Shown here one piece after another: positions 1-64,000 of a stretch of 64,000 nt of DNA. Position numbers and translations under genes: made by a program. Origin of the DNA: a bacterium (lineage in GTDB: Bacteria > Chloroflexota > Dormibacteria > Aeolococcales > Bog-877). The first letter of the stretch is position 1. The number at the start of each line of letters is the position of its first letter. The stretch lies in the NCBI GenBank assembly GCA_021785655.1, contig JAJYET010000004.1, forward strand, positions 8,907 through 72,906, given 5' to 3'. Below the pieces are notes generated by a model. It had not been told where the DNA came from, made no database searches, and saw only the letters and a list, made by a program, of their open reading frames with translations.

Positions 1-345
1 GGCCACGCCGTGCACAGCTCATCGTAGAGGTAATGATGATTGGCGTCGACCTCCACTAGACCGGAAATGTCAGTTGCCGCTACTGCCCTCAATTGGATCA
101 GGCTGGTCTGCGCACTTGTTTGGGATCGATGTTTCTTGCCGCTGGCCGGACGAGGAGAGGGTTGCGCTTCGGACTGAAGATGGTGGACCTCGGCTGGTAA
201 CTCCTCGACTCCCCGAGCTACCACCGCTAACGCTTCAGGAATCCGGGGCACAATGAAACGACCCGCTGCCAGCGCGCCCATCACAACGATTCCGGACAAA
301 ACGAGACCTGGCACACACCCAACTGCCCGCCGCATGCCAGCTACC

Positions 346-633
346 CTAGAGTCGCAGTTTGCACGTGGGACAGACTCCCCGCTTGTCCAAATGTTTCCGG
401 TATCGCGCCCAGACCAAGAGCGCGCCTCCCAGGAAGCTGGCCGTGACGATGTACAGAGCCCATCCGTCCGTGAGGCGCCCGTGAAGCAACTTGCCTACCA
501 CGATGACAAGTAACGCTGCTGTGCCAATCAACATGAAACAACCGCATGCCAGCGAATCGAGCGTCACGAGGAACGGATGGTCCGCAGCAGGAGTAACGGC
601 TCTCTGGCACTGCGGGCACCAACGTACAGGCAC
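346..633 (-). CDS. hypothetical small membrane protein with terminal CxxC pairs (zinc-ribbon-like)
   Basis: 95-aa ORF; CPQC near N-terminus and CPTC at C-terminus flank two hydrophobic helices; region is visibly less GC-rich than the core. Confidence 0.3.
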   Translation of the reverse strand: MPVRWCPQCQRAVTPAADHPFLVTLDSLACGCFMLIGTAALLVIVVGKLLHGRLTDGWALYIVTASFLGGALLVWARYRKHLDKRGVCPTCKLRL

Positions 634-805
634 GGCTCGTACTCACGATGTCCTGTGCGAGTACATCAAGCTGATAGTACTCGCACCGTCCCCCAAACAA
701 TTGACCCCTTGTTTACCGCTTCGTGACCAGGCCCCGCTGAACTCGGACCGGGGCAGGTCGGGCGGGGACCATTGTTTAGGGGCCGGGAGCCATCTCCCGT
801 CACGC

Positions 806-1270
806 CTACCCTGGATCGTGGCGAAGCATCCGCACCTCGACACCAGTCGCCCCCACGTCAAGCCTGGCCCAGCTCCGGTCGGCGGTGAGCACCGGCCATC
901 CCAGACGGAGGCCAAGGGCCAGGCAGGCCCGATCCCCGAACGACAGCCCGGCAGTGCGCGTGGGAGGAACCAGGACTGCGACGTTCACGGCGTCGGCCAG
1001 AGTGAAGGGCTCGACTGTCACAGAGCCAGGGAGCATCAGTCCCTCACCAGTGCCGAGACTGGTGAGCCAAGCGGGCGACGCTTCGGGCTTCACTGCCCCA
1101 GCCAGCTTGTCGGCGATATCCGGCCGGTCCCGGACCAGGCGCGCCAGCGCCTCCCCGAGGTTCACCGTGGAGATAGCGACACCATCCACCATGGCCGTCT
1201 CAACCACTTCCCCGCCGGGCTCGTCCAGCCAGAAGGCGAGCAGGGCCGACGCGTCAAGGACCTGCTTCAC
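806..1270 (-). CDS. vapC: PIN-domain toxin, VapC-like (type II TA)
   Basis: 154 aa; N-terminal MKQVLDASALL.. and conserved acidic positions typical of PIN; start abuts/overlaps stop of upstream antitoxin ORF. Confidence 0.65.
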   Translation of the reverse strand: MKQVLDASALLAFWLDEPGGEVVETAMVDGVAISTVNLGEALARLVRDRPDIADKLAGAVKPEASPAWLTSLGTGEGLMLPGSVTVEPFTLADAVNVAVLVPPTRTAGLSFGDRACLALGLRLGWPVLTADRSWARLDVGATGVEVRMLRHDPG

Positions 1271-1578
1271 TACCGAGACAGCCGCCGGTGGGCCTCCGCA
1301 GCCGCTGACGAGTCCCCATCCGCTTCCGCAGCCTCCAGCTCGGCCTCAGCTCGTCGCTCGGCCTCCAGCTCGTCAATGACGCGCTCCGGATGGTCTGCGA
1401 ACCGCCTCCAGGCTCCCCGCAGCCGATGGGCTTCCCCCTGGGGTGACTCTAGGACCAGGCGTCCCTCCTCTGTTCTGGCCAGGAGCCGCGCCCCTGTCTC
1501 AAAGCCAAGCGCACGCCGAATCGCCGCTGGGATGACCAACCGGCCCTGGGGTCCGAGCCTTACCTCGGTCTGTGCCAT
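1270..1578 (-). CDS. vapB: AbrB/MazE/SpoVT-family antitoxin (VapB-like)
   Basis: 102 aa; N-terminal swapped-hairpin-like LGPQGRLVIPAAIRRALG; acidic Ala/Glu-rich tail; 1-nt overlap with vapC. Confidence 0.6.
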   Translation of the reverse strand: MAQTEVRLGPQGRLVIPAAIRRALGFETGARLLARTEEGRLVLESPQGEAHRLRGAWRRFADHPERVIDELEAERRAEAELEAAEADGDSSAAAEAHRRLSR

Positions 1579-1993
1579 AGCACGTCAATCATGCCACGAA
1601 GCGACCGCCGGTGCCAGCGGGTACCGACGCTGACCGCTGCTGAGGCGAGCGCGAGGGAGGGCTGAGGCGCCATCGTCCCCATGCGGACGGCCCGGGCCCC
1701 GATGGCGGAAGTGGAACCGGCCACCCGCTACGGACGCAAATTCCATGCCCGACCTGCTGCACCGCATCTCCAACCCAGGCGACGGCGGCGATACCGTCAT
1801 CACCGTCGCGGCCCTGCTGGAGGCGCACATCAGGGGCTGCGACACGTGCCGCGAGGGGAACACCGCCGCCTGCCCGGAGGGACTGGCACTGACCCATGCG
1901 CTGGCCGCCGCCATCGCGCGCGACGTGGCACGAGCCCTGGGCCAGGAGCCCGAGGGGTGAGCACCTGGCGCTGACCGACTACGGGGCGGCCGG

Positions 1994-2275
1994 CTACAGG
2001 GCCTCCGACGCCTCGGCCTTGTCGCTGACGGCTGCAGCCTCGGGCCCCGCCGCCTTGGGCTCGGCAGCCCCCGCCTCCAAGCGATACCCGCGGGCCTCGA
2101 GCTCGCGGGTGATGCACGTGCTCCAGCCCTCGGGCTGGAAGGCCTCACAGGCGGTCAGGGCGTGGCCCAGATCACCGAGCCGGATGGTGGGGGGCGCGAG
2201 CGCGGCTACGGGCGCGGCTGTCTCAGCCTTCGCCTTGCCGCTCTCCGCGGATTCCACCGCTACTTCATCGGCCAT
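1994..2275 (-). CDS. hypothetical Ala/Glu-rich protein (94 aa, starts MADEV..)
   Basis: in-frame tail of long minus-strand ORF beginning at an internal ATG just after the stop of the 2280..2906 ORF; no recognisable domain. Confidence 0.2.
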   Translation of the reverse strand: MADEVAVESAESGKAKAETAAPVAALAPPTIRLGDLGHALTACEAFQPEGWSTCITRELEARGYRLEAGAAEPKAAGPEAAAVSDKAEASEAL

Positions 2276-2279
2276 GCTC

Positions 2280-2906
2280 TCACCTCTGATCGCTTGTGGG
2301 GAGCCGGGCGGATCCAGTGCAGCCTGATGGTAACCCTGGCCCTGGAGCTGCGGACGCCCAGATGGCACGCAGCGGCTCCAGGGCCAGCTCCAAGCAGCGG
2401 TCAATGGCTCCACGGTACTCGCGCACCGCTTCCACGTACCGCCGGTGCTGGTCCCGTGCCAAGAAGTCCCGTTCATGCTCGCCGAGGTAGTCGAGCACCT
2501 GGTCTGCGAGCTCGTCCACCTGAGCGCGCCACTTGAAGAGCGCCGGAGCCGCCTGCCACCACCACCGCGGCTCCCGGGCCAGCTCTGGGTCCGGCTCCAG
2601 CCTGCCTGGGTGGTAGGCATCGGCCGCCACGGCCTGGAGCTGGTGCTCCGCCGCACGGTCCGCCTCGGCCAGCTCTCGCTGGAGTCTGGCGATCTCCGCC
2701 GCGGATGCGCGCTGGAGCTGCGCCAGCTCGATCCTGGCCGCCTTCCGCGCAGCGGCCTCCGCCCCAGCCCGACCGCGGGCCTCGGCCTCAGCGGCGGCAA
2801 CGTCCTGATCGGCGAGCGCGCCAAGGAGGATGGCGGTGAAGGTCTTGCCGTCAGCCGTCCGGCGGGGGTCGAGCCCCTGGTGGTGCGCTGGAGGCGGGCA
2901 AGCCAC
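2280..2906 (-). CDS. hypothetical Ala-rich coiled-coil protein (208 aa)
   Basis: long ORF with heptad-like AEAEARGRAGAEAAARKAARIELAQLQ repeats; lies inside decayed integrated element; no catalytic motifs. Confidence 0.25.
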   Translation of the reverse strand: MACPPPAHHQGLDPRRTADGKTFTAILLGALADQDVAAAEAEARGRAGAEAAARKAARIELAQLQRASAAEIARLQRELAEADRAAEHQLQAVAADAYHPGRLEPDPELAREPRWWWQAAPALFKWRAQVDELADQVLDYLGEHERDFLARDQHRRYVEAVREYRGAIDRCLELALEPLRAIWASAAPGPGLPSGCTGSARLPTSDQR

Positions 2907-3121
2907 TCAACGATCTTGGGGCGCGTCACCTCCGCCGCCCTCAGAGGCAGACCGTTCGCCTGTGAGTACTCAAGGAAGCTCCGGACCGAGTATCCGTAGC
3001 TGGCGAGAGTGGCCGGGCTCTTGCCCTCAGCCTCCATGGTGGGCAGGAACGCCTCCCGGAGCGTCCTGAGATCGGGACTGAATGCCTTGGGCCGCCTTGC
3101 CATGGCCTGAGGGCGCACCAC
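2880..3121 (-). pseudogene. truncated tyrosine recombinase/integrase (N-terminal SAM-like core-binding domain only)
   Basis: N-terminus MARRPKAFSPDLRTLREAFLPTMEAEGKSPATLASYGYSVRSFLEYSQANGLPLRAAEVTRPKIVEWLARLQ resembles XerD/phage-integrase N-domain; frame degenerates after ~80 aa, no R..HxxR..Y box; immediately downstream of tRNA-Thr 3' end. Confidence 0.45.
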
Positions 3122-3201
3122 AAGTAACTGGTCTTAGAGCGTTGTGCCCCACTAGCCAAGTCGCCAAATGTTCACTTATGTGGTCCCAATTAGATCCAAA
3201 G

Positions 3202-3273
3202 AGCCCAGGGCGGGGATTGAACCCGCGACCTCTTCCTTACCAAGGAAGCGCTCTACCACTGAGCTACCTGGGC
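3202..3273 (-). tRNA. tRNA-Thr (anticodon GGU)
   Basis: reverse complement gives GCCCAGGTAGCTCAGTGGTAGAGCGCTTCCTTGGTAAGGAAG..GGTTCAATCCCCGCCCTGGGCT cloverleaf; anticodon loop TTGGTAA; CCA not encoded. Confidence 0.85.
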
Positions 3274-3274
3274 G

Positions 3275-3356
3275 TGGGCGGGAGAGGATTCGAACCTCTG
3301 TAGGCGACGCCAGCTGATTTACAGTCAGCCCCGTTTGACCACTTCGGTACCCGCCC
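3275..3356 (-). tRNA. tRNA-Tyr (anticodon GUA), long variable arm
   Basis: reverse complement GGGCGGGTACCGAAGTGGTCAAACGGGGCTGACTGTAAATCAGC..AGAGGTTCGAATCCTCTCCCGCCCA; anticodon loop CTGTAAA; 1 nt from tRNA-Thr. Confidence 0.85.
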
Positions 3357-3415
3357 GCCGGCGAGTATACCGGGAGTCGACCCCGCCCCTGTTCTTCTAG
3401 GAGGTGAGCTCAGCC

Positions 3416-3775
3416 ATGCCCGACGGCGCCCTGCCGGAGATCGATTTCGGCCACTTCAGCGAGGTTGACATCCGCAGCGGGGTGGTCACGGCCGCCACCG
3501 CGTTCCCCGAGGCGCGCAAACCGGCGATCAAGCTGGAGGTCGACTTCGGGCCGGAGATCGGTATCCGCCGGTCCAGCGCCCAGCTCACCCGCCACTACCG
3601 GCCCGAGGAGCTGGTCGGATCCGAGGTGCTCGCGGTGGTCAACCTGCCCCCGCGGCGGGTGGCCGGGTTTCGAAGTGAGGTCCTGATCTTGGGGATGATC
3701 AACCCTCAGGATCCGGGCGAGGTGGTGCTTGTCCGCGCGGATCGGGCGGGCACCCGGGGCTGGCGCCTGGGCTGA
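3416..3775 (+). CDS. csaA: tRNA-binding protein (CsaA/Myf-domain family)
   Basis: MPDGALPEIDFGHFSEVDIRSGVVTAATAFPEARKPAIKLEVDFG matches OB-fold tRNA-binding domain; AGGAGG SD 7 nt upstream of ATG 3416. Confidence 0.65.
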   Translation: MPDGALPEIDFGHFSEVDIRSGVVTAATAFPEARKPAIKLEVDFGPEIGIRRSSAQLTRHYRPEELVGSEVLAVVNLPPRRVAGFRSEVLILGMINPQDPGEVVLVRADRAGTRGWRLG

Positions 3776-3851
3776 GTGATTGGGGGCCCGGACTCGGGAA
3801 CCGCTAACATCCCAACTGGAGGGAAGGAGTCCAACTGTGCCAAGGAGACGG

Positions 3852-4951
3852 CCATGAGCATCATGCGGCGGATGTCGGACCTGTTCCAGCAGAAGGCCAA
3901 CAAGGTCCTGGATCGGGCGGAGAACCCGGTCGAAGCGCTGGACCTCTCCTACCAGAAGCAGATGGAGTCCCTGCAGCAGGTGAGGCGGAGCGTGGCCGAT
4001 GTCCTCACCTCGGAGAAGCGGTTGGAGATCCAGGCCGCCCAGCTGCAGCAGAGCCAGGACAAGCTCCAGGGGCAGGCCAAGCTGGCCCTCCAACAGGGCC
4101 GAGAGGACCTCGCCCGCCTGGCTCTGACCCGGGCCCAGGACGCTCAGAACCAGCTCCAGAGCCTCCAAGTCCAGATTGCGCAAATGAAGGACCAGGAGCA
4201 GAAGCTGGAGCTGACCGCCCAGAAGCTGCAGGCCAAGGTCGAGGCCTTCCGCACCCAGCGCGAGACCATGAAGGCTCAGTATTCGGCGGCCAAGGCCACC
4301 ACCCAGGTGGGCGAGGCGGTGACCGGGCTCAGCGAGCACATGGCCGATGTGAACCTCATGATGGAGCGCGCCCAGGACAAGACCCAGCAGATGCAGGCAA
4401 GGGCAGCCGCCATTGACTCCCTGGTGGACAGCGGCACCCTGGACCAGATCGGGATCACCTCCGGGGACGACATAGAGCGCCAGCTCCAGAGCGGGCTGGC
4501 GACCTCCGAGGTGGATGCCCAACTCGCCCAGCTGAAGCAGGAGGTGCTTGGGGCCCCGGCCGAAGCACCCAAGCTAGAGGCGGCTGCGCCGGCCCCCCCA
4601 CCACCCCCCGCAGCGGCGCCAGCGGCCGCTCCCTCGGACACCACCAGAGCCACGGTGGTGGTGCGCATCCAGGGCGAGGACCAGTACCGGCTGGCCGTCT
4701 CCGAACAGCCGCAGCTCGAGCCGCTGGACCGGGCCCTCTCGGATGCCATATCCCGGCAGGACCAGGACAGCTACCGGACGGCGCTGGCGGCCCTGCTCAA
4801 CTTCGTCCGCGCCCATGGAACCAAGGTGCCCGCGGACGACCTGGTGCCCTCCGACGTGGTCCTGCCGTCCGAAGACATGACCCTGGAGGAGGCCACCGCC
4901 CTGTTGTCCGAAGACGGCAACGTGGTGGACGCCCCAGCCAGCCCGGCCTGA
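3852..4951 (+). CDS. pspA: PspA/IM30 family protein with Pro/Ala linker and ~120-aa C-terminal extension
   Basis: MSIMRRMSDLFQQKANKVLDRAENPVEALDLSYQKQMESLQQVRR.. coiled-coil PspA fold; AAGGAG SD 6 nt before ATG 3852; C-terminal APAPPPPPAAAPAAAP linker then extra domain. Confidence 0.8.
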
Positions 4952-4953
4952 GC

Positions 4954-5529
4954 TCAGACCGGCACTCCCCAGAGGGCGTACCAGCGCTCCAGGTCGGGCT
5001 CCACCGGGAGGTCCTCCTTAGCCACCGCTGCCAGCCGCATCTCGGTGGCATTGTCCCGACGCCGGTCCCCGGTCGGCACGAATGGGTAGAAGGTGGCCTC
5101 CTTGTAGCCGTAGATCCAGTAGGCCGGCCCCGACGCCGAGGTGAACGGGAACACAGCCGCCAGGAGGCAGTCTCCCAAGCCCTCGTCCAAGAGTCCGGTG
5201 GCGACCGCGTGCAGGGCGGCCAGCAGGGTGTCGAACTGACTGCCCTCCACCAGCAGCCACTCGAAGCCAAGGTCGTCCTTGACCTCCCGCACCTTGAGGG
5301 CGTCCTCTGGCGACGCCTGGTCCTGCAAGCCGAGCATGGCCACCGTGTCGGCGGTCAGCTGCTGGAACCGGCCGCTGGGTAGCGAGCGGAACACCACCCC
5401 CAACCGTCCCGTGGGCTTGAGTCCGGCCGCGGTCTCCAGGGTGAGCATGGCGGTGCTCATGGCGAAGATCTTGTCCTCGTTGGACTTGGGGAGCTTGGTC
5501 CGGCCGAGGATCGAGTCGAGGAAGCCCAT
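4954..5529 (-). CDS. conserved hypothetical protein in PspA/HtpX neighbourhood (191 aa)
   Basis: starts MGFLDSILGRTK..; no recognised catalytic motif; convergent with pspA, co-oriented with htpX. Confidence 0.5.
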   Translation of the reverse strand: MGFLDSILGRTKLPKSNEDKIFAMSTAMLTLETAAGLKPTGRLGVVFRSLPSGRFQQLTADTVAMLGLQDQASPEDALKVREVKDDLGFEWLLVEGSQFDTLLAALHAVATGLLDEGLGDCLLAAVFPFTSASGPAYWIYGYKEATFYPFVPTGDRRRDNATEMRLAAVAKEDLPVEPDLERWYALWGVPV

Positions 5530-5538
5530 GCCCCAACT

Positions 5539-6465
5539 CTAACTGGAAATCCTCGCCTCCAGCTCGCGGAGCTTGGCCAGTCGGTGCTCCAGGGAGGGGT
5601 GCGTGGAAAACACCTCTGCCAGACTCCCCTTGCCGGCGGCGATGGCCGGGAAGATCATGAAGGCGTTGGCTGATTGCACCTGGCGGAGGTCCCGGCTGGG
5701 GATCCTGGTCATCACGCCGCTGATCTTCTGCAGCGCCGAGGCGAGCTGGGAGGGCTCCTGAGTGATGATCGCCGAGCCCCGGTCTGCGGCGTACTCCCGG
5801 TAGCGGGAGAGCGCCCTGATCAGGACGAAGCTGATTGCCCAGACGACCGCGGCCACCAGGATGATGATGATCATCCCCTCACCCTCGTCCGAGCCCCGCC
5901 CCCGGCCGTACCCACCGCCGTAGCCGAAGCCGCCGAACATGCCGAACCACATCCCCGACTGCACGATCAGGGAGGCTACCGTGGCGAAGAAGCCAGCCAT
6001 GGCCATGACCTTGACATCGCGGTGGATCACATGGCTGAACTCGTGGGCCAGCACCGCCTCCAGCTCCTTGGGCTCGAGCTGGTCGAGGATGCCGGTGGTC
6101 ACGGCCACCACGGCGTGCTTGGGGTTGCGGCCGGTGGCGAGCGCGTTGGGCACCCGCGACGGGATCACAGCCACCTTGGGCATGGGCATCCCCGTGAGCT
6201 GGGCCAGCCGTCCCACGATGTCGTGCAGCTGCGGGTACTGCTGGGGAGTGACGATCTGGGCGTGGAGCGCCGAAAGCACCATGCGGTCCGAGAAGTAGTA
6301 CTGGGCCACCAGCAGCACAGCCACCACCAAGACGATGGTGACGATGCCGGTGTGCAGCAGCAGAAGCACCCCGACGAAGGCCAGGTAGACCACCGCCAGC
6401 AGGAAGAGGGTGAGGAACATCCGAGCCGTGAGCCCGACGTCGGTTCCCAACTTGCGTTGCATGCA
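5539..6465 (-). CDS. htpX: zinc metalloprotease HtpX (peptidase M48)
   Basis: HEFSHV (HExxH) motif, N-terminal TM helices, Gly-rich loop; likely start ATG 6465 (MQRKLG..) with TATATA 8 nt upstream (possible leaderless transcript). Confidence 0.85.
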   Translation of the reverse strand, partial: CMQRKLGTDVGLTARMFLTLFLLAVVYLAFVGVLLLLHTGIVTIVLVVAVLLVAQYYFSDRMVLSALHAQIVTPQQYPQLHDIVGRLAQLTGMPMPKVAVIPSRVPNALATGRNPKHAVVAVTTGILDQLEPKELEAVLAHEFSHVIHRDVKVMAMAGFFATVASLIVQSGMWFGMFGGFGYGGGYGRGRGSDEGEGMIIIILVAAVVWAISFVLIRALSRYREYAADRGSAIITQEPSQLASALQKISGVMTRIPSRDLRQVQSANAFMIFPAIAAGKGSLAEVFSTHPSLEHRLAKLRELEARISS

Positions 6466-6561
6466 CTCTCTATATACCCGTTTCCCGGCAACCGACGCAG
6501 AAGGGCATCTTCGGGGCCGCCTCGCCGGCGGCGCTACCATGGGCCGGAGCAGGTCGCAGAG

Positions 6562-7407
6562 GTGGTTTTCCCGTTGCTAGTCGATGCCCTGATTGCCGGA
6601 CTCACCCTGGGCGTGCTGGCCCTTGGGCTGCGGACCGGGGTGGGCCGTCGCCTCGCCCGCCTCGTTTCCCAGCGGGCCCACGCCCTCAGGAGCCGGACCG
6701 AGGATCCGCTTGACGCCCTGGATCTCGCCTACCACCGCCAGACCGAGGCCCTCCAGCAGGCACGACGAGGGATCGCCGAAGTGGTGACCTCACACAAGCG
6801 GCTGGAGCTCCAGGCCAACGGGTTTCGCCAGAGCCAGGTTCGGCTCCGCGATCAGGCCCGCCAGGCTCTTCTGTCCGGGCGTGAGGACCTTGCCCGGCTG
6901 TCCCTGACCCGGGCCCAGGCCGCCGCCGCCCAGCTGGCCTCCTTGGAACCGCAGGTAGCTGAGCTCCGCGAGCAGGAGGCGCGGCTGGAGCTGGCCGCCC
7001 AGCGCCTGAGGTCGAGGGTGGAAGAATTCCGGAGCCAAAAGGAGGTGTTCCGGGCGCAGTACTCGGCGGCGCAGGCCTCCGCGCGCATCGGGGAGTCGGT
7101 GACCGGCATCTCCCGGGAGATGGGGGACGTGGGCCGGATGCTGGAGGCCGCCCGGGAGCGTACCCGGGAGATGCAGGCCCGGGCGGCAGCCATCGATGAG
7201 CTCGTCGCCGCCTCCCACCTCGCTACCATGGGCCGAGGCGGAGACGCGATGAGCCGCCAGCCGAGAGCCGAGGAGGGAGAAACGGTCGGCGAGGCGCAGC
7301 TCCAGGGGCTGCCGCCGGGGCCCCCGCCACATCCCGGAGGGGCCGCTCTGCTAAATTCCAATTCCGCGTCCACGCCAGAGCCGTTCTCACTGCCAGAGGG
7401 AGGTTGA
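6562..7407 (+). CDS. PspA/IM30 paralogue with N-terminal hydrophobic helix
   Basis: C-terminal part of 5674..7407 ORF; DPLDALDLAYHRQTEALQQARRGIAEVVTSHKRLELQ aligns with first PspA; probable GTG start 6562 (VVFPLLVDALIAGLTLGVLALGL..); upstream part of ORF is antisense to htpX. Confidence 0.65.
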   Translation: MVFPLLVDALIAGLTLGVLALGLRTGVGRRLARLVSQRAHALRSRTEDPLDALDLAYHRQTEALQQARRGIAEVVTSHKRLELQANGFRQSQVRLRDQARQALLSGREDLARLSLTRAQAAAAQLASLEPQVAELREQEARLELAAQRLRSRVEEFRSQKEVFRAQYSAAQASARIGESVTGISREMGDVGRMLEAARERTREMQARAAAIDELVAASHLATMGRGGDAMSRQPRAEEGETVGEAQLQGLPPGPPPHPGGAALLNSNSASTPEPFSLPEGG

Positions 7408-7667
7408 ACCAAGTGCTCCACGTCATCGCTTTCATCGTCATCGGAGTGGTCATCGGGGCCCTCTACATTCGCCAGTCACGGGGAGCGGCGGCGACCATCC
7501 GGGTCATCGCCGGGCTGGCCGGGAGCCTCATCGGCGGCTTCGTCACCCTCGCGGTCCTGGGTGAGGGCCACACCTCCGGGAAGTACGGGAGCATCTTGGT
7601 GGCGATCGTACTGGCGGTGATCCTCTCCGCCCTGGCCACCGCGGGGACCCGCCCCCGCACGGCCTGA
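7404..7667 (+). CDS. GlsB/YeaQ/YmgE-family small membrane protein
   Basis: 87 aa, two-three TM helices with GxxxG-rich segments; TTG/GTG start overlapping stop of upstream PspA paralogue. Confidence 0.55.
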   Translation: MNQVLHVIAFIVIGVVIGALYIRQSRGAAATIRVIAGLAGSLIGGFVTLAVLGEGHTSGKYGSILVAIVLAVILSALATAGTRPRTA

Positions 7668-7679
7668 TCTCGATTCTGC

Positions 7680-8640
7680 CTAGGGGCTGCCCGAGAAGAA
7701 CTCCTCCGCCCGGCGACGGTCCTCGGCCATCTTGGCCACCAGCTCGGCGTCGGAGCGGAACGTCTCTTGGCCCCGGACCCGTTCCAGGACCTCGGCGATC
7801 AGCTCCTGCCCATAGAGGTCGGGGGTGGGGCCGAGCCCGTGGACCTCGAACCGCCGGTCGCGCCCCGAGAAGTGAGGTCGTGTGCCGACGCTCCCCACTG
7901 CCGGCCTCGGCTCTCCTCCAGAGGCCGGCCGCCAGGTCATGACGTAGACCCCGTCGGGGGGCAGGAGCTGAGCGGGCAGGGTCCTCAGGTTGGCGGTCGG
8001 GAAGCCCAGGACCCGGCCCAACCCCTCACCCCTCACCACCTCCCCCATCACCTGGAAGGGATGCCCCGCGAGGGCCGGGTATTCCGAGACGCGGCCCTCC
8101 TGCAGAAGGCGCCGAAGCTCAGAGCTGCTCACCGCCACGCCCCCGACCACCAGCTGGTCTACCACCTCGAGCTGCAGCCCTTGTTCTCGAGCGTAGGCGC
8201 GGACGAAGTCCACCCCCCCGCTGCCATCCCGACCCAGGGAGAGTCGGGGCCCGGCCGCCAACCCGACGACCGCCAGCTGATGACGCAAGCGCGAGAGGAA
8301 CTCAGCCGGCTCCTGCGCCCGCAGCCGGTCGTTGAAGGGAATGACCAGCACCTGGTCCACGCCGGCCTCCGCCAGCAGTCGTCGGCGAAGCCGCAGCGGG
8401 GTGAGGAGGCCGGGCACCGCCTGTGGACGCAGGAGGTGTGCCGGATGGGGCTCGAAGGTGACGGCCACCACCATCCCCCGCGGACCGGCGATCCGGCGCG
8501 CCGCCCCGAGGAGCCGCTGGTGGCCCAGGTGCACTCCATCGAAATTGCCCACCGCCAGAACCACCGGCGGGCCATCTGTGGGCGGGCCGTTCAGAGGGGT
8601 GCCGAAGACCCCCGGCACCCCGACCCCAAGGTCAGCCACC
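7680..8640 (-). CDS. ribF: bifunctional riboflavin kinase / FAD synthetase
   Basis: VLAVGNFDGVHLGHQ nucleotidyltransferase motif plus C-terminal riboflavin kinase domain; N-terminal 100 aa of track ORF is truB overlap artefact; start ~GTG near 8640. Confidence 0.85.
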
Positions 8641-9588
8641 GATGGGGGCGACCACCTTGAGAGGCTGGAATCGGAGGCCGGCCAGGGTGCCGACCGCCAA
8701 GAGCCGGCCGTCCGGGCCGTGGGCCCGCACCTCCCCCGCCGCCGGCTGTCCCTGGGGTCCACGCTGCAGCCAGGCGCCCTGGCCACGCTGGACGGAGGCC
8801 GCGGCCCCGGGCAGGAGGTCGACGCGGGGCATCCCCTGGACCGCGGCCTCCGGGGGCAGGAGGAGCGACCGGGGGTCGTCCGCCTCCAGCAGTTGGGAGA
8901 CGGACACCGACTGCTCCAGGTGAAACGGTCCGTAGGCGGTGCGTTCCAGCCAGGCCAGCACCCCACCCACGGCCAGCCGCTCCCCCAGGTCAGTCGCCAG
9001 CACCCTGAGGTAGGTGCCCTTGCCGCAGACGACCTCCACCTCCGCCTCGGCCACCTCCCCAGGGGTGAACGCCAGGACCCGGATGCTGTGGATCTCGGCC
9101 ACCCGGGGCTTGCGTTCCACGGTCACCCCCTGCCGCGCCAGCTCGTAGAGGTGGCGACCCTGATGGCGGACCGCGGAGTGCATCGGCGGAACTTGTTCTA
9201 TCCTGCCGACGAAGCCCTCCAGCGCCTTCTCCACCAGGGCTCGGTCCAGAGCCGCGGCGGAGGATCCGGGCCGAACCTCCCCCTCGAGATCACCCGTGTC
9301 GGATGTCTCTCCGAGTCGGAGGCGCGCCCGGTAGGTCTTGGGCTCGCGCAGGATGTACTCCACGAGCCTGGTGGCCCGCCCCACACACAGGGGCAGCACC
9401 CCGGTGGCAGCCGGGTCGAGGGTGCCGGCGTGCCCGATGTGCCGCTCCCCGAGCGCCCGGCGGGCGTCCCGAATGGCGGCGAACGAGGTGATGCCGGCGG
9501 GCTTGGCCAGATTGAGCACTCCGGTCACTCCCGGCGGCCGACCGGCGCGGCGGAGCGGGTTGGGAACCAGGTCGACCGGAGCCGTCAA
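8632..9588 (-). CDS. truB: tRNA pseudouridine(55) synthase
   Basis: GVLNLAKPAGITSFAAIRDARRALGERHIGHAGTLDPAATGVLPLCVG motif. Confidence 0.9.
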   Translation of the reverse strand: MTAPVDLVPNPLRRAGRPPGVTGVLNLAKPAGITSFAAIRDARRALGERHIGHAGTLDPAATGVLPLCVGRATRLVEYILREPKTYRARLRLGETSDTGDLEGEVRPGSSAAALDRALVEKALEGFVGRIEQVPPMHSAVRHQGRHLYELARQGVTVERKPRVAEIHSIRVLAFTPGEVAEAEVEVVCGKGTYLRVLATDLGERLAVGGVLAWLERTAYGPFHLEQSVSVSQLLEADDPRSLLLPPEAAVQGMPRVDLLPGAAASVQRGQGAWLQRGPQGQPAAGEVRAHGPDGRLLAVGTLAGLRFQPLKVVAPIGG

Positions 9589-10559
9589 ACCTCGCCCTCG
9601 TCCAGCACGGCAGCGCGCGCTCGCCGCAGCACGGCATCCTCGGCCTCCAACAGTCCGGAGCGAAGCTCGGCACCCGCTGCCCTGAAGTGGCCCCCACCGC
9701 CCAGGTCGGCCACCAGCTCGTGCGCCGCCAGCCTCCCGCGCGTCCTGAGGCTCACCTTGGTGAGCCCCTCACCCGCCTCCTTGAACAGGAGGGCGCAGCG
9801 CATGGTGTCCAGGGTCTGGAGGAGGTCGATGATCCCCTCGGTCTCCTCCAGGGCCGCCCCAGCCTCCCGCAGCATCTGCTGGGTCACCGCCGTCCAGATG
9901 AGTCGCCCCCCCAGCTCGTAGTGGGCGGCGCTGGCGGCCAGCGCCTGAAGGCGCAGGGTGGTGGCCGGTCTCCACTTGTAGGAGCGCAGTGCCACGAACG
10001 CCGGGTCAGCCCCCAGGTCCACCAGCTCGGCCGCCGCATGGAGCACCGGTCCCGAGGTGTTGTCATGCCGGAACCCACCCGTGTCGGTGAAGATGGCCGC
10101 ATACAGGTTGGTCGCCATGTCCGGGGTGATCTCCGCCCCCCACTGGCGCAGGAGGGAGAGCACCACCATCCCGGTGGCGGCAGCCTGACGGTCGACCACC
10201 CCGAGATCCCCGAAGCCGTCGTTGCTGATGTGATGGTCGAAGAGGATGGTGAGAGGAGCCGTGGCGATGCGCTGCCCCAGGTCGCCGAAGCGGGACGGAC
10301 TGCCGGCGTCGAAGGCAATCACCGTGGAACCCGGGGTGATGTCCTCCTGGTTGACGCGCCGGAAGCCGGGCAGGTAGGAGAGCCCCTGGGGCACCGGCCT
10401 GGGGGCCAGCACCGCCACCCGCTTCCCTCGCTGATCCAGGTATTCGGCAAAGGCCAGGGCGGATCCCAGGGAGTCGGCGTCGGCGTCCTGGTGGGCGACC
10501 AGTACGAAGTCCTCACTCTCATCCAGAGCCGCGGTGATCGCCGCCAGGCTCTCAATCAT
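9585..10559 (-). CDS. nrnA: DHH-family phosphoesterase (NrnA-like oligoribonuclease/pAp phosphatase)
   Basis: DHH motif (ILFDHHISND), DHHA1-like C-terminus GGGGH. Confidence 0.8.
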   Translation of the reverse strand: MIESLAAITAALDESEDFVLVAHQDADADSLGSALAFAEYLDQRGKRVAVLAPRPVPQGLSYLPGFRRVNQEDITPGSTVIAFDAGSPSRFGDLGQRIATAPLTILFDHHISNDGFGDLGVVDRQAAATGMVVLSLLRQWGAEITPDMATNLYAAIFTDTGGFRHDNTSGPVLHAAAELVDLGADPAFVALRSYKWRPATTLRLQALAASAAHYELGGRLIWTAVTQQMLREAGAALEETEGIIDLLQTLDTMRCALLFKEAGEGLTKVSLRTRGRLAAHELVADLGGGGHFRAAGAELRSGLLEAEDAVLRRARAAVLDEGEV

Positions 10560-10932
10560 CCGATCCAGCCCCGGGATCGGCGGCCAGGGAGGTGAGCAGC
10601 TGGTTCACTCTGGTGCCGCGGACGATGGAGTCGTCCAGCCGAAAGTCGAGCCGGGGAACCCGACGGAGGTTCTCCAGCCGGTCCCCGAGAAGATGGCGCA
10701 GATACCCGGTCATCCCCTTCAGGGCCGCCAGGGTGCGCCGCCGCTCGGCGTCGTCGCCCAGGGAACTCACCCGCACGAGCGCCACCGACAGGTCGGGGGC
10801 GCAATCCACCTCGAGCACCGACACCAGGTTCAGCCGCGGATCCTTGACGTCCTGGGCGAGCGCCACCGCCAGCTCCTGGCGCAGCTGCGCGTTGAGCCGC
10901 TCTCGCCGGTGGCCCGGGGAGGAGGGGCTCAT
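10552..10932 (-). CDS. rbfA: ribosome-binding factor A
   Basis: RERLNAQLRQELAVALAQDVKDPRL.. KH-like RbfA fold; conserved position after infB. Confidence 0.85.
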   Translation of the reverse strand: MSPSSPGHRRERLNAQLRQELAVALAQDVKDPRLNLVSVLEVDCAPDLSVALVRVSSLGDDAERRRTLAALKGMTGYLRHLLGDRLENLRRVPRLDFRLDDSIVRGTRVNQLLTSLAADPGAGSDD

Positions 10933-10953
10933 GCGCCGACTCCGCCACCACCA

Positions 10954-12738
10954 TCAGCGATTGCGCTGCTGCACCACATAGGACTCCAGCACGTCACCCT
11001 CAGCGAAGTCCTGGTAGGCGCCCAGGTCGATGCCGCACTCGTAGCCGGCGGCCACCTCGCGCACGTCGTCCTTGAACCGGCGCAGGGACTCGATCCGGGC
11101 CCGCTGCACCTCCTTGCCATCCCGCTTCACGACCACGGTGGAGCCCCGGGTGAGCTTGCCCTCTGTCACCTGCGAGCCGGCGATCATGCCGCTCCGGGGC
11201 ACCCGGATGGCCATCTTGACCTCGGCTCGGCCCTCGAACACCTCCTCGAAGGTGGGCTCGTGCATACCCTGGATGGCCCGCTCGATGTCGTCGGTGATCT
11301 GGTAGACCACGTCGTAGGTCCGTACGTCGATTCCCTGCCGCTCGGCAGCAGCTCGGGCACCGACATCGGGCCGGACGTTGAAGCCGACGACGATGGCGTT
11401 GGCGGCCGCCGCCAGATCGACATCGGCCTCGCTTATCGGACCAACGCCCTCATAGACCAGCCGCAGCCGAACTGTGGGATCGGAGAACTTGACCAGAGTG
11501 GAGCGGAGCGCTTCCAGGGCCCCGTGGGTGTCCGCCTTGACGACCAGGTCCAGGTCGCGAAGCTGCTCCTCCCCCTGGCGGCTGAGCTCCGCCAGGCTCA
11601 CCCGACGGGCATCCACGCGCCCCTGGCGAACGGCCGCCCTGGCGCCCTCGGCCAGCGCCTTCGCCTCCTTCTCGCTGGCCACCACCAGGAGTCGGTCCCC
11701 CGCGACGGCCACCTCTGGCAGTCCGGCCACCTGGGCGGGCAGCCCGGGAGGGCAACCGTCGATGCGCTTTCCGGTGTCGTCTATGAGGTCCCGGACCCGT
11801 CCCGCGACCGCCCCCACCACGAAGTGATCCTGGCGGCGCAGGGTCCCCTCCTGCACCAGGACGGACGCCACCGGACCGCGCCCTCGATCCATCTGGGAGT
11901 CGATCACCACCGCCTCCGCGGGAGCCTTGGGATCGGCCATCGGGGGATTCAGGTCGGTGACCAGAAGGATCATCTCCAGGAGGTGATCCAATCCCTCTCC
12001 GGTCTTCGCTGAGACGGGGACGCTGACCACGTCGCCGCCGAAGTCCTCGACCACCACCCCGTGCTCGGCGAGCTGCTGCTTCACCCGGTCGGGGTGGGCG
12101 TCCTCCAGGTCGATCTTGTTGATCGCCACCAGGATGGGGACCCCGGAGTTCCGCACATGCTGGATGGCCTCCTCGGTCTGGGGCATGACCCCGTCGTTGG
12201 CAGCCACCACCAGCACCGCCAGATCGGTGATGTTCGCTCCCCTGGCCCGCATGGCCGTGAAGGCGGCGTGGCCCGGGGTGTCGATGAAGGTGATCAGCCT
12301 CCCCTCCCGCCGCACCACCGAGGCGCCGATCCGCTGGGTGATGCCACCAGCCTCCCGTGCCGCCACGTTGGACTCGCGGATGGCATCCAGCAGGCTGGTC
12401 TTGCCGTGGTCGACATGCCCCAGGACGGTCACCACCGGAGGCCGGGGCGAGAGGCCCTTCCGGCCCTCGTCCCGCACCACCCGCCCCGTGGCCGGCGCCT
12501 CCTGGGGACCGGCCTCGGCCAACTCGATCTCCAGGGCTTCGGCCACCAGCCGGGCCGTGCCGAGATCGATGGACTGGTTGATGGTGGCCAGGATCCCTCG
12601 CTGAAGCAGGGCCTTCGACACCTCGGCGGAGGAAACCCCGAGAGCCTCGGCCAGCGACTTGACCGTGAGATTGGCGGGGAGTTCCACCCTCTTCAGCTTC
12701 GCGATTGCACTTCCTCCTGCCCCCGGACTGGGCCCCAT
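10954..12738 (-). CDS. infB: translation initiation factor IF-2 (short form)
   Basis: G-domain [21 protein letters not shown]; true start uncertain (possibly GTG ~12687 coupled to ylxR stop). Confidence 0.9.
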
Positions 12739-13094
12739 CCGGTCTCTGGGGCTGAATTGGAGATCATACTGGCCACCAGGCCAGCCACACGCTCTGGAAC
12801 TGGCACTCCGGCCGGAAGGTGCAGGGCCCGTTGCAACGCCCGCCTACGCCTGGCCGCCTCCCAGCACTCCATCTTGGCACAGATGTATGCCCCCCGTCCG
12901 GCGGCCCGCCCGCCCGCGTCCACGTCCAGCGTCTCGCCGAGCCGGCGCAGCCGGATCAGCTGCCACTTCGAGTGGGTCTCTCGACAGCCGACGCAGGTTC
13001 GCAGGGGCCAATGCTCGGGTGACCTCGGGGAGGGCCCGCTCCCCGGAGCCGGGAACGCCGGGGTCACGTCCGACTCGGGCCGGGGCCGGACCAC
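12693..13094 (-). CDS. ylxR: YlxR/DUF448 family RNA-binding protein
   Basis: RTCVGCRETHSKWQLIRL....GRGAYICAKMECWEAARRRRALQRAL motif; canonical nusA-ylxR-infB arrangement. Confidence 0.6.
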   Translation of the reverse strand: MVRPRPESDVTPAFPAPGSGPSPRSPEHWPLRTCVGCRETHSKWQLIRLRRLGETLDVDAGGRAAGRGAYICAKMECWEAARRRRALQRALHLPAGVPVPERVAGLVASMISNSAPETGWGPVRGQEEVQSRS

Positions 13095-13122
13095 CTGGTG
13101 ACCGCCGCCCCCGCACCCCGGA

Positions 13123-14100
13123 TCACTGCGCTGTCTCGGGCACCCGGATGTCTATGCGCCATCCCGTGAGTCGGGCCGCCAGCCGGGCATTCCGGCCCTC
13201 CTTGCCGATCGCCAGCGAGAGTAGCTCCGGGGCCACCTCGACCACCGCCCGGTGGCCGTCCTCGTCCAGCCGGACGCCGACCACCGGAGCCGGAGCCAGA
13301 GCCCGGGCCACGAAGGTGGCGGCGTCGTCCGCCCACTCGACGATGTCGACCTCCTCGCCCGCCAGCTCCCCGACCACCGCCCGGATCCGGGTGCTCTTCG
13401 GCCCGATACAGGCGCCCTTGGGGTCGAGGCCAGGTCGAAGCGACTCCACCGCGACCTTGGCCCGCACCCCGGGCTCGCGGGTGGCCGCGCGGATGACGAC
13501 CTCCCCCGAGGCGATCTCGGGGACCTCTATCTCCAGGAGACGGCGCAGGAGCAGCGGGGAGGTGCGGGAGGCCCGGACCTCGATCATCTCCGGCCCCCCG
13601 CGGCGGGACTCCAGCATGACAACCTTGAGGTGGCGCCCGAGCGCCAGGCGCTCACCCGGGATCTGCTCACTCGGGCCGAGCACCGCCTGGAGATGGCCGG
13701 CCCGCAGAAACCACGTGCCGCCGGCCTGGCGCTCCACCACCCCATCCATGAGCTGTCCACGGTGCTCGACCGCCTCCGCGGCCAAACGATCGCGCCTCGT
13801 CTCCTCCAGCTGCCGGGCGAGACGGACCCGGGCCAGCCGCGCCGCCCGCGCCACCACGTGCGGCGCCAGGGAGATGGGCGCCGGCTCCCCCTCTCCGAGG
13901 GACACCACCTCCACCGCACCCCCGGCGGCGAGCCTGACGGCGATGTGGCCGGCGACCGGATTCCCAGCCTCCGCCAGCGCCTCGGAGAGGGCGAGGGACA
14001 CCTCCTCCATGAGCCGCGCGGGGTCGACACCCAATTCCTCCCAGACCGCCGCCAGGGCCGAGTCCAGGTCGCGCGGAGAGCCGCCCCCCGGGGTCGTCAA
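13123..14100 (-). CDS. nusA: transcription termination/antitermination factor NusA (no C-terminal acidic repeats)
   Basis: N-terminal NusA domain, S1 and tandem KH (GACIGPKSTRIRAV..., AIGKEGRNARLAARLTGWRIDI). Confidence 0.9.
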   Translation of the reverse strand: MTTPGGGSPRDLDSALAAVWEELGVDPARLMEEVSLALSEALAEAGNPVAGHIAVRLAAGGAVEVVSLGEGEPAPISLAPHVVARAARLARVRLARQLEETRRDRLAAEAVEHRGQLMDGVVERQAGGTWFLRAGHLQAVLGPSEQIPGERLALGRHLKVVMLESRRGGPEMIEVRASRTSPLLLRRLLEIEVPEIASGEVVIRAATREPGVRAKVAVESLRPGLDPKGACIGPKSTRIRAVVGELAGEEVDIVEWADDAATFVARALAPAPVVGVRLDEDGHRAVVEVAPELLSLAIGKEGRNARLAARLTGWRIDIRVPETAQ

Positions 14101-14585
14101 AGATCCACCACCACCTGGACGGAGACCAGGTCTGACCGCTCCAGCTCGATCCGCTGGGGACGCCCGCTGCGGCGGCGAGCCTCCAGCTCCAGAAGCCGGT
14201 CCGAGACCGCGGTCAGCCGGCCCTCGACGACCGCCTCCTGACCGGATCGCGCCACCACCACCCGGAGGCGACGCCCAAGGCTGGCGCGCAACTCCTCATC
14301 GGTGGTCAGCTTCCGCTCCGCCCCGGGGGAACTGACCTCCAGCGAGTAGGACTCGGGGAGCTCGGCGCCGTGCAGGTCGAGCACCCCGGAGATGGCCAGG
14401 CTGGCGGCACCGCACTCGTCCACGGTTACCCCGCCGGGACGGTCCACGGTCACCCGCAGGGTCGGGCCGCCGCGGCCCCCAGCCCAGGAAACCCCGACCA
14501 GGGTGAGGCCCAGCTCCAGGACTGGAGCCCGCACCAGGCTCCCGAGGCGGGTGGGGTCGATCTGCGACCCAGGCTCGCCCTTCAC
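14097..14585 (-). CDS. rimP: ribosome maturation factor RimP
   Basis: LELGLTLVGVSWAG...TLRVTVDRPGGVTVDEC..SLEVSSPG signature; precedes nusA. Confidence 0.8.
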   Translation of the reverse strand: MKGEPGSQIDPTRLGSLVRAPVLELGLTLVGVSWAGGRGGPTLRVTVDRPGGVTVDECGAASLAISGVLDLHGAELPESYSLEVSSPGAERKLTTDEELRASLGRRLRVVVARSGQEAVVEGRLTAVSDRLLELEARRRSGRPQRIELERSDLVSVQVVVDL

Positions 14586-14609
14586 AACCTCCCCACCGGG
14601 GGCCAGCCC

Positions 14610-17177
14610 TCAGCGCCGGGTGGCGGGGATCGCCGCTACCCGAGACCCGCCGCCCCGGCGCACCACCGCCTGCCGGTCGAGTTGCCGCCAGGCGGTGAGC
14701 AGGGTCGCCGCGTTGAAGATGGAGGAATAGGTGCCCGAGAAGATGCCGATGAGCAGGGCGAGGACGAATCCCTGGACCGAGGCCCCTCCCAGGAGCACCA
14801 GGGTGAGCAGCACGAAGAGAACCGTGAGCGAGGTGTTCAGGGAGCGGGACATGGTCTGAGCGATCGAGAGGTTGACCACCTGGTCGAAGGTCATCCTCGG
14901 CCCCTGGACCCTCAGGTTCTCCCGGATCCGGTCGAAGACCACGATGGTGTCGTGGACGGAGAAACCGACCACGGTGAGCACCGCACTGACGAACAGGGCG
15001 TCGACCGAGCCCAGCTGGGTGAAGTGCCCCAGGATGGCCCACAACCCAACCAGCACGAAGACGTCGTGGAGCAGGGCCGCCATGGCACACAGGGCGAACC
15101 GGCGGGCGCTGATCATCGTCTGGGAGAAGCGGAAACCGAGATAGACCGAGATGAGGGCGGCGGCCACCACCACCAGAAGGACCGAGCTGACCACGAGGCT
15201 GCTGGCGATGGTCGGGCCGACCGTGCTCTCACTGAGGTTGAGGGAGCCCGAGTGGTCCTTGGTGATCCCGAAGTGCTGGTCGAGGGCCTGGTTGATCCTC
15301 GTGAGCTCACTCGCTGCGATGGGCTGGGTGGTGATCGAGTAGTAGTTGTTGGACTCCGCCAGCACCTGAGGGTGGCTGGGGCGGTAGGTGTCGGTGACCA
15401 CCCTCTGGACCACGGCCGCGGTGGTCGGCTGGTGTAGCTGCACGCTGATCGAGTCCCCCCCGGTGAAGTCGATGCCCAGGTTGAAGCCGGCGAAGAGGAT
15501 GGTGATGATCCCGGGAACGATGACGATCAGCGAGGCCGCGAAGTACCAGTTGCGGTGGGTGACGACATCGAATCGGCTGCCCGAGCTGAAGGTGGTCTTG
15601 AGGCGGTCGGTCGGCAGGATCCGGGTGTAGAGGGTGGGGCGGCGGGCGAAGGCGAACCAGCGCTGGACGTAGCGCAGCAAAGAGTGGGTGATCACGATGG
15701 CCGAGAACATGCTCACGGCCACCCCGATGAACAGGGTGAGGGCAAAGCCCTGCACGTCCGACGCCCCGAAGAAGTACAGGACGGTGCAGGTGATCATGGT
15801 GGCGATGTTGGAGTCCCGGATCGCCGGCCAGGCCCGGCGAAAGCCGTATTCGACCGCCAACTCCAGGGGCCGCCCCTGGCGCAGTTCCTCCTTGGTTCTT
15901 TCGAAGATCAGCACATTGGCGTCGACGGCCATCCCCACGCTGAGGATGAACCCCGCCAGGCCCGGCAGGGTGATGACCACCGGGATGAGCTCGTAGACCG
16001 CCAGGACGATGAGGGCGTAGCAGATGAGGGCCACGCTGGCCAGGAAGCCGGGGAAGCGGTAGTAGGCGATCATGAAGATGATCACCAGCGCCAGCCCCAG
16101 GGCCCCGGCCCGAAGGCTCTGGGCGACCGACTGCCGGCCCAGGGTGGCGGACACGGTCGTCGACTGCAGAACCCCGATCTGGGCCGGCAGCGCCCCGGCG
16201 TTGATGTTGTTGACCAGCGCCTGAGCCGAGTTGAAGGTGAAGTTCCCGGTGATCTCAGTCTGGTTGCTGCTCGGCCCCTCGACGCAGGGCGCGGTTAGGA
16301 CCTCGTTGTCCAGGAAGATCGCCACCTGGGCGGAAGGGGGCGGCGGGGTCGAACAGGAGCCGCCCGTCCCGGTGGTGCTGCAGAGGGGGTTGTTGGCGCA
16401 GGCCTTGGTGGTGACCTGGCTCCAGACCGACGCCCCCTGGCTGTCGAAGGTGATGTCCACGGCGTAGCCGCCGCCCGGGTTCTGGCCCACCGCCGCCGAG
16501 GCGACCGCCGAGGCGGGAAGGTTCTTGATGATCTTCCAGTGGTAGGCGGCTCCGGTGGACGACACCGGATAGAAGGTGGTGCTGTTGAACTGGCAGCTGG
16601 CCTTGGCATGCCCCGGGGGGAAGCACGAGCTGGGGACCAGCTGGTTCTGGTCGATGCAGGTCTGGGTGGTGCAGGTGCCGGGTTGACCGTTGACCGTGGG
16701 CTTGCCCGGCACGGCCACGGCGAAATGCAGCTGAGCCGTGGACCCCAGGGTCTTGAGGGCCTGGCCGATGCCCACCCCGGGGAGCTGGACCAGGATCTGA
16801 TTGCTCCCCTGGGCCTGGACCTGGGTGTCGGCGACCCCCAGCGAGTTCACCCGCCGCTGGATGATGGTGAGGCTGGCCGACTGCGCCTCGGCGAGGGTCT
16901 TCCCCTTGGGAAGGCCGGTGCGGCAGCCGATCCCCGGTGGGTTGTTGGGCCCAAGGCAGATGGCGAGGGTCAGTGAGGTGCCACCCTGCAGGTCCAGACC
17001 CTTGTGGATATAGGGCTGGGCCCCCAGCAGGGCCGGGTGCTGGTTCGCCGGATAGGAGGCAGTGACCGCCTTGTGGCGCACCAAGAGGTTGTAGATCTGG
17101 GGGTAGGCGTCCACCACGATGGCCCCCACGACCAGCACCAAGACGAGTCCCAGCCACCACCGGTTGATCCGGATCAA
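14610..17177 (-). CDS. secDF: fused protein translocase subunit SecDF with enlarged Cys/Thr/Ser-rich periplasmic domain
   Basis: 855 aa; 12 TM segments, SecD and SecF cores (GLDLQGG.., VLYFFGASDVQGFALTL.., GIDFTGG..); follows ruvCAB as in actinobacteria. Confidence 0.85.
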   Translation of the reverse strand: MIRINRWWLGLVLVLVVGAIVVDAYPQIYNLLVRHKAVTASYPANQHPALLGAQPYIHKGLDLQGGTSLTLAICLGPNNPPGIGCRTGLPKGKTLAEAQSASLTIIQRRVNSLGVADTQVQAQGSNQILVQLPGVGIGQALKTLGSTAQLHFAVAVPGKPTVNGQPGTCTTQTCIDQNQLVPSSCFPPGHAKASCQFNSTTFYPVSSTGAAYHWKIIKNLPASAVASAAVGQNPGGGYAVDITFDSQGASVWSQVTTKACANNPLCSTTGTGGSCSTPPPPSAQVAIFLDNEVLTAPCVEGPSSNQTEITGNFTFNSAQALVNNINAGALPAQIGVLQSTTVSATLGRQSVAQSLRAGALGLALVIIFMIAYYRFPGFLASVALICYALIVLAVYELIPVVITLPGLAGFILSVGMAVDANVLIFERTKEELRQGRPLELAVEYGFRRAWPAIRDSNIATMITCTVLYFFGASDVQGFALTLFIGVAVSMFSAIVITHSLLRYVQRWFAFARRPTLYTRILPTDRLKTTFSSGSRFDVVTHRNWYFAASLIVIVPGIITILFAGFNLGIDFTGGDSISVQLHQPTTAAVVQRVVTDTYRPSHPQVLAESNNYYSITTQPIAASELTRINQALDQHFGITKDHSGSLNLSESTVGPTIASSLVVSSVLLVVVAAALISVYLGFRFSQTMISARRFALCAMAALLHDVFVLVGLWAILGHFTQLGSVDALFVSAVLTVVGFSVHDTIVVFDRIRENLRVQGPRMTFDQVVNLSIAQTMSRSLNTSLTVLFVLLTLVLLGGASVQGFVLALLIGIFSGTYSSIFNAATLLTAWRQLDRQAVVRRGGGSRVAAIPATRR

Positions 17178-17276
17178 GTCTTCTGTGCCCGCCGGAGTGA
17201 GTTGCTGGTCATCGCGAGTCCTAGATTCTAGCCGTCCGGGCTCGCGGCTCCCGCTCGGGCCACGGGCGCGTGGCCC

Positions 17277-18326
17277 TCAATCCCCCGGGAAGAGAGGGGG
17301 CTCCGGCGGCGGAGCGACCAGATGTGGAGGTGGCGCCATCCCCAGGTGGCGGTAGGCGCCCGCGGTGGCCATCCGGCCCCGGGGAGTCCGCTGCAGCAGG
17401 CCCAGCTGGAGGAGGTAGGGCTCCACCACCTCCTCCAGAGTGTGGGGCTCCTCGGAGAGGGCGGCGCCCAGGGTGCCGAGCCCCACCGGCCCGCCGCCGA
17501 AGCTGGTGCAGATGAGCCGCAGGAGGCGGCGGTCGGAGTCCTGGAGCCCCAGGGAGTCGACCTCCAGGAGCTCCAGTGCCGCCTCCGTGGCCCGGCTCGT
17601 GACCGCGCCGCCCCCGCGAACCAGGGCGAAGTCGCGCACCCGGCGCAGCAGCCGGTTGGCGATCCTCGGAGTTCCCCGGGACCGGGCCGCGATCAGCGCC
17701 AGCGCCTCCGGATCCGCTGCCACCTGGAGGAGCCGGGCGGAGCGCGAAACGATGGCCAGCAGCTGCTCTGGGGTGTAGAAGTCCAGCCGGAAGGTGGCGC
17801 CGAAGCGGTCCCGGAGGGGTGCCGAGAGCATCCCCTCGCGGGTGGTGGCCCCGACGACCGTGAAGCGCTGCAGCGCCAGGCGCAGCGTCTGGGCTCCAGC
17901 CCCCTTGCCTGACACGAAGTCGAAGGCGAACTCCTCCATGGCTGGGTACAGGCTCTCCTCCACCGCCCGCTGGAGCCTGTGGACCTCGTCGATGAAGAGG
18001 ATGTCGCGCTCTCCCAGGCTGGTCAGCAGGCTCGCCAGGGCTCCCTGATGCTCCAGAGCCGGCCCGCTGGTGACCCTCAGGTTCACCCCCATCTCCGCCG
18101 CCACGATGTTGGCCAGGGTGGTCTTCCCCAGCCCCGGCGGTCCGCAGAGCAGCAGGTGCTCCACCGACTCGCGACGCATGCGAGCTGCCTCCAAGAGGAT
18201 GGCCAGCTGATCCTTGACCGGCTCCTGGCCCACGAATTCGGAGAGCCGCTGCGGACGCAGCTGGCGGTCGAGCTCCGGCTCGTCGGCGCCGACCTGCGGC
18301 TCGTAGATCCCGTCGGGCTCGCTCAC
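17277..18326 (-). CDS. ruvB: Holliday junction branch migration helicase RuvB
   Basis: Walker [15 protein letters not shown]+ and winged-helix C-terminus. Confidence 0.95.
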
Positions 18327-18940
18327 CGCCGGACCGCCGCAGGGCGGAGCCGTTGCAATGCGATCCTCACCAACTCCTCCACCGTGGGCGACTCCTCCCC
18401 CCGGGCGGCGTTAAGACCTGCTCCGACGGCCTCCCGCGCCTGCTGGGCGGAGAAGCCCAGCTGGACCAGCGCCTCGACCGCCCGCTCCACCGGGGCCCCG
18501 CTGGACGGTGCCCTCCCCGGGGCCGAGACGATCCCCATCTGGTCGACCGTTCCCTTGAGCTCCAGCACGATCCGCCTCGCGGTCTTGACGCCGATTCCGG
18601 GGACCGCGGCCAGCACCCCGTGGTCCTCTGAGGCGATGGCCTCGGCCAGGACCCCCCACTCGGTGCGCGAGAGGATGGCCAGCGCGGCCTTGGGACCGAT
18701 CCGCTCCACCCCCAACAGGTGCCGAAAGAACACCAGCTCCTGGGGGTCAAGGAAGCCATACAGGGAGATGGCGTCGTCCCGGACCACGGTGTGCACTTCG
18801 AGCCGGACCTCCCCCACCGCAGCGCGCAAGTGGGCCGCAGTCCGCTGGTGGACGAACACCTGGTAGCCGACACCGGCGACCTCGATCACCACCGACTCCT
18901 CGTCGACCCGGCCCACCGCGCCCCGGAGCGAGGCGATCAA
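18323..18940 (-). CDS. ruvA: Holliday junction DNA-binding protein RuvA
   Basis: MIASLRG.. OB-fold, tandem HhH ([11 protein letters not shown]), domain III. Confidence 0.9.
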
Positions 18941-19437
18941 GCCCGGCTCGCGGCGAGCGCCGAGCGAAGCCCGCTGGCGTGCTGGTGGCAGATCCCCACG
19001 GCGCAGGCATCGGTGACATCGTCCGGTGAGGTCGGCACCTTGGCCCCCAGGATCAGCTGGACCATCCGGGCCACCTGGCGCTTGTCCGCCGACCCGGACC
19101 CGGTCACGGCCCGCTTCACCTCGCCCGGGGTGTACTCGGCCACCGGGAGCCCGCGGCGCGCGGCGGCGCAGAGCAGGATGCCCCGGGCTTGGCTGACCGC
19201 CATGGCGGTGGAGACGTTCCGCCGGAAGTACAGCTTCTCGACCGCCACCACGTCGGCGCCCGCCATCCCCAGCAACTCCTCCGCCTGCTGGGAAAGCGCC
19301 AGCAGCCGCTGCGGCTCGCCCAGGTGGGCTGGGGTGGTGAGGCAGCCGGAGCCCTGCAGTCGCAGCATCCCTCCCCCACCATCCACCAGCGCCCAGCCGG
19401 TCAGGGCCAGGCCGGGGTCAAGCCCCAGGACCAACAA
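18937..19437 (-). CDS. ruvC: crossover junction endodeoxyribonuclease RuvC
   Basis: MLVLGLDPGLALTGWAL.. RNase-H-like fold with catalytic D/E. Confidence 0.9.
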   Translation of the reverse strand: MLVLGLDPGLALTGWALVDGGGGMLRLQGSGCLTTPAHLGEPQRLLALSQQAEELLGMAGADVVAVEKLYFRRNVSTAMAVSQARGILLCAAARRGLPVAEYTPGEVKRAVTGSGSADKRQVARMVQLILGAKVPTSPDDVTDACAVGICHQHASGLRSALAASRA

Positions 19438-19463
19438 CGCCCCGCCTCCGCGCGCCCCGCAGG

Positions 19464-20207
19464 TCAGACCTCGGCCAGGACGTCGTCAGGAAGGATGGCG
19501 TTGCAGTGGACCTCACGGACGTCGTCGTGCTCCTCCAGCGCCTCCAGTAGTCTGACCACCGCCGCGGCATGTTTGGCCTCCACCTCGACGGGATTGGTCG
19601 CTTGCATGGTGACCTCGGCCCGCTCCACCACCCGCCCGGCGTCCAGCAGGGCCTGGCGGAGCTCCTCCAGCCGCTCTGGAGCCACGTACACCTCGACCAG
19701 GTCCCCCTCGACCTGGACATCTTCGGCTCCCAGCTCGATCGCCTCCAACGCCAGCTGCTCCGGGTCCTTTCCCTTGGGATCCACCGTGATCAGCCCGGTG
19801 CGGTTGAACATCCAGGCCACGGAGTTGGTCTCTCCGAGGCTCCCCCCGGAGCGGGTGAACAGGTTGCGCAGCCCGGCCACCGTGCGGTTGCGATTGTCAG
19901 TCAGGGCGTCGACCAGAATCGCGACCCCCCCGGGACCGTAGCCCTCGTAGCGGATCTCCTCGATGGCCGCCCCCTGGAGCTCACCCGTGCCGCGCTTGAT
20001 GGCCCGCTCGATGTTGTCGGCGGGCATGTTGACCTCGCGGGCCTTCTGGATCGCCAGGCGCAGACGGAAGTTGCCGGCTGGGTCGCCGCCCCCTTCACGG
20101 GCCGCCACCGTGATCTCGCTGGCCACCTTGGTGAAGGTCTGGCCCTTCCGCGCGTCGACCACCGCCTTCTTGTGCTTGATTCCCGCCCACTTGGAGTGCC
20201 CTGACAC
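19464..20207 (-). CDS. yebC: YebC/PmpR family DNA-binding transcriptional regulator
   Basis: MSGHSKWAGIKHKKA N-terminus, full-length 247 aa. Confidence 0.9.
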   Translation of the reverse strand: MSGHSKWAGIKHKKAVVDARKGQTFTKVASEITVAAREGGGDPAGNFRLRLAIQKAREVNMPADNIERAIKRGTGELQGAAIEEIRYEGYGPGGVAILVDALTDNRNRTVAGLRNLFTRSGGSLGETNSVAWMFNRTGLITVDPKGKDPEQLALEAIELGAEDVQVEGDLVEVYVAPERLEELRQALLDAGRVVERAEVTMQATNPVEVEAKHAAAVVRLLEALEEHDDVREVHCNAILPDDVLAEV

Positions 20208-20308
20208 CGCCTACCTCCGTCGCCTGCCCCACCCGGGGCGGCCGGCACGAACATGCATTCCCTGAAGTGTACCGCTGCCCTCAAGCCTAGCAGTCCGCGG
20301 AGCGGGGC

Positions 20309-21556
20309 TCAGGGCCGGCCGGCCTCCGAGAGGATCAGCCTCACGACCCGCCTCGGGCCGACCCGCAGGATGGTTCCGGAGGGGAACTCCACGGGCTCGG
20401 GAGCCGCGGGGAGCCGGTGGTCTCCCAACCTCACCGCGCCCTGGCCCAGCAGGCGCAAGCCCGCGCTGCGGGAACTCGCCATCCCCGCCCGGACCAGCAG
20501 GTCGCGGGGGTCCAGAGGGCCCGGTGGGACCGCCACCACGGGGACCTCCGAGGGGAGCTCCTTGAGCCGGAAGCGGCGAAGAAACTCCTGGGCCGCCTGC
20601 TCAGCGGCGGCCTCGCCGTGGAATTCGGCGACCACCCGCCTCGCCATCAGCTCCTTCAGGTCGCGGGGATGAACAATCCCCGAACCCAGCTTCTGGGCCA
20701 GCTCCCGGGCCTCGCGCAGCGGAGTCGGGGTTGCCAGCTCCAGGTAGGGGAGGATCTGCGTATCGGGGATCGACATCAGGCGGCCGAACTGCTCGTCCGG
20801 GGCGTCGGCCACACCGACCGCGTTGCCCAGCGACTTGCTCATCTTGCGCTGACCGTCAATCCCCACCAGGAGCGGCACGGTGACCACATCCTGAGGGGCC
20901 ATCCCGTACGCCCGCTGAACCTCCCGACCCCGGAGGAGGTTGAAGAGCTGGTCTGTCCCGCCCAGTTCCACGTCGGCCGCCACCGCCACCGAGTCGTACC
21001 CCTGGAGCAACGGGTACAACAGCTCGTGGAGCCCGATCGGTCGCTCCTCGGCCATCCGCTGGCCGAAGTCCGACCGCTGCAGGAGCTGGGCCACCGTCGC
21101 GGTACCGGCCAGGCGCAGGACGTCCAGGAGCCCCAACTTCCCGAACCACTCGCTCTGCCAGCGCACCTCGGCTCCATCCCGGTCCACCACCGTGAAGAGC
21201 TGCTCCAGGTAGGTCCTGGCGTTGGCCGCCACCTCCTCCGAGGCGAGCTGGGGGCGGGTGACGGAGCGCCCGGTGGGATCGCCGATCTGCGCGGTGACGT
21301 CCCCAATGATCAGAACCGGGGTGTGCCCGAGCGCCTGCCAGCGTCGCAGCAGGCGCATGGGTACGGTGTGGCCGAGGTGGATGTCCGGGGCGCTGGGATC
21401 GATGCCGAACTTGATCCTGAGGTGCTCTCGGCGCTCCACCCTGGCCCGCAGGTGGGCCGCGTCCACGCAGTCCACCACCCCCTGCAGCAGGGCTTCCCAC
21501 CGGTCGGCGAGCGAAATGCTGGATTCCATGTCGGGGAACGTTACCGAACCGGCCAC
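20309..21556 (-). CDS. tyrS: tyrosine--tRNA ligase
   Basis: HIGH-type DIHLGHTVP and KMSKS motifs, C-terminal S4-like domain; start probably internal ATG (MESSISL, ~21529). Confidence 0.9.
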   Translation of the reverse strand: MAGSVTFPDMESSISLADRWEALLQGVVDCVDAAHLRARVERREHLRIKFGIDPSAPDIHLGHTVPMRLLRRWQALGHTPVLIIGDVTAQIGDPTGRSVTRPQLASEEVAANARTYLEQLFTVVDRDGAEVRWQSEWFGKLGLLDVLRLAGTATVAQLLQRSDFGQRMAEERPIGLHELLYPLLQGYDSVAVAADVELGGTDQLFNLLRGREVQRAYGMAPQDVVTVPLLVGIDGQRKMSKSLGNAVGVADAPDEQFGRLMSIPDTQILPYLELATPTPLREARELAQKLGSGIVHPRDLKELMARRVVAEFHGEAAAEQAAQEFLRRFRLKELPSEVPVVAVPPGPLDPRDLLVRAGMASSRSAGLRLLGQGAVRLGDHRLPAAPEPVEFPSGTILRVGPRRVVRLILSEAGRP

Positions 21557-21674
21557 CTGGTGCAGCCCCCTCCGCTCAGGGCGACCTCAGGTCGGGGCCG
21601 GGGGACGCCGGTCCATTCCGGCGCAGACGTCGCGAGGTGGCCCGGCGCCGGGCCGTCCCCGGTGGCGGTCTGGG

Positions 21675-23059
21675 GTGCAGACAGAGGTCCTGGAGACGCC
21701 CGAGCTGGGCGACCGCAGCTACGTGATCGCTGACCACCTGGAGGCGGCGGTGATCGACCCCCAGCGCGACCTGGACCGCCTCATGGGCCTCGTCGAGCGC
21801 CACGGCCGGAGGGTCCGGGTGGTCCTCGAGACCCACCTGCACAACGACTGCGTCACCGGTGGGCTGGAGCTCTCGAGGCGGACCGGGGCAACCTCTGTCG
21901 TGGCCGGCGGAGAGGAGGCCACCTTCGCCTGCTGCCCGGCGCGCGAGCAGGACACCTGGGAGGTCGGACGGGCCCGGAACAAGGTCATGCCGACACCGGG
22001 TCACACCCCCGGCCACTGCGCCTACCTGGTTCAGGGGCCGGGGCCCGAGGATCTCGCCATCTTCTCCGGAGGATCGATGCTCTTCGACACAGTTGGCCGG
22101 ACCGACCTGGTGGCGCCGGACCGGACCGAAGAGCTGAGCCGGCCCCAACACCGGTCAGTGCGCCGCTTGGCCTTCGAACTCCCAGAGTCCCTGGAGGTCC
22201 ATCCCACCCACGGCTTCGGAGGCTTCTGTGCCTCGTCGCCCGGCAGTGGCGGACAGCGCAGCTGGGTCGGAGGAGCGGCGGAGCAACCTGGCCTGCCGGA
22301 TTGAGGACGAGGCGGAGTTCGTCCGGACGCTCCGCGCCGGCCTGGGCGCCTATCCGAGCTTCTACGCCCACATGGGGCTTCTGAACCGAGCCGGCCCCGC
22401 AGCCTTGGACCTCTCGCCGCCTCCCCGCGCGACCCCGGGGGAGATCCCCTCCTGGATCGCCGCCGGCGATTGGGTGGTCGACCTTCGGCCCCGCCGCCAG
22501 TACGCCAGCTCGCACCTCCCGGGCACGGTGGGCGTGGAACACGACCCCGCCTCCTTCAACCACCTACCCGGGGTGGATGGTCCCCTGGGGCACCCCCATC
22601 ACCCTGGCGGCGAGCACCGAGGCCGAGCTGGCCTGCGCCCAGCGAGACCTCGTCAGGATCGGAATCAAGCGCCCCGCGGCCACCGTCCTCCTCCCGGCAG
22701 CCCTCGGCGACGCAGGCCGCGGGTACCGGGTCGCCAGGTGGGAGGAGCTGGCGGCCGAGCTCGACTCTCCCCGGCCCCCGGCAATCCTGGACGTCCGCGC
22801 CGAGGAGGAGTGGCGGCCCGGGCACCTGCCCGGGGCGACTTGGGTCCCCGTAGGGGGATTGCTGGCTCGCCTCGCCGACCTCCCGAAGGTGCCGACCTGG
22901 GTGCACTGGCAGGCTGGGTGCCGTGCCACCGTCGCGGCCAGCCTGCTCGACCGGGCGGACATACCGCCGGTGCTGGTCGACGATGAATTCGGGAGGGCGA
23001 CCGCTTCGGGCCTTGACTTGGTGGTTGAACTTGCCCCGAACGGGAGCGCGCCGGCCTGA
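21675..23059 (+). pseudogene. MBL-fold metallo-hydrolase fused to tandem rhodanese domains, split over three reading frames
   Basis: frame 0 (21675..22304) THLHNDCVTGG..PGHTPGH MBL; frame +1 (to ~22560) first rhodanese-like; frame +2 (22577..23059) ILDVRAEEEWRPGHLPGATWVP..VHWQAGCRAT rhodanese; two frame changes near 22290 and 22570. Confidence 0.5.
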
Positions 23060-23304
23060 CCGCGTCCTCGCGGTCCGGTGTCCCTTGACAGCTGCGGAGA
23101 AAGTGCTATGTTGGGCTCAGGTATCCGGGTTCAGACGGAGGTGTCACGTAGTGCGTACCGTCTGGAGCATGCTGAGGCACACCAGGGCGGAGTGAGCGGC
23201 CCCCCGGGGCCATCCCGGCGGAGGGTTCCGCCGCTTCGCATTGGGCCCCGGCAGAGGGCGTCTCGCCACGTTTTTCGTTCCGGCTTATCCGCCGGACGCG
23301 GTGC

Positions 23305-23895
23305 CTACAGCACCGGTGACACATGGGAGCGGGCCACTGAGCCCGCTCCTCTTTTTCCCCTCACCGTACCGGCCAGGTAGTACCGAAGGGGCGCGGGGTC
23401 TCGTACCCCTACCCGGGGACCGGACTCCACCGGCTGCGGCGCCGCACCGGCCTCCAGCCAGAGGTCTGTGCTCTCGGAGCAGAGGTCCACACGATTGTCC
23501 GCCAGGGTCACCTCGAGGGCGCGGCAGAGAAGTGCCGGGCCTCCCACCACCTCGCCGGAGGTCCGCCGGCCCGCCCGAAGGAGGACCGCCTCGGCTTCTC
23601 CGGCGGGCCCCGTCACCACGTTCAGGCAGTGATGCATCCCATAGATGAAATAGACGTAGGCGTGGCCCGCCGGTCCGTACATGGGCAGGTTGCGGGGCGT
23701 GGGGCCCCGGTGGGCATGCGACGCGGGATCCGATTCCCCTAGATAGGCCTCCACCTCCAGGAGCTCCAGCCTCACCAGTCCGTTCGGACCCCGCCGGACC
23801 AGCCAGCACCCCACCAGCTCTCGAGCCACCTCGGGGCTGGAGCGGGCGAAGAATCGTCGACCCAGGCGCGGCCCCACCTCGGTCACCGGGCCCTT
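23305..23895 (-). CDS. mpg: DNA-3-methyladenine glycosylase (Mpg/AAG family)
   Basis: MYGPAGHAYVYFIYGMHHCLNVV motif; N-terminal part of track ORF is pheT overlap artefact. Confidence 0.8.
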   Translation of the reverse strand, partial: KGPVTEVGPRLGRRFFARSSPEVARELVGCWLVRRGPNGLVRLELLEVEAYLGESDPASHAHRGPTPRNLPMYGPAGHAYVYFIYGMHHCLNVVTGPAGEAEAVLLRAGRRTSGEVVGGPALLCRALEVTLADNRVDLCSESTDLWLEAGAAPQPVESGPRVGVRDPAPLRYYLAGTVRGKRGAGSVARSHVSPVL

Positions 23896-26270
23896 GCGCC
23901 CACCTCCAGCTCCAGCACCCGCAGAACGGCCTGGCGAACCCCGTCCCCCTCGGCGGTCGTCAGGGTGCGCTCCGGGTGACGGAGGCGGAGCCGGAGTGTC
24001 CAGCCCTTGAATCCCGGGCCGAGCTGGTCCCCGAGGAACTCGTCGATGGGGGTTACCAGCTCCAATTCCGGTAGATCCAGCGCCGCTACCGCCCGGAGCG
24101 CTGGCCCCAAGAGGGCCCGGCTGGGGACCGTCACCGAGAGGTCGAGCACCAGCGCCGGGGTGCGCGGGAGGGACGGAGCGCGACCCGGGCGGCCCCCGGG
24201 CTTGAGCCAGCCATCCAGGCGGAGCTCGGCGACTTCCACCCGGCCCCGGATGTCGAAGGCGTCGGCCACCGGCTGGGCCACCTCGCCCACGATCCCGCGG
24301 CGCTCCGCGCCGGCCCACACCTCGGCTGCTCGGGCCCGGTGGAGAGCGGGCCACGTGACCGGCCGGAATTCCACCACCCCGCCACCGCCGACGCTGGATA
24401 GAGAGGCGATGAGGGCCATGAGGTGTCGCAGACGGGTGACCGCATCTGCGGCGCCGTCGTCTTCCAGGTCCAGGACAGCCAGCATCCAGGGCTCCTCCGG
24501 CCGCTCCTGGCCCCGAGCCCAGAAGGCCGCTCCCTGCTCGAAGAGACGGACCTTGTCCTGGCCGCGCGCCTGGTTGTGGTGGGCGCTCTGGAGCAGCCCC
24601 TGCAGCAGGCCCAGGCGCAGGCTCCCCAACTGCGCGGAGAGAGGATTGGCCAGCTCCAGGTGAGGAAGGTCCCTGCGCAGACGTGGCGCCAGCGCCTCTC
24701 TCTCCCCGGACACCAGGCTGAGGCTCAGAGCCTCGCTGAAGCCGGCGGCCCGGCAGGTGGTGGAGGTCAGGCGGGCAACCGGCTCCTCCAGCGCCTCCGG
24801 GGGGGGTGCTTGGCGGATTGGGGGCAGTGTCCCGGGGACCTCGCGGTACCCGATGATCCTCCCGACCTCCTCGGCGAGGTCCACGGCTGTCGAGACGTCG
24901 GTGCGGTAGGGGGGCGGGGTTGCGAGCACCTCCCCTCCCTCCTGACGCACTTCGAACTGGAGGCGACGCAAGGGACTGGCTACCTCGTCCGGTCCGAGCT
25001 CCATCCCCAGGATTGAGGAGATCCACACGGGGTCGCAGCGGATGGCCGCCGCCGGTGCCAGTGGCGCGCCCCCGACCGCGCCCGGTCCCAGGGTGGCCCC
25101 CAGGTGGCGCACCGCCAGGTGGATGAAGCGGTCCGCCCCCCGCCTGGCGAGATGGGGCGAGAGTTGGCGCTCGAAACGGCCGGAGGCCTCGGTCCGGAGA
25201 CGCAGCCGCCGCGAGGTGGAGCGCAGCAGCGCCCAGTTGAAGTTGGCGGCCTCCAGAAGCACCTGACTCGTGCCCCGTCCCACCGCGGACGCCTCCCCCC
25301 CAATCAGGCCGGCCACGGCCTGAGGGGCATCCCCCACGGTGATCACCAAGGTCTCGGCATCGAGCTCCCGCGCAACTCCGTCCAGGCAGGCGATGGACTC
25401 CCCTTCCCGGCCGCGCCTCACTCCCACCTCAAGCCCCCTCTCCACCCCCGGCAGCCGGTTCAGGTCGAAGGTGTGCAGCGGCTGCCCGATCTCGAACATG
25501 ACGTAGTTGGCGAGGTCCACGATCCCCCCCAGCGATCGCTGCCCGATAGCCGCCAGGCGCCGCCGGACGAAGTCCGGGGCTGGCGCCTCACTGAACCCGA
25601 TTAGGACCTCAGCGAGATAGACCGGACAGTCGGTTGGGGAATCGACGGTCACCTGGACCGAGGGGCTCAAGGAGGAGCGAGTGGGCCGGCTGGCCTCAGG
25701 GTCTCGCAGCGGCCGCGAGAGCAGTGCCGAGAGCTCCCGCGCCACGCCCCAGTGGGAGAGGCAGTCAGCGCGGTTGCTGAGGACCTCCAGCTCGTACAGG
25801 TGGTCGGCGGGGTAAAGCCGGTCCAGCGTCGTCCCGCGCTCGGCGTCGTCCGGGCTGAGGATGAGCACCCCGTCGTGGTCCGAGCCCAGCCCCAGCTCGT
25901 CCGGGGCGCAGAGCATCCCCTCGCTCCAGATTCCCCGGAGCCGCTTCCGCCCGATCTCCGCCCCGATCGGCAGCCGGGTGCCGGGACGGGCCCATGGCAC
26001 CAGCGCCCCCACAAAGAGGTTGTCGGCGCCACAGATCACCTCCCTGGGCTCCTGCCCGGGCGTGGCGACATGGGCCAGGAAGAGGTGGTCGCTCCCCTCC
26101 ACGCGGCGCAGACCGACCACTTCGCCTACCACGACCTGGTCCAACCCCACCCCGAACGCAGTGACCTTCTCCACCTCGGTCCCGCTCAGGGTGAGGAGAT
26201 CCGCGACCTGTGCGGGCTCGACGCCCTCCAGGTCGACCATCTCCCCCAGCCACTCGTGGCTCACCCTCAC
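23883..26270 (-). CDS. pheT: phenylalanine--tRNA ligase beta subunit
   Basis: 795 aa with tRNA-binding, B3/B4, B5 and C-terminal anticodon-binding domains. Confidence 0.95.
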   Translation of the reverse strand: MRVSHEWLGEMVDLEGVEPAQVADLLTLSGTEVEKVTAFGVGLDQVVVGEVVGLRRVEGSDHLFLAHVATPGQEPREVICGADNLFVGALVPWARPGTRLPIGAEIGRKRLRGIWSEGMLCAPDELGLGSDHDGVLILSPDDAERGTTLDRLYPADHLYELEVLSNRADCLSHWGVARELSALLSRPLRDPEASRPTRSSLSPSVQVTVDSPTDCPVYLAEVLIGFSEAPAPDFVRRRLAAIGQRSLGGIVDLANYVMFEIGQPLHTFDLNRLPGVERGLEVGVRRGREGESIACLDGVARELDAETLVITVGDAPQAVAGLIGGEASAVGRGTSQVLLEAANFNWALLRSTSRRLRLRTEASGRFERQLSPHLARRGADRFIHLAVRHLGATLGPGAVGGAPLAPAAAIRCDPVWISSILGMELGPDEVASPLRRLQFEVRQEGGEVLATPPPYRTDVSTAVDLAEEVGRIIGYREVPGTLPPIRQAPPPEALEEPVARLTSTTCRAAGFSEALSLSLVSGEREALAPRLRRDLPHLELANPLSAQLGSLRLGLLQGLLQSAHHNQARGQDKVRLFEQGAAFWARGQERPEEPWMLAVLDLEDDGAADAVTRLRHLMALIASLSSVGGGGVVEFRPVTWPALHRARAAEVWAGAERRGIVGEVAQPVADAFDIRGRVEVAELRLDGWLKPGGRPGRAPSLPRTPALVLDLSVTVPSRALLGPALRAVAALDLPELELVTPIDEFLGDQLGPGFKGWTLRLRLRHPERTLTTAEGDGVRQAVLRVLELEVGARAR

Positions 26271-27305
26271 TCAGAAACACTCCAAGAGGCGCAGATCGTT
26301 CTCGTACAGGTCGCGCAGATCGGTCAACCCGTAGCGCAGGACGGCGATCCGGTCCGGCCCCATGCCGAAGGCGAAGCCGCTGTGGGTCTCCGGGTCCACT
26401 CCGCCGTTGCGCAGCACCTCGGGGTGTACCATCCCCGACCCCAGGATCTCGATCCAGCCCTTCTGCAGACAGGTCCGGCAACCCACGCCCTGGCAGACAG
26501 CGCAGGCGACGTCCGCCTCCAGGCTGGGCTCGGTGTAAGGGAAGAAGCTGGCCCTGAGGCGCACCCGGCGATCCCCGCCGAACAGCGCCCGGATGACATA
26601 TTCCAGGGTGCCCTTCAAGTCCCCCAGCGTCACCCCGCGGTCGACGCACAGGCCCTCCACTTGGTGGAAGACCGGGGTGTGGGTGGGATCGGGGTTGTCC
26701 CGGCGGGCCACCCTTCCGGGGACGATGATCCGGAGCGGCGGCCGGGACCCCAGCATCGCCCGCATCTGGACCGGCGAGGTGTGGGTCCGGTAGAGCCAGC
26801 CGCCAGCGGGCGGGCTGAGGTAAAAGGTGTCGTGGGCATCCCGGGCGGGATGTTCCGGTGGCATGTTGAGCAGCTGGAAGTTGTGCTGGTCGTCCTCCAG
26901 CTCGGGTCCGGCCACCGACTGATAGCCGAGGAAGGCGAAGACATCCTCGATCTCCCGGATCAGCCCCGCCACCGGGTGCGGATGGCCCTGTCCTGGCTCC
27001 CGGAAGGGGTGGCTCATGTCCACCCACTCCGCATCCTCCCGCTCTGCCTCCTCCCCCGCCGCCAGCTCCCGCTGCCGGGTCTCCAGGGCCGCACGGAGCT
27101 CGCCGCTCGCTCGGTTGAACGCCTGACCGTAAGCGGCCCGCTGATCGGGGCTGAGCTCCCGGAGGCGCTGACCAGCCAGGGTCACCAGACCGTCCCTCCG
27201 GCCGAGGTAGCGCAGCCGCACCTCATCCAGCCCCTCTAGGCTGTCCGCCCCGGCGATCTCCTCCAGGGCCATCGCGGTGAGCTCCTGGAGGTCGACCGAG
27301 GTCAC
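26271..27305 (-). CDS. pheS: phenylalanine--tRNA ligase alpha subunit
   Basis: class II motifs (FRxE.., GxGxGxER), 344 aa, directly upstream of pheT. Confidence 0.95.
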   Translation of the reverse strand: MTSVDLQELTAMALEEIAGADSLEGLDEVRLRYLGRRDGLVTLAGQRLRELSPDQRAAYGQAFNRASGELRAALETRQRELAAGEEAEREDAEWVDMSHPFREPGQGHPHPVAGLIREIEDVFAFLGYQSVAGPELEDDQHNFQLLNMPPEHPARDAHDTFYLSPPAGGWLYRTHTSPVQMRAMLGSRPPLRIIVPGRVARRDNPDPTHTPVFHQVEGLCVDRGVTLGDLKGTLEYVIRALFGGDRRVRLRASFFPYTEPSLEADVACAVCQGVGCRTCLQKGWIEILGSGMVHPEVLRNGGVDPETHSGFAFGMGPDRIAVLRYGLTDLRDLYENDLRLLECF

Positions 27306-27664
27306 TGCGGGGTGGTCCCCTCCTTGGCCAGCTCGACCAGCTTGGCGAACGCCCCGGGGTCCCTAACGGCCAGCTCGGCCATCTCCTTGCGGGAGAGCAT
27401 CACCCCGGCCCCGCCGATGGCGGCCATGAAGCGGCTGTAGGTGATCCCGCTCTGCCGAACCGCGGCGTTGATGCGAGCGATCCACAGCCGGCGAAAGTCG
27501 CCCTTGCGGCGGCGGCGGTCGCGGTACTGGTAGGCCAGCTTGTGCATGACCGCCTCATGGGCGGGCCGGTAGAGGCGGTTGTGGGAGCCGGTGAGACCGG
27601 AGGCCTCCTCCAGGAGGCGCTTGTGGCGCTTGCGGGCCGTCACGCCCCGCTTGACCCGGGCCAC
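27302..27664 (-). CDS. rplT: 50S ribosomal protein L20
   Basis: MARVKRGVTARKRHKRLL. Confidence 0.95.
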   Translation of the reverse strand: MARVKRGVTARKRHKRLLEEASGLTGSHNRLYRPAHEAVMHKLAYQYRDRRRRKGDFRRLWIARINAAVRQSGITYSRFMAAIGGAGVMLSRKEMAELAVRDPGAFAKLVELAKEGTTPQ

Positions 27665-27667
27665 CGC

Positions 27668-27871
27668 TCAGCCCTCCAGGTACGGCGCGTTGCGCCGCAC
27701 CACCTTGGCGTCCCCGGAGTCGACCGCCTTCATCTGCGCGTACCCACGCTTGCGCTTGGCCGACTTGTGCTCCAGAAGATGGGACTGGAATGCTCCCCGG
27801 CGGAGCAGCTTGCCCCCGCCCGAGACCCGAAAGCGCTTCTGGGTCCCCTTATGGCTGCGGATCTTGGGCAT
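27668..27871 (-). CDS. rpmI: 50S ribosomal protein L35
   Basis: MPKIRSHKGTQKRFRVSGGGK. Confidence 0.9.
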   Translation of the reverse strand: MPKIRSHKGTQKRFRVSGGGKLLRRGAFQSHLLEHKSAKRKRGYAQMKAVDSGDAKVVRRNAPYLEG

Positions 27872-28415
27872 TGTGGTTCGCCTCTCCCCTGCTGGGCTTC
27901 TTCTGCACCGGATTGAGAATCATGATCATGTTGCGCCCCTCCAGGAGGGGCTGCCGCTCCACCTGGGCCACGTCCTTCACCTCTTCGGCCAGCCGCTGCA
28001 GCAGCGCCCGCCCGATTTCCTGGTGGACCAGCTCGCGGCCCCTGAACATGATAGTGAGCTTGACCTTGTCGCCATCCTCCAGGAAGTGACGCACGTATCC
28101 GTACTTGGTCTGGAAATCGTGGTCGCTGATCTTGGGACGGAGCTTCATCTCCTTGAGGCGGATGGCGTTGTGCTCCCGACGAGCCTCCTTCTCCCTCTTC
28201 AGGGCTTCGAACTTGAATCGGCCATAGTCCATGAGCCGACACACCGGAGGTTGGGCCTGGGGCGCCACCTCCACCAGGTCGAGTCCCCTCTCTTGGGCCA
28301 GCCGCTGGGCCTCCGCCAGGGTCACGATCCCCAGCGCCTCGTCGGTCGTGTCGTCGAAGAGCCGGACCTGCGGGGTCCGGATCTGGTCATTGATGTGCAG
28401 CTCGCGAAACGCTAT
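27849..28415 (-). CDS. infC: translation initiation factor IF-3 with probable non-AUG (AUA) start
   Basis: in-frame upstream extension IAFRELHINDQIRTPQVRLFDDTTDEALGIV.. matches IF-3 N-domain; GAGGAGGA SD then ATA at 28415..28413; track ORF began at an internal GTG. Confidence 0.8.
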   Translation of the reverse strand: MAFRELHINDQIRTPQVRLFDDTTDEALGIVTLAEAQRLAQERGLDLVEVAPQAQPPVCRLMDYGRFKFEALKREKEARREHNAIRLKEMKLRPKISDHDFQTKYGYVRHFLEDGDKVKLTIMFRGRELVHQEIGRALLQRLAEEVKDVAQVERQPLLEGRNMIMILNPVQKKPSRGEANHNAQDPQP

Positions 28416-28486
28416 GGACGCATCCTCCTCAGCTCAGGCCAGAGGGGCCGATGCTATCACGTGCAAGGCCATGCGCCCTGGGGCCT

Positions 28487-30229
28487 TCAACCTCCGTCCA
28501 TCTCCTCGGCCAGCCTCGCCGCCACCTCCTCGATCCCAAGGAGGGTCTTGGTCCCGCGCCGCGCATCACGGAGATTGACCTGGTGGGCCTCCACCTCCCG
28601 GCGCCCGACCACGGCCAGGTACGGGACCTTGGCGAGTTCCCCGTCCCGGATCTGGGCCGGCATCGTCTCCCCAGGGCGGGGAGCGGAGATCCTGATTCCC
28701 CTGGCCTCCAGAGCCGCCACCACCTCGAGGGCATACGGCAGCTGGTCGTCGCTGACCGTGACCATGCGCACCTGCTCCGGGCTCAGCCAGAAGGGCAGGG
28801 CGCCGCCGTAGTGCTCCAACAGCACCCCGAAGAAGCGCTCCAGGGATCCCAGCAAGGCCCGGTGGACCATGATGGGCCTGTGGGCGGCGCCGTCCGCACC
28901 GATGTACTCCAGCTGGAAGCGTTCCGGCTCGTTGAAGTCGAACTGCACCGTGCTGCACTGCCAGCGGCGACCCATCGCGTCCCGGATGTGGATGTCCACC
29001 TTGGGGCCGTAGAAGGCGCCCTCTCCGGGGTTGACCTTGAACTCCATCCCCCGCCGCCGAAGGGCGCGGTCCAGAGCGGCCTCGGCCAGCTCCCACATCC
29101 GATCCGCACCCGCGGCCTTGGCCGGCTTGGTGCTGAGGTCCACCTCCAGTTCCTTGAAGCCGAATCGGGAGAGCATCTCCGAGGCCAGCTGAAGGACCCC
29201 CACGACCTCCTCCTCGGCCTGCTCCTCGGTGCAGAAGATGTGCGCGTCGTCCTGGGTGATCCCCCTGACCCGCAGGAGCCCGTGCAGAGTGCCGCTGCGC
29301 TGGAAACGGTAGACCGAGGCGATCTCGGCCAGCCGCAGCGGCAGCTCGCGATAGCTGCGGGGACGGGAGCGGTAGATGAGGATGTGGAAGGGGCAGCTCA
29401 TCGGCTTCACCCGATAGCGATCCCCCTCGACGGCGATCGGCCCGTACATCTCGTCCGCGAAGAAGCCAAGGTGGCCGCTGACCTCCCAGAGGTGCTCCCG
29501 GGCCAGGTGAGGGGTGTACACGAGCTGGTATCCGCCCCGCTGGTGCTCACGCCGCCAGTAGTCCTCCATGACCGTCCGAACCACGGCCCCCCGGGGATGC
29601 CAGAGCACCAGTCCGCCGCCCAGCTCCTCGGGTAGGGAGAAAAGGTCCAGCTCTCGCCCCAGCCGGCGGTGGTCCCGCTGCCGGGCCATCTCCAGCCGCT
29701 CCAGGTACTCCTCCAGCTCCCTGGAGCTGAGGAAGGCGGTGCCGTAAACCCGCTGGAGCATCGGTTGGTTCTCGTCCCCGTGCCAGTAGGCGCCAGCCGT
29801 GTGGAGCAGCCGGAAGGCCGGGATGTGGGAGGCCCGCGGGACGTGGGGCCCGCGGCAGAGGTCGAAGAAATCGCCGGTCCGGTAGCAGGTGATCAGCTCC
29901 CCCTCGGGGATCCTCTCGATCAGCTCCACCTTGAAGCGCTGGGAGCGGCCGCGGAACTCCGAGAGCGCGCCGTTTCGATCCACCTCCAACCGCTCGTAGG
30001 CGGGATCCCGAGCCTGGATCTCCCGCATCCGCTGCTCGATGGCGGGGAGATCGGAGTCGCTGATCCTGGCTCCCCCCGGCAAGAGGAAGTCGTAGTAGAA
30101 GCCGTCCTCGATGGCCGGCCCGATGGCGTACTCGGCCCCCGGGTACAGCTCGCACACCGCCGCCGCCATAAGGTGGGCGGCGCTGTGGCGCAGAACATCC
30201 AGATCGATCCCTTCCATCTGATCTCGCAT
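28487..30229 (-). CDS. thrS: threonine--tRNA ligase (short form without N-terminal extension)
   Basis: class II catalytic core and C-terminal anticodon-binding domain; 580 aa. Confidence 0.9.
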   Translation of the reverse strand: MRDQMEGIDLDVLRHSAAHLMAAAVCELYPGAEYAIGPAIEDGFYYDFLLPGGARISDSDLPAIEQRMREIQARDPAYERLEVDRNGALSEFRGRSQRFKVELIERIPEGELITCYRTGDFFDLCRGPHVPRASHIPAFRLLHTAGAYWHGDENQPMLQRVYGTAFLSSRELEEYLERLEMARQRDHRRLGRELDLFSLPEELGGGLVLWHPRGAVVRTVMEDYWRREHQRGGYQLVYTPHLAREHLWEVSGHLGFFADEMYGPIAVEGDRYRVKPMSCPFHILIYRSRPRSYRELPLRLAEIASVYRFQRSGTLHGLLRVRGITQDDAHIFCTEEQAEEEVVGVLQLASEMLSRFGFKELEVDLSTKPAKAAGADRMWELAEAALDRALRRRGMEFKVNPGEGAFYGPKVDIHIRDAMGRRWQCSTVQFDFNEPERFQLEYIGADGAAHRPIMVHRALLGSLERFFGVLLEHYGGALPFWLSPEQVRMVTVSDDQLPYALEVVAALEARGIRISAPRPGETMPAQIRDGELAKVPYLAVVGRREVEAHQVNLRDARRGTKTLLGIEEVAARLAEEMDGG

Positions 30230-30272
30230 TCTAGGGGCGGGGCCCCGCTCTGGGAACGGACGAGCGGCGGCT

Positions 30273-30278
30273 ATAATC
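30273..30278 (+). promoter_or_regulatory. -10 hexamer TATAAT for tRNA-Val
   Basis: perfect TATAAT 13 nt upstream of mature tRNA 5' end. Confidence 0.4.
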
Positions 30279-30291
30279 CGAACCCTGCGGC

Positions 30292-30368
30292 GGGCGCATA
30301 GCTCAGGTGGTTAGAGCGCTACCCTGACACGGTAGAGGCCCCAGGTTCGACTCCTGGTGCGCCCACCA
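30292..30368 (+). tRNA. tRNA-Val (anticodon GAC), CCA encoded; integration target
   Basis: GGGCGCATAGCTCAGGTGGTTAGAGCGCTACCCTGACACGGTAGAGGCCCCAGGTTCGACTCCTGGTGCGCCCACCA; anticodon loop CTGACAC. Confidence 0.9.
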
Positions 30369-30372
30369 GCCT
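30319..30372 (+). repeat. attL core (54 bp, 3' part of tRNA-Val)
   Basis: ctaccctgacacggtagaggccccaggttcgactcctggtgcgcccaccagcct identical to 49839..49892. Confidence 0.85.
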
Positions 30373-30408
30373 CCGCTTTTTCCGGGTTTCAAAAGGGATT
30401 TCGGGCCC

Positions 30409-30437
30409 TTGACAGAAAGTGCAGGGAGTGCTAATCT
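30409..30437 (+). promoter_or_regulatory. sigma70-like promoter upstream of integrase (TTGACA-17-TAATCT)
   Basis: TTGACA at 30409, 17-nt spacer, TAATCT at 30432. Confidence 0.4.
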
Positions 30438-30526
30438 GGCCCAAATATTGACATGGGTACCGCTCTGGAGCAGAGGCTTTGACTTGAAAGCGGCTGCAGG
30501 CAGAGCGGACCTTGAAGGAGCCTCCG

Positions 30527-31480
30527 ATGCCGACTCTCAAAGTGGTCGAGTCCCCGGCGCCCACCGCCGTCGAGCGCTGCGTCCAGGACTACCTGACCTC
30601 CTGCCGGGCCCGGGGCCTCGCCCCGGGGACCATCGTCCAGCTCACCTACTCGCTCCGGAGCGTCTTCCTGCCCTGGGCTGCCCAACAAGCGCTCACCGAG
30701 ATCGCCGACTTGACCCCGCGCATGCTGGAGCGGATGGCCGCCGATCTCCTGACCGCCGGGGGCAGGCGCGGACCGCTCGCTCGCCAGACCGTCCGCACCT
30801 ACCTGAGGGCCGTGAACCTCTGCCTCAAGTGGGCTAGGGCTGAGGGGGAACCCGTACCGGACCGGGCTGCCGCTCCACTCCCGAGGCTGCCCAAGACCCT
30901 CCCGCAGGTGCTGAGCCGGGAGCAGATCGCCGCCATCGAGTCTGCCTGCGCCACCGAACGCGACCGGTTGATCGTACGCCTCCTCGCCGACACCGGGATG
31001 CGGGTGGGAGAGCTCGCGGGCCTCCGCCTCGGAGACCTGCTGCAGCGCAGCCGCGGCTCCTTCCTGCGCCTGCGGGGCAAGGGGGACCGGGAGCGCCAGG
31101 TGCCAGTCATGCCCCACCTGGCCAACCGGATCCAGCGCTACGCCGCCCGGACCAGACCCGCCGATCCGGGGACCGATCGCCTCTTCGTCAGCCTCCGGCG
31201 CAGCCCCCGCACCGGGACCTACGAGCCGCTCACGACCTCCGGGATCCAGCAGATCATTCGCCATGCGGCCGGTCGGGCGGGGATCCCCCAGCGAGTCCAT
31301 CCGCATCTGTTCCGGCACTCTTTCGTGACCTGGGCGATCACGCGCGGAATGAACCCCATCCAGCTCGCCGAGATCGTCGGCCACTCGTCCACGGCAATGA
31401 TCCAGCAGGTCTACTCCCACCTCTCCCCCAGCGACGCCTATGAAGCCATGGCAGCGGCCCTCCTCGGGAAGGGGAGCTGA
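30527..31480 (+). CDS. int: tyrosine-type site-specific integrase
   Basis: R..HxxR..Y catalytic residues (HPHLFRHSFVTWA, ..VYSHL); GAAGGAG SD 6 nt upstream of ATG 30527; adjacent to tRNA-Val 3' end. Confidence 0.9.
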   Translation: MPTLKVVESPAPTAVERCVQDYLTSCRARGLAPGTIVQLTYSLRSVFLPWAAQQALTEIADLTPRMLERMAADLLTAGGRRGPLARQTVRTYLRAVNLCLKWARAEGEPVPDRAAAPLPRLPKTLPQVLSREQIAAIESACATERDRLIVRLLADTGMRVGELAGLRLGDLLQRSRGSFLRLRGKGDRERQVPVMPHLANRIQRYAARTRPADPGTDRLFVSLRRSPRTGTYEPLTTSGIQQIIRHAAGRAGIPQRVHPHLFRHSFVTWAITRGMNPIQLAEIVGHSSTAMIQQVYSHLSPSDAYEAMAAALLGKGS

Positions 31481-31594
31481 CGGCAGGGTGCTCTCCTGAC
31501 CCCCGGTCCGCCGTCCCGAGCGCCCCGGGACCGTCACCCTGCGTGGGAGCCACGGCAGGACGGGTCAAGGCACGCCGCATCCCGGTCGGATCCC

Positions 31595-31843
31595 TCAGCT
31601 CTTCGGGGCCGGTCGCCTCGGAGCATGGAAAGCTGGCAGGATCTCGTCCACACCGGAGACCGGGGGGGCCGCCGCGAGGGCGACCGCGATCTTCCGCAAC
31701 GTGTTGGGACTCACCGGCCGTCCAGCTGTCGCCGTGGTGACGGTGGCAGCACTGACACCAGCGGCCCGGGCAAGGTCCACATTGTTCCAACCTCTGCGGG
31801 CAATCTCAAACCTCAAGCGGTCGGCCGCCAGGATCACGCTCAC
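31595..31843 (-). CDS. XRE-family helix-turn-helix regulator (possible excision/immunity regulator)
   Basis: 82 aa; WNNVDLARAAGVSAATVTTATAGRPVSPNTLRKIA HTH; 4-nt overlap with upstream Rep-like ORF. Confidence 0.55.
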   Translation of the reverse strand: MSVILAADRLRFEIARRGWNNVDLARAAGVSAATVTTATAGRPVSPNTLRKIAVALAAAPPVSGVDEILPAFHAPRRPAPKS

Positions 31844-33065
31844 GGCCGGTCCAGCCCAGTGGGCTCGAACCCCGAGTTTCGAGGCTCAGTTCCTTTCCCG
31901 GCACTTCCCGTGTCGAGTAGACCCCGGCCAGCGGCCGTGGAGGCGGCCACCTCCATCCTCTGGCGGCCCTTGCGGTCGACGGTCTCGCTGAAGGTCGCAC
32001 CCCGCCGCTCCAGATAGTCGTAGACCCCGCGCACGGTGCGCCCCAGCGCGGCGCCGAGGCCGTGAGCGGCGCCCATCGCGGGCAGTCTGGAGACGCAGCC
32101 GACCAGCCCCCGGATGATCAGCAGCTCGTCCGTGGAGCGGACCAGGTCCCGCACCAGCGGAGACGCGGGCGAACCGATCTCCGCCTCCCGGATCACCTGC
32201 CACTCCCGGGCCCCCGGCCAGCGGGAACGGTGGGAGTCCGAGGTCGGAACCTCGAGCGAGACCCACTGGGTCGTGCAGCGCCACAGCTCCCGGCGCGCCT
32301 CCAGCGCCTCGGCCGGAGAGGAGTCTCCCAGTGACACCAGGGAGCGGCGGCGGAACTGGAACTCCACCCGCCAGACCGGCTGCTCCCGGTCCCAACCCTT
32401 CCAGATCGCCTTTGGCCACTCCCCTCCCCACCCCCTGAGCTCCAGGGTCTTGACGTAGCAGCGGGCCATCACGGCAACGCCACCGAAGACGAAGCCGCTC
32501 GGTCGGCGGCCCCGGAGATGGGCCCGTGCATAGATCGGCACCATGCAGGTGCGGCGGCGGACCGCGCGGCAGTGGAAGTGTCGAAGTCTTCGACAGCCGG
32601 AAACCAGCCCTGGGTGTCGCGGTACAGGTCCAGTCGCGAGATCCCGGGGAGAGGCTCATCTCGCATCACGTTTGCGGCCAGCCGCTCCGAGATTTCAGCC
32701 ACGGCGTCATCCACCCCCTGGGAGTGGAGGGAGGCGGAGTGGGTCTGGATGAAGACCGGCGGGAAGGGGGACGGCGCCCCGATCGCCACCTCCATGTTGG
32801 GAGAGCTGGCCCAGAACGGATAGCTCCGCCAGCCGTGGGGGTGCAGGGCTACCGAGAGGCACTGCTCGCCCCAGGGGACCACCTGGAACTCGTTGGTGCG
32901 CTGAGACTCCTCCTTGAGCGCCTCGAGGAAGACCAGCAGACCGTCCTGCAGCTCCCCACGGACGGAGCAGGGGAGCGTGTCCACCCCGGCGGCCGGAATC
33001 CTCAGGTCTGCCGCCACGATCGATCCGAGAGCCCGTCTGAGGTGGAGTGTGTATTTTCCCACCAC
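31840..33065 (-). pseudogene. replication initiator protein, RepSA-like (putative HUH/rolling-circle type), split across two frames
   Basis: N-terminal frame 32469..33065 (..LHPHGW..) and C-terminal frame 31840..32544 (..CYVKTLELRGWGGEW..WRVEFQF..YDYLERRG); frame change in overlap ~32470-32545. Confidence 0.4.
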
Positions 33066-34377
33066 TGTGTGACAGGCACTCGTGGTGGGAGAGGGCCTTG
33101 CCGCTCCACCTGGCGAGGGGCATCTGGTGGCTCCCCTCCAGGGAGCATTCCACCGCCTGGAACTCCTCCAGGGTCTCCTCCCGCCAGATGGCCCGCGGGG
33201 AATGGGGCGGGAGGAGAGCGGCCCTGTCGCTGTCCAGGCAGATGTGGCTGTTCACGGCGGCCCGGACCCGGAAGGCGACCGCGCCCTGGAGATGGGCCTT
33301 CAGCTGCCCCGGCATCGCCTCGGCATCCTGGCGCTGGGTGCAGCAGACGAGGTGGACCCCCACCGACCGCCCCAGCCTGGCGACCTCCCCGAGCCGCCCG
33401 CTGGCCGCCTGCTGGGCGGCGCGGTCGGCCCGGTCGTCGCCCAGGTCGAGACAGGTCAGCTCCGCCACCTCGTCCACCGCGACCGGCAGCCGGGGCCAGC
33501 TCGGCGGGGAAGCCGGTCTCTCCGAGGAAGCAGCCTCCCGCACCTCCCGGAGCCGCCGGTCCACCTCCTGCCGGACCCGCCCCAGAGTGTCGGCCGCCGC
33601 CAGGAGGCCGTCCGCCAGGGGGTAGATGGCGTGAGGTAGGCCCCTGAAAGGGGCGAGCTCCACCCCACCTTCGAGGTCGATGACGGCCACCTGGAGGTCC
33701 TCCGGTTCGTGCTCCCGGCAGAGGACGGTGAGCACCTGCCGTAGGAAGACAGGCTTGCCCCCTCCGGTCATCCCGCCCGCCAAGAGGTGGGGGCGGGCGT
33801 TCAGGTCCACCCAGAAGGATCCCCGGCGCCCTCTGCCGAGGCCGATGAGGAACCTCTCCGGCGGCCGGGGCGAGCTGTACATCTCCCGGTACGCGAGGTG
33901 GTACGGGATGCGGTGCCGCAGCACCTCGGTCACCAGGCCCCCGCGCTCCTCACACACCCGCAGCGAACACTCACTGCGGGCCTCCAGGGGCTCCTGCCGC
34001 TGCGGGACGTCCCACAGGGTGACCACGGGCGGCACCCGCCAACGCAGGGTCACGGTGCGCCGCTGCCACCTCGCGTTTGGCCGCGCTCCCGGCGCCACCA
34101 CCCGGCCCCTCCGGTCCACACCCACAACGCCGCACTCCACCATCGCCCGGCGCAGTCTGGCCGCCGGGGACCTGCCCCTCCCGTCGACCGTGAGAAGCGC
34201 TGCGGCCGAGGCCGCGATGAGGGTCCCGCACGATGAGGCACCTTCGCCCCAGTGCAGTTCGGATGCCGCGACCGGGTCGGCCACCAGTACCCAGTCGGCC
34301 GGCTGCCCGAGGAGCCACGTCCCGACGGCCCCGGGATCCGATAGGGCCCTGGGGTCGGCCAGGTACCTGCCGCCCAT
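32707..34377 (-). CDS. traB: FtsK/SpoIIIE-family DNA translocase TraB/TraSA-like; 3' end uncertain
   Basis: Walker A GMTGGGKPVF, Walker B-like VAVDEVAEL, ..HLVCCTQR; ATG 34377 overlaps stop of upstream small ORF (TGATG); recognisable domain ends near 33120, remainder low-complexity read-through. Confidence 0.65.
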   Translation of the reverse strand: MGGRYLADPRALSDPGAVGTWLLGQPADWVLVADPVAASELHWGEGASSCGTLIAASAAALLTVDGRGRSPAARLRRAMVECGVVGVDRRGRVVAPGARPNARWQRRTVTLRWRVPPVVTLWDVPQRQEPLEARSECSLRVCEERGGLVTEVLRHRIPYHLAYREMYSSPRPPERFLIGLGRGRRGSFWVDLNARPHLLAGGMTGGGKPVFLRQVLTVLCREHEPEDLQVAVIDLEGGVELAPFRGLPHAIYPLADGLLAAADTLGRVRQEVDRRLREVREAASSERPASPPSWPRLPVAVDEVAELTCLDLGDDRADRAAQQAASGRLGEVARLGRSVGVHLVCCTQRQDAEAMPGQLKAHLQGAVAFRVRAAVNSHICLDSDRAALLPPHSPRAIWREETLEEFQAVECSLEGSHQMPLARWSGKALSHHECLSHSGGKIHTPPQTGSRIDRGGRPEDSGRRGGHAPLLRPWGAAGRSAGLPRGAQGGVSAHQRVPGGPLGRAVPLGSPAPPRLAELSVLGQLSQHGGGDRGAVPLPAGLHPDPLRLPPLPGGG

Positions 34378-34622
34378 CAGAACGAGGAGGCCGCCGGGGC
34401 CGGATGTGAAGCACGCAGCGGCGGGCTCGGGCTCCCCTCCGCGATGAAGCCCGAGATCAGCCAGATGGCGAGGAGCAGCGCCAGCAGGACCCAGCAGCCG
34501 ATGCGTCCCCCCGGGGTACCCCGGAGGAGGGAGCGGAGGACCGCCAGCACGACCATGACGCTGAACAGGACGGCGGCCGCCACCACCACGAAGGTGAGGA
34601 TCGCCCCCAGGACGCCGGTCAC
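34377..34622 (-). CDS. small two-TM membrane protein (Spd-like spread protein candidate)
   Basis: 81 aa, two hydrophobic helices; translationally coupled between the SSB-like ORF and traB. Confidence 0.35.
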   Translation of the reverse strand: MTGVLGAILTFVVVAAAVLFSVMVVLAVLRSLLRGTPGGRIGCWVLLALLLAIWLISGFIAEGSPSPPLRASHPAPAASSF

Positions 34623-34985
34623 TTCCGGGCCCTTGCCTGGGTCTCAGTGGCACCCTCCTTCCGGAGAGGCGAGAGGTACGTGATGTGGTCCGCCACCACT
34701 ACCAGGCGAAGCTGGCCTCCCCCCTCCGTGCCTTCCGGGTTGTAGAAGATGCCGCGGAGCCGGCCGGTCACCGCGACCCTTGAGCCCTTGCCAATAAAGC
34801 GCACCCGGTTCCTCGCCTGGCCCCCCGGGCCTCGACCCGACCCAGTCCGGCTCCTGGGTGCGGTCCCGCCGACACACCGCGCAGAGGGCGCTCTCCTTCA
34901 CCTGCGGGTCCGGCTCCCCTGCCGTGAGGAACTCCTGGACCCGAACCTCAGAGGCGACCACCCCGATCAGCTCGACGTGGGTCAT
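34619..34985 (-). pseudogene. small SSB-like OB-fold protein split over two frames
   Basis: frame A MTHVELIGVVASEVRV..ALCAVCRR; frame B ..GSRVAVTGRLRGIFYNPEGTEGGGQLRLVVVADHITYL resembles SSB L45/beta strands; frame change ~34800. Confidence 0.35.
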
Positions 34986-35185
34986 CGCCCCACCTCCCGC
35001 TCCCCCACCTGCCGCTCTGGCCCTCCCAGCCCTCGGGCGGGCGTCCTCCCGGCATCACCGCCCACCAGGGCAGGTGGCACATCTCCTGGCCCCCGTTGTC
35101 TTCGTCCTCATGCTTATCGCCCCGAGGTCTCCGCAGGTCCTTTGACATCTCTCACCTTCTGTGCTGGCGGTGCTCCGGCCCGGGT

Positions 35186-35195
35186 GGACCGGTCC
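35186..35195 (+). promoter_or_regulatory. perfect 10-bp palindrome GGACCGGTCC upstream of the ssb-traB-rep operon (candidate KorSA operator)
   Basis: located in the 325-bp gap between korSA 3' end and the transfer operon start. Confidence 0.25.
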
Positions 35196-35309
35196 AGATT
35201 AGCAGGTCCGCAAGGGATGTCAAGAGGTGGCGCGGACCACTTTTGGAGGCTGCGGGGAGCTACTAGGAGGAGATCTGCCCCGAGGGGCCGGGGGGTCAGG
35301 GGATGGTTC

Positions 35310-36101
35310 TCAATACCCCTCTGGCACCCGGGGGAAGACCAGGGTGGTCATGTCGCCCGGAAGGTGGCTCTCGATCACCGCCACCACCTGCTCCTGTTCC
35401 CGCATCACCCGGTACAGCTGCAGCACCGGCACCCCGTCCGGTAGCGCCAGCAGCGCCTTCAGGTGGGAAGTCGGCATGGAGGCCTCTACCACGTCCTCCC
35501 CCTCCTCCCCTGGCAGCCCCCTGAACTTGAGCAGGTCCGGGAGCCAGAAGCCGGTCAGCTCCTCTTCCCGGATCCCCGCCTCCTCCTCCGCCACCGGGTG
35601 AAGCCACACCCGGGCCAGGATCGGGGCCCCGGTGACGTCGATCCCGGTACCCTCCTGGACCAGCACCACCGTGCCTGGAGCCACCTGGAGAAGCTCCCCC
35701 ACCCAAGGGGTGACCGGGATCCTCCGAGTGAGGTCCCCCAGCAGCCCCTGAATCTTGAAGGCGCGCCCGGTGGAGGGATCAGCTGCCGGCTCCTCAACCG
35801 GCCCGACCTGCGGCCGGGCGGTGCCCACCGCCCGGGCTTGCACCCTCTGGCGCTCAGCCTTGGGGTCGCGGACGAAGCTCCCGGAGCCGTGCTCGGACGC
35901 CACCCTCCCTTCCTGCTTCAGCACCCCCAACGCGCTGCGCACCGTGGAACGGGTCACGTGGTACCTCGCCATGAGCTTGCGCTCAGAGGGGAAGGCCACC
36001 CCCGGCGGCAGACGTCCCTCCTCGATCTCGAGCCGGAGGGCCGCCGCCAGCTGCTGGTACAGAGGATCAGAGCTGTCTCGGTCCAAGCAGTACGTCGCCA
36101 T
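35310..36101 (-). CDS. korSA: GntR-family (HutC/UTRA subfamily) transcriptional repressor, KorSA-like
   Basis: N-terminal wHTH (SERKLMARYHVTRSTVRSALGVLKQEGRV) and UTRA effector domain. Confidence 0.8.
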   Translation of the reverse strand: MATYCLDRDSSDPLYQQLAAALRLEIEEGRLPPGVAFPSERKLMARYHVTRSTVRSALGVLKQEGRVASEHGSGSFVRDPKAERQRVQARAVGTARPQVGPVEEPAADPSTGRAFKIQGLLGDLTRRIPVTPWVGELLQVAPGTVVLVQEGTGIDVTGAPILARVWLHPVAEEEAGIREEELTGFWLPDLLKFRGLPGEEGEDVVEASMPTSHLKALLALPDGVPVLQLYRVMREQEQVVAVIESHLPGDMTTLVFPRVPEGY

Positions 36102-36254
36102 AGGTGCAGCTTATTTGGTCCGGACCAGTCTTGCAACTTTCCGCTCTTGGAGCACCGCCGGGGACCTGGCGGAGCGAACCGGGGAAGGGGTTGGGATGAA
36201 TCTCCCCAGGCGCCGGCTTAGGATCGCCGACGTCCCACGGTCGTCCTCCGGCTT

Positions 36255-37412
36255 CTAGTGGTCCGGCGGCCAAATAGGTGAAGCCCATAAGCTGGCAGTA
36301 TGAAGATGATGCCAGCGGCGGAACCTTTGCCGGTGACCAGGGAAGACCGGGCGGCGTTGGAGAGGCTCGCGAAGTCGACTTCGCGGAGTCACCGAGCGGT
36401 GCTGCAAGCGCGAGGACTGCTGTTGGCTAGCGAAGGGGTGGCCAACTACGAGATCGCTCGGCGCGTGGGCGTGTGCTCCAACACAGTCCGGAGTTGGCGG
36501 CGGAGCTTTCCACAACGGGGTGTGGCGGGGGTGGGAGTGATTCGCCCCGGTCGGGGCCGCAAGCCGTGGCTGCCCGAGGGGACGGTGGCGGAGGTGGTGC
36601 GATTGACGCAGCAAGAACTGCCGGCTGATGGCTCCACCCACTGGACCACTCGGAGCTTGGCCCGACGAGTGGGGATCGGCAAGGACAGTGTGGGGCAGAT
36701 CTGGAAGGACCACGACCTCAAGCCGTGGAAGGTGGAGACCTTCAAGATCTCCAATGATCCTGCCTTCGAAGAGAAGCTGGTGGACGTGGTGGGGCTGTAC
36801 CTGAACCCGCCCGAGCGCGCTGTGGTGTTCAGCGTCGACGAGAAGACCCAGTGCCAAGCCCTGGACCGGACCCAGCCAGGACTGCCCATGCGGCCGGGCC
36901 GAGCGGGAACCATGACCCACGACTACAAGCGCAACGGCACCACCGACCTGTATGCGGCCCTCAACATCGCCACCGGGCAAATGCTGACCGACTGTCGGGA
37001 TCGACACACCGCCAAGGACTTCGTGCGCTTCCTGCGGATCATTGACCGCAACGTGCCGGTCCAGTTGGACGTGCACCTGGTCTTGGACAACCTCTCCGCG
37101 CACAAAGCCCCCGAGGTGCAGGCCTGGTTGGCACATCCGCAGCGACGTCGCTTTCACCTCCACTTCACGCCGACCAGCTCCAGCTGGGTCAATCTGGTCG
37201 AGCGCTGGTTCAAAGAGCTGACCGACAAACGCCCGCGGCGCGGCACCTTCAGCAACGTGCCCGCCCTCATCGACGCCATCAAACTCTGGGTGTCCCACTG
37301 GAACGACAACCCCCAGCCTTTTGTATGGCACACACCCGCGGACGAGATCATCGCCAAGGTCCGCAGGGGCCGCGCTGCACTAGCCCAACTTAATTCACCG
37401 ACGGACCACTAG
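36255..37412 (+). mobile_element. IS630-family insertion sequence, copy 1
   Basis: imperfect terminal inverted repeats CTAGTGGTCCGGCGG.. / ..CCGACGGACCACTAG; TA target duplication; single transposase ORF filling element. Confidence 0.75.
36300..37412 (+). CDS. IS630-family DDE transposase
   Basis: 370 aa; N-terminal HTH, DDE core (..VFSVDEKTQCQALDR.., ..VHLVLDNLSAHK.., ..YSSWVNLVERWF). Confidence 0.85.
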   Translation: MKMMPAAEPLPVTREDRAALERLAKSTSRSHRAVLQARGLLLASEGVANYEIARRVGVCSNTVRSWRRSFPQRGVAGVGVIRPGRGRKPWLPEGTVAEVVRLTQQELPADGSTHWTTRSLARRVGIGKDSVGQIWKDHDLKPWKVETFKISNDPAFEEKLVDVVGLYLNPPERAVVFSVDEKTQCQALDRTQPGLPMRPGRAGTMTHDYKRNGTTDLYAALNIATGQMLTDCRDRHTAKDFVRFLRIIDRNVPVQLDVHLVLDNLSAHKAPEVQAWLAHPQRRRFHLHFTPTSSSWVNLVERWFKELTDKRPRRGTFSNVPALIDAIKLWVSHWNDNPQPFVWHTPADEIIAKVRRGRAALAQLNSPTDH

Positions 37413-39937
37413 AGCCTGGGGTCGACCGGCTCGCTCTCCAGTGCGAGGATTCCGAAGACGCACTCGTGAACCCGGTGCAGGCCTTCTGATCGGACGAACC
37501 TCTCTAAGGCCTCGATCCCCAGGGCAAACTCGCGAACCGCCAGCGAGCGCTTGAGCCCGAGCGAGCGTTCCCGGAGCCGGCTGAGGTTGGCGGGCAGCGT
37601 GTACTCGGGACCGTAGATGATGCGGAGGTACTCCGGTCCGCGGCACTTGACGGCGGGCTGGAGCAGCCCTCGGCGGCCCGTCGCCACAAAGGGCAGGGGT
37701 TTCACCACCATGCCCTCTGCGCCCCTCTGAACCAGGTCCTCCCACCAGCGGATCGCGGTCCGCTCGCTGACCGGGTCGGTGAGGTCAACCGAGGCGTGGG
37801 CAGTGGCGACGATGACGGAATCGGCGTCCGACGCCAGGCGGGCCAGGGTGGCCATGTGCCACACATGGTCTCGATCTGCATGCACCACCGCCCCGCTGGC
37901 GAGGAGGTGGAACGGAGCGATCCGCAGATCGTCGACGGACTTCACGTCCCAGCAGTAGCGGCGATAGGCATCCCGGTACCCGCTAATGAGCCGGGCTCTG
38001 GCCTGGGTGCGATCGGCCAAGTCGCCGACGTCGACTCCGCGCGCACGCGCAGCGTCGAGGGCTGGCAGCGCCGCCGCGAACGCCTGCTCCGCGGCCGAAG
38101 CTACTGCGGAGTACTGGCTGACCAAGAGCTCTCCTGCCTTGACCGACCAGGGCATCACCTCCATGTCGAGGGCAGCCCAGTCGCTAGCGAGCTCGTCCCA
38201 GAGGCCGGCCCGGTCCAGAGCGTTGCGCAGCCGCTCTAGAACAGCCGCCTCAAAGGCGCGGTCGGCGAAGAACCTCCGGCCGGTCCGTGTGTACACGATC
38301 CCCCCCGCGTCACTGGCGATGTGAAACCGGCGCTCGATCGCGCCCGGATCACGGCCCGCGATGGCGACGGCGCGCGACCCCATGTGCTTCTCTTGGCACA
38401 CAACCTGTTCCACCCCGCCGCGACGGAAATAGTCAAAGGCCTCGGCGGGGTGCTCGAGCAGGCCCTCGTTCGCGGTCGTTGCCGGGGGAGACATGGTGGG
38501 CGGCAGATAGACGATCCAGCGAGGATCGACGGCGAAGCGGCTCACGGCCTCGAGGGCAGCAGCGGCGTTCTCGTCGGGGATCGTGACGTTGCCCACGAGG
38601 CGCGTGGTGATCGTCCGCCGTCCCAGGACGTCCGCGGCGTACAGGGCTAGGCTGTCACGCTCGCTGGGAGCCTGAGCAGCCGACAGCGGCCGGGTGGGCT
38701 GGTAGTACATGCGCGCGGCGGGTACCTCGACGAGCTCCCGCTCGGGGTAACGTAGGGCGGTGAGCCGACCGCCAAAGACGCAGCCCGTGTCGATGCAGAT
38801 CGTGTTGTTCAGCCACTCGGCAGCGGGTACGGGCGTATGACCGTAGACCACCATGGCGGCACCACGGTAGTCGGCGGCCCAGTTGTAGCGAACGGGAAGC
38901 CCGAACTCATCGGTCTCCCCGGTCGTCTCCCCATAGAGGGCGAATTCCCGAACCCGGCGGGAGGCGCGTCCCTGGAGCCTCTCGGCCATCCCAGCGTGAG
39001 CGACCACCAGCCGTCCGTCATCAAGAACCAAGTGGCTTACCAGCGTGTCGATGAAGGAGGCGACCTCCTGGCGGAACTCGAACGGCTCGGCTTCTAGCTG
39101 CGCCAGCGATTCGGCCAGGCCGTGGCTCACCGTCACTTGCCGCCCTTGGAGGGCGCGCATCAGCTTGATGTCGTGATTGCCGGGGACGCAGAGTGCGCTG
39201 CCGGTCCGAGTCATGGCCATAACGGTGCGGAGGACCCCGGGGGTCGAGGGGCCGCGATCGACCAGGTCGCCGAGGAAGATGACCTTCCGTCCCTCCGGAT
39301 GGCTGTACCCGCCGTCGGCCGGCTGATAGCCGAGACGGCCGAGGAGGGCGACCAGCTCCTCATGGCAGCCATGGACGTCCCCGATCACATCGAATGGCCC
39401 GTGCCAGTCGCGGCGGTCGGTCCAGAGCCGCTGGCGCTCGACGACCGCGGCATCGACCTCCTCTTGGGAGCGGAGGATGGTCACATAACGGAAGCCCTCG
39501 CGCTGCAGATCCCGTGCCGACCGGTGGAGCTGGAAGATCTGGTTGCGGACCACGTGGGGCCCCAGATTCCGGTCCGGGCGCTCGCGCGAGCGCTGCTGAA
39601 GAACCGACTCCTGGAGATCGAAGACGATCGCCACCGCGAGTACGTCGTTGTCACGAGCGAGCTCGACCAGCGGACGGCGCGCTTCCTTCTGGACGTTGGT
39701 CGCGTCGATGACCGCGAGGCGCCTTAGACCGAGCCTCGCCGAGGCGACGGCGTGCATCACCGCGAAGGCCGGCTGGTTGACGTCGAGGGCATTCTCGTCG
39801 TCGGCCACCATGGCCCTGCAGGCGTCGGAGGAGATAACCTCGGTGGGGAGGAAGTGCTTGCGGGCGAAGCTGGACTTGCCCGAGGAGGTCGCGCCGACCA
39901 GTACCACGAGGGAGAGCTCAGGGATGGTGATGGTCAT
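37409..39937 (-). CDS. pnkp: polynucleotide kinase-phosphatase Pnkp (kinase/phosphatase/ligase)
   Basis: P-loop GATSSGKSS, calcineurin-like GDVHGC..GNHD phosphoesterase, C-terminal adenylyltransferase/ligase domain; 842 aa; 4-nt overlap with hen1. Confidence 0.85.
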   Translation of the reverse strand: MTITIPELSLVVLVGATSSGKSSFARKHFLPTEVISSDACRAMVADDENALDVNQPAFAVMHAVASARLGLRRLAVIDATNVQKEARRPLVELARDNDVLAVAIVFDLQESVLQQRSRERPDRNLGPHVVRNQIFQLHRSARDLQREGFRYVTILRSQEEVDAAVVERQRLWTDRRDWHGPFDVIGDVHGCHEELVALLGRLGYQPADGGYSHPEGRKVIFLGDLVDRGPSTPGVLRTVMAMTRTGSALCVPGNHDIKLMRALQGRQVTVSHGLAESLAQLEAEPFEFRQEVASFIDTLVSHLVLDDGRLVVAHAGMAERLQGRASRRVREFALYGETTGETDEFGLPVRYNWAADYRGAAMVVYGHTPVPAAEWLNNTICIDTGCVFGGRLTALRYPERELVEVPAARMYYQPTRPLSAAQAPSERDSLALYAADVLGRRTITTRLVGNVTIPDENAAAALEAVSRFAVDPRWIVYLPPTMSPPATTANEGLLEHPAEAFDYFRRGGVEQVVCQEKHMGSRAVAIAGRDPGAIERRFHIASDAGGIVYTRTGRRFFADRAFEAAVLERLRNALDRAGLWDELASDWAALDMEVMPWSVKAGELLVSQYSAVASAAEQAFAAALPALDAARARGVDVGDLADRTQARARLISGYRDAYRRYCWDVKSVDDLRIAPFHLLASGAVVHADRDHVWHMATLARLASDADSVIVATAHASVDLTDPVSERTAIRWWEDLVQRGAEGMVVKPLPFVATGRRGLLQPAVKCRGPEYLRIIYGPEYTLPANLSRLRERSLGLKRSLAVREFALGIEALERFVRSEGLHRVHECVFGILALESEPVDPRL

Positions 39938-41382
39938 CGCTGGAAGACGGCCATCTGGGTAGGGGGCCCGAGTCGATCGTCAGCGTCACCGATGGGACGG
40001 AACGACACCGAGTATCCAAAGCGGGACGCAGCCGATTCGGCCCAGGCGTGGAACTCGGAGCGGGTCCACTCGAATCGGTGGTCCGGATGACGAGTTCGCC
40101 GGGGTCCGAGGGTCGGGAACAGCTGGTTGTATTCCGCGTTCGGGGTGGTCACGACCACGGTGGATGGTCGAGCGTGGCCCAGCACCGAGGCGCTGAAGGC
40201 TTCCAGGCGATCTAGATCCAGGTGCTCGATGACCTCGACCGCCACGGCGGCATCCCAGCCCGTGAGCCGTTCGTCGCGGTAGGTGAGCGAGCCGTGCACG
40301 AGCGAGAGGCGCTCGCGCTGGCGTGGGGCCAGGGAGTTGAGGTGGAGCTTCCGTGCCGCCCTTTCCAGGGCTCGCACCGAGACGTCCACACCGAGGATGC
40401 GGGTGAACCTCGGGTCGGCAAGGAGCAGTTCGATGAGGTGCCCCTCGCCGCAGCCGAGATCAGCGACCGTGGACGCACCCGCTTGGCGGATCGTCTCGAC
40501 CACGGCCTGGAGCCGTTGCTGGTTGAGGTTCAATGGGCGCTCCAGTCCCGCCTCGAGAGCGTCGCCCCGATTGACCCGCGCCTCCGGGTCGATGTCGTCC
40601 TCCTCGGTGAGACGACGCAGCGCCTCCCGGGTGAGGCCGCGCTGGTCGCGCAGGTACCGCCTCACAATCAGCTCGCGTTCCGGGTGCGTCCCCAGCCACT
40701 CCCCCGCTCGTTGCAGGAGCTTGTCCACCTCGGCGTCTCCCACCCAGTAGTGCTTCTCGCCGTCGAGGGCTGGGATGAGGACGGTGAGATGAGTGAGTAG
40801 ATCCGCGAGCCGGAGCGTGCCACGGAGCGTCGTTCGGTGGTACCGGGATAGGCCCCAGGCTGGGAAGCTGCTGTCGAGGAGCTCAGAAGCAACGTCGACC
40901 GTATACCCGAGCGGCTCGAAGAGCCGGTGCACTAGGTCCTTGCCTCCCTCCGACGGCAGTGCGGCGATGGTCGCCTCTAGGGGGATGGCCTGAGCCGCGA
41001 GCTCCGGCCGGTCGGTCGAGCGCCCGCTCCGGGCCGACGCGAACGCCTTGCCGAGTGCCACCGAGAGGAGGGACGTCGCGGCGTACGGGCGGTCGTTGAC
41101 GTAGTGGTCCACCCCGCCGGCTGCCGGGGTCCGCGACCCACGGCCTCGCCGCCGCACCAGGTCGATCGGGTCGATCTCGAGGAGGAGGGCGACGGTGCAG
41201 CGCTCGGCGGTCGCCTCCGGGTAGAAGACGTGGGCCACTCCGCCGAACACGTCGAACGTGTTGACGCGAGCTGGGTTCTTGTGGAGCAGGAATCCGAGAT
41301 CGGTGGCCGGCAGGTGGGTCGTGGTAACGGTCAAGAACATGAGGCCCGAAGTCTCGCATACCGAGCGGGGCCGTCTGGCCAC
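39934..41382 (-). CDS. hen1: 3'-terminal RNA ribose 2'-O-methyltransferase Hen1
   Basis: 482 aa; SAM-binding motif VADLGCGEG, ..VEVIEHLD..; N-terminal Hen1-specific domain; operon partner of pnkp. Confidence 0.85.
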   Translation of the reverse strand: MARRPRSVCETSGLMFLTVTTTHLPATDLGFLLHKNPARVNTFDVFGGVAHVFYPEATAERCTVALLLEIDPIDLVRRRGRGSRTPAAGGVDHYVNDRPYAATSLLSVALGKAFASARSGRSTDRPELAAQAIPLEATIAALPSEGGKDLVHRLFEPLGYTVDVASELLDSSFPAWGLSRYHRTTLRGTLRLADLLTHLTVLIPALDGEKHYWVGDAEVDKLLQRAGEWLGTHPERELIVRRYLRDQRGLTREALRRLTEEDDIDPEARVNRGDALEAGLERPLNLNQQRLQAVVETIRQAGASTVADLGCGEGHLIELLLADPRFTRILGVDVSVRALERAARKLHLNSLAPRQRERLSLVHGSLTYRDERLTGWDAAVAVEVIEHLDLDRLEAFSASVLGHARPSTVVVTTPNAEYNQLFPTLGPRRTRHPDHRFEWTRSEFHAWAESAASRFGYSVSFRPIGDADDRLGPPTQMAVFQR

Positions 41383-41665
41383 AAAGGGCTGGGAACGGCC
41401 TGAGCACCGTTGCCCCAGGGACGACTACCGGAAGACCGCGGCGGTGACACCTTGCCTGACACCTTCCCGTCCCGCACGAGACGAGTTTTCGCCTGTCAAC
41501 GGCCATCCGAGGTCGGCCGGAACTCAGCACCGTCGGGGTCGCGGAATCCAACCTCGGACGACTCGGACGCCCCTGGCACCCACGGACACCGACCGAGGCA
41601 ATTTGCGGACCCGCCTCTTCGCTTCCGTTGATCCGGGGTGGGGTAAGCCTCAGCCCGATCTGATG

Positions 41666-42754
41666 CTAGTGTCCTGCTTCCGAAGTAGCTACGCAAGAGC
41701 GAGCGATGCTGGCGAGGATCTGGTCGGCGGTCTTGACCCAGGTGAAGGGCTTGGGGTGCTCGTTGTTGGCCTTGAGGTAGACGCGGATTGCGTCCTCCAG
41801 AGCGCGCACGCTCTGGTGTGAACCCCGTCGGACCTGGCGCTCCGTGAGCAGTCCGAACCAGCGCTCCACCTGGTTGATCCAGGACGAATAGGTCGGGGTG
41901 AAGTGCAGCTGAAACCGGGGATGGAGCAACAGCCAACGATGGACCGAACGAGTCTTGTGGGTGCCGTAGTTGTCGAGTACCAGATGAACGCCGAGGTCGG
42001 CGGGGACCTCGGCGTCGATGCGCTGCAGAAAGCTGAGGAACTCGGTACTGCGATGGCGCCGGTGAAGGTCGCCGATCACCCTGCCGGTGCCGATGTCCAG
42101 GGCGGCGAACAAGGTGGTGGTCCCGTGGCGGTGGTAGTCATGGGTCTGGCGCTCGGGGAGCCCGGGCCGCATGGGCAGCAGCGGCTGGGTACGGTCCAGC
42201 GCCTGAATCTGGCTCTTCTCGTCGACGCAGAGGACCAGCGCCGCCTCCGGGGGGTGCAGGTACAGGCCCACGATGTCCCGCACCTTCTCCACCAGCTGCG
42301 GATCGTTGGAGAGCTTGAAGCTCTCGCTGCGGTGCGGCTGCAGACCGAAGGCATGCCAGATGCGCAGCACGCTGGTGTCGCTCAGCCCACTGGCTTCGGC
42401 CATACTCCTGGTGGTCCAGTCGGTGGCGTTGGCCGGCTTGGTCTCCAGAGTTCGCACCACCACCTGCTCCACCTGCTCGTCGGTGATTCGCCGAGGGGCC
42501 CCACACCGGGGCTCGTCCAGAAGACCCGCCAGCCCCCGGCCGATGTACCGCTTTCGCCACTTCCCCACCGTGGCAGCGCTCACCCGCAGCTGGGCCGCCA
42601 CATCCCGGTTGCTGACCCCGTCGGCGCAGCGCAGTACGATGTCCGCCCGGCGCGCCAGCCCGTTTGAGGTGGTCCTGCGCCGCCGCCACCGCAGGAGATG
42701 CTCCCGGTCCTCCGGGCTGACCAGCAGGTCGGGTTTGGGACGGCCACGGAGCAT
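41666..42754 (-). CDS. IS630-family DDE transposase
   Basis: 362 aa; same architecture and conserved blocks as 36300..37412. Confidence 0.85.
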
Positions 42755-42826
42755 GATCTGGCCCTCATTGTGAGGCCTCCAACGACCGCTCCATTATAAC
42801 CAGTATCTTCAGAAGCAAGACGCTAG
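41666..42826 (-). mobile_element. IS630-family insertion sequence, copy 2 (diverged paralogue)
   Basis: terminal inverted repeats CTAGTGTCCTGCTTCCGAAGTAGCT / AGTATCTTCAGAAGCAAGACGCTAG. Confidence 0.75.
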
Positions 42827-43220
42827 CGGCCTAGTAGCGAATTGATTGCGCCTCTCCTGGAGCTGTCGTACCCCGTTTGCGGTACCAGCTGAGCTGGACC
42901 CGGGCCAGGGGGTCCGGTCACTCACGCCAAGTCTGGGTCGGAACCTGCCAGTCGGCCCGGGATGGGGTCCTGCCTGCCAGACGTGGCGCAAGCGCCTCCC
43001 GGATCTCCTCAAGTGTGAGTCCCACCTGCTGGGCGGCGGCCATCAAGGCGAGCCGTCGCAGAGTAGCTCGAGCGAACCGGCGCTGTGTTGGTGGCACCAC
43101 TGGGTGAGGCAGTAGGAAGGGGGAAACGGCAGAGCTACTCGAGGCTGGCGGGGACGGGAACGGCTGGCCGCAGTACTGAAGCTGCCGCTACCCCGGGGGG
43201 CCATGTGTACCGTATAGTTG

Positions 43221-43249
43221 TCTTCTTGTTGTACTTCTGCTATGGTGCG
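43221..43249 (+). promoter_or_regulatory. candidate promoter (TTGTCT-17-TATGGT) and TGTAC repeats upstream of XRE operon
   Basis: AT-richer 190-bp intergenic; TGTAC direct repeats at ~43203 and ~43229. Confidence 0.25.
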
Positions 43250-43292
43250 TAAGACCAGTGTGGAAAGGCCGCGATGAAGGGGTAGGACTGGC

Positions 43293-43571
43293 GTGAAGCA
43301 GACTTCGCTTCATAACCGGGTCGCGGTTCTGCGCACCGAGCACGGACTGAGCCGGCACGAACTGGCCGAGGCGGTGGGCGTCAACTACCAGACCATCGGC
43401 TACATCGAACGTGGCGAATACAGCCCCAGCCTGGACCTGGCCTTCCGCCTGGCTGAGGTATTCGAACTCCCGATCGAAGCGATTTTCTCGCGGCGACCCA
43501 TGAGGCCGATGAGCCAGCAGCTCTTCGCCCCGGATCGGGCGCCGGCCGTGGGGCCTGGGACCGAGAGGTGA
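43293..43571 (+). CDS. XRE-family HTH transcriptional regulator (YozG-like)
   Basis: LRTEHGLSRHELAEAVGVNYQTIGYIERGEYSPSLDLAFRLAEVFELPIEAIF; stop overlaps GTG of next gene (GTGA). Confidence 0.7.
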   Translation: MKQTSLHNRVAVLRTEHGLSRHELAEAVGVNYQTIGYIERGEYSPSLDLAFRLAEVFELPIEAIFSRRPMRPMSQQLFAPDRAPAVGPGTER

Positions 43572-44638
43572 CCAGCACCACGACCCGTCTAACTCGCTAC
43601 CGCCGCCCCGACTTCCTGGTCGGAGCTGTGCTTGCCCTTTACGCCGTGATTATCGCGACCTTGACCTTCGCACTTCCGGGACGGTGGCAGGCGTACAAGG
43701 TCTACCTGGTCTTCGTCGCGGTGACCATTCTGGCGGTCAGGCTGGTCCCCGTCGAGCCAGGGTCCCTACTTCGGCGCCGGGTGGCGCGGCGGACTCTGGT
43801 CGGAGTTATCGTCGGAGTCTGTCTGCTGATGGTGGTCGTCGGAAGTGGCCTGGGCTACTACCTGTGGCTCGGGATCCTCTGCCTGGTTTTCTGCGACGTG
43901 CTGTTGGGGCGGGCCACCCAGCGGATTGCCACTGCCCCTGACGACCATGTCGATGAGTGGCAGGAGTCGCTGCGCAACCGGGCCCATCGCACTGCGTACT
44001 GGGTCATCGCGGCGTCCTTTGTGGTGTTGTTCTTCAGCACCTATGTGGCCACCGAGCAGACGAGGGCATGGCTGTTCCAGGGCCGTGGAGGAGGGCTTTG
44101 GATCGTCTCCGCTGAACTGCTCTTCTGCCTACCCGCCATGGTGATCGCCTGGGGCCAGTCGGACCCTGTCTCCGAGTTTCTATCCCCACCGCGGCACCTG
44201 GCGTGGCTGCGACGGGCGACCGTTGCGATGGTGAGCGCATCACTGCTGGCGCCGGTGCTGGCCAGTCTCGCACTGCCCGTACTGCCAATCACAACCCAGT
44301 CCTCCGTCCGGCCGAGCCAAGGCCGGTGTCTGAACTTCAGAGCGACGGAGACCGTCGGGATCCTAGTCGAGGCTCAGTTGCCTCTCGCGGCTCTGGCCTG
44401 TTGGAACGGGCGGCGCGCGGTCGAAATGTATGGGATGAACCGGAGTGACTGCGTGCAGGCCGACACCCAGCTAGCCACAACAGAGACCATCGCATGCCGG
44501 CGCATGGTCTCCACGACTGGGACGCTGCGCTTCGTCTACACCGCCAGAGTTGGCTCTCCGTTCTTGCCCTTCATGGCAAGGGTTGTGACCCTCCGAGTGA
44601 CGCTCACGCGTACCGGCAGGGTGCTGCAGTTCCCGTGA
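43568..44638 (+). CDS. polytopic membrane protein (7 predicted TM) with Cys-containing C-terminal domain, paralogue A
   Basis: 356 aa; cytoplasmic-loop motif DEWQESLRNRAHRTAYWVI; C-terminal ~110 aa with CWNGRRAV..C..C; GTG start overlapping XRE stop. Confidence 0.5.
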   Translation: MTSTTTRLTRYRRPDFLVGAVLALYAVIIATLTFALPGRWQAYKVYLVFVAVTILAVRLVPVEPGSLLRRRVARRTLVGVIVGVCLLMVVVGSGLGYYLWLGILCLVFCDVLLGRATQRIATAPDDHVDEWQESLRNRAHRTAYWVIAASFVVLFFSTYVATEQTRAWLFQGRGGGLWIVSAELLFCLPAMVIAWGQSDPVSEFLSPPRHLAWLRRATVAMVSASLLAPVLASLALPVLPITTQSSVRPSQGRCLNFRATETVGILVEAQLPLAALACWNGRRAVEMYGMNRSDCVQADTQLATTETIACRRMVSTTGTLRFVYTARVGSPFLPFMARVVTLRVTLTRTGRVLQFP

Positions 44639-45627
44639 ACGTTGTCAGACCGGTGAGGACCTGGAAAGGTCGCCGCCGAGGGCACCTTCGGAGAGCTTGC
44701 GTGGTCATAGCGGGGGCGCTGTGGCTCCTCCTAGCCTCTCCCGTACCGGAGTCATTGAGCGGGTGGGGGATAGCTGTGGTGCTCACGATTGTCGCCATCG
44801 TCCTGGCCCTGGGGGCTGGCACCGGATGGATTGCCTTCCAGCGAGCAGATCGAGTCGATGAGTTCAGTCGGGAGCTGCGAGATCGTGCCTACCGGCTCGC
44901 GTTCAGGTTCTTCGTGTTGGGAGTGCTCCTCCTGGCTCTTGCGTGGTTCGTGAGCCAAGTGCTCCATGGGCAGATCACTTGGGCGGTCCCCGACCCGGTA
45001 GGCGCCAGACGCATGGCGGCGCTACTGGTTCTGTTGGCCACGCTGCCGACTGCGATGACGGTCTGGATGGCTCCCGCTGCAGGGGATGACCCCCGGGCTG
45101 CGGGCTCGCCAGCGCGGGCCGGCCGACTCACTTGGCGTTGGCTGCCCTTGATTTCCGTCCCAGCGCTGTTCACGGTGTGGTTGTCCGGCGTGGCCCTCAT
45201 GCCGGTAAGTGGGGCGACCCTGGTCACCCTGCCAGATCCCGGGTTCGCTATGACAAATGGACATTGCGGTGCATTCGCGGCCACGCAGCAGGTGGCGCGC
45301 GGCTTTGGCCCGACAGTCCGACTCCTCGCCCAGGTGTGCTGGAATGGTCGGGAAGCGTGGGTGATCAACGACCCCGGAGCGCCGACACCTCGCTACTTCG
45401 GACCTTTGTCGTCAGGCGTGGAGCCGACCCTCTGTTCTCCCGCCAACGACGGTACCGACTTCGGAGTGGTCAGGCGAGTGGGCTGCCGAGTGTGGATCAA
45501 TGGGGCGGGAACTGTCCACGTGCGCCTTAGGGCCCAGGCGGGGTCTGGTCTGCTGAGCATCGGGCGGAAATGGATCCAGATCACCTTGGTGGTGACCAGG
45601 AGCGGTCGAGTTCTGATATTTACGTGA
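44635..45627 (+). CDS. polytopic membrane protein, paralogue B
   Basis: shares DEFSRELRDRAYRLAF loop motif, CWNGREAW and terminal ..TRSGRVLIFT with paralogue A; probable GTG start 44635 overlapping stop of paralogue A (GTGA). Confidence 0.5.
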   Translation: MNVVRPVRTWKGRRRGHLRRACVVIAGALWLLLASPVPESLSGWGIAVVLTIVAIVLALGAGTGWIAFQRADRVDEFSRELRDRAYRLAFRFFVLGVLLLALAWFVSQVLHGQITWAVPDPVGARRMAALLVLLATLPTAMTVWMAPAAGDDPRAAGSPARAGRLTWRWLPLISVPALFTVWLSGVALMPVSGATLVTLPDPGFAMTNGHCGAFAATQQVARGFGPTVRLLAQVCWNGREAWVINDPGAPTPRYFGPLSSGVEPTLCSPANDGTDFGVVRRVGCRVWINGAGTVHVRLRAQAGSGLLSIGRKWIQITLVVTRSGRVLIFT

Positions 45628-45829
45628 GAGGACGGCCTGGGCACTGAAGCCCGGAAGTCGATGTCCCCCAACGTGGCTTGGTGCCGCAGCTTGGCCGCCT
45701 TGAGCCGGGTCGCCAGCCGCCGGCTCTCCCCCCAGCTCATCTCCCGGTCCTCAGGCAGCCCGATGCAGTCCTCGAAGGGCAGCTCCAGGCCCTGGGTCTG
45801 CTCCAGCTGCTCCCGCAGCGCCGGAACGG

Positions 45830-46100
45830 CTGCTGTTGGCGAATCGAGCTCGCGCGCCGTGCCTGGGGCCAGGCCGAGCTATCGCGTGCTGCTCGTCTCC
45901 GAGCCCCGGCTGTGCGAGTCGGCTCTCTCGGGCGGGCCGATCGCTCCCAGGACGCTCCGGAAGATAGCCATGGCGCTGGCGACGGCTCCAACGCTGGCCG
46001 CTCTCGATTCGATCCTTCCGCCAGTGCGTGGAGTGGCGAAGGACCGCGACGGCGCCAGGCCGGAGGTTCGTCCCACTTTGATTCCGTACCGGCGTCCAGC
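45830..46100 (+). pseudogene. frameshifted remnant of an XRE-like regulator gene (paralogue of 31595..31843)
   Basis: ..WRIELARRAWGQAELSRAARL.. in one frame and ..TLRKIAMALATAPTLAALDSILPP.. in another; compare LRFEIARRGWNNVDLARAAG / TLRKIAVALAAAPPVSGVDEILPA. Confidence 0.35.
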
Positions 46101-46344
46101 GCTCTCAGTCGCCGATACTCGAAGCTGCCCGCAGAACTGACGCTCGCTCCTGATCGTGTACAGCGTCATCAAGGCATAGCTCTCCAGCAACGGCTTCGGG
46201 GGGCGGGGGGCGCCCAACTGCGCCTACAGTTCTTGAAGGGACAGTTCCAGTTGCCAAGGTGCCGCCTCTGCCAGCGGCTTCATTCTGCGGATCGGGTAGT
46301 TCGCCGGAATCACCGCAGTCGGGCGTTCAAGCGGGTAGCGCTAT

Positions 46345-46356
46345 CCCCCCCCCCCC
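46345..46356 (+). repeat. homopolymeric C12 tract abutting transposon inverted repeat
   Basis: cccccccccccc directly followed by tggag and the left IR. Confidence 0.8.
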
Positions 46357-46409
46357 CTGGAGTCAAACTTGGGTAATAATAGACTTGACGCACGCCGGAT
46401 AGGGGTGCC

Positions 46410-47375
46410 ATGATCTCCACGGCATGGGAAGTTGGCGGCGTGATGGGACGGCTGAGCCGGGTGGTACACCCGTGGTCGAGCCGTGAGCGACTGTTCGCCA
46501 TGCTTGAACTGACCGCCTTTTCGGACGAGAGCTACACGGAGCACGAGGTTTATTGCGTCGCGGGCTACTGGGCAAGCGCGCGTGCATGGTCCCACTTTGA
46601 TGACCAGTGGAAACAAGAACTAGCGCGTTGCGGCCTCTCGGAGTTCCACGCGGAAGACTGTGAGCAAGGCCATGGAGAATATGCCAATAGGAAGGACCGC
46701 GCGAAGCTACGCGCAAGATTCACCAAGATTGTGAACGCCAATATGCTTCACGGGGTTTTCGCTTGCATTGACCTTCGTGGCTGGGACGACATTGCCGACG
46801 AAGTTGCCTACCTGCGTCCCGACGCGAGAGATCCGTTCTACATCCCCTTCCAGATGTTCCTGGAAGGCGCTACTAAAGAGGTTGACTGCTTTGCCCCCAA
46901 CGAACGCCTCGCGGTAGTCTTCGACGACCGCGAGGGTGCTGGCAAAGTGGTTGAGCTTTACAACTCGCTTAGGCGCGATGCGGACCCGGCCTTCAAAGTT
47001 TTGAACGCTCGTCTCGGGAGTGCGGTGTCTGGGGCGTCTAGTGAATATGCCGGTCTCCAGGCCGCCGATCTCCTGGCGTATGAGGCGCGACTCTATGTAA
47101 GCGGTCCAATCTGGGGAGTGCGCGGGTCCGAGCGGCGCCCAGCGTGGGAGCCGTTGTCTTCTAAGCTTCGCCACGGCAGCGTGATTACTCGCGAGCAGAT
47201 GCCGGCCCTAGCCCGGCAAATGCGCGTGAAGGGCGGCGAGGGTGCTATGCGTCGGGCGGCTGTTCTGGCGGCTCGGAAGGCCGACCGCGATGCCCATGGG
47301 GCCGTCTATCGCGCTCGTACTTCTCCCGCTGCTCCGCAATCTCCTGAGCCGGGACGGCCAGAAGAGACCGCATAA
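46410..47375 (+). CDS. DUF3800-family protein (cargo gene; C-terminal tail possibly read-through)
   Basis: FSDESYTEH (DES motif) and EYAGLQAADLLAYE (QxxD motif); low-GC codon usage (ttt, aaa, gaa). Confidence 0.55.
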   Translation: MISTAWEVGGVMGRLSRVVHPWSSRERLFAMLELTAFSDESYTEHEVYCVAGYWASARAWSHFDDQWKQELARCGLSEFHAEDCEQGHGEYANRKDRAKLRARFTKIVNANMLHGVFACIDLRGWDDIADEVAYLRPDARDPFYIPFQMFLEGATKEVDCFAPNERLAVVFDDREGAGKVVELYNSLRRDADPAFKVLNARLGSAVSGASSEYAGLQAADLLAYEARLYVSGPIWGVRGSERRPAWEPLSSKLRHGSVITREQMPALARQMRVKGGEGAMRRAAVLAARKADRDAHGAVYRARTSPAAPQSPEPGRPEETA

Positions 47376-47422
47376 AACGGTCGAGGGGTGTCTGCGCCCG
47401 CTTGCTCTCATCGGTCATTGCC

Positions 47423-47528
47423 AGCACCTACGATAGCGGGTCCATCCAAACGGTGACATCAGGAAGGGGATTGCCAGCACCTACGATAGCGGGTCCATCC
47501 AAACGGTGACATCAGGAAGGGGATTGCC
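47423..47528 (+). repeat. perfect tandem duplication, 2 x 53 bp
   Basis: agcacctacgatagcgggtccatccaaacggtgacatcaggaaggggattgcc twice; ends 3 nt before ATG 47532. Confidence 0.9.
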
Positions 47529-47771
47529 TAAATGCATTCGAACGAATCGGCAGGACTTGCACACGGCCATAGCGATCGACATGTCAGCGCGGACGGCATT
47601 CCCCTCCGCCCCCCGCTCAGCACGGACGAAGACCGGCTCGAGGACAAAGTGCCAATCGTCGACCCCGCATATCGGGCACTCTTGTCGTCCGAGGCGTTTG
47701 TCAAGGCCGTCGAAGAAATCTGCGACCGTCGGTGGTTCCGCCGGGGCCCCCTCGTCCCGTTCTGATGTCAT
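47481..47771 (-). CDS. hypothetical zinc-ribbon protein downstream of IS1595 transposase (alternative: plus-strand ORF 47532..47765)
   Basis: 96 aa; CPICG ... CKSC; 33-nt gap after transposase stop, same strand; C-terminal codons lie in the tandem repeat. Confidence 0.3.
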   Translation of the reverse strand: MTSERDEGAPAEPPTVADFFDGLDKRLGRQECPICGVDDWHFVLEPVFVRAERGAEGNAVRADMSIAMAVCKSCRFVRMHLGNPLPDVTVWMDPLS

Positions 47772-47804
47772 GCCTAAGCCCTCCTGCCGCGCCCCTGCCG
47801 CTTC

Positions 47805-48758
47805 TTAGCAGGGGATGACTGTTTGGCCGGTCAGGTCACGATAGGTCAGCCGCCTACCCGAGACCTGACCGAGCACCTTCTCGAACCGCTCGCCGTCGCC
47901 TTCCTCGCGGGTGTTGAACCGTAGCGCCTGCTCATCGAGGTACCGGAACAGGTGAAAGGGCTCCACGCTGACGTAGGTACCGCGAAGCGACCGCTTCAAC
48001 AGGCTCCAGAAGTTCTCGATCCCGTTGGTGTGAACATTCCCCTCGACGTAGGTCACCGCATGGTTGATGACTTGGTGAACATAGTCGGAGTCAAGATCGG
48101 CGTATGAGGCAAGTGCATCGGTGAACACCTGAACCCCCGCCGATACGTTAGCCCGGACCTCGGGGGCCAAGGTCTTCCGGCGAACGTTCTCAACCACCTT
48201 GGCGCGGACTACACTGTGACGTTCGGGGCTGGTGCGCTCCAGCAGGCCCATCACGGCGGCCTTGCCGACACTACCCCGCCCCAGGTGCTTGCGCTTCGCC
48301 TCGTGCTGGAACCTGGCCTTGCCTCCGATGAAAGTCTCGTCAACCTCAACCTGGCCGCTCATCTTCTCGAAACTGTTGGTCCTCATGGCCAGCCGAATCC
48401 GGTGGAGCATGAACCAAGCGGACTTCTGGGAGACGCCGAGCGAGCGGTGGAGTTCGTAGGAGCTGATCCCGTTCCTGGCGCTAGTGATTAGCCAGATGGC
48501 GGGGAGCCACTTGTCGAACCCAAGTGGCGAGTCCTCAAAGATGGTCCCAATCTTGATCGAGAACTGCTGCCGGGGGTGCTTGGCCTTGCAACGCCAGACG
48601 CGGCGGGTAGCGATGAAGTGAACCTCGTGGCTCCCGCAAGTCGGGCAGGTGACCTTGCCATCCGGCCACCGCTGCGCGATGAGGTACTCAAGGCAGCGAT
48701 CCGGGTCAGAGAAGTAGCGGACCGCCTCGAGCAGGGTCTTGATTTCGGGCTTTGCCAT
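47805..48758 (-). CDS. IS1595-family transposase (zinc-ribbon + DDE_Tnp_IS1595)
   Basis: N-terminal CPTCGS..WRCKAK zinc ribbon; DDE core; 317 aa. Confidence 0.85.
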   Translation of the reverse strand: MAKPEIKTLLEAVRYFSDPDRCLEYLIAQRWPDGKVTCPTCGSHEVHFIATRRVWRCKAKHPRQQFSIKIGTIFEDSPLGFDKWLPAIWLITSARNGISSYELHRSLGVSQKSAWFMLHRIRLAMRTNSFEKMSGQVEVDETFIGGKARFQHEAKRKHLGRGSVGKAAVMGLLERTSPERHSVVRAKVVENVRRKTLAPEVRANVSAGVQVFTDALASYADLDSDYVHQVINHAVTYVEGNVHTNGIENFWSLLKRSLRGTYVSVEPFHLFRYLDEQALRFNTREEGDGERFEKVLGQVSGRRLTYRDLTGQTVIPC

Positions 48759-48901
48759 GCCTCAGAGTATAGCACATCTTGTGAGTGAAGTCTATTATTG
48801 CCCAAACTTGGGCTGGGCGGGCCCAAAGTAATCGGAGGGTATTGCCTTGGCGGCAGGTTTCGACCTCCACCAACCGGGACTGTGAGGTTATCGCCCGACA
48901 A

Positions 48902-49099
48902 TCACTCCCACTGCATGGAGTCGGCCGCTGGCCTATGCCTACCGCTTCTAGTCGTGAGCGTGCGCCCCAGCCACGGGGGCCCGAAGCGCAAGTGCCCCAG
49001 GCTGTCGATCTTCATAACGAAATCCGTCTGGCCCTCGGTCACAGCCCGCTGCAGCCTATCGTAGAACTCCAGTTTGAACTCATCGATGACTTCAGCCAC
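48902..49099 (-). CDS. N-terminal gene fragment (MAEVIDEFKLEFYDRLQRAVTEGQTDFV..), possibly disrupted by the transposon
   Basis: 65-aa ORF with lower GC immediately outside right IR. Confidence 0.2.
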   Translation of the reverse strand: MAEVIDEFKLEFYDRLQRAVTEGQTDFVMKIDSLGHLRFGPPWLGRTLTTRSGRHRPAADSMQWE

Positions 49100-49838
49100 G
49101 CCCTATCCTCCAGCGGAACCCGCAGTCATGGACCAGCTTGGAGTCTATGCGGTCTGCCCGGTCCACCTACCTTCCGGCCTTCTTCGCCGCGGCTCGGCTA
49201 CCATGACACGGAGCCGCCCCGCCACTCGCCTCTCTCGATTCGACGCTTCCGACGGCTCGTAACCAACGACCGGCACGGCACCAGTCCGGAGGTTCGTCCG
49301 GATTTCACCGCGCATCTGCGTCCAGGGTCCTCAGCCGCGACTGATCCATCGGCTCCCGGGGCTCTTCCCGAACGGCAGGCGTCCGACCCCTGGGAGCCTG
49401 GCGGCAACGGGAACCCTCCGTAGCCTCTGGCTCGGCAACCGAGTGGCAACTCCGAAGGCCAAGTACCTTCCGCATTCCCTGCGAGCGGCGCCCGGGCGCC
49501 ACCGGTAGGTTCGCTCCCAAGATTGCGCCCGGGCGACGGCAGCGCATCCCTGACCGGGTCACACCCTCTTTACTTTGGGTCCTTTGCCCTGGCGAAAGTA
49601 ACCCGGGTCCGATCCGCGACCTCCACCCTTGCCCGCAAGCCAACGTCGACGAATACTCTCCGGGGCCAGCCCCCCCGGCGCCGCGGGGGTCATGGCTGGA
49701 GGTAGCCGCACTCGTGGCTAACGCCCTGTCAGGCGCGCCTAGCCCCCGCATGGGTAGCGCTCTTTAGAAGCGCATCTGTGGAATACTCCTTTGCACTTAC
49801 AGTCAGAACGCACACTTGTGCGACGTCTCGGTAGAGGC

Positions 49839-49892
49839 CTACCCTGACACGGTAGAGGCCCCAGGTTCGACTCCTGGTGCGCCCACCAGCCT
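49839..49892 (+). repeat. attR core (54 bp copy of tRNA-Val 3' part)
   Basis: identical to 30319..30372. Confidence 0.85.
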
Positions 49893-51309
49893 GCCGCGCC
49901 GGTCCATCCGCCGCGGGAGCGGTTGCTGGGTTGGGCTTCATTTGGGGAGCCAGCCCGGAGCCTAACGCACACTCGTCATCACCCGCCCCCTGCGGGATGA
50001 GAGCAGGGGAATGAACAGCCATCCCAACGCGTACCCCAAGTCAGACCTGAACCAGTCGATAGGCTCGGCGCGGGCTGGCGGGAGGGCTGGGGGATGCGGC
50101 GCACGCACCAATTGGGCGCGGTCGCGGGCATGGCTGCCGGTCACAGATGGTGTTCTGGAGGGCCCGGAACAGGTGTGGAGGGGCCGCCGAGGGCGCCATG
50201 GACCCCAGGTAGCCGCGGGGGCGGTCGTGGCGGGTGGCGGGTGCCCTACCCGGTCCGGTCCACGCGAAGGTGGGCCGGGGCCAAGAACTCCTCCTTGTGG
50301 AACATTCCGGAGGCCAGCCGCAGGCGTAGCCGCCGTCGACCCCGAACCAGCCTGGCCGGCCGAAAGCGGCCAGCGGCGCAGCCTCTGGGTGTTGTGGGGC
50401 TGGCCCACGGCCGCGAGCTGCTCACGGGTGAGGATGCCCCGCCAGCGGCCTCGGCCTCGTGCCGCCCCCGGCAGACGTTGCCCGCCGCGAGCACGTAGGT
50501 CGGTGGCGGTCACGGCCACCGTGGCCACCATGTCCCCCGGCTGCCCCAAGCAGGCGGTCTGGCCCACGCCTCGGGATCCGCACCTCGAAATCTCGCACCG
50601 ATCCTCATCAGACCCCGATGTGCGGGGGATGGGGTCTTGACACCGCCCGGTCGGATCGCCGGGACCTCACCTTCCTCACCGCAGGTGTGCCTTCGCGCCC
50701 TTCCCAGACCAGGTCAGTGGATCCTAGGCGCCGCCTTCGCGCTCCACTGCTGGCGCCGCTCGCCATGGGTGAGTTCGATCACAAGCCGCTGCACCGCCTC
50801 CCTGGCCTCGGTGAGCCGGGCAGGCTGGGGTCGTCCGCGGAGAGCGCCGTGGCTGCCAGGGTTTCCAGCCGGCGCCGGACGGATCGGGCATCGCGGAGCA
50901 GGGCGACTCGGGCCTCGGTTCTGCCCGAAAAGGGGACAGAGCAACCGGATGCCCTCTCCACCACCTCGCCCTGCCGGTGCCGATGCACAGCGTTGCCGTC
51001 CTCAGCTCGACCTTTGTCCCTGGAGCGGCTTGCACCTGCTTTAGGAGGATGACCGCCATCTGCTACCCGACCGTGGTGCTACCCCCGAAGACGCTGGGGA
51101 ACGTCCCATCACCGAGGCTCCTCCCGGCAAGCCCCTCACGCTGCCGCGGGGAACTCCATTCGCGGGATGACAATTGCGCTCACCCCGTTTCTCCGGTGTC
51201 CGCTGCCCCTGGGCCCGGGCGTGGGCTACCGCCGGGCCAACTCACCGCCTTCGGTTCCAGGTGGAGAACACGCGGTTCGCCGAGGGGATTGTGCTACCGT
51301 GTGGACACC

Positions 51310-51594
51310 ATGAGTAGCACTGTGGGCATAAGGGAGCTGAGGCAGCAGGCCAGCGCGGTGCTCCGGCGGGTTGTCGCGGGCGAGGTAGTGGATGTCACTG
51401 AGCACGGGCATCCCATCGCCCGGATTGTCCCGCTCCGTCCGGGTGTGCTCGACCAGTTGGTGCTCGAGGGGCGCGCCACAGAACAGCAGGATGACCTCCT
51501 CGACCTGCTTGACAACCTGGGCCTGCCGGCGACCGCGGCCGGGGATACGCTCCCCTCCGCAGCGCTGGCTGAGCTGCGTGCGGATGAACGGTAG
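51310..51594 (+). CDS. Phd/YefM-family antitoxin
   Basis: MSSTVGIRELRQQASAVLRRVVAGEVVDVTEHGHPIARIVPL. Confidence 0.75.
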   Translation: MSSTVGIRELRQQASAVLRRVVAGEVVDVTEHGHPIARIVPLRPGVLDQLVLEGRATEQQDDLLDLLDNLGLPATAAGDTLPSAALAELRADER

Positions 51595-51985
51595 GGTCGC
51601 CTACCTCGACTCCTCTGCGTTCGTCAAGCTCCTGGTCATGGAGCCGGAGTCCGCCGCCCTGCGCATGGCCCTGGCAAGATGGCCCGAGCGCGCCTCGGCA
51701 GACCTGCTGCGGACCGAAGTGGTGCGCTCCCTCCGCCGATCGGGCAACGGCGCATTGGTCGGCTCAGCGCGCCGGCTTTTTCGCTCCCTTCGCCTTCTCC
51801 GCGTCGACGAGCTGCTGCTAGACCGGGCCGGGGACCTGGATCCCTTCAAGCTGCGATCTCTGGATGCCATCCACCTGGCGGCGGCGATGACGATCGGGAG
51901 TGATCTCAGCGTCGTCCTTACCTACGACGATCGTCTTCGGGACGCGGCGCAGGCCAGCGGGCTGGTGGTCATGGCGCCTGCCTGA
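51584..51985 (+). CDS. vapC: PIN-domain toxin VapC
   Basis: VAYLDSSAFVKLLVMEPES.., ..DAIHLAAA.., 133 aa; ATG overlaps antitoxin end by 11 nt. Confidence 0.75.
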   Translation: MNGRVAYLDSSAFVKLLVMEPESAALRMALARWPERASADLLRTEVVRSLRRSGNGALVGSARRLFRSLRLLRVDELLLDRAGDLDPFKLRSLDAIHLAAAMTIGSDLSVVLTYDDRLRDAAQASGLVVMAPA

Positions 51986-52261
51986 CTGCCCCACCTCCGC
52001 GGCCCATCCCTGAATCGGGATGTCGACCGCCTGGCGCAGGGAGACAAGCCACCTCTCCAGCGCCGCCACTATCACTCTCCAAGCTACGGCCCGCCATCGT
52101 CAGTCTTGCTGACTTCAGCCTCCAGCAAGGCAAGGTCCGCGCGACATCTGATGGCCGAAAACGACCATGCTGGTGCCGCCATGCCACATTCGGCAGCACT
52201 CGGCAGGATGAACACAGCGAAGCTGCTGGGATCGCATGCGCCGGCGAATGCCCCACGTCGC

Positions 52262-53167
52262 TCAGTGCCTGCGTGTACCCCAGGATGCGCGATCTTCTCC
52301 TCCTGTGAGGTCCATGCGGCCTCGCTTGATTGAATCTGAGTATCCCTTAAGGAGCAGGAACGCAACCACGTAGCAGCCGATCAGCAGAGCAGTCAAGGCG
52401 ACGAGGTACGGGAGGCTCAGGCCCTGCACCACCGGAGCTGTGTCCATCCTTTCCTCGACCAGGTCCACCGTATTCTGCAGTGTGTAGAGCGGAATGGCTT
52501 GGCAGCACCTGCCGATGTCCACAACGGCGCGGTATTGTCCGTAACGAACGATTGCAGTGGCATCGTAGTACGGCAGCAGCCCTCGACCGCTCGCATACAT
52601 CGACTCGCTTTCGAAAGCGACGCCGGGTCGGATGACGTCGATAATCAACGGTGAAACGGAGGTCGCCCCTACTACCTGAAGTCCCGCCGTGTTCAGTGAG
52701 TATGTGGTTCGTTTTGCGTAGCACGTTCGATATCGGTTAGTTGTCACTTGCCGCTCCAACGCCGCTGCCACGGCACTCGAGGGCTCCACGATGGTGTTGA
52801 TCGTCATGCTGGCTTGATCCGATCCCTTGATGGTCGGGGAGTCGTTGTAGTAGTAGCTGCTGGTCGCAAAGCCCAACAACGTATGCGTGTTGCGAGTGCA
52901 GTTGTTTTCCGGCGGGACGTTCTCATAGGTTTGGGTGCCTGTCGGCGTCCAGCCGTTGGGTCCGGTGCCTGGATACGCCCTGCTGGGCGGGTCTCCTGGC
53001 ATGATGGGCAAGGAGCTGGTCACGGGAACTAGATTCCTCGCCGCATTGGCTGCGGCTGACTGACTCCCGATGAGATATGCGACCAGCAGGCCAATTCCAG
53101 CAAGACCGCCGATCATGGCGATCACCGCGCCAAACAACTTCAATCGAGGCGCGTACATGATGACCAT
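52262..53167 (-). CDS. low-GC hypothetical double-anchored (N- and C-terminal TM) surface protein, Thr/Ser/Tyr/Asn-rich ectodomain
   Basis: 301 aa; coding region visibly far less GC-rich than host; flanked by TA pair and transposase remnant. Confidence 0.5.
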   Translation of the reverse strand: MVIMYAPRLKLFGAVIAMIGGLAGIGLLVAYLIGSQSAAANAARNLVPVTSSLPIMPGDPPSRAYPGTGPNGWTPTGTQTYENVPPENNCTRNTHTLLGFATSSYYYNDSPTIKGSDQASMTINTIVEPSSAVAAALERQVTTNRYRTCYAKRTTYSLNTAGLQVVGATSVSPLIIDVIRPGVAFESESMYASGRGLLPYYDATAIVRYGQYRAVVDIGRCCQAIPLYTLQNTVDLVEERMDTAPVVQGLSLPYLVALTALLIGCYVVAFLLLKGYSDSIKRGRMDLTGGEDRASWGTRRH

Positions 53168-53399
53168 CGGCGCACGTTAGCACACCAGGTCTGACCTGGC
53201 GAGGTGAATCAGCGCCCGGTAGCGCGCTTGGCGCAGGCGACGTGAGTGCCTCGCTGACATAGAGGATTGGGGTTGTCACTAACCCATCGACTCCAAGCGG
53301 GAGGCACCCAGTGGGTGAGGCGCACCGCATCCGGCCCCACGGTTCACGGAGGGGCTGACGACCCTACGGTCCCCGGCCACCCCGGCTGCTCCTGGCCCG

Positions 53400-54270
53400 G
53401 CAGCTGAACCCGAATCTGCACCTGATGGAGCGACTGGACGACGCGCTTGCGGGAGTGCGGCAGTTCAAGCGGAGGCGACGGGGGCTGGGCGGCGCCCAGC
53501 TGCTCTTCTGCCTGGCGGAGTCGATCCTGGCGGGAGGCAGCCATCCGGCCCATCTGGATCCGCCGCGCGGGGATGACGCCGGTCGGGTGCCGTGAGCGGT
53601 GGCGGAGGTGCGCGCTCTGGAGACCACAGCCAGGTGCCGCCGGGGCGCAACCGGCCAGTGCCCGGCGGTGGTCGCCGAGCTGGCCCGGACCGGTGCGGAG
53701 CTGGACCGAGTGCTGGGGCTGCCGGAGTGGTGCCCGGTGCCCCTGGACCTCGACTCCACCACCGCCGAGGCCCAGGGTGAACTGAAGGACCGCACCCCCG
53801 ACAACTACCAGGGGGAGCTCAGGTTTGGCTCCCTGTTCCGCACCTGGGCGGAGCGGCGGCGGGTGCTGGCCGACGGTCTGCGGCCGGGGATCGCGTCGGA
53901 CAGGTCGATCTCCCCTCAGCTGGTTCTGCAGGCCGTGCGCGCCCGGCCCGAGGAGCATGGGGAGGTGCGGCTGCGGGGGACAGCGGATTCTCCGGCGCCG
54001 AGTTGCTTGACCAGTGCCGGCGCCACCGGCTGTGGTTCGGGGTGGCGCCCCACTACCAAGTCATGTGGCACCTGCGGCCGCATTTCTTGCCCACCGGCTG
54101 GCGGCCAGGCCGGGAGGTGGCGGGGGTGCGGTCATCCCCCCCTCGCTGGAGGCACGAGCGGCTGCGGCTTCCGATGCGGCAGGTACGGGACAGAGGCGAA
54201 GGACATCTCCCAGAGCCCTGAGAGCCGGCGGCGGAAGGGCATCCCAAGCGTCAACGGCGACTGGCCCTGA
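53400..54270 (+). pseudogene. IS1380/IS4-like DDE transposase remnant, multiple frameshifts
   Basis: ..DDALAGVRQFKRRRRGLGGAQLLFCLAESILAGG.. then ..PVPLDLDSTTAEAQGELKD..YQGELRF.. in shifted frames; no intact ORF. Confidence 0.4.
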
Positions 54271-54507
54271 AGGGACTGGTGGGCCACACCTACCCCTATT
54301 CCCTCGGCCCGGACCACCAGTGCCGCTGAGGTTCGTCCAGACCACGAACTTGGGTGATTCGTCCCAGAATACCCTGGCCAGAGTGGAGGCCCAGAGCTGC
54401 CGCTGCAGCGGGCGGCTCACCAGGTGTGGGGGATCGCCACTTAGCGATAGTCTTGGTGCCGACGCCATGCCACCGCCAGCGTGGCGAGGACAGTGCTGGA
54501 GGTGTCG

Positions 54508-55149
54508 ATGGCAGGAGACGGAGGCCGGGCCTGGGCGGAGGCTCACATGGAGCGTGCCGCGCTGGCCGAGGAACTTGCATCCCTCACGGACGTGCAGTGG
54601 GCGCTGCCGTCGCTTTGCGGGCGTTGGGTGATCGAGGACGTGGTCGCCCACCTCACCGCTGCCGCCAGCGTCGGCCCTGGGCGCTGGCTCGCGAGTGTCA
54701 TTAGCGCACGGTTCGACTTCGACCGGCACAACGATCGGCGCCTGGCCGAGCATCGTGGCTCCAGGCCGGCCGAGACCCTCGAACGCTTTCGCCGGGTTGT
54801 GACGAGCACCAGATCCGCCCCCGGGCCCACCGTGGCCTGGTTGGGGGAAATTGTGGTCCACAGTCATGACATCCGCCGGCCCCTGGGGATGCCCCGCACG
54901 CCACCCGTGGAAGTGGTCACCGAGGTCGCCCGCTTCTACGTCCGGCGCAACTTCGCGGTGCCGAGTCGCACCCGCGCGGAGGGGCTCCGCATCGAGGCGA
55001 CCGACGGCCCCTTCGCGGCCGGAGCCGGACCCCTGGTCAGCGGGACGACGCTGGCGCTGACCATGGCCATGGCGGGACGCCGCGCCTACTGCGAGGACCT
55101 CACCGGCCCCGGCGTGTCCACCCTGCTCGCCCGCTGTCCCACCTCCTGA
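54508..55149 (+). CDS. mycothiol-dependent maleylpyruvate isomerase family protein (DinB/YfiT-like fold)
   Basis: AEAHMERAALAEELASLTDVQWALPSLCGRWVIEDVVAHLTAAA N-terminal metal-binding domain typical of the actinobacterial family. Confidence 0.6.
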   Translation: MAGDGGRAWAEAHMERAALAEELASLTDVQWALPSLCGRWVIEDVVAHLTAAASVGPGRWLASVISARFDFDRHNDRRLAEHRGSRPAETLERFRRVVTSTRSAPGPTVAWLGEIVVHSHDIRRPLGMPRTPPVEVVTEVARFYVRRNFAVPSRTRAEGLRIEATDGPFAAGAGPLVSGTTLALTMAMAGRRAYCEDLTGPGVSTLLARCPTS

Positions 55150-55463
55150 CCCGGGGCAGCGGAGAGCGACCGCGCCGTCACCCACGGAGGCGGGCGTGGT
55201 CTCGTCGCAAACCGCCCACGGGGGCACCCGGCCCCTGGCCCGAAGCGGCACGGGTGTTCGTCGACTGGCCACGGTTCTGCCCGTGCCCAGGGAGACCCCG
55301 CACCTGGGGACACACTCTGGAGCCCCGAGGGAGCCGGGTTGTCCACACCCGAAGTGGGGAAAAAGAGGATAAGCCAGTTCCTGACCGTGGAGCCGAAATC
55401 ACTTAATTTCTGAGGCTTTTCGCCATTGACAGGGGGCCTTAAGCAGGGCTTAACATGGGCCCC

Positions 55464-55740
55464 CGTGACACCTCCTCGCAGCCCCCGTCCGCCCCGCATC
55501 TGCGCCCGCGCCGGGTGCGGCGCCCCGGTCAAGAAGCCCACGGCCCGGTATTGCAGCGTGGCCTGCTCGTCCCAGGACCCGGAGCGCCGGGCGCGGCTCC
55601 GGGAGCGGGCGCGCTGCGGTCGGATACTCCCTTTGGCACGCCAGCTGCCCCTGGACTTCGACGGCGAGGAGCAGAGGATCGCGGCCCTGGCCGGAGCCCG
55701 GGAGGAGGTGCCCCAGGGACTCTCGCGCTGGGCCGTCTGA
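55464..55740 (+). CDS. hypothetical zinc-ribbon protein (C-x4-C ... C-x3-C)
   Basis: ICARAGCGAPVKKPTARYCSVAC; TTGACA-type promoter ~55395; alternative overlapping frame 55455..55805 is Pro/Gly-rich and less protein-like. Confidence 0.35.
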
Positions 55741-55743
55741 GGC

Positions 55744-55983
55744 TCAGGAGATCGCCGTCCGGGGGCGAACCATCGCCTCGGCGGTGCGGATGTCGGCGGC
55801 CGTGACGGTGACGCGCAGGCTCTGCTCGCAGTGGTGACAGATCAGGTGGAAGGTGGTGGGCCGGGGGATGTCTCGCGCCACCTCCTGTCGAAAGCCACAG
55901 GCCTCGCAGCTGACCACCGCACGCATGTGGCCATTGAAGTCGAAGGAGCGGCGGTGAGCGCCGCCGCCAACGGACTGCCACAC
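55744..55983 (-). CDS. hypothetical small 4-Cys protein
   Basis: 79 aa; SCEACGF ... ICHHCEQ; immediately downstream of MFS transporter. Confidence 0.3.
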   Translation of the reverse strand: MWQSVGGGAHRRSFDFNGHMRAVVSCEACGFRQEVARDIPRPTTFHLICHHCEQSLRVTVTAADIRTAEAMVRPRTAIS

Positions 55984-55987
55984 GCCG

Positions 55988-57316
55988 CTACCGGGCTGTA
56001 ACCGGGCCCTGCCCCCAGGAACGACCCAGGGCCAGGCCCCCGGCGGCCACCAGGCAGACCCCCAGGAAGGCGATGACGTCGCTGGCCCCCACCACGTCCG
56101 CCACCGCCCCCGCCACCAGCAGCGGCAGGGCGATCGCCAGGTTGATGAGCAGGAAGGCGCCTCCGAAGATCCTGCCCCGGGTCGCCTCCTCGGTGCCCTC
56201 TTGGATCAGCACCAGGCAGGGGATCAACACGGCGCCCAGGCCGGCTCCGAAGATGACCGCCAGCCCGATGGCCAGGGGGACCAGCGCCCCGTCCACCCCC
56301 AACTGCCGGAGGACGGGAGGCAGAACTCCCAGGACCAGCATCGCGGCCCCAGCCAGGGTCAGCCCAAGCGACGCCCTCCTCGCCCCTCCGGCGATCCCGG
56401 GGCGCCGGCTGATGAGAGTCCCGGCCAGCACCATGCCGAAGGTGGCGGGGACCAGGAGGATGTAGCTGTCCTGGGGTCGGCGAAGCAGCACATGCTGCAT
56501 GTAGCCGGCGGAGAGAGCGAAGATCGTGAACACGATCACCAGGGCCAGGGTCAACATCCCGAAGGCGAACGGCAGGATGGGACTCTCCCGAATCACCACC
56601 AGCACCTCGCGCACCTCGACCACGGTCCGGCCGATCCCGCGAGAGACCGGCGAGGACTCCGTGTGGGTGGCCGCCAGCCGGGCGCGGATCAGCCAGATGG
56701 CACCCGAGGCGAGGGCGAAGAGGCTGGCGCCGAAGTAGTAGGGGCCCTCCTGCCCGAGCACCCGCTGGGCCAGGGACGCCAGGGGGACCGAGACGACGAT
56801 GGTCATGACGATGGTCACGGTGAACAGCGAGGTGGCCGCCGGCACGTCCTCGCGCCGGACCAGGCTGGGGATGCTGGCCGCTTCGGCGGGAGCGAACAGC
56901 TGCCCCACCCCCGCGAACACCAGGGTGATGGCATAGAGCGGGGCCGCCTGGTGCTGCGCCACTCCCGTCAACTCCAGCAGCGGCACGCCCAGGACCATGA
57001 TCCCCCGGCTGAGGTTGGTCCACATCATGAGGACCTTCTTGTCGTACCGGTCGGCGAAGATGCCGGCCGGTACCGAGAGGAACACGGCGGGGATGGTGTA
57101 GGCCAGGAGGAGGGCGGCGTCGCTGAGGTACAGGTGGGTGAGGGAGTAGATGGACAGCAAGAGGGAGAAGGCGAAGAACTTGTCCCCCAACTGAGCCGCC
57201 ACCTGAGCGCCCCAGAGGAGCCGGAAATCCCGGCTGGCCAAAGCCTGGCGGAAGCCGGCGGGGCCAGGGGAGGGGGGCCCCTGGGTCCCAGGGACCCTCT
57301 GGCCCACAGCCGTCAT
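55988..57316 (-). CDS. MFS transporter
   Basis: 12 predicted TM helices, motif-A-like loop (ADRYDKKVL); start probably MTAVGQRV. Confidence 0.75.
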   Translation of the reverse strand: MTAVGQRVPGTQGPPSPGPAGFRQALASRDFRLLWGAQVAAQLGDKFFAFSLLLSIYSLTHLYLSDAALLLAYTIPAVFLSVPAGIFADRYDKKVLMMWTNLSRGIMVLGVPLLELTGVAQHQAAPLYAITLVFAGVGQLFAPAEAASIPSLVRREDVPAATSLFTVTIVMTIVVSVPLASLAQRVLGQEGPYYFGASLFALASGAIWLIRARLAATHTESSPVSRGIGRTVVEVREVLVVIRESPILPFAFGMLTLALVIVFTIFALSAGYMQHVLLRRPQDSYILLVPATFGMVLAGTLISRRPGIAGGARRASLGLTLAGAAMLVLGVLPPVLRQLGVDGALVPLAIGLAVIFGAGLGAVLIPCLVLIQEGTEEATRGRIFGGAFLLINLAIALPLLVAGAVADVVGASDVIAFLGVCLVAAGGLALGRSWGQGPVTAR

Positions 57317-57329
57317 GGGGCGGAATATA

Positions 57330-58181
57330 TCACCGCCACTCCCCTGCTCCACCCGTCAACACCGCTCCCAGCCGGACCCACTCACCAAGGTCGATCGCCC
57401 CCGGACGCTGGGCGGGGTCGATCTGCGCCAGCTCCAGCAGCTGCCCCGCCCTCAGGGGGCTCACCCCCATGGCCACGGCTACCCCGTGCCGCAGCTGCTT
57501 GCGCCGCTGCTGGAAGATGGGGCGCGCCAGCTGCAGGAGCGCTTCCCGCGCCGAGCGTTGGAGCGCCCTCCGGGGCACCAGCTCGACCAGGGCGCTACTC
57601 ACTTTGGGGCGCGGCCAGAAGCTCTCCGGGCCCATCTTGAGCCGCACCTCACAGGTGGCCGCGAGCTGGACCGCCAGGGTGGCCAGGGACCAGCGTCCCA
57701 CCGGGGCCGCCAGACGCAGCGCCACCTCGTGCTGGAGCAGGACGTGGCAGCTAAGTGGGGCCGGCTCCATGTCCAGCAGGTGGCTCAGGAGGGCACCGGT
57801 GATGCTGTAAGGCAGGTTCCCCACCACGATGTAGGGCGGGCTCAGCCCCAGCTCCGAGGGGCCGACGCGGAGGGCGCTCTCCTCCACCACCCGAAGCTCG
57901 GAATGGCGGACTCGGAGCAGCCCCAGCGCCGCCACCGCGCGGTGGTCGACCTCAACCCCGACGACCGTCCGGCCCGCCTCCAGCAGCCCCTGGGTCAGGG
58001 CGCCGAGACCGGGCCCGACCTCCAGGACCAGCCGGGGACTCTCGGGCAGTGAGGCCACGATGGCATCCCGCACCTCGCGGTCGACCAAGAAGCTCTGGCC
58101 CCGACCCCGCTCGGGGGAGAGGCCGAAGCGCCGGGCCACCGCCCGGGTGGTCGACTCCCGGCAGAGGTCCAGCCCCTTCAC
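57330..58181 (-). CDS. rsmA: 16S rRNA (adenine1518/1519-N6)-dimethyltransferase
   Basis: RGQSFLVD, ..VVGVEVD.., NLPYSI motifs; likely GTG start 58181. Confidence 0.85.
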   Translation of the reverse strand: MKGLDLCRESTTRAVARRFGLSPERGRGQSFLVDREVRDAIVASLPESPRLVLEVGPGLGALTQGLLEAGRTVVGVEVDHRAVAALGLLRVRHSELRVVEESALRVGPSELGLSPPYIVVGNLPYSITGALLSHLLDMEPAPLSCHVLLQHEVALRLAAPVGRWSLATLAVQLAATCEVRLKMGPESFWPRPKVSSALVELVPRRALQRSAREALLQLARPIFQQRRKQLRHGVAVAMGVSPLRAGQLLELAQIDPAQRPGAIDLGEWVRLGAVLTGGAGEWR

Positions 58182-58972
58182 GGCAATGGAAGCCGGAAGA
58201 ACGCCCGGGTGGTGGAGGTGCTCCACTCCGCCACCACCTCCAGCCCGACCCCGAGATTGGTGGCCAGCCACGACGCCGTCAGCCTCACCAGGGCCGGGTG
58301 GCAGAGGCGGCCCCGGAGGGGATGCGGTGCCAGGAACGGGGAGTCCGTCTCCAGGAGGAGCAGCCCGGGCGGCACCACCGCAACCGCCTCCCGGAGCTGG
58401 GCGGCGGACCTGAAGGTGAGGTTGCCGGCGAAGGAGCAGTAGAGCTTCCGGGAGACGGCGGCCCGGGCGAACTCCGCCCCGCCGCTGAAGCAGTGCAGCA
58501 TGGTGGGCACCCTGGGGGAGGCGTCCAGCACCTCCAGCAGGTCCCGGCCGGCGTCCCGCTGGTGGATGACCACCGGCTTGGCGGCCTCCGCGGCCAGCTC
58601 CAGCATCGACCGCAGGAGGTGGCGCTGCTCCCCCGGATCCCAGATAGAGCCACCATCCCGCCGGTGGTAGTCCAGCCCCACCTCCCCCAGGGCCACGGCC
58701 CGCGGGTGGTCGAGCAGTTCCCGAAGTTCCCTCCTCTCCGCGCTTGACGGTGGACGTCCGTTGCCGGGATGCCAGCCGGGGGTGAAGAACACCCCCTCGT
58801 TCCCCTCGGCCAGCTCTCGCGCCCGGCGGTTCTCGGCCGGGGAGTCTCCACTGGTGACCATCTGCACCACCCCGGAGGCCGCGGCCGCGGAGATGGCCTC
58901 CTCCGCCGGCATCCCCCGCCGCTCCAGCTCGTCCAGATGGCAGTGGGCGTCCACCAGCTGGACCTCACCCAC
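58178..58972 (-). CDS. tatD: TatD-family deoxyribonuclease/hydrolase
   Basis: VDAHCHLD metal-binding motif; GTG start 58972 overlapping rsmI stop. Confidence 0.8.
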   Translation of the reverse strand: MGEVQLVDAHCHLDELERRGMPAEEAISAAAASGVVQMVTSGDSPAENRRARELAEGNEGVFFTPGWHPGNGRPPSSAERRELRELLDHPRAVALGEVGLDYHRRDGGSIWDPGEQRHLLRSMLELAAEAAKPVVIHQRDAGRDLLEVLDASPRVPTMLHCFSGGAEFARAAVSRKLYCSFAGNLTFRSAAQLREAVAVVPPGLLLLETDSPFLAPHPLRGRLCHPALVRLTASWLATNLGVGLEVVAEWSTSTTRAFFRLPLP

Positions 58973-59645
58973 GCCGCACGTCCCGGGCCGGGGCCTCCAC
59001 CACCACCGTGCACTCCCCGCGCGCCGGCGCCGAGCGGAATTGCGCCGCCAGCTCGGCGGCGGTGCCGAGGTGCCAGCTCTCATGCAGCTTGGAGATCTCG
59101 CGGGCCACCGCCAGCTGCCGATCTGGGAGTAGCTCGGCGCACAGGGCGAGGGTCGCGGGCAACCGCTGCGGGGCCTCGAAGAAGACCAGGGCGAGTTCGG
59201 GAGCCGAGCCGAGGACCCGGGCCATCCGCCCGCGCGTTCGCGGCAGGAAGCCGAGGAAGGCGAAGCGGTCTGCGCGCAGCCCACTGGCAGCCACCGCGGC
59301 CACGACCGCCGACGGGCCGGGGATCGCCAGCACCTGGTGGCCCGCGGCCCGCGCCGCGGCGACCAGCCTCCTGCCGGGGTCGCTGATCCCCGGGGTGCCG
59401 GCGTCCGAGATCAGGGCGACGTCAACACCCTCCAGGGCCGCGAGAACTGTCCCGATGCGCTCCGCCTCCCGGGGGGCGGGCAGGGAGATCAGCTGTGGCC
59501 TGACCCCCAGATGGTCGAGCAGCCGGCGGCTGTGCCGCGGGTCCTCCGCGACCACCACCTGGGCCGAGCGCAGAACCTGCGCGGCGCGGTCGGAGATGTC
59601 GCCAAGGTTGCCAATCGGGGTGGCGACCACGTGGAGGGTTCCCAT
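58965..59645 (-). CDS. rsmI: 16S rRNA (cytidine1402-2'-O)-methyltransferase
   Basis: MGTLHVVATPIGNLGDISDRA tetrapyrrole-methylase-like N-terminus. Confidence 0.85.
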   Translation of the reverse strand: MGTLHVVATPIGNLGDISDRAAQVLRSAQVVVAEDPRHSRRLLDHLGVRPQLISLPAPREAERIGTVLAALEGVDVALISDAGTPGISDPGRRLVAAARAAGHQVLAIPGPSAVVAAVAASGLRADRFAFLGFLPRTRGRMARVLGSAPELALVFFEAPQRLPATLALCAELLPDRQLAVAREISKLHESWHLGTAAELAAQFRSAPARGECTVVVEAPARDVRRG

Positions 59646-59656
59646 TTGGCGGCGCC

Positions 59657-62449
59657 TCAGGGGGAAGGCCGCGGTCCCCGCCGCGCCCGTACGAACTCCC
59701 CCACCAGGGCGGCGACGGCCTCCACCGGCTGGTCGGAGACAGTTGCCCGGGGCAGTGCCTCGACGAAGCTCTGCCCGTAGCGGCGCTGGTGGATCCGGGG
59801 GTCACAGATCACCACGGCGCCCCTGTCCTCGCGACCGCGCACCAGCCGGCCGAACCCCTGTTTGAGACGTAACACGGCCTCCGGGAGGGAGAGCTGGGTG
59901 AAGGAGTCGGGACGGCCCCGGGCCCGGGCCTGGAAGATCGGGTCCGAGGGCACCGGGAAGGGCAGCTTGTCGATGACGACACACTGGAGCAGGTCGCCAG
60001 GCAGATCTATCCCCTCCCAGAAGCTGCTGGTGCCCATGAGCACGGTGCGCGGGTGGTCGCGGAAGCCACGCAGGAGCTGGTTCCGGGTGCCGTCGAGGCC
60101 CTGGGCCAAAAGGGCGATCCCGCGGGCCTGGAGCCGCGGGCGCAGGCGGGAGGCCACCTCCCGTAGTGCGGCGTAGCCGGTGAAGAGGACCAGGGTGCGG
60201 CCGCCCAGTCCGGTGGCCACCTCGTCGACCAGCCGGGCCACCACCTCGGCATGCCGCGGATCGTCGTGGGGTGGGATCCCCCGCGGGATGCAGAGGAGAG
60301 CCTGGCTCAGAAAGTCGAACGGGGATGCCAGCACCAGCTCCTCCCCACCGTCGAAGCCCAGGCGCTCCCGCACGTATCGGAACGACCCGGCCACCGCCAG
60401 GGTGGCCGAGGTTAGCACCACGGTGTCCATCCGCGAGAAGAGCTGCTCGGCGAGCGTGGCACCGACCTCGTAAGGGGCGGACCGCAGCACCGCGCGCCCC
60501 CTCGCCTCCAGCTCGGCCCAGACTACCCGCTGCCTTACCGCCGGCTCCCCGGCCACCGCGGCGAGGGCGAATGCCAGGAAGTCGGCGCAGCTCTGGAGCG
60601 CCTCGGCCGCCAGCAGGCACTCCCGAGCGGCATTGTCCGGTTGGGGCCAGAGCATCTCCTGCAAGGGAGCGGCCACTGCCGCCTGCCGAAGCCCCACCGC
60701 AGCTCGCTGAGCGGCCGACTGGGCCCGGCTCAGCGAGCGGGCGCATCGGGCCCAGGCTGGATCCCCGGCCAGCCGCGGGTCCAGAACCAGGGCCCCTCGC
60801 TCACCTTCCACGGCGCGCTGCTCCAGCAGCTGGCGTAGCTCCGCGAAGGCGTTCTGGGCCCCTTCGCGGGCCGAGCGCAGCCAAGCTGACAGAGGCGCCT
60901 CGCCGAACCGCGGCAGCCGGTCGACCACGGCCGACACTCGACCCGGGCCCAGGCGGCCCGACTGGGCCTGGGTGGCTGCCTCTTCGAGGTGGTGGGCCTC
61001 GTCCACCACAAGCCGCCGGGACTCCGGGAGGATCGACCCCCCGCTGTCAGCGTCCGCCAGGAGCAGGGCGTGGTTGACGATGACCAGGTCCGCCTCGCGA
61101 GCCTCCGACCGGGCCCGGACCATGAAGCAACGCCGGTCCCGCCAGTTGTGGCAGGCCGGGCCCAGGCAGTCGTCCACGGTCGAACCCACCTGCTCCCACA
61201 GCTCGGGGTCGCGGCCCGCCAGCCGCAGCTCCCCCCGGTCGCCGGTGTCGGTCTGCTCCGCCCAGACCACCAGGCGCAGCTGGAAGCGCAGCTCGTCGAG
61301 GTCCCGGCGCCGGCCCCCGGAGGGAGCGGAGCGGAGCCATCGCTCCAGCCGCCTCAGGCTTAGGTAGTTGCCCCGGCCCTTGAGCACCACGGCGTTCACC
61401 GGCAGGGGGCGCGCCGCCTCCAGGGCGGGCAGGTCCTTCCCCACCAGCTGCTCCTGAAGGGTGATGGTGTGGGTGGATATGAGGACGCGCTCGCCCGTCC
61501 GGCCGGCCCACTCGCGCGCCGGGTGGAGGTAGGCGAGCGACTTACCCACCCCGGTCCCCGCCTCCACCAGGAGCCGCTTCTCCCGGTTGAAGGCCTGGGT
61601 CACCGCCACCGCCATCTGTTGCTGCTCCTCGCGAAGCTCGAAGGTGGGATCGGCCGCCGCCAGCACCCCTCCCTCAGCAAAGTCCGCAGCCACCTGGGCC
61701 GGGTCTAGGCGACCACCGGGGTGGGCGGCCGCCAGGGGGAGCGGGGCCGGCGGCCGGACCGCGAGCCGGTCCTGGACGCCGGGGGCGACGGGCTGGACCT
61801 GGCTGGCGATGAACTCGCCCGAAGCCCAGCCACTCCCGGCGGACATCGCCGCCAGCCGGGCTCTCAGGCCGGGGGCCAGCTGGCGCATCTCGTCCACCAG
61901 CCGCCAGAGGAGCAGCCTTGTGGTGTCCGCGTCGGACAGCGCACGGTGGGGACGATCGTGGACCAGGCCCAGGGCTCGACCGAGCTGCTCCAGGCTGTGG
62001 CTGGGTGCCCGCGGCAAGATGATCCGCGCCAGCTCCGAGGTGTCCACCGCCGGGCGCTGGGCGAATTCGGACGGCAGGACGGCCGAGCAGAAGGCGAGGT
62101 CGAAGGACACCCCGTGGCCGACCAGGACCGCGCCCTTGGCGAAGTCCGCCAGCTGGGCCACCACCTCGGCGGGGCTCGGCTGGCCAGCAAGGTCGTGATC
62201 GGAGAGCCCGCAGAGGCGCTGGATGGCGAGGGGCAAGGGGAGGCCCGGGTCCGCCAGGGAGGTGAGCTGGGCCAAGGGACCCTCTTCCGTGAACCGGACG
62301 GCGCCCACCTCGATGATCCGGTCAGACCGGGGGGAGAGCCCGGTCGTCTCCAGATCGAAGGCCACATACTCAGTTCCGGGGCCGCACTCCAGCGGTGGGG
62401 CTCCCACGTCAGCTGCGCTGGTGGGTCGTGGGTTGAGCCCCAAGCTCAT
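59657..62449 (-). CDS. dinG: bifunctional DnaQ-like 3'-5' exonuclease / DinG-family ATP-dependent helicase
   Basis: YVAFDLETTGL exonuclease motif; DEAH-box helicase motifs (..EAGTGVGKSLAYL.., VVDEAHHL..); start uncertain (track ORF to 62506 overlaps cmk). Confidence 0.85.
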   Translation of the reverse strand: MSLGLNPRPTSAADVGAPPLECGPGTEYVAFDLETTGLSPRSDRIIEVGAVRFTEEGPLAQLTSLADPGLPLPLAIQRLCGLSDHDLAGQPSPAEVVAQLADFAKGAVLVGHGVSFDLAFCSAVLPSEFAQRPAVDTSELARIILPRAPSHSLEQLGRALGLVHDRPHRALSDADTTRLLLWRLVDEMRQLAPGLRARLAAMSAGSGWASGEFIASQVQPVAPGVQDRLAVRPPAPLPLAAAHPGGRLDPAQVAADFAEGGVLAAADPTFELREEQQQMAVAVTQAFNREKRLLVEAGTGVGKSLAYLHPAREWAGRTGERVLISTHTITLQEQLVGKDLPALEAARPLPVNAVVLKGRGNYLSLRRLERWLRSAPSGGRRRDLDELRFQLRLVVWAEQTDTGDRGELRLAGRDPELWEQVGSTVDDCLGPACHNWRDRRCFMVRARSEAREADLVIVNHALLLADADSGGSILPESRRLVVDEAHHLEEAATQAQSGRLGPGRVSAVVDRLPRFGEAPLSAWLRSAREGAQNAFAELRQLLEQRAVEGERGALVLDPRLAGDPAWARCARSLSRAQSAAQRAAVGLRQAAVAAPLQEMLWPQPDNAARECLLAAEALQSCADFLAFALAAVAGEPAVRQRVVWAELEARGRAVLRSAPYEVGATLAEQLFSRMDTVVLTSATLAVAGSFRYVRERLGFDGGEELVLASPFDFLSQALLCIPRGIPPHDDPRHAEVVARLVDEVATGLGGRTLVLFTGYAALREVASRLRPRLQARGIALLAQGLDGTRNQLLRGFRDHPRTVLMGTSSFWEGIDLPGDLLQCVVIDKLPFPVPSDPIFQARARGRPDSFTQLSLPEAVLRLKQGFGRLVRGREDRGAVVICDPRIHQRRYGQSFVEALPRATVSDQPVEAVAALVGEFVRARRGPRPSP

Positions 62450-63110
62450 AGCAGCGGCTGAGGATCCGGCGGGCCACCTCCTCGGCGTCGATCGGCGCCG
62501 TGTCAATCACCATCGCACCATCAGGGATGGCGAGCGGCGCGGCCTCGCGGGTGCTGTCCCTGTGATCCCGCTCGGCCAGGTCCTCGCGCACCGCGACCTC
62601 CGCGCTGGCGAGGCCCAGCCGCTCCAGCTCAGAGCGGCGGCGCTCCATCCTGACCTCGAAGGGGGCGTCCAGGTACACCTTCACCTCCGCGCTGGGGAAC
62701 ACCGTCGAACCGGCGTCCCGGCCCACCGCCACCACGCCTTCGCTCCCCAGCTTGCGCTGCAGCGGAAGGAGGGCGGCACGGACCGCCGGCTCGGCGGCGA
62801 CCCTCGCCAGAAGGACCGCGTTTCCAGGCGCCCACAGTTCGGCACCCAGGTCGCGCTCACCTATGCGCGCCCGCCACGCCCCCTCTGGAGCTGTGGGGTC
62901 GAGGTTGATCGCGAGCCCGAGGCCGTGGACCAGCTCCGCGGCCCCCTCGGGCCCGACCGAGCGCTCGGCCGCCACCAGCGCCACGGCCCGGTACAGAAGC
63001 CCCGTGTCGAGGAACGGAAGCTGCAGTTCGCGAGCTACCCTCCGCCCCACGGTGGATTTGCCCACTCCCGCAGGCCCGTCGATGGTCACGGAGATGGGCA
63101 TGGCTGTCAC
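62409..63110 (-). CDS. cmk: cytidylate kinase
   Basis: P-loop GPAGVGKST, NMP-binding and LID segments. Confidence 0.85.
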   Translation of the reverse strand: MTAMPISVTIDGPAGVGKSTVGRRVARELQLPFLDTGLLYRAVALVAAERSVGPEGAAELVHGLGLAINLDPTAPEGAWRARIGERDLGAELWAPGNAVLLARVAAEPAVRAALLPLQRKLGSEGVVAVGRDAGSTVFPSAEVKVYLDAPFEVRMERRRSELERLGLASAEVAVREDLAERDHRDSTREAAPLAIPDGAMVIDTAPIDAEEVARRILSRCYELGAQPTTHQRS

Positions 63111-63826
63111 CCGAGGCCGGCCTGAAGGCGGAGCCGGGCCACCTCTGACCGGCTCAGCTCCCTCACCGCGCCCGCGGGGAGGGTGCCGAGGCGGATCCCG
63201 GCGAACTCCACCCTCTCCAGGTCGAGGACGGTGGCACCCACCTGGTCCAGCATGCGCCGCAGCTCCCGGTTGCGCCCCTCCCGCAGGGTGACGTAAAGGA
63301 CTTCGCCTCCGGCCTCGGGCCGGACCGCCGTGGGGTGGGTCGGGCCGTCCACCAGCACAGGGCCATCTCGCAGCTCCTGCAGCTGGCGGCGCGAGATCGG
63401 CTGGCCCAGGCGCACCCGGTAGGTCTTGGATGCGCCGTACCGGGGATGGGTCAGCCGCTGGGAGAGCTCGCCGTCGTCGGTGAGGAAGAGAAGCCCCCGC
63501 GAGTCCCGGTCCAAACGCCCCACTGGGAAGAGGCCAGCCCCGTCTGGGACCAGGTCGAGGACGGTCGGGCGGCCCTGCGGGTCCCGTACCGTGGATACCA
63601 CCCCGACGGGCTTGTGGAGAGCCAGGTACCTCCGGGGACGCCTCTCGGCTTCGACTCGCCGGCCGTCGACCTCGATCAGGTCCCGGTCCGGGTCTACGAG
63701 CTGGCCGCTGGCAGGCGCCGGGGCCTGGTTGACCCGCACCCGGCCCTGGCGCAGGAGGTCATCGGCGCCCCTCCGGGAGGCGATCCCCTGGCGGGCCAGC
63801 CACCGCCCCAGCCGCTCAGCCGGCAT
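63107..63826 (-). CDS. rluB: pseudouridine synthase (RluB/RsuA family)
   Basis: S4 domain then ..VGRLDRDSRGLLFLTDDG.. catalytic Asp motif. Confidence 0.8.
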   Translation of the reverse strand: MPAERLGRWLARQGIASRRGADDLLRQGRVRVNQAPAPASGQLVDPDRDLIEVDGRRVEAERRPRRYLALHKPVGVVSTVRDPQGRPTVLDLVPDGAGLFPVGRLDRDSRGLLFLTDDGELSQRLTHPRYGASKTYRVRLGQPISRRQLQELRDGPVLVDGPTHPTAVRPEAGGEVLYVTLREGRNRELRRMLDQVGATVLDLERVEFAGIRLGTLPAGAVRELSRSEVARLRLQAGLG

Positions 63827-63837
63827 CTGACCTCTCC

Positions 63838-64000
63838 ACCACCCGGAGCAGCCACTCATTGCCTCCAGCAGGCTCCAGCGGGGGAAGCTCGTCGATGGAT
63901 GAGAGCCCCACGACCTGCAGGAACCTCAGGGTGGTGGCGAAGAGGCGCGGGCGCCCCGGCCCCTCGCCCCTCCCCACCTCGGTGATGAGGTCGTGGGCCT
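63838..64000 (-). CDS. scpB: segregation and condensation protein B, C-terminal part (gene continues beyond window)
   Basis: reverse translation ..AHDLITEVGRGEGPGRPRLFATTLRFLQVVGLSSIDELPPLEP typical ScpB winged-helix C-terminus. Confidence 0.5.

Follow-up and report, generated by a model that had tools for sequence, protein, structure and literature searches.

A Partly Decayed Element in a tRNA-Val Gene, Its Pnkp/Hen1 Cargo, and Its Relatives in Candidatus Dormibacterota

Genes and Features of the Locus

Between positions 30292 and 49892 of the window (the whole 64,000-nucleotide stretch that was analyzed) lies an island of about 19.5 kb, which carries the following features.

30292-30368, plus strand: tRNA-Val(GAC), the integration target, intact at attL (ARAGORN; Rfam tRNA, 70.8 bits)
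30319-30372, plus: attL core, 54-nt exact repeat, its junction set by the empty site in relatives L012 and L007
30409-30437, plus: promoter-like TTGACA (30409-30414), 17-nt spacer, and TAATCT (30432-30437), upstream of int
30527-31480 (ORF from 30512), plus: int, intact XerC/D-like tyrosine integrase, 317 aa (Pfam Phage_integrase 1.9e-31; PHROG integrase 1e-49)
31595-31843, minus: xre, XRE-type HTH protein, 82 aa (Pfam HTH_26 1.1e-5)
31840-33017, minus: rep pseudogene, putative Rep_trans-fold rolling-circle initiator/nickase (intact 392-aa orthologue in L001; fold search; motifs)
33051-33090, minus: stem-loop at the tra-rep junction, TCCCACCAC / loop GAGTGCCTGTCACACA / GTGGTGGGA, plus AAAATAC (family covariation)
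33002-34377, minus: tra pseudogene, FtsK/SpoIIIE/TcpA-like ATPase (Pfam FtsK_SpoIIIE 6.8e-19)
34377-34622, minus: 81-aa protein with two hydrophobic helices (two-TM), its position conserved in sister elements
34619-34985, minus: ssb pseudogene, frame-split (tblastn to the intact 123-aa SSB of sister elements)
35310-36101, minus: gntR, GntR/HutC-type regulator (GntR + UTRA; Pfam 1.4e-17 and 4.3e-8), candidate KorSA analogue
36258-37409, plus: first IS630-family insertion (Pfam DDE_3, terminal inverted repeats, TA target duplication; empty site in L001)
37409-39937, minus: Pnkp, intact cargo, 842 aa (Pfam PNKP_ligase 1.3e-169, AAA_33, Metallophos)
39934-41340, minus: Hen1, intact cargo, 468 aa (Pfam Hen1_L 9.5e-106 and methyltransferase domains)
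41669-42823, minus: second IS630-family insertion, TA-flanked, 46% amino acid identity to the first
43293-45627, plus: XRE regulator (92 aa) and two paralogous multi-TM proteins (356 aa and ~308 aa)
45840-46020, plus: degenerate pseudogene resembling the 82-aa XRE gene, with a related stretch again at 49216-49338
46374-48800, no strand assigned: IS1595-family transposon with passenger genes (Pfam, terminal inverted repeats, target duplication CAAACTTGGG)
49839-49892, plus: attR core, 54-nt exact repeat

An earlier note on this DNA had proposed a site-specific element bounded by a perfect copy of the tRNA-Val 3′ end, and this part of it stands firmly. The 54 nt run from the anticodon stem to the CCA plus 4 nt (GCCT), attL and attR lie 19,520 bp apart, and a repeat search widens the match to 61 nt with 2 mismatches (30312-30372 versus 49832-49892). 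Among near-identical strains the site is polymorphic, either empty or occupied. Three contigs (L012, L007, and L009), from strains that are 97-99% (about 98%) identical in the flanks, join window position 30374/30376 straight to 49832 onward, a precise flank-to-flank attB junction, and the occupied site has been assembled independently in at least seven other contigs or samples. The excised circle (attP) was sought as well and was not found. Insertion into the 3′ end of tRNA-Val was the work of the tyrosine integrase and left 54 nt duplicated.

The integrase gene lies intact just inside attL. Of the promoter proposed for it, the TTGACA-17-TAATCT sequence is present, but the −10 matches TATAAT at 3/6 positions and a consensus promoter scan did not flag it. 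The 82-aa XRE protein always co-occurs with this integrase type (L016, L018, L024, L028, and L036) and fills the slot that Xis holds in sister elements. The predicted minus-strand operon (SSB-like, small membrane protein, FtsK-like, Rep, and XRE genes) is recovered by Pfam and tblastn, with its 4-nt (GTGA) overlaps and the TGATG at which the 81-aa gene's stop overlaps the tra start; the candidate GntR repressor lies upstream.

The Transfer ATPase, Rep, and the Hairpin Between Them

Tra is 91% identical to an intact 458-aa homologue (P0001) and has two N-terminal TM helices. It is as close to TcpA of pCW3 (profile E 8e-41, fold E 6e-17) as to FtsK, it matches a PHROG FtsK-like family at 4e-46, and its plasmid matches to Firmicute FtsK-domain proteins (E 1e-16 to 2e-19) score above those to Streptomyces. 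Streptomyces TraB reads its clt site via a C-terminal winged-helix domain, which is absent from this ATPase.

Rep has no Pfam or NCBIfam match, RepSA (PF20199) included, and its assignment therefore rests on the predicted fold, the motifs, and one PGAP product name. In an AF2 model (pLDDT 84) the top Foldseek matches are the Rep_trans initiators 4CIJ (E 1.8e-11) and RepDE (E 1.5e-7), and 4CIJ is the only match in a sequence-profile search of the PDB. Residues D13, D134, Y188, and E219 are invariant and K190 and E193 nearly so, a set that matches the Rep_trans/MOBT motifs (PMC6499999). Rep is also 29% identical (E 1e-21) to Bacillus genes named "replication initiation factor" and weakly similar to ORFs on cryptic plasmids of 1.7-3.4 kb. 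As modeled, it is an unannotated family with the Rep_trans fold and Asp/Asp/Glu and Tyr-x-Lys catalytic residues, unlike RepSA of pSAM2.

The hairpin at the tra-rep junction recurs in about 20 loci at an unchanged position, with a conserved loop (CCTGTAACA). In the alignment 96% of cells are paired, against 33-47% in slid controls, and compensatory changes occur in 8 of the 10 pairs. Covariation scores 0.705, versus 0.166 for shuffles (0/500 reach 0.705). It is probably the nick site (dso/oriT).

Cargo and Decay

Only about 6 kb of the 19.5 kb are core, and some 13.6 kb are cargo and insertion sequences, a share that the earlier note had missed. The first IS630 copy, absent from relatives, sits on the stop codon of Pnkp, and the second stands in place of 890 bp that relatives have. 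The IS1595-type transposon comprises a DUF3800 gene (46410-47375), a 96-aa ORF, and a transposase (47805-48758); it too is absent from relatives, with an empty site in L094. The XRE/multi-TM module (dN/dS 0-0.25) recurs as an accessory and adjoins gntR in sister element L042.

Pnkp is a kinase-phosphatase-ligase RNA repair enzyme and Hen1 its RNA 2′-O-methyltransferase partner, a system characterized in Clostridium thermocellum and Anabaena variabilis. As in the known bacterial system, Pnkp has full kinase, phosphoesterase, and ligase domains, Hen1 has its Pnkp-binding and methyltransferase domains, and the two genes overlap in one operon. What sets the present operon apart is its place as cargo on a mobile element that integrates in tRNA genes, where it has been kept while the genes for mobility decay. 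In a tblastn map it is missing from all of the ~30 sister elements.

The suspicion that rep and ssb are frame-split was borne out. All four indels in 13.3 kb compared with L001 lie in the ssb-tra-rep block, and each deletes a single base pair. The one at 32579 splits motif I of Rep from the catalytic Tyr motif; another, at 33090, replaces the last 30 aa of Tra, whose frame reads on to 32707. This tra frameshift had been overlooked before. The ssb gene is already split in relatives L001 and L004, and L004 shows an independent split of tra. Against L001, dN/dS reaches 1.14 in tra, 2.3 in rep, and 0.96 in the gene for the 81-aa protein, as opposed to 0.23 in int, 0.20 in gntR, 0.32 in pnkp, and 0.18 in hen1 (with xre included, this second group spans 0.18-0.39; Fisher p = 9e-8 for the contrast). 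The frameshifts are real and confined to the ssb-tra-rep module, whose three genes, hit by 1-bp deletions in this copy, evolve neutrally, whereas int, gntR, xre, and Pnkp/Hen1 are intact and under purifying selection.

A Family of Elements and Its Host

About 30 loci in Dormibacterota MAGs, beside nine different tRNA genes, share the core gntR-ssb-(2-TM protein)-FtsK-like ATPase-Rep-(xis or xre)-int-tRNA in the tblastn map. The complete sister elements span 10.6-17.2 kb between tRNA-derived repeats of 28-60 nt, and their cargo regions vary. The 123-aa SSB that sister elements encode intact clears the Pfam SSB threshold at 41 bits, some sisters have Nudix/HD variants and the order rep-xis-int, and no T4SS Pfam families were found in the elements with gene tables.

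Of the flanking proteins, L20 has an identical counterpart, and ThrRS its cluster mates, among proteins named Candidatus Dormibacteraeota/Dormibacteria, and the close Tra and Rep homologues all come from the Candidatus Dormibacterota lineage. Judged by these sequences, the host is a member of Candidatus Dormibacterota, an uncultured soil bacterium and no actinomycete.

Resemblance to Known Systems

AICEs range from about 9 to 24 kb, which includes the 10.6-17 kb of this family. Both use a tyrosine integrase that targets the 3′ end of a tRNA gene, a single FtsK/SpoIIIE-domain transfer protein with T4SS genes absent, a rolling-circle-type Rep (with the order rep-xis-int in sister elements), a GntR repressor with Nudix/HD variants in some sisters, and an element-encoded SSB (compare pMEA100), and both occur in several copies per genome. 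They differ in host, as AICEs are reported as confined to Actinomycetales; in Rep, which has a Rep_trans fold here versus RepSA, RepAM, or Prim-Pol; and in Tra, which stands outside the Streptomyces TraB family. This element has no Spd genes, and this copy has a XerC/D-like integrase and an XRE protein instead of Xis-Int.

The MobT/TcpA modules (Tn916 orf21-orf20, ICESt3 orfK-orfJ, and IME_SsuBM407_tRNAleu; PMC6499999, PMC5704250) likewise place an FtsK-like ATPase with two N-terminal TM helices before a Rep_trans-fold nickase, with a cis site (here the hairpin) between the two genes and catalytic Asp/Asp/Glu and Tyr-x-Lys-x-x-Glu residues, and some of these IMEs integrate in tRNA genes. The present Rep, however, has no Pfam PF02486 match and no N-terminal HTH, and the GntR/SSB/Nudix periphery, the phylum, and the absence of a known helper T4SS set the family apart. 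With the initiators of G. stearothermophilus (Rep, 4CIJ) and S. aureus (RepDE, 4CWC), Rep shares the fold (TM-score 0.58 normalized to target) and the catalytic motifs, but only 13-18% identity; it adds a C-terminal helical domain (~residues 260-363) and is encoded in an integrative element alongside an FtsK-like ATPase. We take these initiators to be of the pT181/pC221 plasmid family, whose members have their nick site in a hairpin loop beside the rep gene.

Proposed Mechanism and Alternatives

In intact members, GntR would repress the operon. Once it is induced, a circle would be excised by Int aided by Xis or the XRE protein, Rep would nick the hairpin loop and start rolling-circle replication with SSB coating the displaced strand, and the membrane-anchored FtsK-like ATPase would export DNA to a neighboring cell. 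We tentatively lean, at a little under even odds, toward export without a type IV secretion system, by analogy with actinomycete AICEs, because no element encodes a T4SS and the periphery, with its GntR, Nudix/HD variants, and rep-xis-int order, resembles that of AICEs (PMC2440964, PMC3218068). Against such export, the nearest characterized relatives of Rep and the ATPase belong to T4SS-dependent Firmicutes systems, Rep_trans-fold proteins serve as MOBT relaxases, the tra-hairpin-rep layout equals orfK-oriT-orfJ of ICESt3 (PMC6499999), the ATPase lacks the winged-helix domain of TraB, and TraB-type transfer is described as limited to mycelial actinobacteria (PMC5704250). The main rival reading is a family of IMEs of the MobT + TcpA type, in which a Rep relaxase would nick an oriT hairpin and ssDNA would leave, through the FtsK-like coupling protein, via the T4SS of a co-resident element. 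The Rep fold and motifs, the TcpA likeness and Firmicute matches of the ATPase, the coupling protein-oriT-relaxase order of ICESt3 and Tn916 (PMC6499999), the tRNA integration of streptococcal MobT + TcpA IMEs (PMC5704250), and an SSB that fits single-strand transfer all favor this. It is somewhat less probable than T4SS-independent export: for Dormibacterota no helper T4SS is known or reported, and there is none in the loci examined; the RelSt3-type N-terminal HTH is absent from the Rep model (though NicK lacks it too); the periphery is typical of AICEs; and the weak Rep homologues lie on cryptic plasmids too small for much beyond a replicase, which fits a replicative role. Filamentous phages also combine Rep_trans initiators, SSB, small membrane proteins, and a membrane ATPase, and the element could be an integrated rolling-circle plasmid or phage-like (e.g., inovirus-like) element whose ATPase serves partition or packaging instead of cell-to-cell transfer. 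A Rep-Xis-Int module without the FtsK-like gene in Bacillus and another Chloroflexota-type locus, and the PHROG match, agree with this, but IMG/VR holds no close ATPase relative (≤36% identity), Pfam and PHROG yield no matches to genes for capsid, coat, or adsorption proteins, the ATPase belongs to the FtsK/TcpA type and not to the Zot type, and cargo varies among family members, all of which make it improbable.

The original reading, a genuine pSAM2-type AICE of an actinomycete, drew on a module set that is indeed present (int, XRE, Rep, FtsK-like Tra, membrane protein, SSB, and GntR) and whose order matches actinomycete plasmid pNL15-2K-Cir (GntR, small ORF-FtsK-small ORF-RepSA ... recombinase); the best plasmid matches of GntR are to actinomycete plasmids (~30% identity), and one integrase cluster member is labeled Actinobacteria. 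The RepSA and TraB families are missing from that set, however: hhalign against true RepSA gives a probability of 0.2%, and Tra scores 16 bits against NCBIfam plasmid_TraB, with a cutoff of 800. Megablast against PLSDB plasmids matched only IS630 copies, and the housekeeping flanks and all close homologues are those of Ca. Dormibacterota. The label is refuted on host and RepSA criteria, and such an origin is very improbable. Even less credible is an artefact of assembly or sequencing behind the repeat and the frameshifts. In its favor, the sequence comes from a metagenome-assembled genome and one frameshift adjoins a run of G, but the same structure was assembled in at least four independent samples (L005 and L098-L100), and the empty sites and the independently assembled occupied ones speak against an assembly duplication. 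The indels, moreover, all fall within a single module of 2.7 kb; 7.4 kb of housekeeping flank and the 4.3-kb alignment of Pnkp/Hen1 are free of them, and dN/dS is independently raised in those same genes. The artefact explanation is effectively refuted.

Meaning for the Element and Its Family

Taken with the mechanism outlined above, we consider the element a resident, decaying copy of a previously undescribed tRNA-integrating family of Candidatus Dormibacterota, with a probability of roughly 0.55 for this account as a whole; its boundaries, polymorphism, core, Rep fold, hairpin, and decay are very probably as described. Excision is the most that this copy can still do; in effect it has become a domesticated genomic island in which an RNA-repair operon is kept.

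Integration site and boundaries

The insert lies in a tRNA-Val(GAC) gene at 30292-30368 on the + strand, a placement on which ARAGORN and Rfam calls agree. Repeat comparison within the window shows that 30312-30372 equals 49832-49892 apart from two mismatches. Herein, the exact repeat measures 54 nt (30319-30372 and 49839-49892, spaced 19,520 bp apart) and spans the anticodon stem to the CCA plus GCCT, so the perfect 54-bp att duplication claimed in the earlier note is borne out. A site-specific integrase with an att duplication in a tRNA gene is also a feature of actinomycete integrative conjugative elements (AICEs), for which we used the criteria of Ghinet 2011 and te Poele 2008.

An exact-sequence look-up found 18 contigs sharing the neighbouring ribosomal protein L20. 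Locus L005 (GCA_027402005.1, 234 kb) is 99.98-100% identical to the window, and three further samples (L098-L100) carry the same structure. In strains L012, L007, and L009 (flank identity 97-99%), the site is empty; in L012, the tRNA joins directly to the sequence right of the window's attR, as ...CACCAGCCT followed by GCCGCGCCGGTCC... The empty attB that the earlier note proposed to look for thus exists, and its alternative of an assembly duplication fails on the occupied site in independent samples and the empty site in near-identical strains. Since near-identical strains occur with and without the insert and the junction is clean, the element is exactly the DNA between both repeats, and its presence or absence is polymorphic among these strains. 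The attP junction (...GTGCGACGTCTCGG + core + CCGCTTTTTCCGGG...) had no match in JGI metagenome contigs, a search that carries no information because the window population comes from ENA samples.

The surroundings show some further peculiarities. In relative L001, the attL copy of the tRNA-Val (14004-14088) lacks an encoded CCA (GCGCCCAGCACC vs GCGCCCACCAGCC). Right of attR, a 626-bp segment (50072-50697), whose ORFs have no Pfam match, is absent from relative L094 and from empty-site L007. Directly right of attR there is also a PhdYeFM antitoxin/PIN toxin pair (~50977-52000), which is chromosomal because L007 carries the same pair; any functional tie to the nearby RNA-repair cargo is speculation only. 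In L094 (16097-16275) and L007 (2869-3047), a ~0.9-kb insert right of the island holds a rep-like fragment with 70-71% identity to window 32784-32963, which suggests that this element family has visited the same locus repeatedly. Elsewhere, adjacent tRNA-Thr(GGT) and tRNA-Tyr(GTA) genes lie on the minus strand at 3201-3356, with no adjoining island noted.

Gene content of the element

Gene order was established from GC-frame plots, Pfam, NCBIfam, and comparison with relatives.

Features of the element, in window coordinates
30527-31480, +, int: XerC/D-like tyrosine integrase (Phage_integrase, 1.9e-31), directly after attL
31595-31843, -, xre: 82-aa XRE protein
31840-33017, -, rep: frameshifted initiator gene (392 aa in the intact relative)
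33002-34377, -, tra: frameshifted FtsK/SpoIIIE-type ATPase gene (FtsK_SpoIIIE, 6.8e-19; 458 aa in the intact relative)
34377-34622, -, TM81: 81-aa protein with two hydrophobic helices
34619-34985, -, ssb: frameshifted
35310-36101, -, gntR: GntR and UTRA domains
36258-37409: first IS630 copy (DDE transposase family, inverted repeats, TA target duplication)
Cargo, Pnkp: 842 aa (PNKP_ligase 1.3e-169, AAA_33, Metallophos)
Cargo, next to Pnkp, Hen1: Hen1_L (9.5e-106) and methyltransferase domains
41669-42823: second IS630 copy
43293-45627: XRE gene and two paralogous membrane proteins
45840-46020: degenerate XRE82-like pseudogene inside the island
46374-48800: IS1595-type transposon carrying DUF3800, followed by attR

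The integrase, operon, and GntR gene that had been listed from the sequence are all present, as are the 4-nt and TGATG overlaps. Of the proposed TTGACA-17-TAATCT integrase promoter, the motif itself is there, but its -10 hexamer is weak and was not flagged by a consensus scan. The suspected KorSA-like repressor holds as a GntR-family regulator (a family that also supplies AICE repressors), with its GntR and UTRA domains; an actinomycete Tra/RepSA plasmid carries a GntR that is ~32% identical to it.

Cargo and IS elements, absent from the earlier account, fill about two thirds of the island. Pnkp (kinase, phosphoesterase, and ligase domains) and Hen1 (Hen1_L and methyltransferase domains) have the make-up of an RNA-repair pair. 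The IS630 and IS1595 assignments rest on DDE transposases, terminal inverted repeats, target duplications, and otherwise identical empty sites. The first IS630 copy sits exactly on the Pnkp stop codon (37409-37411), where the TA target duplication restores TAG, and Pnkp thus stays intact. Pnkp/Hen1 is no composite transposon between the IS630 copies, as the two transposases are only 46% identical and relatives carry Pnkp/Hen1 without either IS. Likewise, 43568-45627 is not a frame-split Rep; it encodes two paralogous multi-TM proteins behind an XRE gene, without Rep motifs. PADLOC returned only generic HTH and methyltransferase matches for the cargo proteins, and PLSDB plasmids held no near-identical element, the IS630 copies alone being matched.

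Within the IS1595-type transposon, 47417-47522 is a perfect 53-nt tandem duplication. The alignment of the window with L098 (99.7% identity) contains exactly 53 gap columns, the number expected if L098 has one copy fewer; in that case, the duplication would be very recent or an assembly variant. Furthermore, 49216-49338 is a 74%-similar copy of 45985-46112, the stretch adjoining the XRE82-like pseudogene, and both copy and pseudogene look like debris of older related elements.

A Rep_trans-fold initiator

Neither the Rep fragments of the window nor their intact orthologue match any Pfam, NCBIfam, or PHROG family, and none of the AICE replication types (RepSA, RepAM (DUF3631), or Prim-Pol) was matched in Pfam at E<=1. 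For PF02486 (Rep_trans/MOBT), too, four family members and a Bacillus homologue gave no match at E<=1. The 86 Rep homologues, from Dormibacteria and Ktedonobacteraceae, are all unannotated and without Pfam domain. Across an alignment of 31 sequences, four residues never vary (D13, D134, Y188, and E219) and two hardly do (K190 and E193); they lie within the motifs GVDTL, VSRVDLxAD, RIYDKTxE, and VWRVEFQFRR. These comprise three acidic metal ligands (motifs N', I, and IV) and a Tyr-x-Lys-x-x-Glu (motif III), the combination defined for Rep_trans initiators and MOBT relaxases (PMC6499999).

The fold agrees. The AlphaFold model (pLDDT 84, pTM 0.80) matches 4CIJ (Foldseek E 1.8e-11, probability 1.0) and RepDE 4CWC (E 1.5e-7), the next-best and much weaker matches being TATA-binding proteins; a sequence-profile search of the PDB gave 4CIJ as sole match. 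RepSA can be dismissed, with an hhalign probability of 0.2% against true RepSA, while the RepSA of an actinomycete plasmid, as positive control, matches PF20199 at 2.6e-153. The pSAM2-type replication that the earlier note implied is therefore replaced by a Rep_trans-fold initiator.

Rep also has relatives outside the family. Bacillus genes named 'replication initiation factor' by PGAP share 29% identity (tblastn, E 1e-21) and sit in a Rep-HTH-integrase module. On the Bacillus cereus plasmid NZ_CP085507.1 (292495-311382), the neighbours of this module are a reverse-transcriptase gene, a Nudix-type hydrolase, and a Lamassu system, and an FtsK-like gene is absent, which implies that Rep-Xis-Int circulates more widely than this family. 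A Ktedonobacteraceae MAG (GCA_051004815.1) encodes a distant relative, P0166, with 28% identity to the query Rep. Its gene follows an AEP-type primase gene and precedes xis-int, an arrangement reminiscent of the Prim-Pol + Rep pairs of SLP1-type AICEs; P0166 also resembles, more weakly, ORFs of cryptic plasmids of 1.7-3.4 kb.

Conserved hairpin near the start of rep

The family shares, at ~20 loci, a stem of 9-10 bp within the 3' end of tra, 60-95 nt ahead of the point where rep begins; in the window, the hairpin occupies 33051-33090 on the minus strand. Loop sequences are gCCCTGTAACA or agtGCCTGTcACAc, and AAAATAC comes after the stem. The stems differ among elements yet stay complementary: 96.4% of cells are paired (33-47% in slid controls), 8/10 pairs have changed on both sides, and covariation reaches 0.705 vs 0.166 in shuffles (0/500 attain 0.705). 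A terminator can be dismissed, as AAAATAC rather than a T-run follows. The hairpin is probably the nick site, with the nick expected within CCTGTAACA, if one goes by Rep_trans origins and by ICESt3, whose oriT is placed between the genes for coupling protein and relaxase (PMC6499999). A 12-bp palindrome within tra (33174-33217) was discarded as a cis site, not being conserved across the family.

The FtsK-like ATPase

Tra matches PF01580 at 68.6 bits (cutoff 24), and no T4SS family occurs among the Pfam matches of any ORF tested in the elements; AICEs share this combination of an FtsK/SpoIIIE-domain Tra without T4SS genes. In the Tra model, N-terminal helices are combined with a beta-rich domain and a RecA-like motor; the C-terminus is disordered. 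Two clear N-terminal TM helices are seen in relatives and are eroded in the window clade. Measured against the Streptomyces plasmid type, the earlier designation as TraB does not survive: Tra scores 16.3 bits against NCBIfam plasmid_TraB (NF041214, equivalog cutoff 800), and its model lacks the C-terminal winged helix that reads clt repeats. An actinomycete RepSA plasmid encodes a Tra that is 33% identical to it over 200 residues. Profile searches (TcpA 8e-41, EccC 1e-41, FtsK 4e-36) and fold searches (6e-17 and 6e-19) place it equally near the FtsK motor, pCW3 TcpA, and EccC, and thus do not discriminate a TraB from a TcpA type. No Rep homologues were found next to remote FtsK-like matches in Neisseriaceae, Oligoflexia, or IMG/VR loci.

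Decay and selection in the window copy

The same element, 95-98% identical, occupies this site in contig k141_113231 (L001/L094) and in MAG GCA_028068535.1. Their copy of ~15.65 kb lacks all three IS insertions (empty sites and target duplications are clear) and has both genes intact, for a Tra of 458 aa and a Rep of 392 aa. The 13.3 kb aligned with L001 contain four indels in total, and in each the window has lost 1 bp: at 35263, at 34820 in ssb, at 33090 in tra (residue ~428 of 458), and at 32579 in rep, past motif I but before the catalytic Tyr. The 7.4 kb housekeeping flank has no indels and the 4.3-kb Pnkp/Hen1 alignment no gaps. L001 itself already has a frameshifted ssb, and in L004, tra is split independently into 302 + 155 aa.

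The dN/dS values (window vs L001) divide similarly. Those of rep (2.3), tra (1.14), and the 81-aa gene (0.96) are high, whereas those of xre (0.39), Pnkp (0.32), int (0.23), gntR (0.20), Hen1 (0.18), and ThrRS (0.06) are low (mobility vs retained genes, Fisher p = 9e-8). With indels confined to the mobility module and this split in dN/dS, the frameshifts are real decay and not sequencing error; the independent samples and empty sites likewise refute an artefact behind repeat or frameshifts. The suspicion that a frame-split rep and ssb mark a partly decayed element was justified, and the tra frameshift adds to it. Cargo, repressor, and integrase are kept by selection, unlike the transfer and replication genes. 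The island has been domesticated: what the window shows is a remnant riddled with IS elements, in which the Pnkp/Hen1 RNA-repair operon is kept.

A family in Dormibacterota

The host lies outside the Actinomycetales. The window's L20 is identical to a Candidatus Dormibacteraeota bacterium protein, its ThrRS clusters with Dormibacteria proteins, and homologues of the tra product come almost all from Candidatus Dormibacteraeota/Dormibacteria MAGs (best 91% identity), which contradicts an actinomycete origin. A Tra alignment scan of GTDB species representatives found relatives of at least 40% identity almost only in Dormibacterota MAGs, apart from a single Chloroflexia MAG and a small number of differently labelled bins; other matches were remote (25-35%).

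Mapping by tblastn and fetched loci reveal about 30 or more elements with a conserved core, gntR-(orf59)-ssb-TM81-tra-rep. A recombination module comes next and exists in two forms: xis (HTH_17) with a SAM3-type integrase, or the 82-aa XRE with an opposite-strand XerC/D-like integrase. The core adjoins tRNAs Val-GAC, Arg-ACG, Arg-CCT, Pro-CGG, Phe-GAA, Ser-TGA, Gln-TTG, Glu-CTC, and Tyr-GTA, and one MAG holds at least 5 copies. The five members with both ends in fetched DNA measure 10.6-17.2 kb, with 28-60-nt tRNA-derived repeats. Sisters encode a complete SSB of 123 aa, which reaches 41 bits against Pfam SSB, and the tblastn map shows no Pnkp/Hen1 in sisters. Some sisters carry HD + Nudix + DUF5919 in place of gntR, recalling the mdp-nud-xre cluster and Nudix protein Pif of AICEs (PMC3218068, PMC2440964).

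Proposed mechanism and alternative readings

In the proposed cycle, GntR would repress the operon, Int (with Xis or XRE) would cut out a circle, Rep would nick the hairpin and drive rolling-circle replication with SSB, and the membrane ATPase would export the DNA. Autonomous, AICE-like export is a tentative proposal, a little short of an even chance, and is favoured because T4SS genes are absent, the periphery is of the GntR/Nudix/rep-xis-int kind, and an actinomycete element has the same gene order. Alternatively, the family could be a MobT + TcpA-type mobilizable element that needs a helper T4SS, which we regard as a serious minority possibility. The nearest characterised relatives of both key proteins belong to that system, the tra-hairpin-rep layout equals orfK-oriT-orfJ, and TraB-type transfer is stated to be restricted to mycelial actinobacteria (PMC5704250). 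On the other hand, we found no literature on a helper T4SS in Dormibacterota. Phage-like or plasmid-only readings are weaker, and IMG/VR contains no close relative of the family. A true pSAM2-type AICE is refuted by the Rep and the host, and the Tra speaks against it too.

One-protein FtsK-type conjugation is regarded as a speciality of mycelial actinomycetes. Ghinet et al. describe AICEs as confined to Actinomycetales, none with a Rep_trans-type initiator, and among the papers searched none connects conjugative elements, AICEs, or TraB with Dormibacterota, Chloroflexi, or Ktedonobacteria. The family consists of AICE-like/IME-like integrative elements; its phylum is new for such elements, and its Rep forms a new clade. 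With a probability of roughly 0.4, FtsK-pump (AICE-style) conjugation independent of a T4SS has here its first example outside Actinomycetota: an undescribed family native to Dormibacterota/Chloroflexota, with a TcpA/FtsK-like pump and a Rep_trans-fold initiator at a conserved hairpin, which could link actinomycete dsDNA transfer and the Firmicute MobT/TcpA module.

Biological significance

The window copy offers a clean natural case of island domestication, in which mobility genes decay neutrally and the RNA-repair operon, repressor, and integrase are preserved. Dormibacterota are a widespread, uncultured soil and permafrost phylum. With its AICE-like layout, unannotated Rep family, and clearly covarying hairpin as putative origin, the family could clarify how genes move in this phylum, and whether the Firmicute MobT/TcpA and actinomycete Tra/Rep modules go back to a common source.

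Follow-up and report, generated by a model that had tools for sequence, protein, structure and literature searches.

An intact hen1-pnkp RNA-repair operon as apparent cargo of a tRNA-Val-integrated island in a Dormiibacterota chromosome

Introduction

The mechanism of RNA repair by the bacterial Pnkp-Hen1 pair has been described, and repaired RNA was found to resist re-cleavage by colicin D (PMC4411300). On this model, Pnkp would heal RNA ends that carry a 2',3'-cyclic phosphate and a 5'-OH, Hen1 would 2'-O-methylate the RNA 3' end and switch on the Pnkp ligase, and the sealed junction would be resistant to a second cut by the same ribotoxin. The hen1-pnkP operon of Anabaena responds to general translational stress, with induction at a late stage (PMC8421152). 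Among mobile elements, those termed AICEs have been found only in Actinomycetales (Ghinet et al.). Here, a 64,000-nucleotide stretch of DNA (the window; contig JAJYET010000004.1) was analyzed in which an initial annotation had placed a hen1-pnkp operon on a conjugative element, bracketed by two diverged, inverted IS630 copies. It should be noted that all sequences, those of the window and of its relatives, are metagenome assemblies.

Structure of the island

The island that carries the operon as cargo spans 19.5 kb (30312-49892) and occupies the 3' end of a tRNA-Val gene in a Dormiibacterota chromosome, where a tyrosine recombinase would have integrated it. The target, tRNA-Val(GAC) (30292..30368, + strand; ARAGORN, Rfam), is covered at its 3' end by one copy of a 61-nt direct repeat (attL, 30312..30372) that is 97% identical to the second copy, recovered by repeat search (attR, 49832..49892). 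Relatives without the island at the same tRNA-Val (L097, L099, and L100) match both copies, and their homology to the window stops at the tRNA 3' end. With the att repeats, an integrase, and island-free relatives all in evidence, the location of hen1-pnkp within a mobile island is borne out. The integrase (30512..31480, +; Phage_integrase, E=1.9e-31) is XerC/XerA-like, with matches to NCBIfam Xer-type models that fall below their cut-offs, and is of a different type from that of other members of the element family. In a sister island (L084/L085) of 97-98% identity, hen1-pnkp occupies the equivalent position, and neither of the IS630-family elements is present.

The other backbone genes are encoded on the minus strand. 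A gene at 31840..33065 is split by a 1-nt deletion at 32580, and the 392-aa protein of the sister aligns to it by tblastn as two pieces in different frames. Its product is predicted to have a Rep_trans fold of the rolling-circle initiator type; the AlphaFold model (pLDDT 82.7) matches the initiators 4CIJ (E=6e-11) and 4CWC, and an orthologue gives a weak match to the Rep_trans Pfam. The adjoining FtsK/SpoIIIE-domain ATPase (32707..34377; Pfam FtsK_SpoIIIE), a putative DNA translocase, carries a 1-nt deletion at 33091, by which the final ~30 aa are exchanged for other sequence and the ORF runs on to 32707; the protein is 91% identical to P0001 over 428 aa and divergent beyond, and the extended 556-aa form recurs in two ENA contigs (P0072). 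An SSB pseudogene (34625..34985) has a 1-nt deletion at 34821, and the SSB of a related element (L086) aligns to it in two frames in both the window and the sister. The GntR/UTRA (HutC-type) regulator (35310..36101; Pfam GntR and UTRA) occupies the position of KorSA in AICEs and is conserved in all members of the element family.

The two RNA-repair genes, pnkp (37409..39937, -) and hen1 (39934..41340, -), overlap by ATGA, as annotated initially. Pnkp (842 aa) covers positions 1-851 of the 851-position TIGR04075 profile (1335 bits) with AAA_33 kinase, Metallophos, and PNKP_ligase domains, matches C. thermocellum Pnkp structures in the PDB for all three, and shares with that protein the ligase KHMG motif and the ...VDPRL end. 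The hen1 ORF extends over 39934-41382, and its likely start at 41340 gives a 468-aa protein, a predicted RNA 3'-terminal 2'-O-methyltransferase with an N-terminal Pnkp-ligase-activating domain. Hen1 matches TIGR04074 over its full length (1-462/462; Hen1_L and a methyltransferase domain), and its motifs DLGCG, EVIEH, and HRFEW align to the structural matches, PDB 4DQZ for the N-terminal domain and 3JWH for the methyltransferase. All expected domains were found in both proteins, which upholds their identification; the pair is a putative RNA-repair operon that is intact, with enzymatic activities predicted from the published biochemistry of the family.

Further cargo (43293..45627, +), also present in the sister, comprises an Xre-type HTH gene (43293-43571; Pfam HTH_3) and two paralogous multi-pass membrane proteins (43568-44638 and 44701-45627) for which Pfam, NCBIfam, and PADLOC searches returned no family matches. 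An IS1595-like element (46364..48810, -) with 30-nt inverted repeats encodes a transposase (47805-48758) and a DUF3800 passenger ORF (46410-47375). The parts of the island are all of known kinds.

Element family and role of the cargo

The island appears to belong to an element family common in Dormiibacterota, with a backbone ordered gntR, small ORF, SSB, small ORF, FtsK/SpoIIIE ATPase, Rep_trans-fold initiator, (xis), int. An actinomycete host was considered and rejected; ThrRS and FtsK homologues with a source name are mostly labelled Dormibacteraeota or Dormiibacterota, and the host is Candidatus Dormiibacterota. A variable cargo region lies upstream of gntR. Its first unit in the window and the sister is the intact hen1-pnkp operon. 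Four related elements have restriction-modification, McrBC, TIR, or Abi genes in that slot: SET, TIR_2, and AAA_16 (L086); a C5 methylase, Eco29kI, Vsr, and AAA_15/21 (L087); a type I restriction-modification system with AbiEi (L090/L091); and two C5 methylases, McrBC, and Vsr (L093). Because related elements carry defence systems in this slot, the suggestion that hen1-pnkp aids survival of ribotoxin attack gains indirect support. The comparison with these four relatives favours a role in conflicts that involve RNA damage, although it stops short of proof, and the anti-ribotoxin role would follow by analogy with the characterized pair.

Alternatively, Hen1-Pnkp may act generally in RNA maintenance or the stress response, unconnected with ribotoxins or with conflict between genomes, and its location in an island may be incidental. 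The late induction in Anabaena would fit such a function, as would a PADLOC search that gave no match for Pnkp, only a generic methyltransferase match to mad2 for Hen1, and no system-level match; moreover, most of the 80 Pnkp loci fetched have no neighbouring genes in common with the island of the window. Nevertheless, the contents of the cargo slot in the four relatives and the colicin D biochemistry argue against it, as does a patchy distribution: beyond the sister group, the best Pnkp match (one MAG) is 87% identical, and the next are at most 64% identical and spread over many phyla. Additionally, approximately 16 database plasmids carry Hen1-Pnkp, and on one of them a ribonuclease-domain gene and an Imm8 immunity gene adjoin the pair. 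A purely general function is therefore regarded as unlikely.

Selection and decay

Relative to the sister, dN/dS is 0.18 for hen1, 0.32 for pnkp, 0.21 for gntR, and 0.23 for the integrase gene, versus 1.2 for the FtsK/SpoIIIE gene and 1.0-2.3 for the Rep_trans-fold gene. The contrast between the cargo (0.18-0.32) and the transfer and replication genes (1.0-2.3) is significant (binomial p=1.5e-7; Fisher p=5e-6) and is drawn from 60 and 95 substitutions in two lineages only. Hen1-pnkp, gntR, and int thus appear to be under purifying selection, and the frameshifted transfer and replication genes appear to be drifting neutrally (dN/dS ~1). The window's copy has four 1-nt deletions, which could be assembly errors; the frameshifted FtsK recurs in other ENA contigs, however, and the NCBI MAG shares all four.

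These data bear on the possibility that the island is an active conjugative element and that Hen1-Pnkp serves the element itself, protecting the translation of a new host from tRNA and rRNA nucleases during establishment. The module order of AICEs, with an FtsK/SpoIIIE protein, a Rep_trans-fold protein, GntR, and an integrase, is in keeping with this possibility, as are the conflict genes in the cargo slot of relatives. Further, synonymous divergence of the island is 0.034, compared with 0.081 in flanking housekeeping genes (p=1e-9), and its presence varies among relatives, which together indicate mobility in the recent past. Current activity is harder to reconcile with the frameshifts in the FtsK 3' end, rep, and SSB, with the neutral drift of the transfer and replication genes, and with three IS insertions; in addition, no xis gene was found in the window's island, nor any relaxase or T4SS genes beyond the FtsK and Rep_trans proteins. 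An active element is accordingly considered quite improbable. Of the earlier description as a conjugative element, the AICE-like backbone stands, and the term is overstated for the window's copy, in which the FtsK/SpoIIIE, Rep_trans-like, and SSB genes are frameshifted and neutral. The element has probably lost its mobility, with the host keeping the RNA-repair cargo.

IS630-family insertions

IS630-family elements with transposases that pass NF033545 flank hen1-pnkp in opposite orientation, as first described. The first (IS#1; 36256..37411, +; IS proper 36258-37409; transposase 36300-37412) has imperfect terminal repeats of ~24 nt and lies between copies of a duplicated TA (36256-7 and 37410-1), each within CTAG. 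In the CTAG at 37409-37412, the plus strand supplies the TAG stop of the transposase (TA plus G of the target) and the minus strand the TAG stop of pnkp. The annotation had proposed that the IS entered the TA of the pnkp stop codon and left the protein unaltered; the predicted empty site exists in the sister locus as uninterrupted CTTCTAGAGCCTGG (CCGCCTTCTAGAGCCTGGGGTCGACC), and all 78 complete homologues and the C. thermocellum Pnkp that was crystallised terminate at the same position in ...DP(R/A/T)L-stop (mostly ...VDPRL), none reaching past the stop as a truncation would require. Only 4 of 76 Pnkp homologues offer a CTAG there. IS#1 would thus have entered pnkp where its final Leu codon meets the TAG stop to give CTAG, duplicating TA; because it ends in G...C, CTAG was rebuilt at both junctions and both stop codons were preserved. 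The sequence comparison confirms a clean insertion with the predicted Pnkp protein unchanged.

IS870 of Agrobacterium, another member of the IS630 family, reportedly depends on a CTAG target for the stop codon of its transposase. Both window elements resemble IS870 and its family: the transposase is of the DDE_3 type and has HTH domains at its N terminus, the ~24-nt terminal repeats are imperfect, the TA within a target CTAG is duplicated, and the transposase ORF crosses the terminal repeat to end at a stop codon made of TA and the G of the target. Unlike that of IS870, the target of IS#1 is the Leu-stop junction of pnkp, and the palindrome is therefore the stop codon of two convergent genes.

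The second element (IS#2; 41667..42825, -; IS proper 41669-42823; transposase 41666-42754) lies upstream of hen1 between CTAGs at 41666-9 and 42823-6, in place of 889 bp, including a 191-aa ORF, found in the sister; loss of this segment may be tied to the insertion. Although both belong to the IS630 family, they are not copies of one element, a possibility that was rejected given transposases that are 46% identical and unrelated terminal repeats (13-20 of 40 positions match). A composite transposon that brought the operon into the island, as the inverted flanking elements might suggest, is highly improbable, given that hen1-pnkp sits at the same position (98.3% identical) in the sister, which lacks both ISs, that each IS has its own CTAG/TA junctions, and that the unrelated ends would leave one transposase unable to use both outer ends. 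The elements instead appear to be late, independent insertions that, like the IS1595-like element, would have occurred in the window lineage only; since the sister lacks both, the bracketing of hen1-pnkp is incidental and recent.

A misassembly in which repeated IS sequence joined unrelated flanks in the MAG, as a 97-N gap inside IS#1 in the NCBI MAG record and a contig (L083) with nine SNPs in IS#2 that ends inside IS#1 might imply, has a negligible probability, considering that a single 3.2-kb contig from another sample (L088) covers gntR, IS#1, pnkp, and both IS#1 junctions, that L082 and L083 cross the pnkp/IS#1 junction, that L082 covers the stretch from attR up to the last 92 nt before the left IS end, that both IS#1 flanks are contiguous in the sister, and that attL and attR tie the two halves together.

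Comparison with known systems

The anatomy of the island, its insertion sites and empty site, the selection pattern, and the cargo-slot comparison are most readily read, with fair confidence, as a tRNA-Val island with intact hen1-pnkp cargo, later IS insertions, and decayed transfer and replication genes, the cargo having been retained. The operon resembles the known Hen1-Pnkp pair in its two-gene organization (hen1, then pnkp) and in encoding a tri-domain Pnkp and bi-domain Hen1, each full length by its equivalog model and strongly matching the solved structures of its domains; the ...VDPRL C-terminus of Pnkp is shared as well. It differs in being cargo of a tRNA-integrated Dormiibacterota island and in having no close relative beyond the sister island and one degraded copy. 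Plasmids such as pAMS5b of Methylobacterium sp. AMS5 (25.6 kb, MOBQ) and p3_LIP1804061 of Leptospira noguchii are likewise mobile replicons that carry a full-length pair, close to IS elements and toxin/immunity genes, but they are not integrated islands, and their Pnkp is 52-62% identical to that of the window.

The backbone (GntR, SSB, FtsK/SpoIIIE, Rep_trans-fold protein, integrase) appears AICE-like. Shared with AICEs are integration at a tRNA 3' end, a tyrosine integrase, a KorSA-like GntR regulator, a single FtsK/SpoIIIE protein adjoining a rolling-circle-type rep, and, in family members, the tra-rep-xis-int order. Unlike AICEs, the element resides in Dormiibacterota, its Rep has a Rep_trans (pT181/MobT) fold rather than being RepSA, RepAM, or Prim-Pol, no Nudix/Pif gene was found in it, and the window's copy is frameshifted. 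The nearest plasmid relatives of its FtsK are coupling-protein-like genes of Firmicutes (~29% identity), and an integrative mobilisable element of the MobT plus FtsK-like coupling-protein type is an equally close analogue.

The hen1-pnkp operon and its predicted activity

The hen1-pnkp pair of the window, an RNA-repair operon, has been kept by an AICE-like Dormiibacterota island that is itself decaying; two unrelated ISs inserted late beside the pair. Its genes, pnkp (37409-39937, minus strand) and hen1 (39934-41382, minus strand, likely start at 41340), lie on one strand with a 4-nt ATGA overlap and so qualify as an operon. Pnkp matched the whole TIGR04075 equivalog model (positions 1-851 of 851, 1335 bits in a profile search) and carries an N-terminal 5'-kinase domain (AAA_33), a central Metallophos domain and a C-terminal PNKP_ligase domain (adenylyltransferase/ligase), in that order. 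Hen1 likewise matched all of TIGR04074 (1-462 of 462), with an N-terminal ligase-activating domain (Hen1_L) and a C-terminal 2'-O-methyltransferase domain. The domains of both proteins were compared with solved structures from C. thermocellum and Anabaena: each of the three domains of C. thermocellum Pnkp gave a PDB match, the KHMG motif of the ligase being conserved, and both Hen1 domains align with PDB 4DQZ and 3JWH, with the DLGCG, EVIEH and HRFEW motifs conserved. The full-length family matches, the structure alignments and the shared ATGA bear out the identity and overlap of the two genes as read in the initial annotation.

In the Pnkp-Hen1 pathway, 2',3'-cyclic-phosphate and 5'-OH ends are healed, the 2'-OH at the junction is methylated and the ends are then sealed, and RNA repaired in this way withstands the same ribotoxin (PMC4411300). 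By homology, the operon in the window is predicted to heal, methylate and seal RNA cleaved by ribotoxins. An anti-ribotoxin role would also fit the company that the operon keeps in its cargo slot. PADLOC holds no model for Pnkp, and Hen1 matched a generic methyltransferase (mad2) alone. Across 35200-43400, a sigma-70 promoter scan found no promoter-like site, and a terminator scan returned one terminator-like match, inside pnkp, which is fewer than in shuffled sequences.

The closest Pnkp beyond the sister group is encoded at 9848-12058 of L001, a sequence from MAG MAS3.bin89 (87% at the amino acid level). In this protein, Hen1 residues 1-46 are fused in frame to Pnkp residues 158-842, and both the kinase domain and the greater part of Hen1 are missing; its gene occupies an ordinary chromosomal setting about 380 nt from a tRNA-Cys.

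Insertion sequences beside the operon

On either side of the operon stand IS#1 (36258-37409; transposase at 36300-37412, plus strand) and IS#2 (41669-42823; transposase at 41666-42754, minus strand). Their transposases matched NF033545 with 241 and 271 bits, respectively, against a cut-off of 100 bits, and both elements show the marks of the IS630 family, namely DDE_3 with an N-terminal HTH (Pfam HTH_29/32), terminal inverted repeats and an NTAN/CTAG target, with TA duplication borne out for IS#1 by an empty CTAG site in the sister island. Each has imperfect terminal repeats of ~24 nt; IS#1 has a CTAG on each side and IS#2 lies between two CTAGs. Both transposase ORFs cross a terminal repeat and end at a TAG for which the target supplies both the TA and the G. 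IS870, also an IS630-family element, has been described as gaining its transposase stop codon in this manner.

The initial annotation had placed IS#1 exactly within the stop codon of pnkp, leaving the protein intact, and a natural empty site proves this. The sister island (L084 in ENA; L085, GCA_028068535.1), located through the island FtsK-like gene, occupies the same thrS/tRNA-Val site at 97-98% nucleotide identity and lacks IS#1; its pnkp is followed directly by a 154-nt spacer and then gntR. The sister junction, CCGCCTTCTAGAGCCTGGGGTCGACC, matches the predicted empty site except for one SNP. In all 78 complete homologues drawn from species-representative genomes, Pnkp ends at the same position with ...DP(R/A/T)L-stop (mostly ...VDPRL), as does the crystallised C. 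thermocellum protein; the suggested check for homologues running beyond this stop thus returned 0 of 78. Since the sister preserves the empty site and the C-terminus is the same in 78/78 homologues, the Pnkp protein was left unaltered by IS#1. The CTAG is restored at both IS#1 junctions because the IS termini are G...C. A CTAG at the pnkp stop is found in only 4 of 76 homologues. The case shows how an IS630 element that targets CTAG can insert into a stop codon without harming the gene.

An assembly artefact as the source of this placement is dismissed by a 3.2-kb contig from another sample that covers gntR-IS#1-pnkp and by two more contigs that cross the pnkp junction. The NCBI MAG record of the locus (GCA_027402005.1; L081) has a scaffold gap of 97 Ns within IS#1 (12705-12801, corresponding to window 37234|37235), a position at which the window and the ENA contig L082 are contiguous.

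The two elements had been taken for copies of one IS630, which does not hold: their transposases share 46% amino acid identity and their terminal repeats are unrelated, agreeing at best at 13-20 of 40 positions. Judged by their sequences, IS#1 and IS#2 are two different elements; both are late insertions. The same two observations, and an operon that occupies this site in the sister free of both ISs, lead to the rejection of a composite transposon; because the sister has the operon with neither IS, hen1-pnkp was not brought by them. No further IS630 copies occur in the window, and exact copies of either transposase are confined to this locus.

In the sister, the CTAGs that flank IS#2 stand 889 bp apart, and a simple TA duplication is thus not demonstrable for this element. 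The 889-bp interval codes for a 191-aa protein without a family match and has no terminal repeats. The simplest reading, with its direction inferred, is that 889 bp were lost from the window's lineage in an IS-associated deletion, either as the IS transposed within the molecule into a neighbouring CTAG or as two copies recombined. Within IS#2, an ENA contig of the same locus (L083) shows a cluster of 9 differences from the window (42192-42353), which suggests either a second variant copy or strain variation.

A variable cargo slot upstream of gntR

The operon occupies a slot upstream of gntR whose gene content varies from element to element. In the window and its sister the slot holds hen1-pnkp, and in four more distant loci it holds SET, TIR_2 and AAA_16 genes (L086), a C5 methylase with Eco29kI, Vsr and an AAA_15/21 ATPase (L087), a type I R-M system with AbiEi (L090/L091), or two C5 methylases with McrBC and Vsr (L093). 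The remaining cargo in the window consists of an Xre regulator, two membrane proteins and an IS1595-like element. PADLOC gave no matches for the cargo ORFs that neighbour hen1-pnkp. Two neighbouring ORFs of 356 aa and 308 aa were considered as an RNase toxin and set aside, their sequences being those of paralogous multi-pass membrane proteins with no family matches. The IS1595-like element (46364-48810) has 30-nt inverted repeats, a transposase and a 321-aa DUF3800 passenger ORF (46410-47375), and contains a perfect 53-nt tandem duplication (47417-47522) present in all assemblies compared; direct repeats of ~128 nt, ~74% identical, flank it at 45985-46112 and 49216-49338.

Carriage on other mobile elements was also found. 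About 16 PLSDB plasmids bear a full-length hen1-pnkp pair, and one of them, a MOBQ plasmid of 25.6 kb, has a ribonuclease-domain gene and an Imm8 immunity gene close to the pair. PNKP with a Hen1-like gene in a jumbo phage and Pnkp1-Rnl-Hen1 in Borg elements have been described (PMC5852040, PMC11208441). Window-type Pnkp gave no tblastn match in 50,697 phage records, and an IMG/VR pattern scan, which detects close relatives only, gave none.

Island boundaries and host

The island is integrated at tRNA-Val(GAC) (30292-30368), the last 57 nt of which, together with 4 nt downstream, are repeated at 49832-49892 with 59 of 61 positions matching. G+C content is 0.62-0.68 between the repeats and about 0.71 outside them. 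Three relatives (L099 and L100, with 89% flank nucleotide identity, and L097, with 76%) have no island, and homology to them ends where the tRNA does, at its 3' end. Also missing from L097 is a further 5.4 kb that follows attR on the right (49893-55332). Encoded there are a Phd/YefM antitoxin paired with a PIN-domain protein (VapC-like RNase), the pair lying at about 50977-51985 and the PIN gene itself at 51392-51985, and, at 54481-55149, an MDMPI protein. The PIN-domain protein, encoded 10 kb away from hen1-pnkp, is a candidate for a toxin that cleaves RNA.

A first hint of a host other than an actinomycete came from three housekeeping proteins whose architectures are unusual at 70% genomic G+C: a short IF2 of 594 aa (10954-12738), a fused SecDF of 855 aa (14610-17177) and a 580-aa ThrRS without the N-terminal TGS domain (28487-30229). 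The ThrRS and FtsK-like homologues that bear source names come mostly from Candidatus Dormibacteraeota/Dormiibacterota, which places the host outside the actinomycetes. PDB matches of RuvB were uninformative as to the phylum. In infC (27908-27999), 5 SNPs separate the NCBI MAG GCA_027402005.1 from the window.

Backbone decay and cargo retention

A comparison of L086, L087, L090/L091 and L093, four distant FtsK-homologue loci, revealed a conserved backbone of gntR, a ~60-aa ORF, SSB, a ~81-aa ORF, FtsK/SpoIIIE (451-458 aa), a 367-392-aa ORF, HTH_17 (xis) and int. Members of this family, including the window element (30312-36101), are integrated at a tRNA or elsewhere in the chromosome. Sequence-only identification of the 367-392-aa ORF gave no Pfam match or one at E=0.04, and a PDB profile search was empty. 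Its AlphaFold model (36 homologues, pLDDT 82.7) matched the Rep_trans rolling-circle initiators 4CIJ (E=6e-11) and 4CWC in Foldseek, and the ORF has an invariant tyrosine in a YDK motif. It falls into >100 protein clusters, every named one from Dormiibacterota MAGs. Among the papers searched, none ties Dormibacter to integrative conjugative elements. Both the window's FtsK-like protein and its homologue P0001 have GMTGGGKP as their Walker A-like motif (33750-33800 in the window, about residues 285-300 of the long ORF), with Pro after the Lys, a position normally taken by Ser or Thr in FtsK/SpoIIIE ATPases.

Relative to its sister, the window has 1-nt deletions at four places, every one of them in the backbone: 32580 (rep, split here by the frameshift), 33091 (FtsK 3' end), 34821 (SSB) and 35264. 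SSB is frameshifted in both islands. The dN/dS ratio is 0.18 for hen1, 0.21 for gntR, 0.23 for int and 0.32 for pnkp, against 1.2 for the FtsK core and 1.0-2.3 for the rep gene; the cargo departs from neutrality (p=1.5e-7) and the transfer genes do not, a contrast supported by a Fisher test (p=5e-6). Synonymous divergence is lower in the island (0.034) than in the flanking pheST and thrS (0.081; p=1e-9), which suggests that the two hosts had already diverged when the island was shared or acquired. The signs of past mobility are indirect only, comprising presence and absence among relatives and this synonymous divergence below that of the chromosome. Of the description of hen1-pnkp as IS-bracketed cargo of a conjugative element, the location of the operon within an island stands; the backbone is AICE-like and decaying, and the bracketing ISs are unrelated and late.

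A wider proposal is advanced tentatively, as one that we think somewhat more apt to fail than to hold: that an undescribed AICE-like family with an FtsK/SpoIIIE and Rep_trans-fold backbone is widespread in Candidatus Dormiibacterota, that its cargo hotspot by GntR swaps Hen1-Pnkp with R-M, McrBC, TIR and Abi systems, and that Pnkp-Hen1 is a horizontally traded anti-ribotoxin immunity module kept under selection past the decay of its vehicle's transfer genes. Every component belongs to a known kind; what merits pursuit is the element family and the pattern in its cargo slot. An operon under selection amid decay, in a slot that relatives use for anti-phage defence, offers a concrete and testable setting for RNA repair as immunity.

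Comparison with AICEs and related elements

Neither this slot context, nor the stop-codon insertion, nor the FtsK-based elements overturn current understanding, and the family points to AICE-like FtsK-based elements beyond Actinomycetota. Classical AICEs have the layout tra-rep-xis-int beside an att site (PMC3218068; PMC2440964), and the family has the same order, also beside the att site. Like AICEs, the island is integrated site-specifically in the 3' end of a tRNA, is bounded by att repeats with a tyrosine integrase alongside, and has a regulator of the GntR-/Xre-family kind, here GntR+UTRA (35310-36101). The replication protein differs, having a Rep_trans fold whereas RepSA, RepAM and Prim-Pol are listed for AICEs (PMC3218068), and the host belongs to Dormiibacterota, not to the actinomycetes. 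The putative transfer protein has an FtsK/SpoIIIE domain and matches the NCBIfam TraB model only weakly (E=0.003); its 3' end is frameshifted here, and its closest plasmid relatives are Firmicutes genes with about 29% identity. By analogy, an integrative mobilisable element of the MobT and coupling-protein type would serve equally well as a model for the family.

Follow-up and report, generated by a model that had tools for sequence, protein, structure and literature searches.

A conserved, putatively autoregulated HTH_3-membrane protein cassette, primarily chromosomal in Dormibacterota and also carried by an FtsK-type integrative element

SdpR/SdpI of Bacillus subtilis comprises SdpR, an autorepressor of the ArsR family, and SdpI, a polytopic immunity protein encoded in the same operon, which sequesters SdpR. 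Plasmids of the pIJ101 type pair small Kor repressors with membrane Kil or Spd proteins. The cytolysin operon of Enterococcus faecalis has a repressor gene (cylR2) placed back-to-back with the gene of CylR1; this protein is small, polytopic and membrane-bound, and is believed to pass an extracellular peptide signal to CylR2 with no phosphorylation involved (bioRxiv 10.1101/2024.08.13.607848). Operons of the DUF2178-like and allied families (DUF6773, DUF6442, DUF3169) consist of a small XRE regulator followed by one or more translationally coupled paralogous membrane proteins, an arrangement shared with the cassette described here, which lies in a 64,000-nt window (the whole stretch of DNA analysed) and encodes an HTH_3 regulator and two membrane proteins, MP1 and MP2.

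Each of these systems resembles the cassette in part. CylR2, a 66-aa HTH_3 repressor, is detectably homologous to the cassette regulator (E=2e-8). Its partner CylR1 (94 aa, three predicted TM helices; sequence taken from plasmid NZ_CP124896.1, L039 907-1191) carries the residues KDER right after the first TM helix, yet a comparison with the short-family profile A6 described below gave an hhalign probability of 1.4% over 14 columns, i.e., no demonstrable homology. The cyl gene order, with the membrane protein first, is the reverse of that in the cassette; cyl regulates a divergent toxin operon, whereas no lanthipeptide genes are present at the cassette; and CylR1/CylR2 lack an outer domain, unlike MP1/MP2. 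SdpR/SdpI resembles the cassette in its operon logic, with an autorepressor first and then a polytopic membrane protein, potentially both sensor and output. This likeness may be taken as functional analogy only; the two systems are not homologous, and no SdpI-family Pfam match was obtained. Compared with the DUF2178-like (PF09946) proteins, MP1 and MP2 add one TM helix and a four-Cys outer beta domain of ~115-140 aa, and MP1 differs from both these proteins and MP2 in having two extra N-terminal helices.

The cassette runs in the order HTH_3 gene, MP1, MP2 (ORF listing and raw sequence; Table 1). The TGA stop codon of the HTH gene is overlapped by the GTG start of MP1, and that of MP1 by the GTG start of MP2 at 44635, so that both GTGA junctions on which the initial annotation had based translational coupling are seen in the sequence. 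The 330-aa start of MP2 is consistent with independently annotated 330-aa homologues (P0041 and P0044, NCBI). Alignment of MP1 with MP2 shows 27% identity over 322 columns (BLASTP, E=1e-10), bearing out their earlier description as paralogous polytopic membrane proteins. ATGA/GTGA overlaps or near-abutting junctions recur among relatives of the cassette, and the order HTH-MP1-MP2 with overlapping or abutting junctions is found in all untruncated MP1-type loci examined: an HTH_3 gene lies directly upstream in every MP1-type locus whose upstream region is present, and an MP2-type gene lies 3' of MP1 in every untruncated full-length (MP1-type) locus. Identities of MP1 and MP2 move together from locus to locus (84/84, 81/74, 50/46, 46/42 and 62/61), the pattern expected of co-evolving partners. 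HTH, MP1 and MP2 are a real, conserved three-gene unit.

Table 1. Features of the cassette and its surrounding element (nucleotide positions are those of the window; residue numbers are those of the protein named)
Feature	Position	Strand	Details
tRNA-Val gene	30292-30368		ARAGORN
attL, 3' part of tRNA-Val + 4 nt	30312..30372	+	
Tyrosine integrase of the element	30512..31480	+	Pfam Phage_integrase, E=1.9e-31
FtsK/SpoIIIE-family translocase, putative transfer protein	32707..34653	-	FtsK_SpoIIIE PF01580, E=6.8e-19
GntR/UTRA regulator of the element	35310..36101	-	Pfam GntR + UTRA
Block between GntR and cassette	36291..43100	.	Pfam
IS630-family transposase, first	36291-37412	+	Pfam
Pnkp, RNA-repair gene	37409-39979	-	Pfam
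Hen1, RNA-repair gene	39934-41424	-	Pfam
IS630-family transposase, second	41666-42754	-	Pfam
MerR fragment	42918-43100	-	Pfam; divergent neighbour of the cassette
Putative operon promoter	43218..43246	+	-35 TTGTCT 43218-43223, 17-nt spacer, -10 TATGGT 43241-43246
Putative HTH operator TGTTGTA-N4-TGCTAT	43227..43243	.	Promoter spacer, into the -10 hexamer
HTH_3 (XRE-family) regulator	43293..43571	+	92 aa, GTG start
Regulator, HTH domain	residues ~7-66		
Regulator, C-terminal tail IFSRRPMRPMSQQLF	residues 63-78		Conserved
MP1 membrane protein	43568..44638	+	356 aa, GTG start
MP1, predicted cytoplasmic loop GRATQRIATAPDDHVDEWQESLRNRAHRTAY	residues 114-144		
MP1, LPAMVIAWGQSD			Predicted cytoplasmic end of TM6
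MP1, predicted extracytoplasmic all-beta domain	residues ~241-356		Conserved Cys 254, 278, 295, 310
MP2 membrane protein, MP1 paralogue	44635..45627	+	330 aa, GTG start
IstB-like (IS21 helper) fragment	45393..45878	-	Pfam IstB_IS21, E=4.2e-6, profile positions 13-72/238
attR, repeat of tRNA-Val 3' end at the far end of the element	49832..49892	+	

The regulator matches Pfam HTH_3 (PF01381) over residues 13-62 with 53.4 bits (E=2.7e-14; gathering threshold 23 bits), in agreement with its earlier identification as a 92-aa XRE/HTH protein. The further label of phage-type repressor was too specific, the closest solved relatives being a 65-aa PbsX-family regulator (9k3w, E=1e-13) and then CylR2 (phmmer, E=2.1e-8, residues 8-69), neither of them a phage repressor. 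HTH proteins are 55-93% identical across all loci, and a C-terminal tail that the solved 65-66-aa relatives lack is kept in all 21 of the HTH proteins aligned, short-type loci included. The putative promoter was read from the sequence and from its alignment with six other loci, in which TTGACA-like and -10-like hexamers occupy the same position; a generic sigma-70 scan did not call it. Between these hexamers lies the heptamer TGTTGTA, invariant in seven of seven aligned upstream regions, which follows the TTGACA-like hexamer and begins a site extending into the -10-like hexamer. The candidate operator in the window matches the palindrome TGTTGTA-N4-TACAACA imperfectly; at several other loci the site is perfectly palindromic and matches both strands. 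TGTTGTA-N4-TNCNAC occurs once per locus in 19 loci, always just 5' of the HTH gene and including the distant short-type loci L038, L040 and L041, and the 64-kb window contains a single site (one mismatch; 0.09 expected by chance). A conserved palindromic site at the HTH promoters implies autorepression, and no target of the regulator was found beyond its own operon. Read together, the sequence features strongly support HTH, MP1 and MP2 as a single, putatively autoregulated operon.

MP1 has seven TM helices with the N-terminus inside (hydropathy and AlphaFold2 model), and MP2 has five, the first two helices of MP1 being absent (hydropathy and alignment to MP1). Counts of K+R in predicted inside versus outside segments are 17 versus 3 for MP1 and 18 versus 1 for MP2, a bias that places the DE..R.RA.R loop in the predicted cytoplasm, as had been proposed, and the C-terminal domain on the predicted outer side. 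The motifs listed in the initial annotation are all present in both translations, namely the loop motif (DEWQESLRNRAHR in MP1, DEFSRELRDRAYR in MP2), the Cys motif CWNGR in both proteins, and the C-terminal motif (TRTGRVLQF in MP1, TRSGRVLIF in MP2). The AlphaFold2 model of MP1 has a pLDDT of 77 for the whole protein and of 90.5 for the C-terminal domain; the corresponding domain of MP2 is of the same four-Cys beta type with an insertion of ~15 residues, and Foldseek gave no fold match for the outer four-Cys all-beta domain. The strongest conservation in MP1 and MP2 lies in the cytoplasm-facing parts. Invariant residues of MP1 were taken from alignments A1, A2 and A5, the best conserved in A5 being G114, R115, A116, T117, D129, E130, E133, R136, N137, R138, A139, H140, L188, P189 and A194. 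Both proteins share a four-helix membrane core marked by two motifs, DE(R/W)Q..R.RA(H/Y)R on the cytoplasmic side and AW.EPD. Neither MP1 nor MP2 had a match at threshold in Pfam, NCBIfam, PADLOC, PHROG or PDB (sub-threshold Pfam matches in the window proteins were DUF6442, E=0.25, and DUF6463, E=0.16), and the earlier statement that they belong to no described family is thus correct at curated thresholds.

A profile built from MP1 and MP2 retrieves 1,182 proteins, 268 of them at E<=1e-10. Many are ~150-180 aa long, have four TM helices and align to the TM3-TM6 core; four-TM proteins of ~160 aa reach E values of 1e-14 to 1e-20 against this profile. These short relatives share LDERQ..R.RAYR and LP..V.AW.EPDP, and ~1,000 shorter relatives without the outer domain are defined by the same two motifs as MP1/MP2. 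All short relatives with a visible neighbourhood (P0141, L038, L040 and L041) lie directly after an HTH gene with the tail and operator of the Dormibacterota cassette. Tandem arrays of 2-7 paralogues occur among relatives, with up to seven behind one HTH gene in L040, and short relatives are also found in other genomic contexts. Some of these proteins have weak Pfam matches to the DUF2178-like families: amongst 36 short proteins, DUF2178 was matched in 10 (E 0.0009-0.05, below the 22.8-bit cut-off) and DUF6773 in five, and precomputed annotations label P0150 and its neighbours DUF2178. For 27 members of the MP1/MP2 family the Pfam matches were all sub-threshold (DUF6773 in eight, best 0.091; DUF6442 in five; DUF2178 in one, 0.045). 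The cassette is an extended form of a pairing between an HTH regulator and a membrane protein that is widespread but uncharacterised.

The three-gene cassette was found in ~30 Dormibacterota loci (homologue clusters: MP1, n=39; MP2, n=11), and the full-length form occurs almost exclusively in Dormibacterota MAGs. The majority of cassettes lie in housekeeping chromosomal neighbourhoods (Pfam-annotated in L003/4, L005, L007, L009/10, L011/12, L042 and L043), some with conserved synteny (e.g., beside the M23 and LysM/CHAP cell-wall hydrolase genes in L007 and L042) and one with a MIP channel among the neighbours (L003); in 20 further loci, none of the mobile genes used as queries had a homologue within 10 kb. 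Carriage on a single family of FtsK/integrase elements is seen in only four loci, namely the window, L001/L002, L013 and L016. Divergent neighbours of the cassette are a MerR fragment in the window, FtsK or GntR genes in L001 and L016, and housekeeping genes elsewhere. The initial annotation had regarded exclusively chromosomal homologues as a sign against a mobile-element function; most homologues are indeed chromosomal, yet these four loci are not. Alleles borne by elements are closest to different chromosomal alleles (L016 to L005, 62%; window to L003, 50%), a pattern that points to exchange with host copies more than to a function specific to the element. The module is primarily chromosomal and typical of the uncultured soil phylum Dormibacterota, of which we know of no cultured host.

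The copy in the window sits within a ~19.5-kb element integrated at a tRNA-Val gene, consistent with the earlier placement of the cassette inside an element. Direct repeats of 61 nt (97% identical, with a 54-nt exact core) enclose the tyrosine integrase, the FtsK/SpoIIIE protein and the GntR regulator. The element is AICE-like in having a tyrosine integrase next to a tRNA gene, att direct repeats on either side, a single FtsK/SpoIIIE-type translocase and a GntR-type regulator, and it resembles FtsK(TraB)-type plasmids and AICEs of actinomycetes in its tRNA-integrating integrase, FtsK/SpoIIIE translocase and GntR. The window integrase shares 50% identity with the one that lies at the end of the related element L016, and the window GntR is 89% identical over 266 aa to that of L016 (5867-6667), which is the direct divergent neighbour of the cassette at ~250 bp from the HTH gene. 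The block that separates GntR from the cassette in the window is absent at the corresponding position of L016; its two IS630 copies are inverted and just 76% alike over a 164-nt matching stretch. FtsK homologues adjoin the cassette in L001/L002, L013 and L016. An IstB-like ORF on the opposite strand shares the final ~235 nt of MP2, and this fragment against the 3' end of the cassette is IS debris. One cassette clade occupies a fixed slot beside the GntR gene of an FtsK-type integrative element.

Several readings of the cassette can be weighed against these data. Our best guess, a tentative one, is that MP1 and MP2 together sense a signal and titrate the repressor of their operon, in the manner of SdpR/SdpI or CylR1/CylR2. 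The operator and promoter sequences strongly support a first step in which an HTH_3 dimer would bind the palindrome-like TGTTGTA-N4-T.C.A(C) between its own -35 and -10 and repress transcription of HTH, MP1 and MP2, and the overlapping junctions support translational coupling that would set a fixed ratio of the three proteins. MP1 (7 TM) and MP2 (5 TM) would span the membrane from an inner N-terminus to an outer C-terminus and act as a pair, probably a heteromer. Each would expose a disulfide-stabilised beta domain outside the cell and present to the cytoplasm the DE(R/W)Q..(L)R.RA(H/Y)R helix together with the last core helix at its AW.(E/S)(P)D end. From the conserved sequences we infer that these cytoplasmic motifs contact the regulator, probably via its tail SR.P(M/L).P(M/L)S..L(F/Y). 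Detection of a cue by the outer domains or the membrane core would let the pair hold the repressor at the membrane and induce the operon, producing more of the pair, which would itself be the response. Several observations count against this sensor model: a sensor and nothing more would lack an output of its own, given that the regulator targets found are its own operon alone; the outer domain has no fold match pointing to a ligand; the seven-paralogue array of L040 resembles effector/immunity arrays more than sensors; CylR1 shows no demonstrable homology to the membrane proteins and precedes the repressor in cyl; and the promoter was missed by the generic scan. A simple regulated effector is likewise possible but doubtful: HTH would autorepress in response to a cytoplasmic cue, and MP1/MP2 would be output only, with no feedback on the regulator and an envelope job such as upkeep of the cell wall or membrane, or protection from a membrane-active compound. 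The autoregulatory operator, the arrays of relatives and the synteny with hydrolase genes in L007 and L042 all fit such an effector, but a 92-aa HTH protein without an evident ligand-binding domain leaves the source of the signal unexplained, and conservation of the cytoplasmic motifs and of the non-DNA-binding tail of HTH is more easily explained by protein-protein contact.

An unlikely, more restricted role would be a conjugation-related one for the element-borne copies, in the form of entry exclusion, donor-recipient recognition or a kil/kor- or Spd-like membrane function, as in actinomycete-style conjugative elements of the FtsK type, with a Kor-like HTH repressor. The cassette does occur on one element family in four loci, and the contrast between L016 and the window in GntR (89%) and in MP1/MP2 (46/42%) amounts to a conserved slot with strongly divergent alleles, which resembles recognition or exclusion determinants; a small repressor and membrane proteins beside GntR may also recall, by analogy, KorB/KilB and the Spd genes. 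Unlike kil/kor-Spd modules, however, most cassette homologues lie off elements and the host phylum is not Actinomycetota. Most cassettes are in housekeeping contexts without a nearby integrase, FtsK or transposase gene, some of them syntenic across divergent genomes; the element alleles are each nearest to different chromosomal ones; short relatives occur in other contexts; and no similarity to known exclusion protein families was found in Pfam or NCBIfam. Abortive infection or another anti-phage defence, with membrane proteins released from repression on infection, is very improbable. The window island does hold other accessory genes (DUF3800, Pnkp/Hen1, IS elements) and HTH bears a weak resemblance to PADLOC-listed regulators (HTH_VI, the RmrA N-terminus, CapH, control proteins), but those matches are limited to the generic HTH domain, MP1 and MP2 match no PADLOC family and nothing in PHROGs, most relatives lie in core chromosomal neighbourhoods rather than defence islands, and the module is near-universal and syntenic within the phylum, unlike patchy defence systems. 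The exclusion or abortive-infection role suggested in the initial annotation thus gained no positive support, there being no PADLOC or PHROG match and mostly housekeeping contexts, and we have no evidence for the cassette as a plasmid-exclusion or anti-phage system. Equally remote is a role in housekeeping transport, as a transporter or channel controlled by a local repressor, in favour of which the polytopic, often chromosomally encoded proteins and the MIP channel neighbour in L003 might speak. Clear homology to a housekeeping transporter family, which had been named as potential counter-evidence to a mobile-element role, was not obtained: searches with MP1/MP2 and relatives gave nothing significant, only scattered sub-threshold matches (all E>0.002) in individual members (e.g., TauE, MFS_1 and PTS IIBC, E 0.003-0.02), and no PDB sequence match, and a 4-TM core with a long charged cytoplasmic helix and no repeat or inverted-repeat architecture is unlike known transporters.

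The sensor model has a wider, more speculative and rather doubtful extension, in which the DER-motif 4-TM proteins and their tailed CylR2-like repressors would constitute a large class of transmembrane systems, so far unrecognised, that signal in one step (>1,000 representatives at 50% clustering). If this is true, the membrane protein would control the repressor directly through the DERQ..R.RAYR helix and the SR.PM.PMS..LY tail, with no phosphorylation; in MP1/MP2 of Dormibacterota the class would for the first time show an ectodomain devoted to ligand binding, with a fold not described before; and an FtsK-type conjugative element would have taken up alleles of the pair, perhaps to sense or mimic a host signal.

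The cassette, comprising the gene for an XRE-family regulator (HTH) and the genes for two polytopic membrane proteins (MP1 and MP2), is a real feature that was accurately described in the initial annotation and is still uncharacterised. Both the ORF listing and the raw sequence give GTGA at the two cassette junctions, in exact agreement with the three ORFs and overlaps first proposed, and the start assigned to MP2 agrees with independently annotated 330-aa homologues (P0041 and P0044). The proposed paralogy of the membrane proteins is upheld by 27% identity over 322 columns (E=1e-10), and every motif originally listed was found in the translations: the loop motif reads DEWQESLRNRAHR in MP1 and DEFSRELRDRAYR in MP2, CWNGR is present in both proteins, and the C-terminal motif is TRTGRVLQF in MP1 and TRSGRVLIF in MP2. 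GC3 values for HTH, MP1, and MP2 (0.81, 0.78, and 0.72, respectively) lie at the low end of, or under, the 0.80-0.95 range of the window's strongly coding ORFs, and G+C is 0.60-0.68 across 43-49 kb of the window versus about 0.70 elsewhere. In homologous loci from other genomes (L-numbers), junctions show ATGA or GTGA overlaps or nearly abut, and the order HTH, MP1-type, MP2-type is kept in every untruncated MP1-type locus. Sequence and comparison together indicate that the three genes form a single, translationally coupled operon and that their co-occurrence is obligate. MP1 and MP2 identities vary in step from locus to locus, as would be expected of partner proteins.

Features of the cassette and of the integrated element that carries it (window coordinates)
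Feature	Position	Strand	Remarks
tRNA-Val	30292-30368		attachment gene of the element
att repeats	30312-30372 and 49832-49892		61 nt, 97% identity, 54-nt exact core
Tyrosine integrase	30512-31480		inside element
FtsK/SpoIIIE translocase	32707-34653	-	inside element
GntR/UTRA regulator	35310-36101	-	inside element
Pnkp	37409-39979		RNA repair
Hen1	39934-41424		RNA repair
MerR C-terminal fragment	42918-43100	-	abuts one end of the cassette
Putative promoter hexamers	43218-43223 and 43241-43246		TTGTCT and TATGGT
Putative operator	43227-43243		TGTTGTA-N4 pattern, between TTGTCT and TATGGT
HTH gene	43293-43571	+	GTG start, 92 aa
MP1	43568-44638	+	GTG start, 356 aa
MP2	44635-45627	+	GTG at 44635 overlaps MP1 stop, 330 aa
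IstB (IS21 helper) N-terminal fragment	45393-45878	-	ORF overlaps last ~235 nt of MP2 on the opposite strand

Full-length relatives are few and taxonomically confined. A search of 5.8 billion clustered proteins returned only 39 clusters for MP1 and 11 for MP2, with one weak DUF2178 match as the sole Pfam domain among them, and the few named clusters derive from Candidatus Dormibacterota MAGs. Scanning one genome per GTDB species with an MP1-only alignment yielded 26 loci, nearly all from Dormibacterota; a few carry other labels (Chloroflexi, Limnocylindrales, or Acidoferrum), and one Trueperaceae locus has a short form only. On the complete Dormibacteraeota chromosome OY970307.1 (L037, 10001-11040), the MP1 homologue lies in three pieces in different frames, which suggests a frameshifted gene, either a pseudogene or a product of assembly errors. 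The earlier statement that the membrane proteins could not be placed in a described family is borne out at curated thresholds, since neither protein matched Pfam, NCBIfam, PADLOC, or PHROG models at threshold or, in a sequence-profile search, any PDB entry at E<=1. No exclusion, defence, or transporter family was matched in these databases; the transporter homology that the initial annotation had named as the outcome contrary to its proposal was thus looked for without a match.

In MP1, hydropathy and an AlphaFold2 model (27-sequence alignment, mean pLDDT 77) indicate seven TM helices and, after them, an all-beta C-terminal domain; for MP2, hydropathy and alignment to MP1 indicate five, the first two MP1 helices being absent. 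Lysine and arginine residues are concentrated in the predicted cytoplasmic segments relative to the outer loops (17 versus 3 in MP1, 18 versus 1 in MP2), and because of this bias the DE..R.RA.R loop is predicted to be cytoplasmic and the C-terminal domain to lie outside, the topology prediction called for initially having been run with these three approaches. By sequence and comparison, MP1 and MP2 are thus predicted to be N-in/C-out proteins whose conserved motifs face the cytoplasm and whose cysteine domain lies outside. The four conserved cysteines of that domain (C254, C278, C295, and C310 in MP1 numbering) fit an extracytoplasmic location. Modelled alone, the domain forms a nine-strand antiparallel sheet (pLDDT 90.5, pTM 0.79). 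Foldseek searches of the PDB and BFVD with the full MP1 model and the C-terminal domain model gave no match at E<=0.001, and the best PDB matches (among them the PBP2a N-terminal region, SdnG, the OCP C-terminal domain, and a VirB8-like domain) were discarded as weak (TM-scores 0.1-0.36).

The regulator is a clear member of the HTH_3 family (53.4 bits versus a Pfam cut-off of 23) and is unusually conserved, with 55-93% identity between loci against only 28-85% for their membrane proteins. All 21 aligned HTH proteins (21/21) carry a tail of the form IFS(R/T).P(M/L).P(M/L)S..L(F/Y) after the HTH domain. The tail is missing from the closest solved relatives of HTH, which are 9k3w (a 65-aa PbsX-family regulator, E=1e-13) and CylR2 (66 aa, E=2e-8). 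Seven aligned upstream regions share little beyond a TTGACA-like hexamer, the sequence TGTTGTA (invariant in 7/7), a right arm that is partly or perfectly palindromic (e.g., TGTTGTA-CAGA-TACAACA in L009), and a -10-like hexamer. In 19 loci there is a single match to TGTTGTA-N4-TNCNAC, in each case immediately 5' of the HTH gene; among them are three (L038, L040, and L041) that encode short relatives of the membrane proteins. The window's copy is the sole operator-like site in 64 kb, where 0.09 are expected by chance. There is strong comparative evidence that HTH would autorepress the cassette through this putative operator. A generic sigma-70 scan of 42800-46400 called no promoter and so missed the inferred one, and its four terminator-like matches, three of them within the MP1 coding region, were unconvincing. 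In L001 and L013, whose cassettes are the closest relatives of the window's, the HTH gene is flanked directly by a divergently oriented, shortened FtsK-like gene (L001 6576-7717, encoding 344 aa; L013 2360-3192); the two genes therefore share the intergenic region that contains the conserved operator, which could in principle act on the FtsK-like gene as well.

The initial annotation placed the cassette inside a mobile element, and correctly so: the att repeats, integrase, FtsK, and GntR genes bracket or accompany it. The window is a segment of chromosome (IF-2, SecDF, RuvB, TyrRS, PheS/T, and ThrRS on the left; an MFS transporter and a DinG-like helicase on the right) in which a repeat of the 3' part of the tRNA-Val gene delimits an integrated element of ~19.5 kb. 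Integrase, FtsK/SpoIIIE, and GntR together make up the gene set of actinomycete-type integrative conjugative elements, and the element is of this AICE-like style in an apparent Dormibacterota genome. The window's copy of the cassette sits amid IS debris, with an IS630-family transposase, the Pnkp/Hen1 RNA-repair pair, a second IS630-family transposase, and the MerR fragment between it and the GntR gene, and the IstB fragment, a DUF3800 gene, and an IS1595 transposase on its 3' side. The Pnkp/Hen1 pair lies between the two inverted IS630-family genes (36291-42754), which are only 76% alike over a 164-nt matching stretch, and this interval resembles a composite insertion that separates the GntR gene from the cassette.

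Other features of the window were recorded alongside. A 53-nt unit is duplicated perfectly in tandem (47417-47469 and 47470-47522); the duplication is found a short way upstream of the IS1595-family transposase gene (47805-48761, -) and reaches into the 3' end of a 96-aa ORF (47481-47771, -) with no Pfam match. A 74-nt direct repeat (46039-46112 and 49265-49338, 74% identical) falls in the element's right part. Neither the DUF3800 protein (46410-47375, +) inside the element nor a PIN-domain protein (51389-51985, +) beyond attR matched a PADLOC model. Far to the left, adjoining tRNA-Thr and tRNA-Tyr genes, a 391-aa ORF (3776-4951, +) carries a PspA/IM30 domain and a C-terminal PspA-associated (PspAA) domain.

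Most homologous loci have chromosomal surroundings. L003/L004 and L005 share a block of RsgA, FAD-binding, type III PKS, and ICMT genes; L007 and L042 share a run of aromatic amino-acid, M23, LysM/CHAP, and M20 peptidase genes leading to the cassette, with a response regulator and a GAF-histidine kinase past it; PdxS/PdxT and other housekeeping genes accompany L009/L010, ribosomal protein L25, RarA, and methylmalonyl-CoA mutase accompany L011/L012, and surface-protein genes accompany L043. At L001, a TrwC relaxase, an integrase, and the FtsK-like gene adjoin the cassette. A tblastn search of all loci used the window's integrase, FtsK, and transposases plus the relaxase and integrase of L001 as queries; it detects relatives of those queries alone, and it flagged only L001/L002, L013, and L016. 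Because of these Pfam contexts and the few tblastn flags, the module is considered mainly chromosomal and partly vertically inherited. An exclusively chromosomal distribution had been named at the outset as incompatible with the proposed exclusion or abortive-infection function; the distribution is mostly chromosomal, yet the window, L001/L002, L013, and L016 show mobile neighbours.

Association with elements is more than a one-off. At L016, the GntR gene is 89% identical to that of the window, FtsK 71-80%, and the integrase 50%, and the cassette begins ~250 bp from GntR in divergent orientation; the window's 7.2-kb block (IS630, Pnkp/Hen1, IS630, MerR fragment) is missing at the corresponding position and is therefore most simply an insertion into the GntR-cassette junction. 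The two element-borne cassettes are only 46% (MP1) and 42% (MP2) identical, and each has a nearer chromosomal counterpart (L016 to L005, 62/61%; window to L003, 50/46%), a pattern that we read as cassette alleles having been exchanged between elements and chromosomes at a fixed slot. That the cassette is recent element cargo was rejected because the related element of L016 has the cassette in the same slot beside GntR, and that the chromosomal copies are decayed elements was rejected for L007/L042 because these loci share an extensive syntenic stretch with aromatic amino-acid biosynthesis genes.

When 1.84 billion representatives were searched with a profile built from 38 MP1/MP2 sequences, 1,182 matches were obtained at E<=0.001, of which 268 reached E<=1e-10 and 82 reached E<=1e-30. 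Many of them are not full-length but 150-180 aa and align to profile positions ~68-208, the four helices TM3-TM6 of MP1. These short relatives share an N-terminal RR.LV, two helices, the sequence LDERQ..R(D/N)RAYR.AY with an invariant DER, two further helices ending in LPT.V.AW.EPDP, and an acidic tail, and MP1 and MP2 carry the same motifs. Weak sub-threshold Pfam matches were seen among 36 short relatives (DUF2178 in 10/36, DUF6773 in five, DUF3169 in two); MP1 and MP2 themselves fall below the DUF2178-type thresholds, membership being hinted at only via intermediates. Each short relative with a visible neighbourhood (P0141, L038, L040, and L041) sits after an HTH_3 gene, followed in L041 by two paralogues. 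In L040 (1205-4988), on a 1.9-Mb contig and beside a PhdYeFM antitoxin gene, one HTH_3 gene precedes seven tandem, mostly overlapping genes for 152-174-aa membrane proteins, the extreme paralogue array of the module; three of the seven have precomputed DUF2178 hits (faint, weak, and unmarked). Given the common motifs and the HTH_3-first order, the window's operon is an elaborated member of an arrangement of a small XRE regulator with one or more DER-motif membrane proteins. The extra helix and ectodomain appear restricted to one phylum (nearly all loci are from Dormibacterota), and the arrangement itself is known and widespread but unstudied.

One possible, tentative account of the module is sensing coupled to repressor sequestration. 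MP1 and MP2 would work as a pair, their cytoplasmic motifs would contact the regulator's tail, and a cue detected by either the outer domains or the membrane core would lead to retention of the repressor at the membrane and thereby to induction of the operon. This account follows the logic of SdpR/SdpI, in which an autorepressor is held by its own operon's polytopic membrane protein, and the relay idea of CylR1/CylR2. The latter pair supplies the concept of phosphorylation-independent signal relay (bioRxiv 10.1101/2024.08.13.607848). The homology of CylR2 to HTH is real; CylR1, whose KDER after the first helix suggested membership of the DER-motif family, was rejected as a homologue (hhalign probability 1.4%, no Pfam match). 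A full-text literature search on DUF2178, DUF6773, DUF6442, DUF3796, and DUF2975 turned up passing mentions only, and nothing useful was found for YozG/DUF3169/COG1476 or 9K3W.

It is equally simple, and may be entertained to a like degree, that MP1 and MP2 are regulated output only, for which the paralogue arrays of relatives such as L040 speak. A conjugation-related role of the element-borne alleles would accord with a divergent recognition determinant at a fixed slot (46/42% identity between the window and L016) and is judged rather unlikely; the exclusion or abortive-infection function proposed initially found no support, there being no family match and the module being mainly chromosomal. 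Defence and transport, for which no family was matched, are each considered highly improbable, and the rest of the probability falls to something else.

Very many bacterial genomes have annotated pairs in which a small XRE repressor accompanies a small membrane protein, and to our knowledge there is essentially no functional literature on such pairs apart from CylR1/CylR2. The locus offers a defined putative operator and promoter architecture conserved across distant members, two conserved cytoplasmic motifs and a regulator tail through which a direct-contact signalling model can be tested, and a phylum-specific elaboration with a predicted extracytoplasmic, cysteine-stabilised domain. In addition, it provides an example of an FtsK-type, tRNA-integrating element in the uncultured phylum Dormibacterota, with the module in a fixed slot and with very divergent alleles. 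If the module is not a signalling device, it would be an ordinary lineage-specific membrane operon; if it is a phosphorylation-independent signalling device, many 'hypothetical' gene pairs would be explained.
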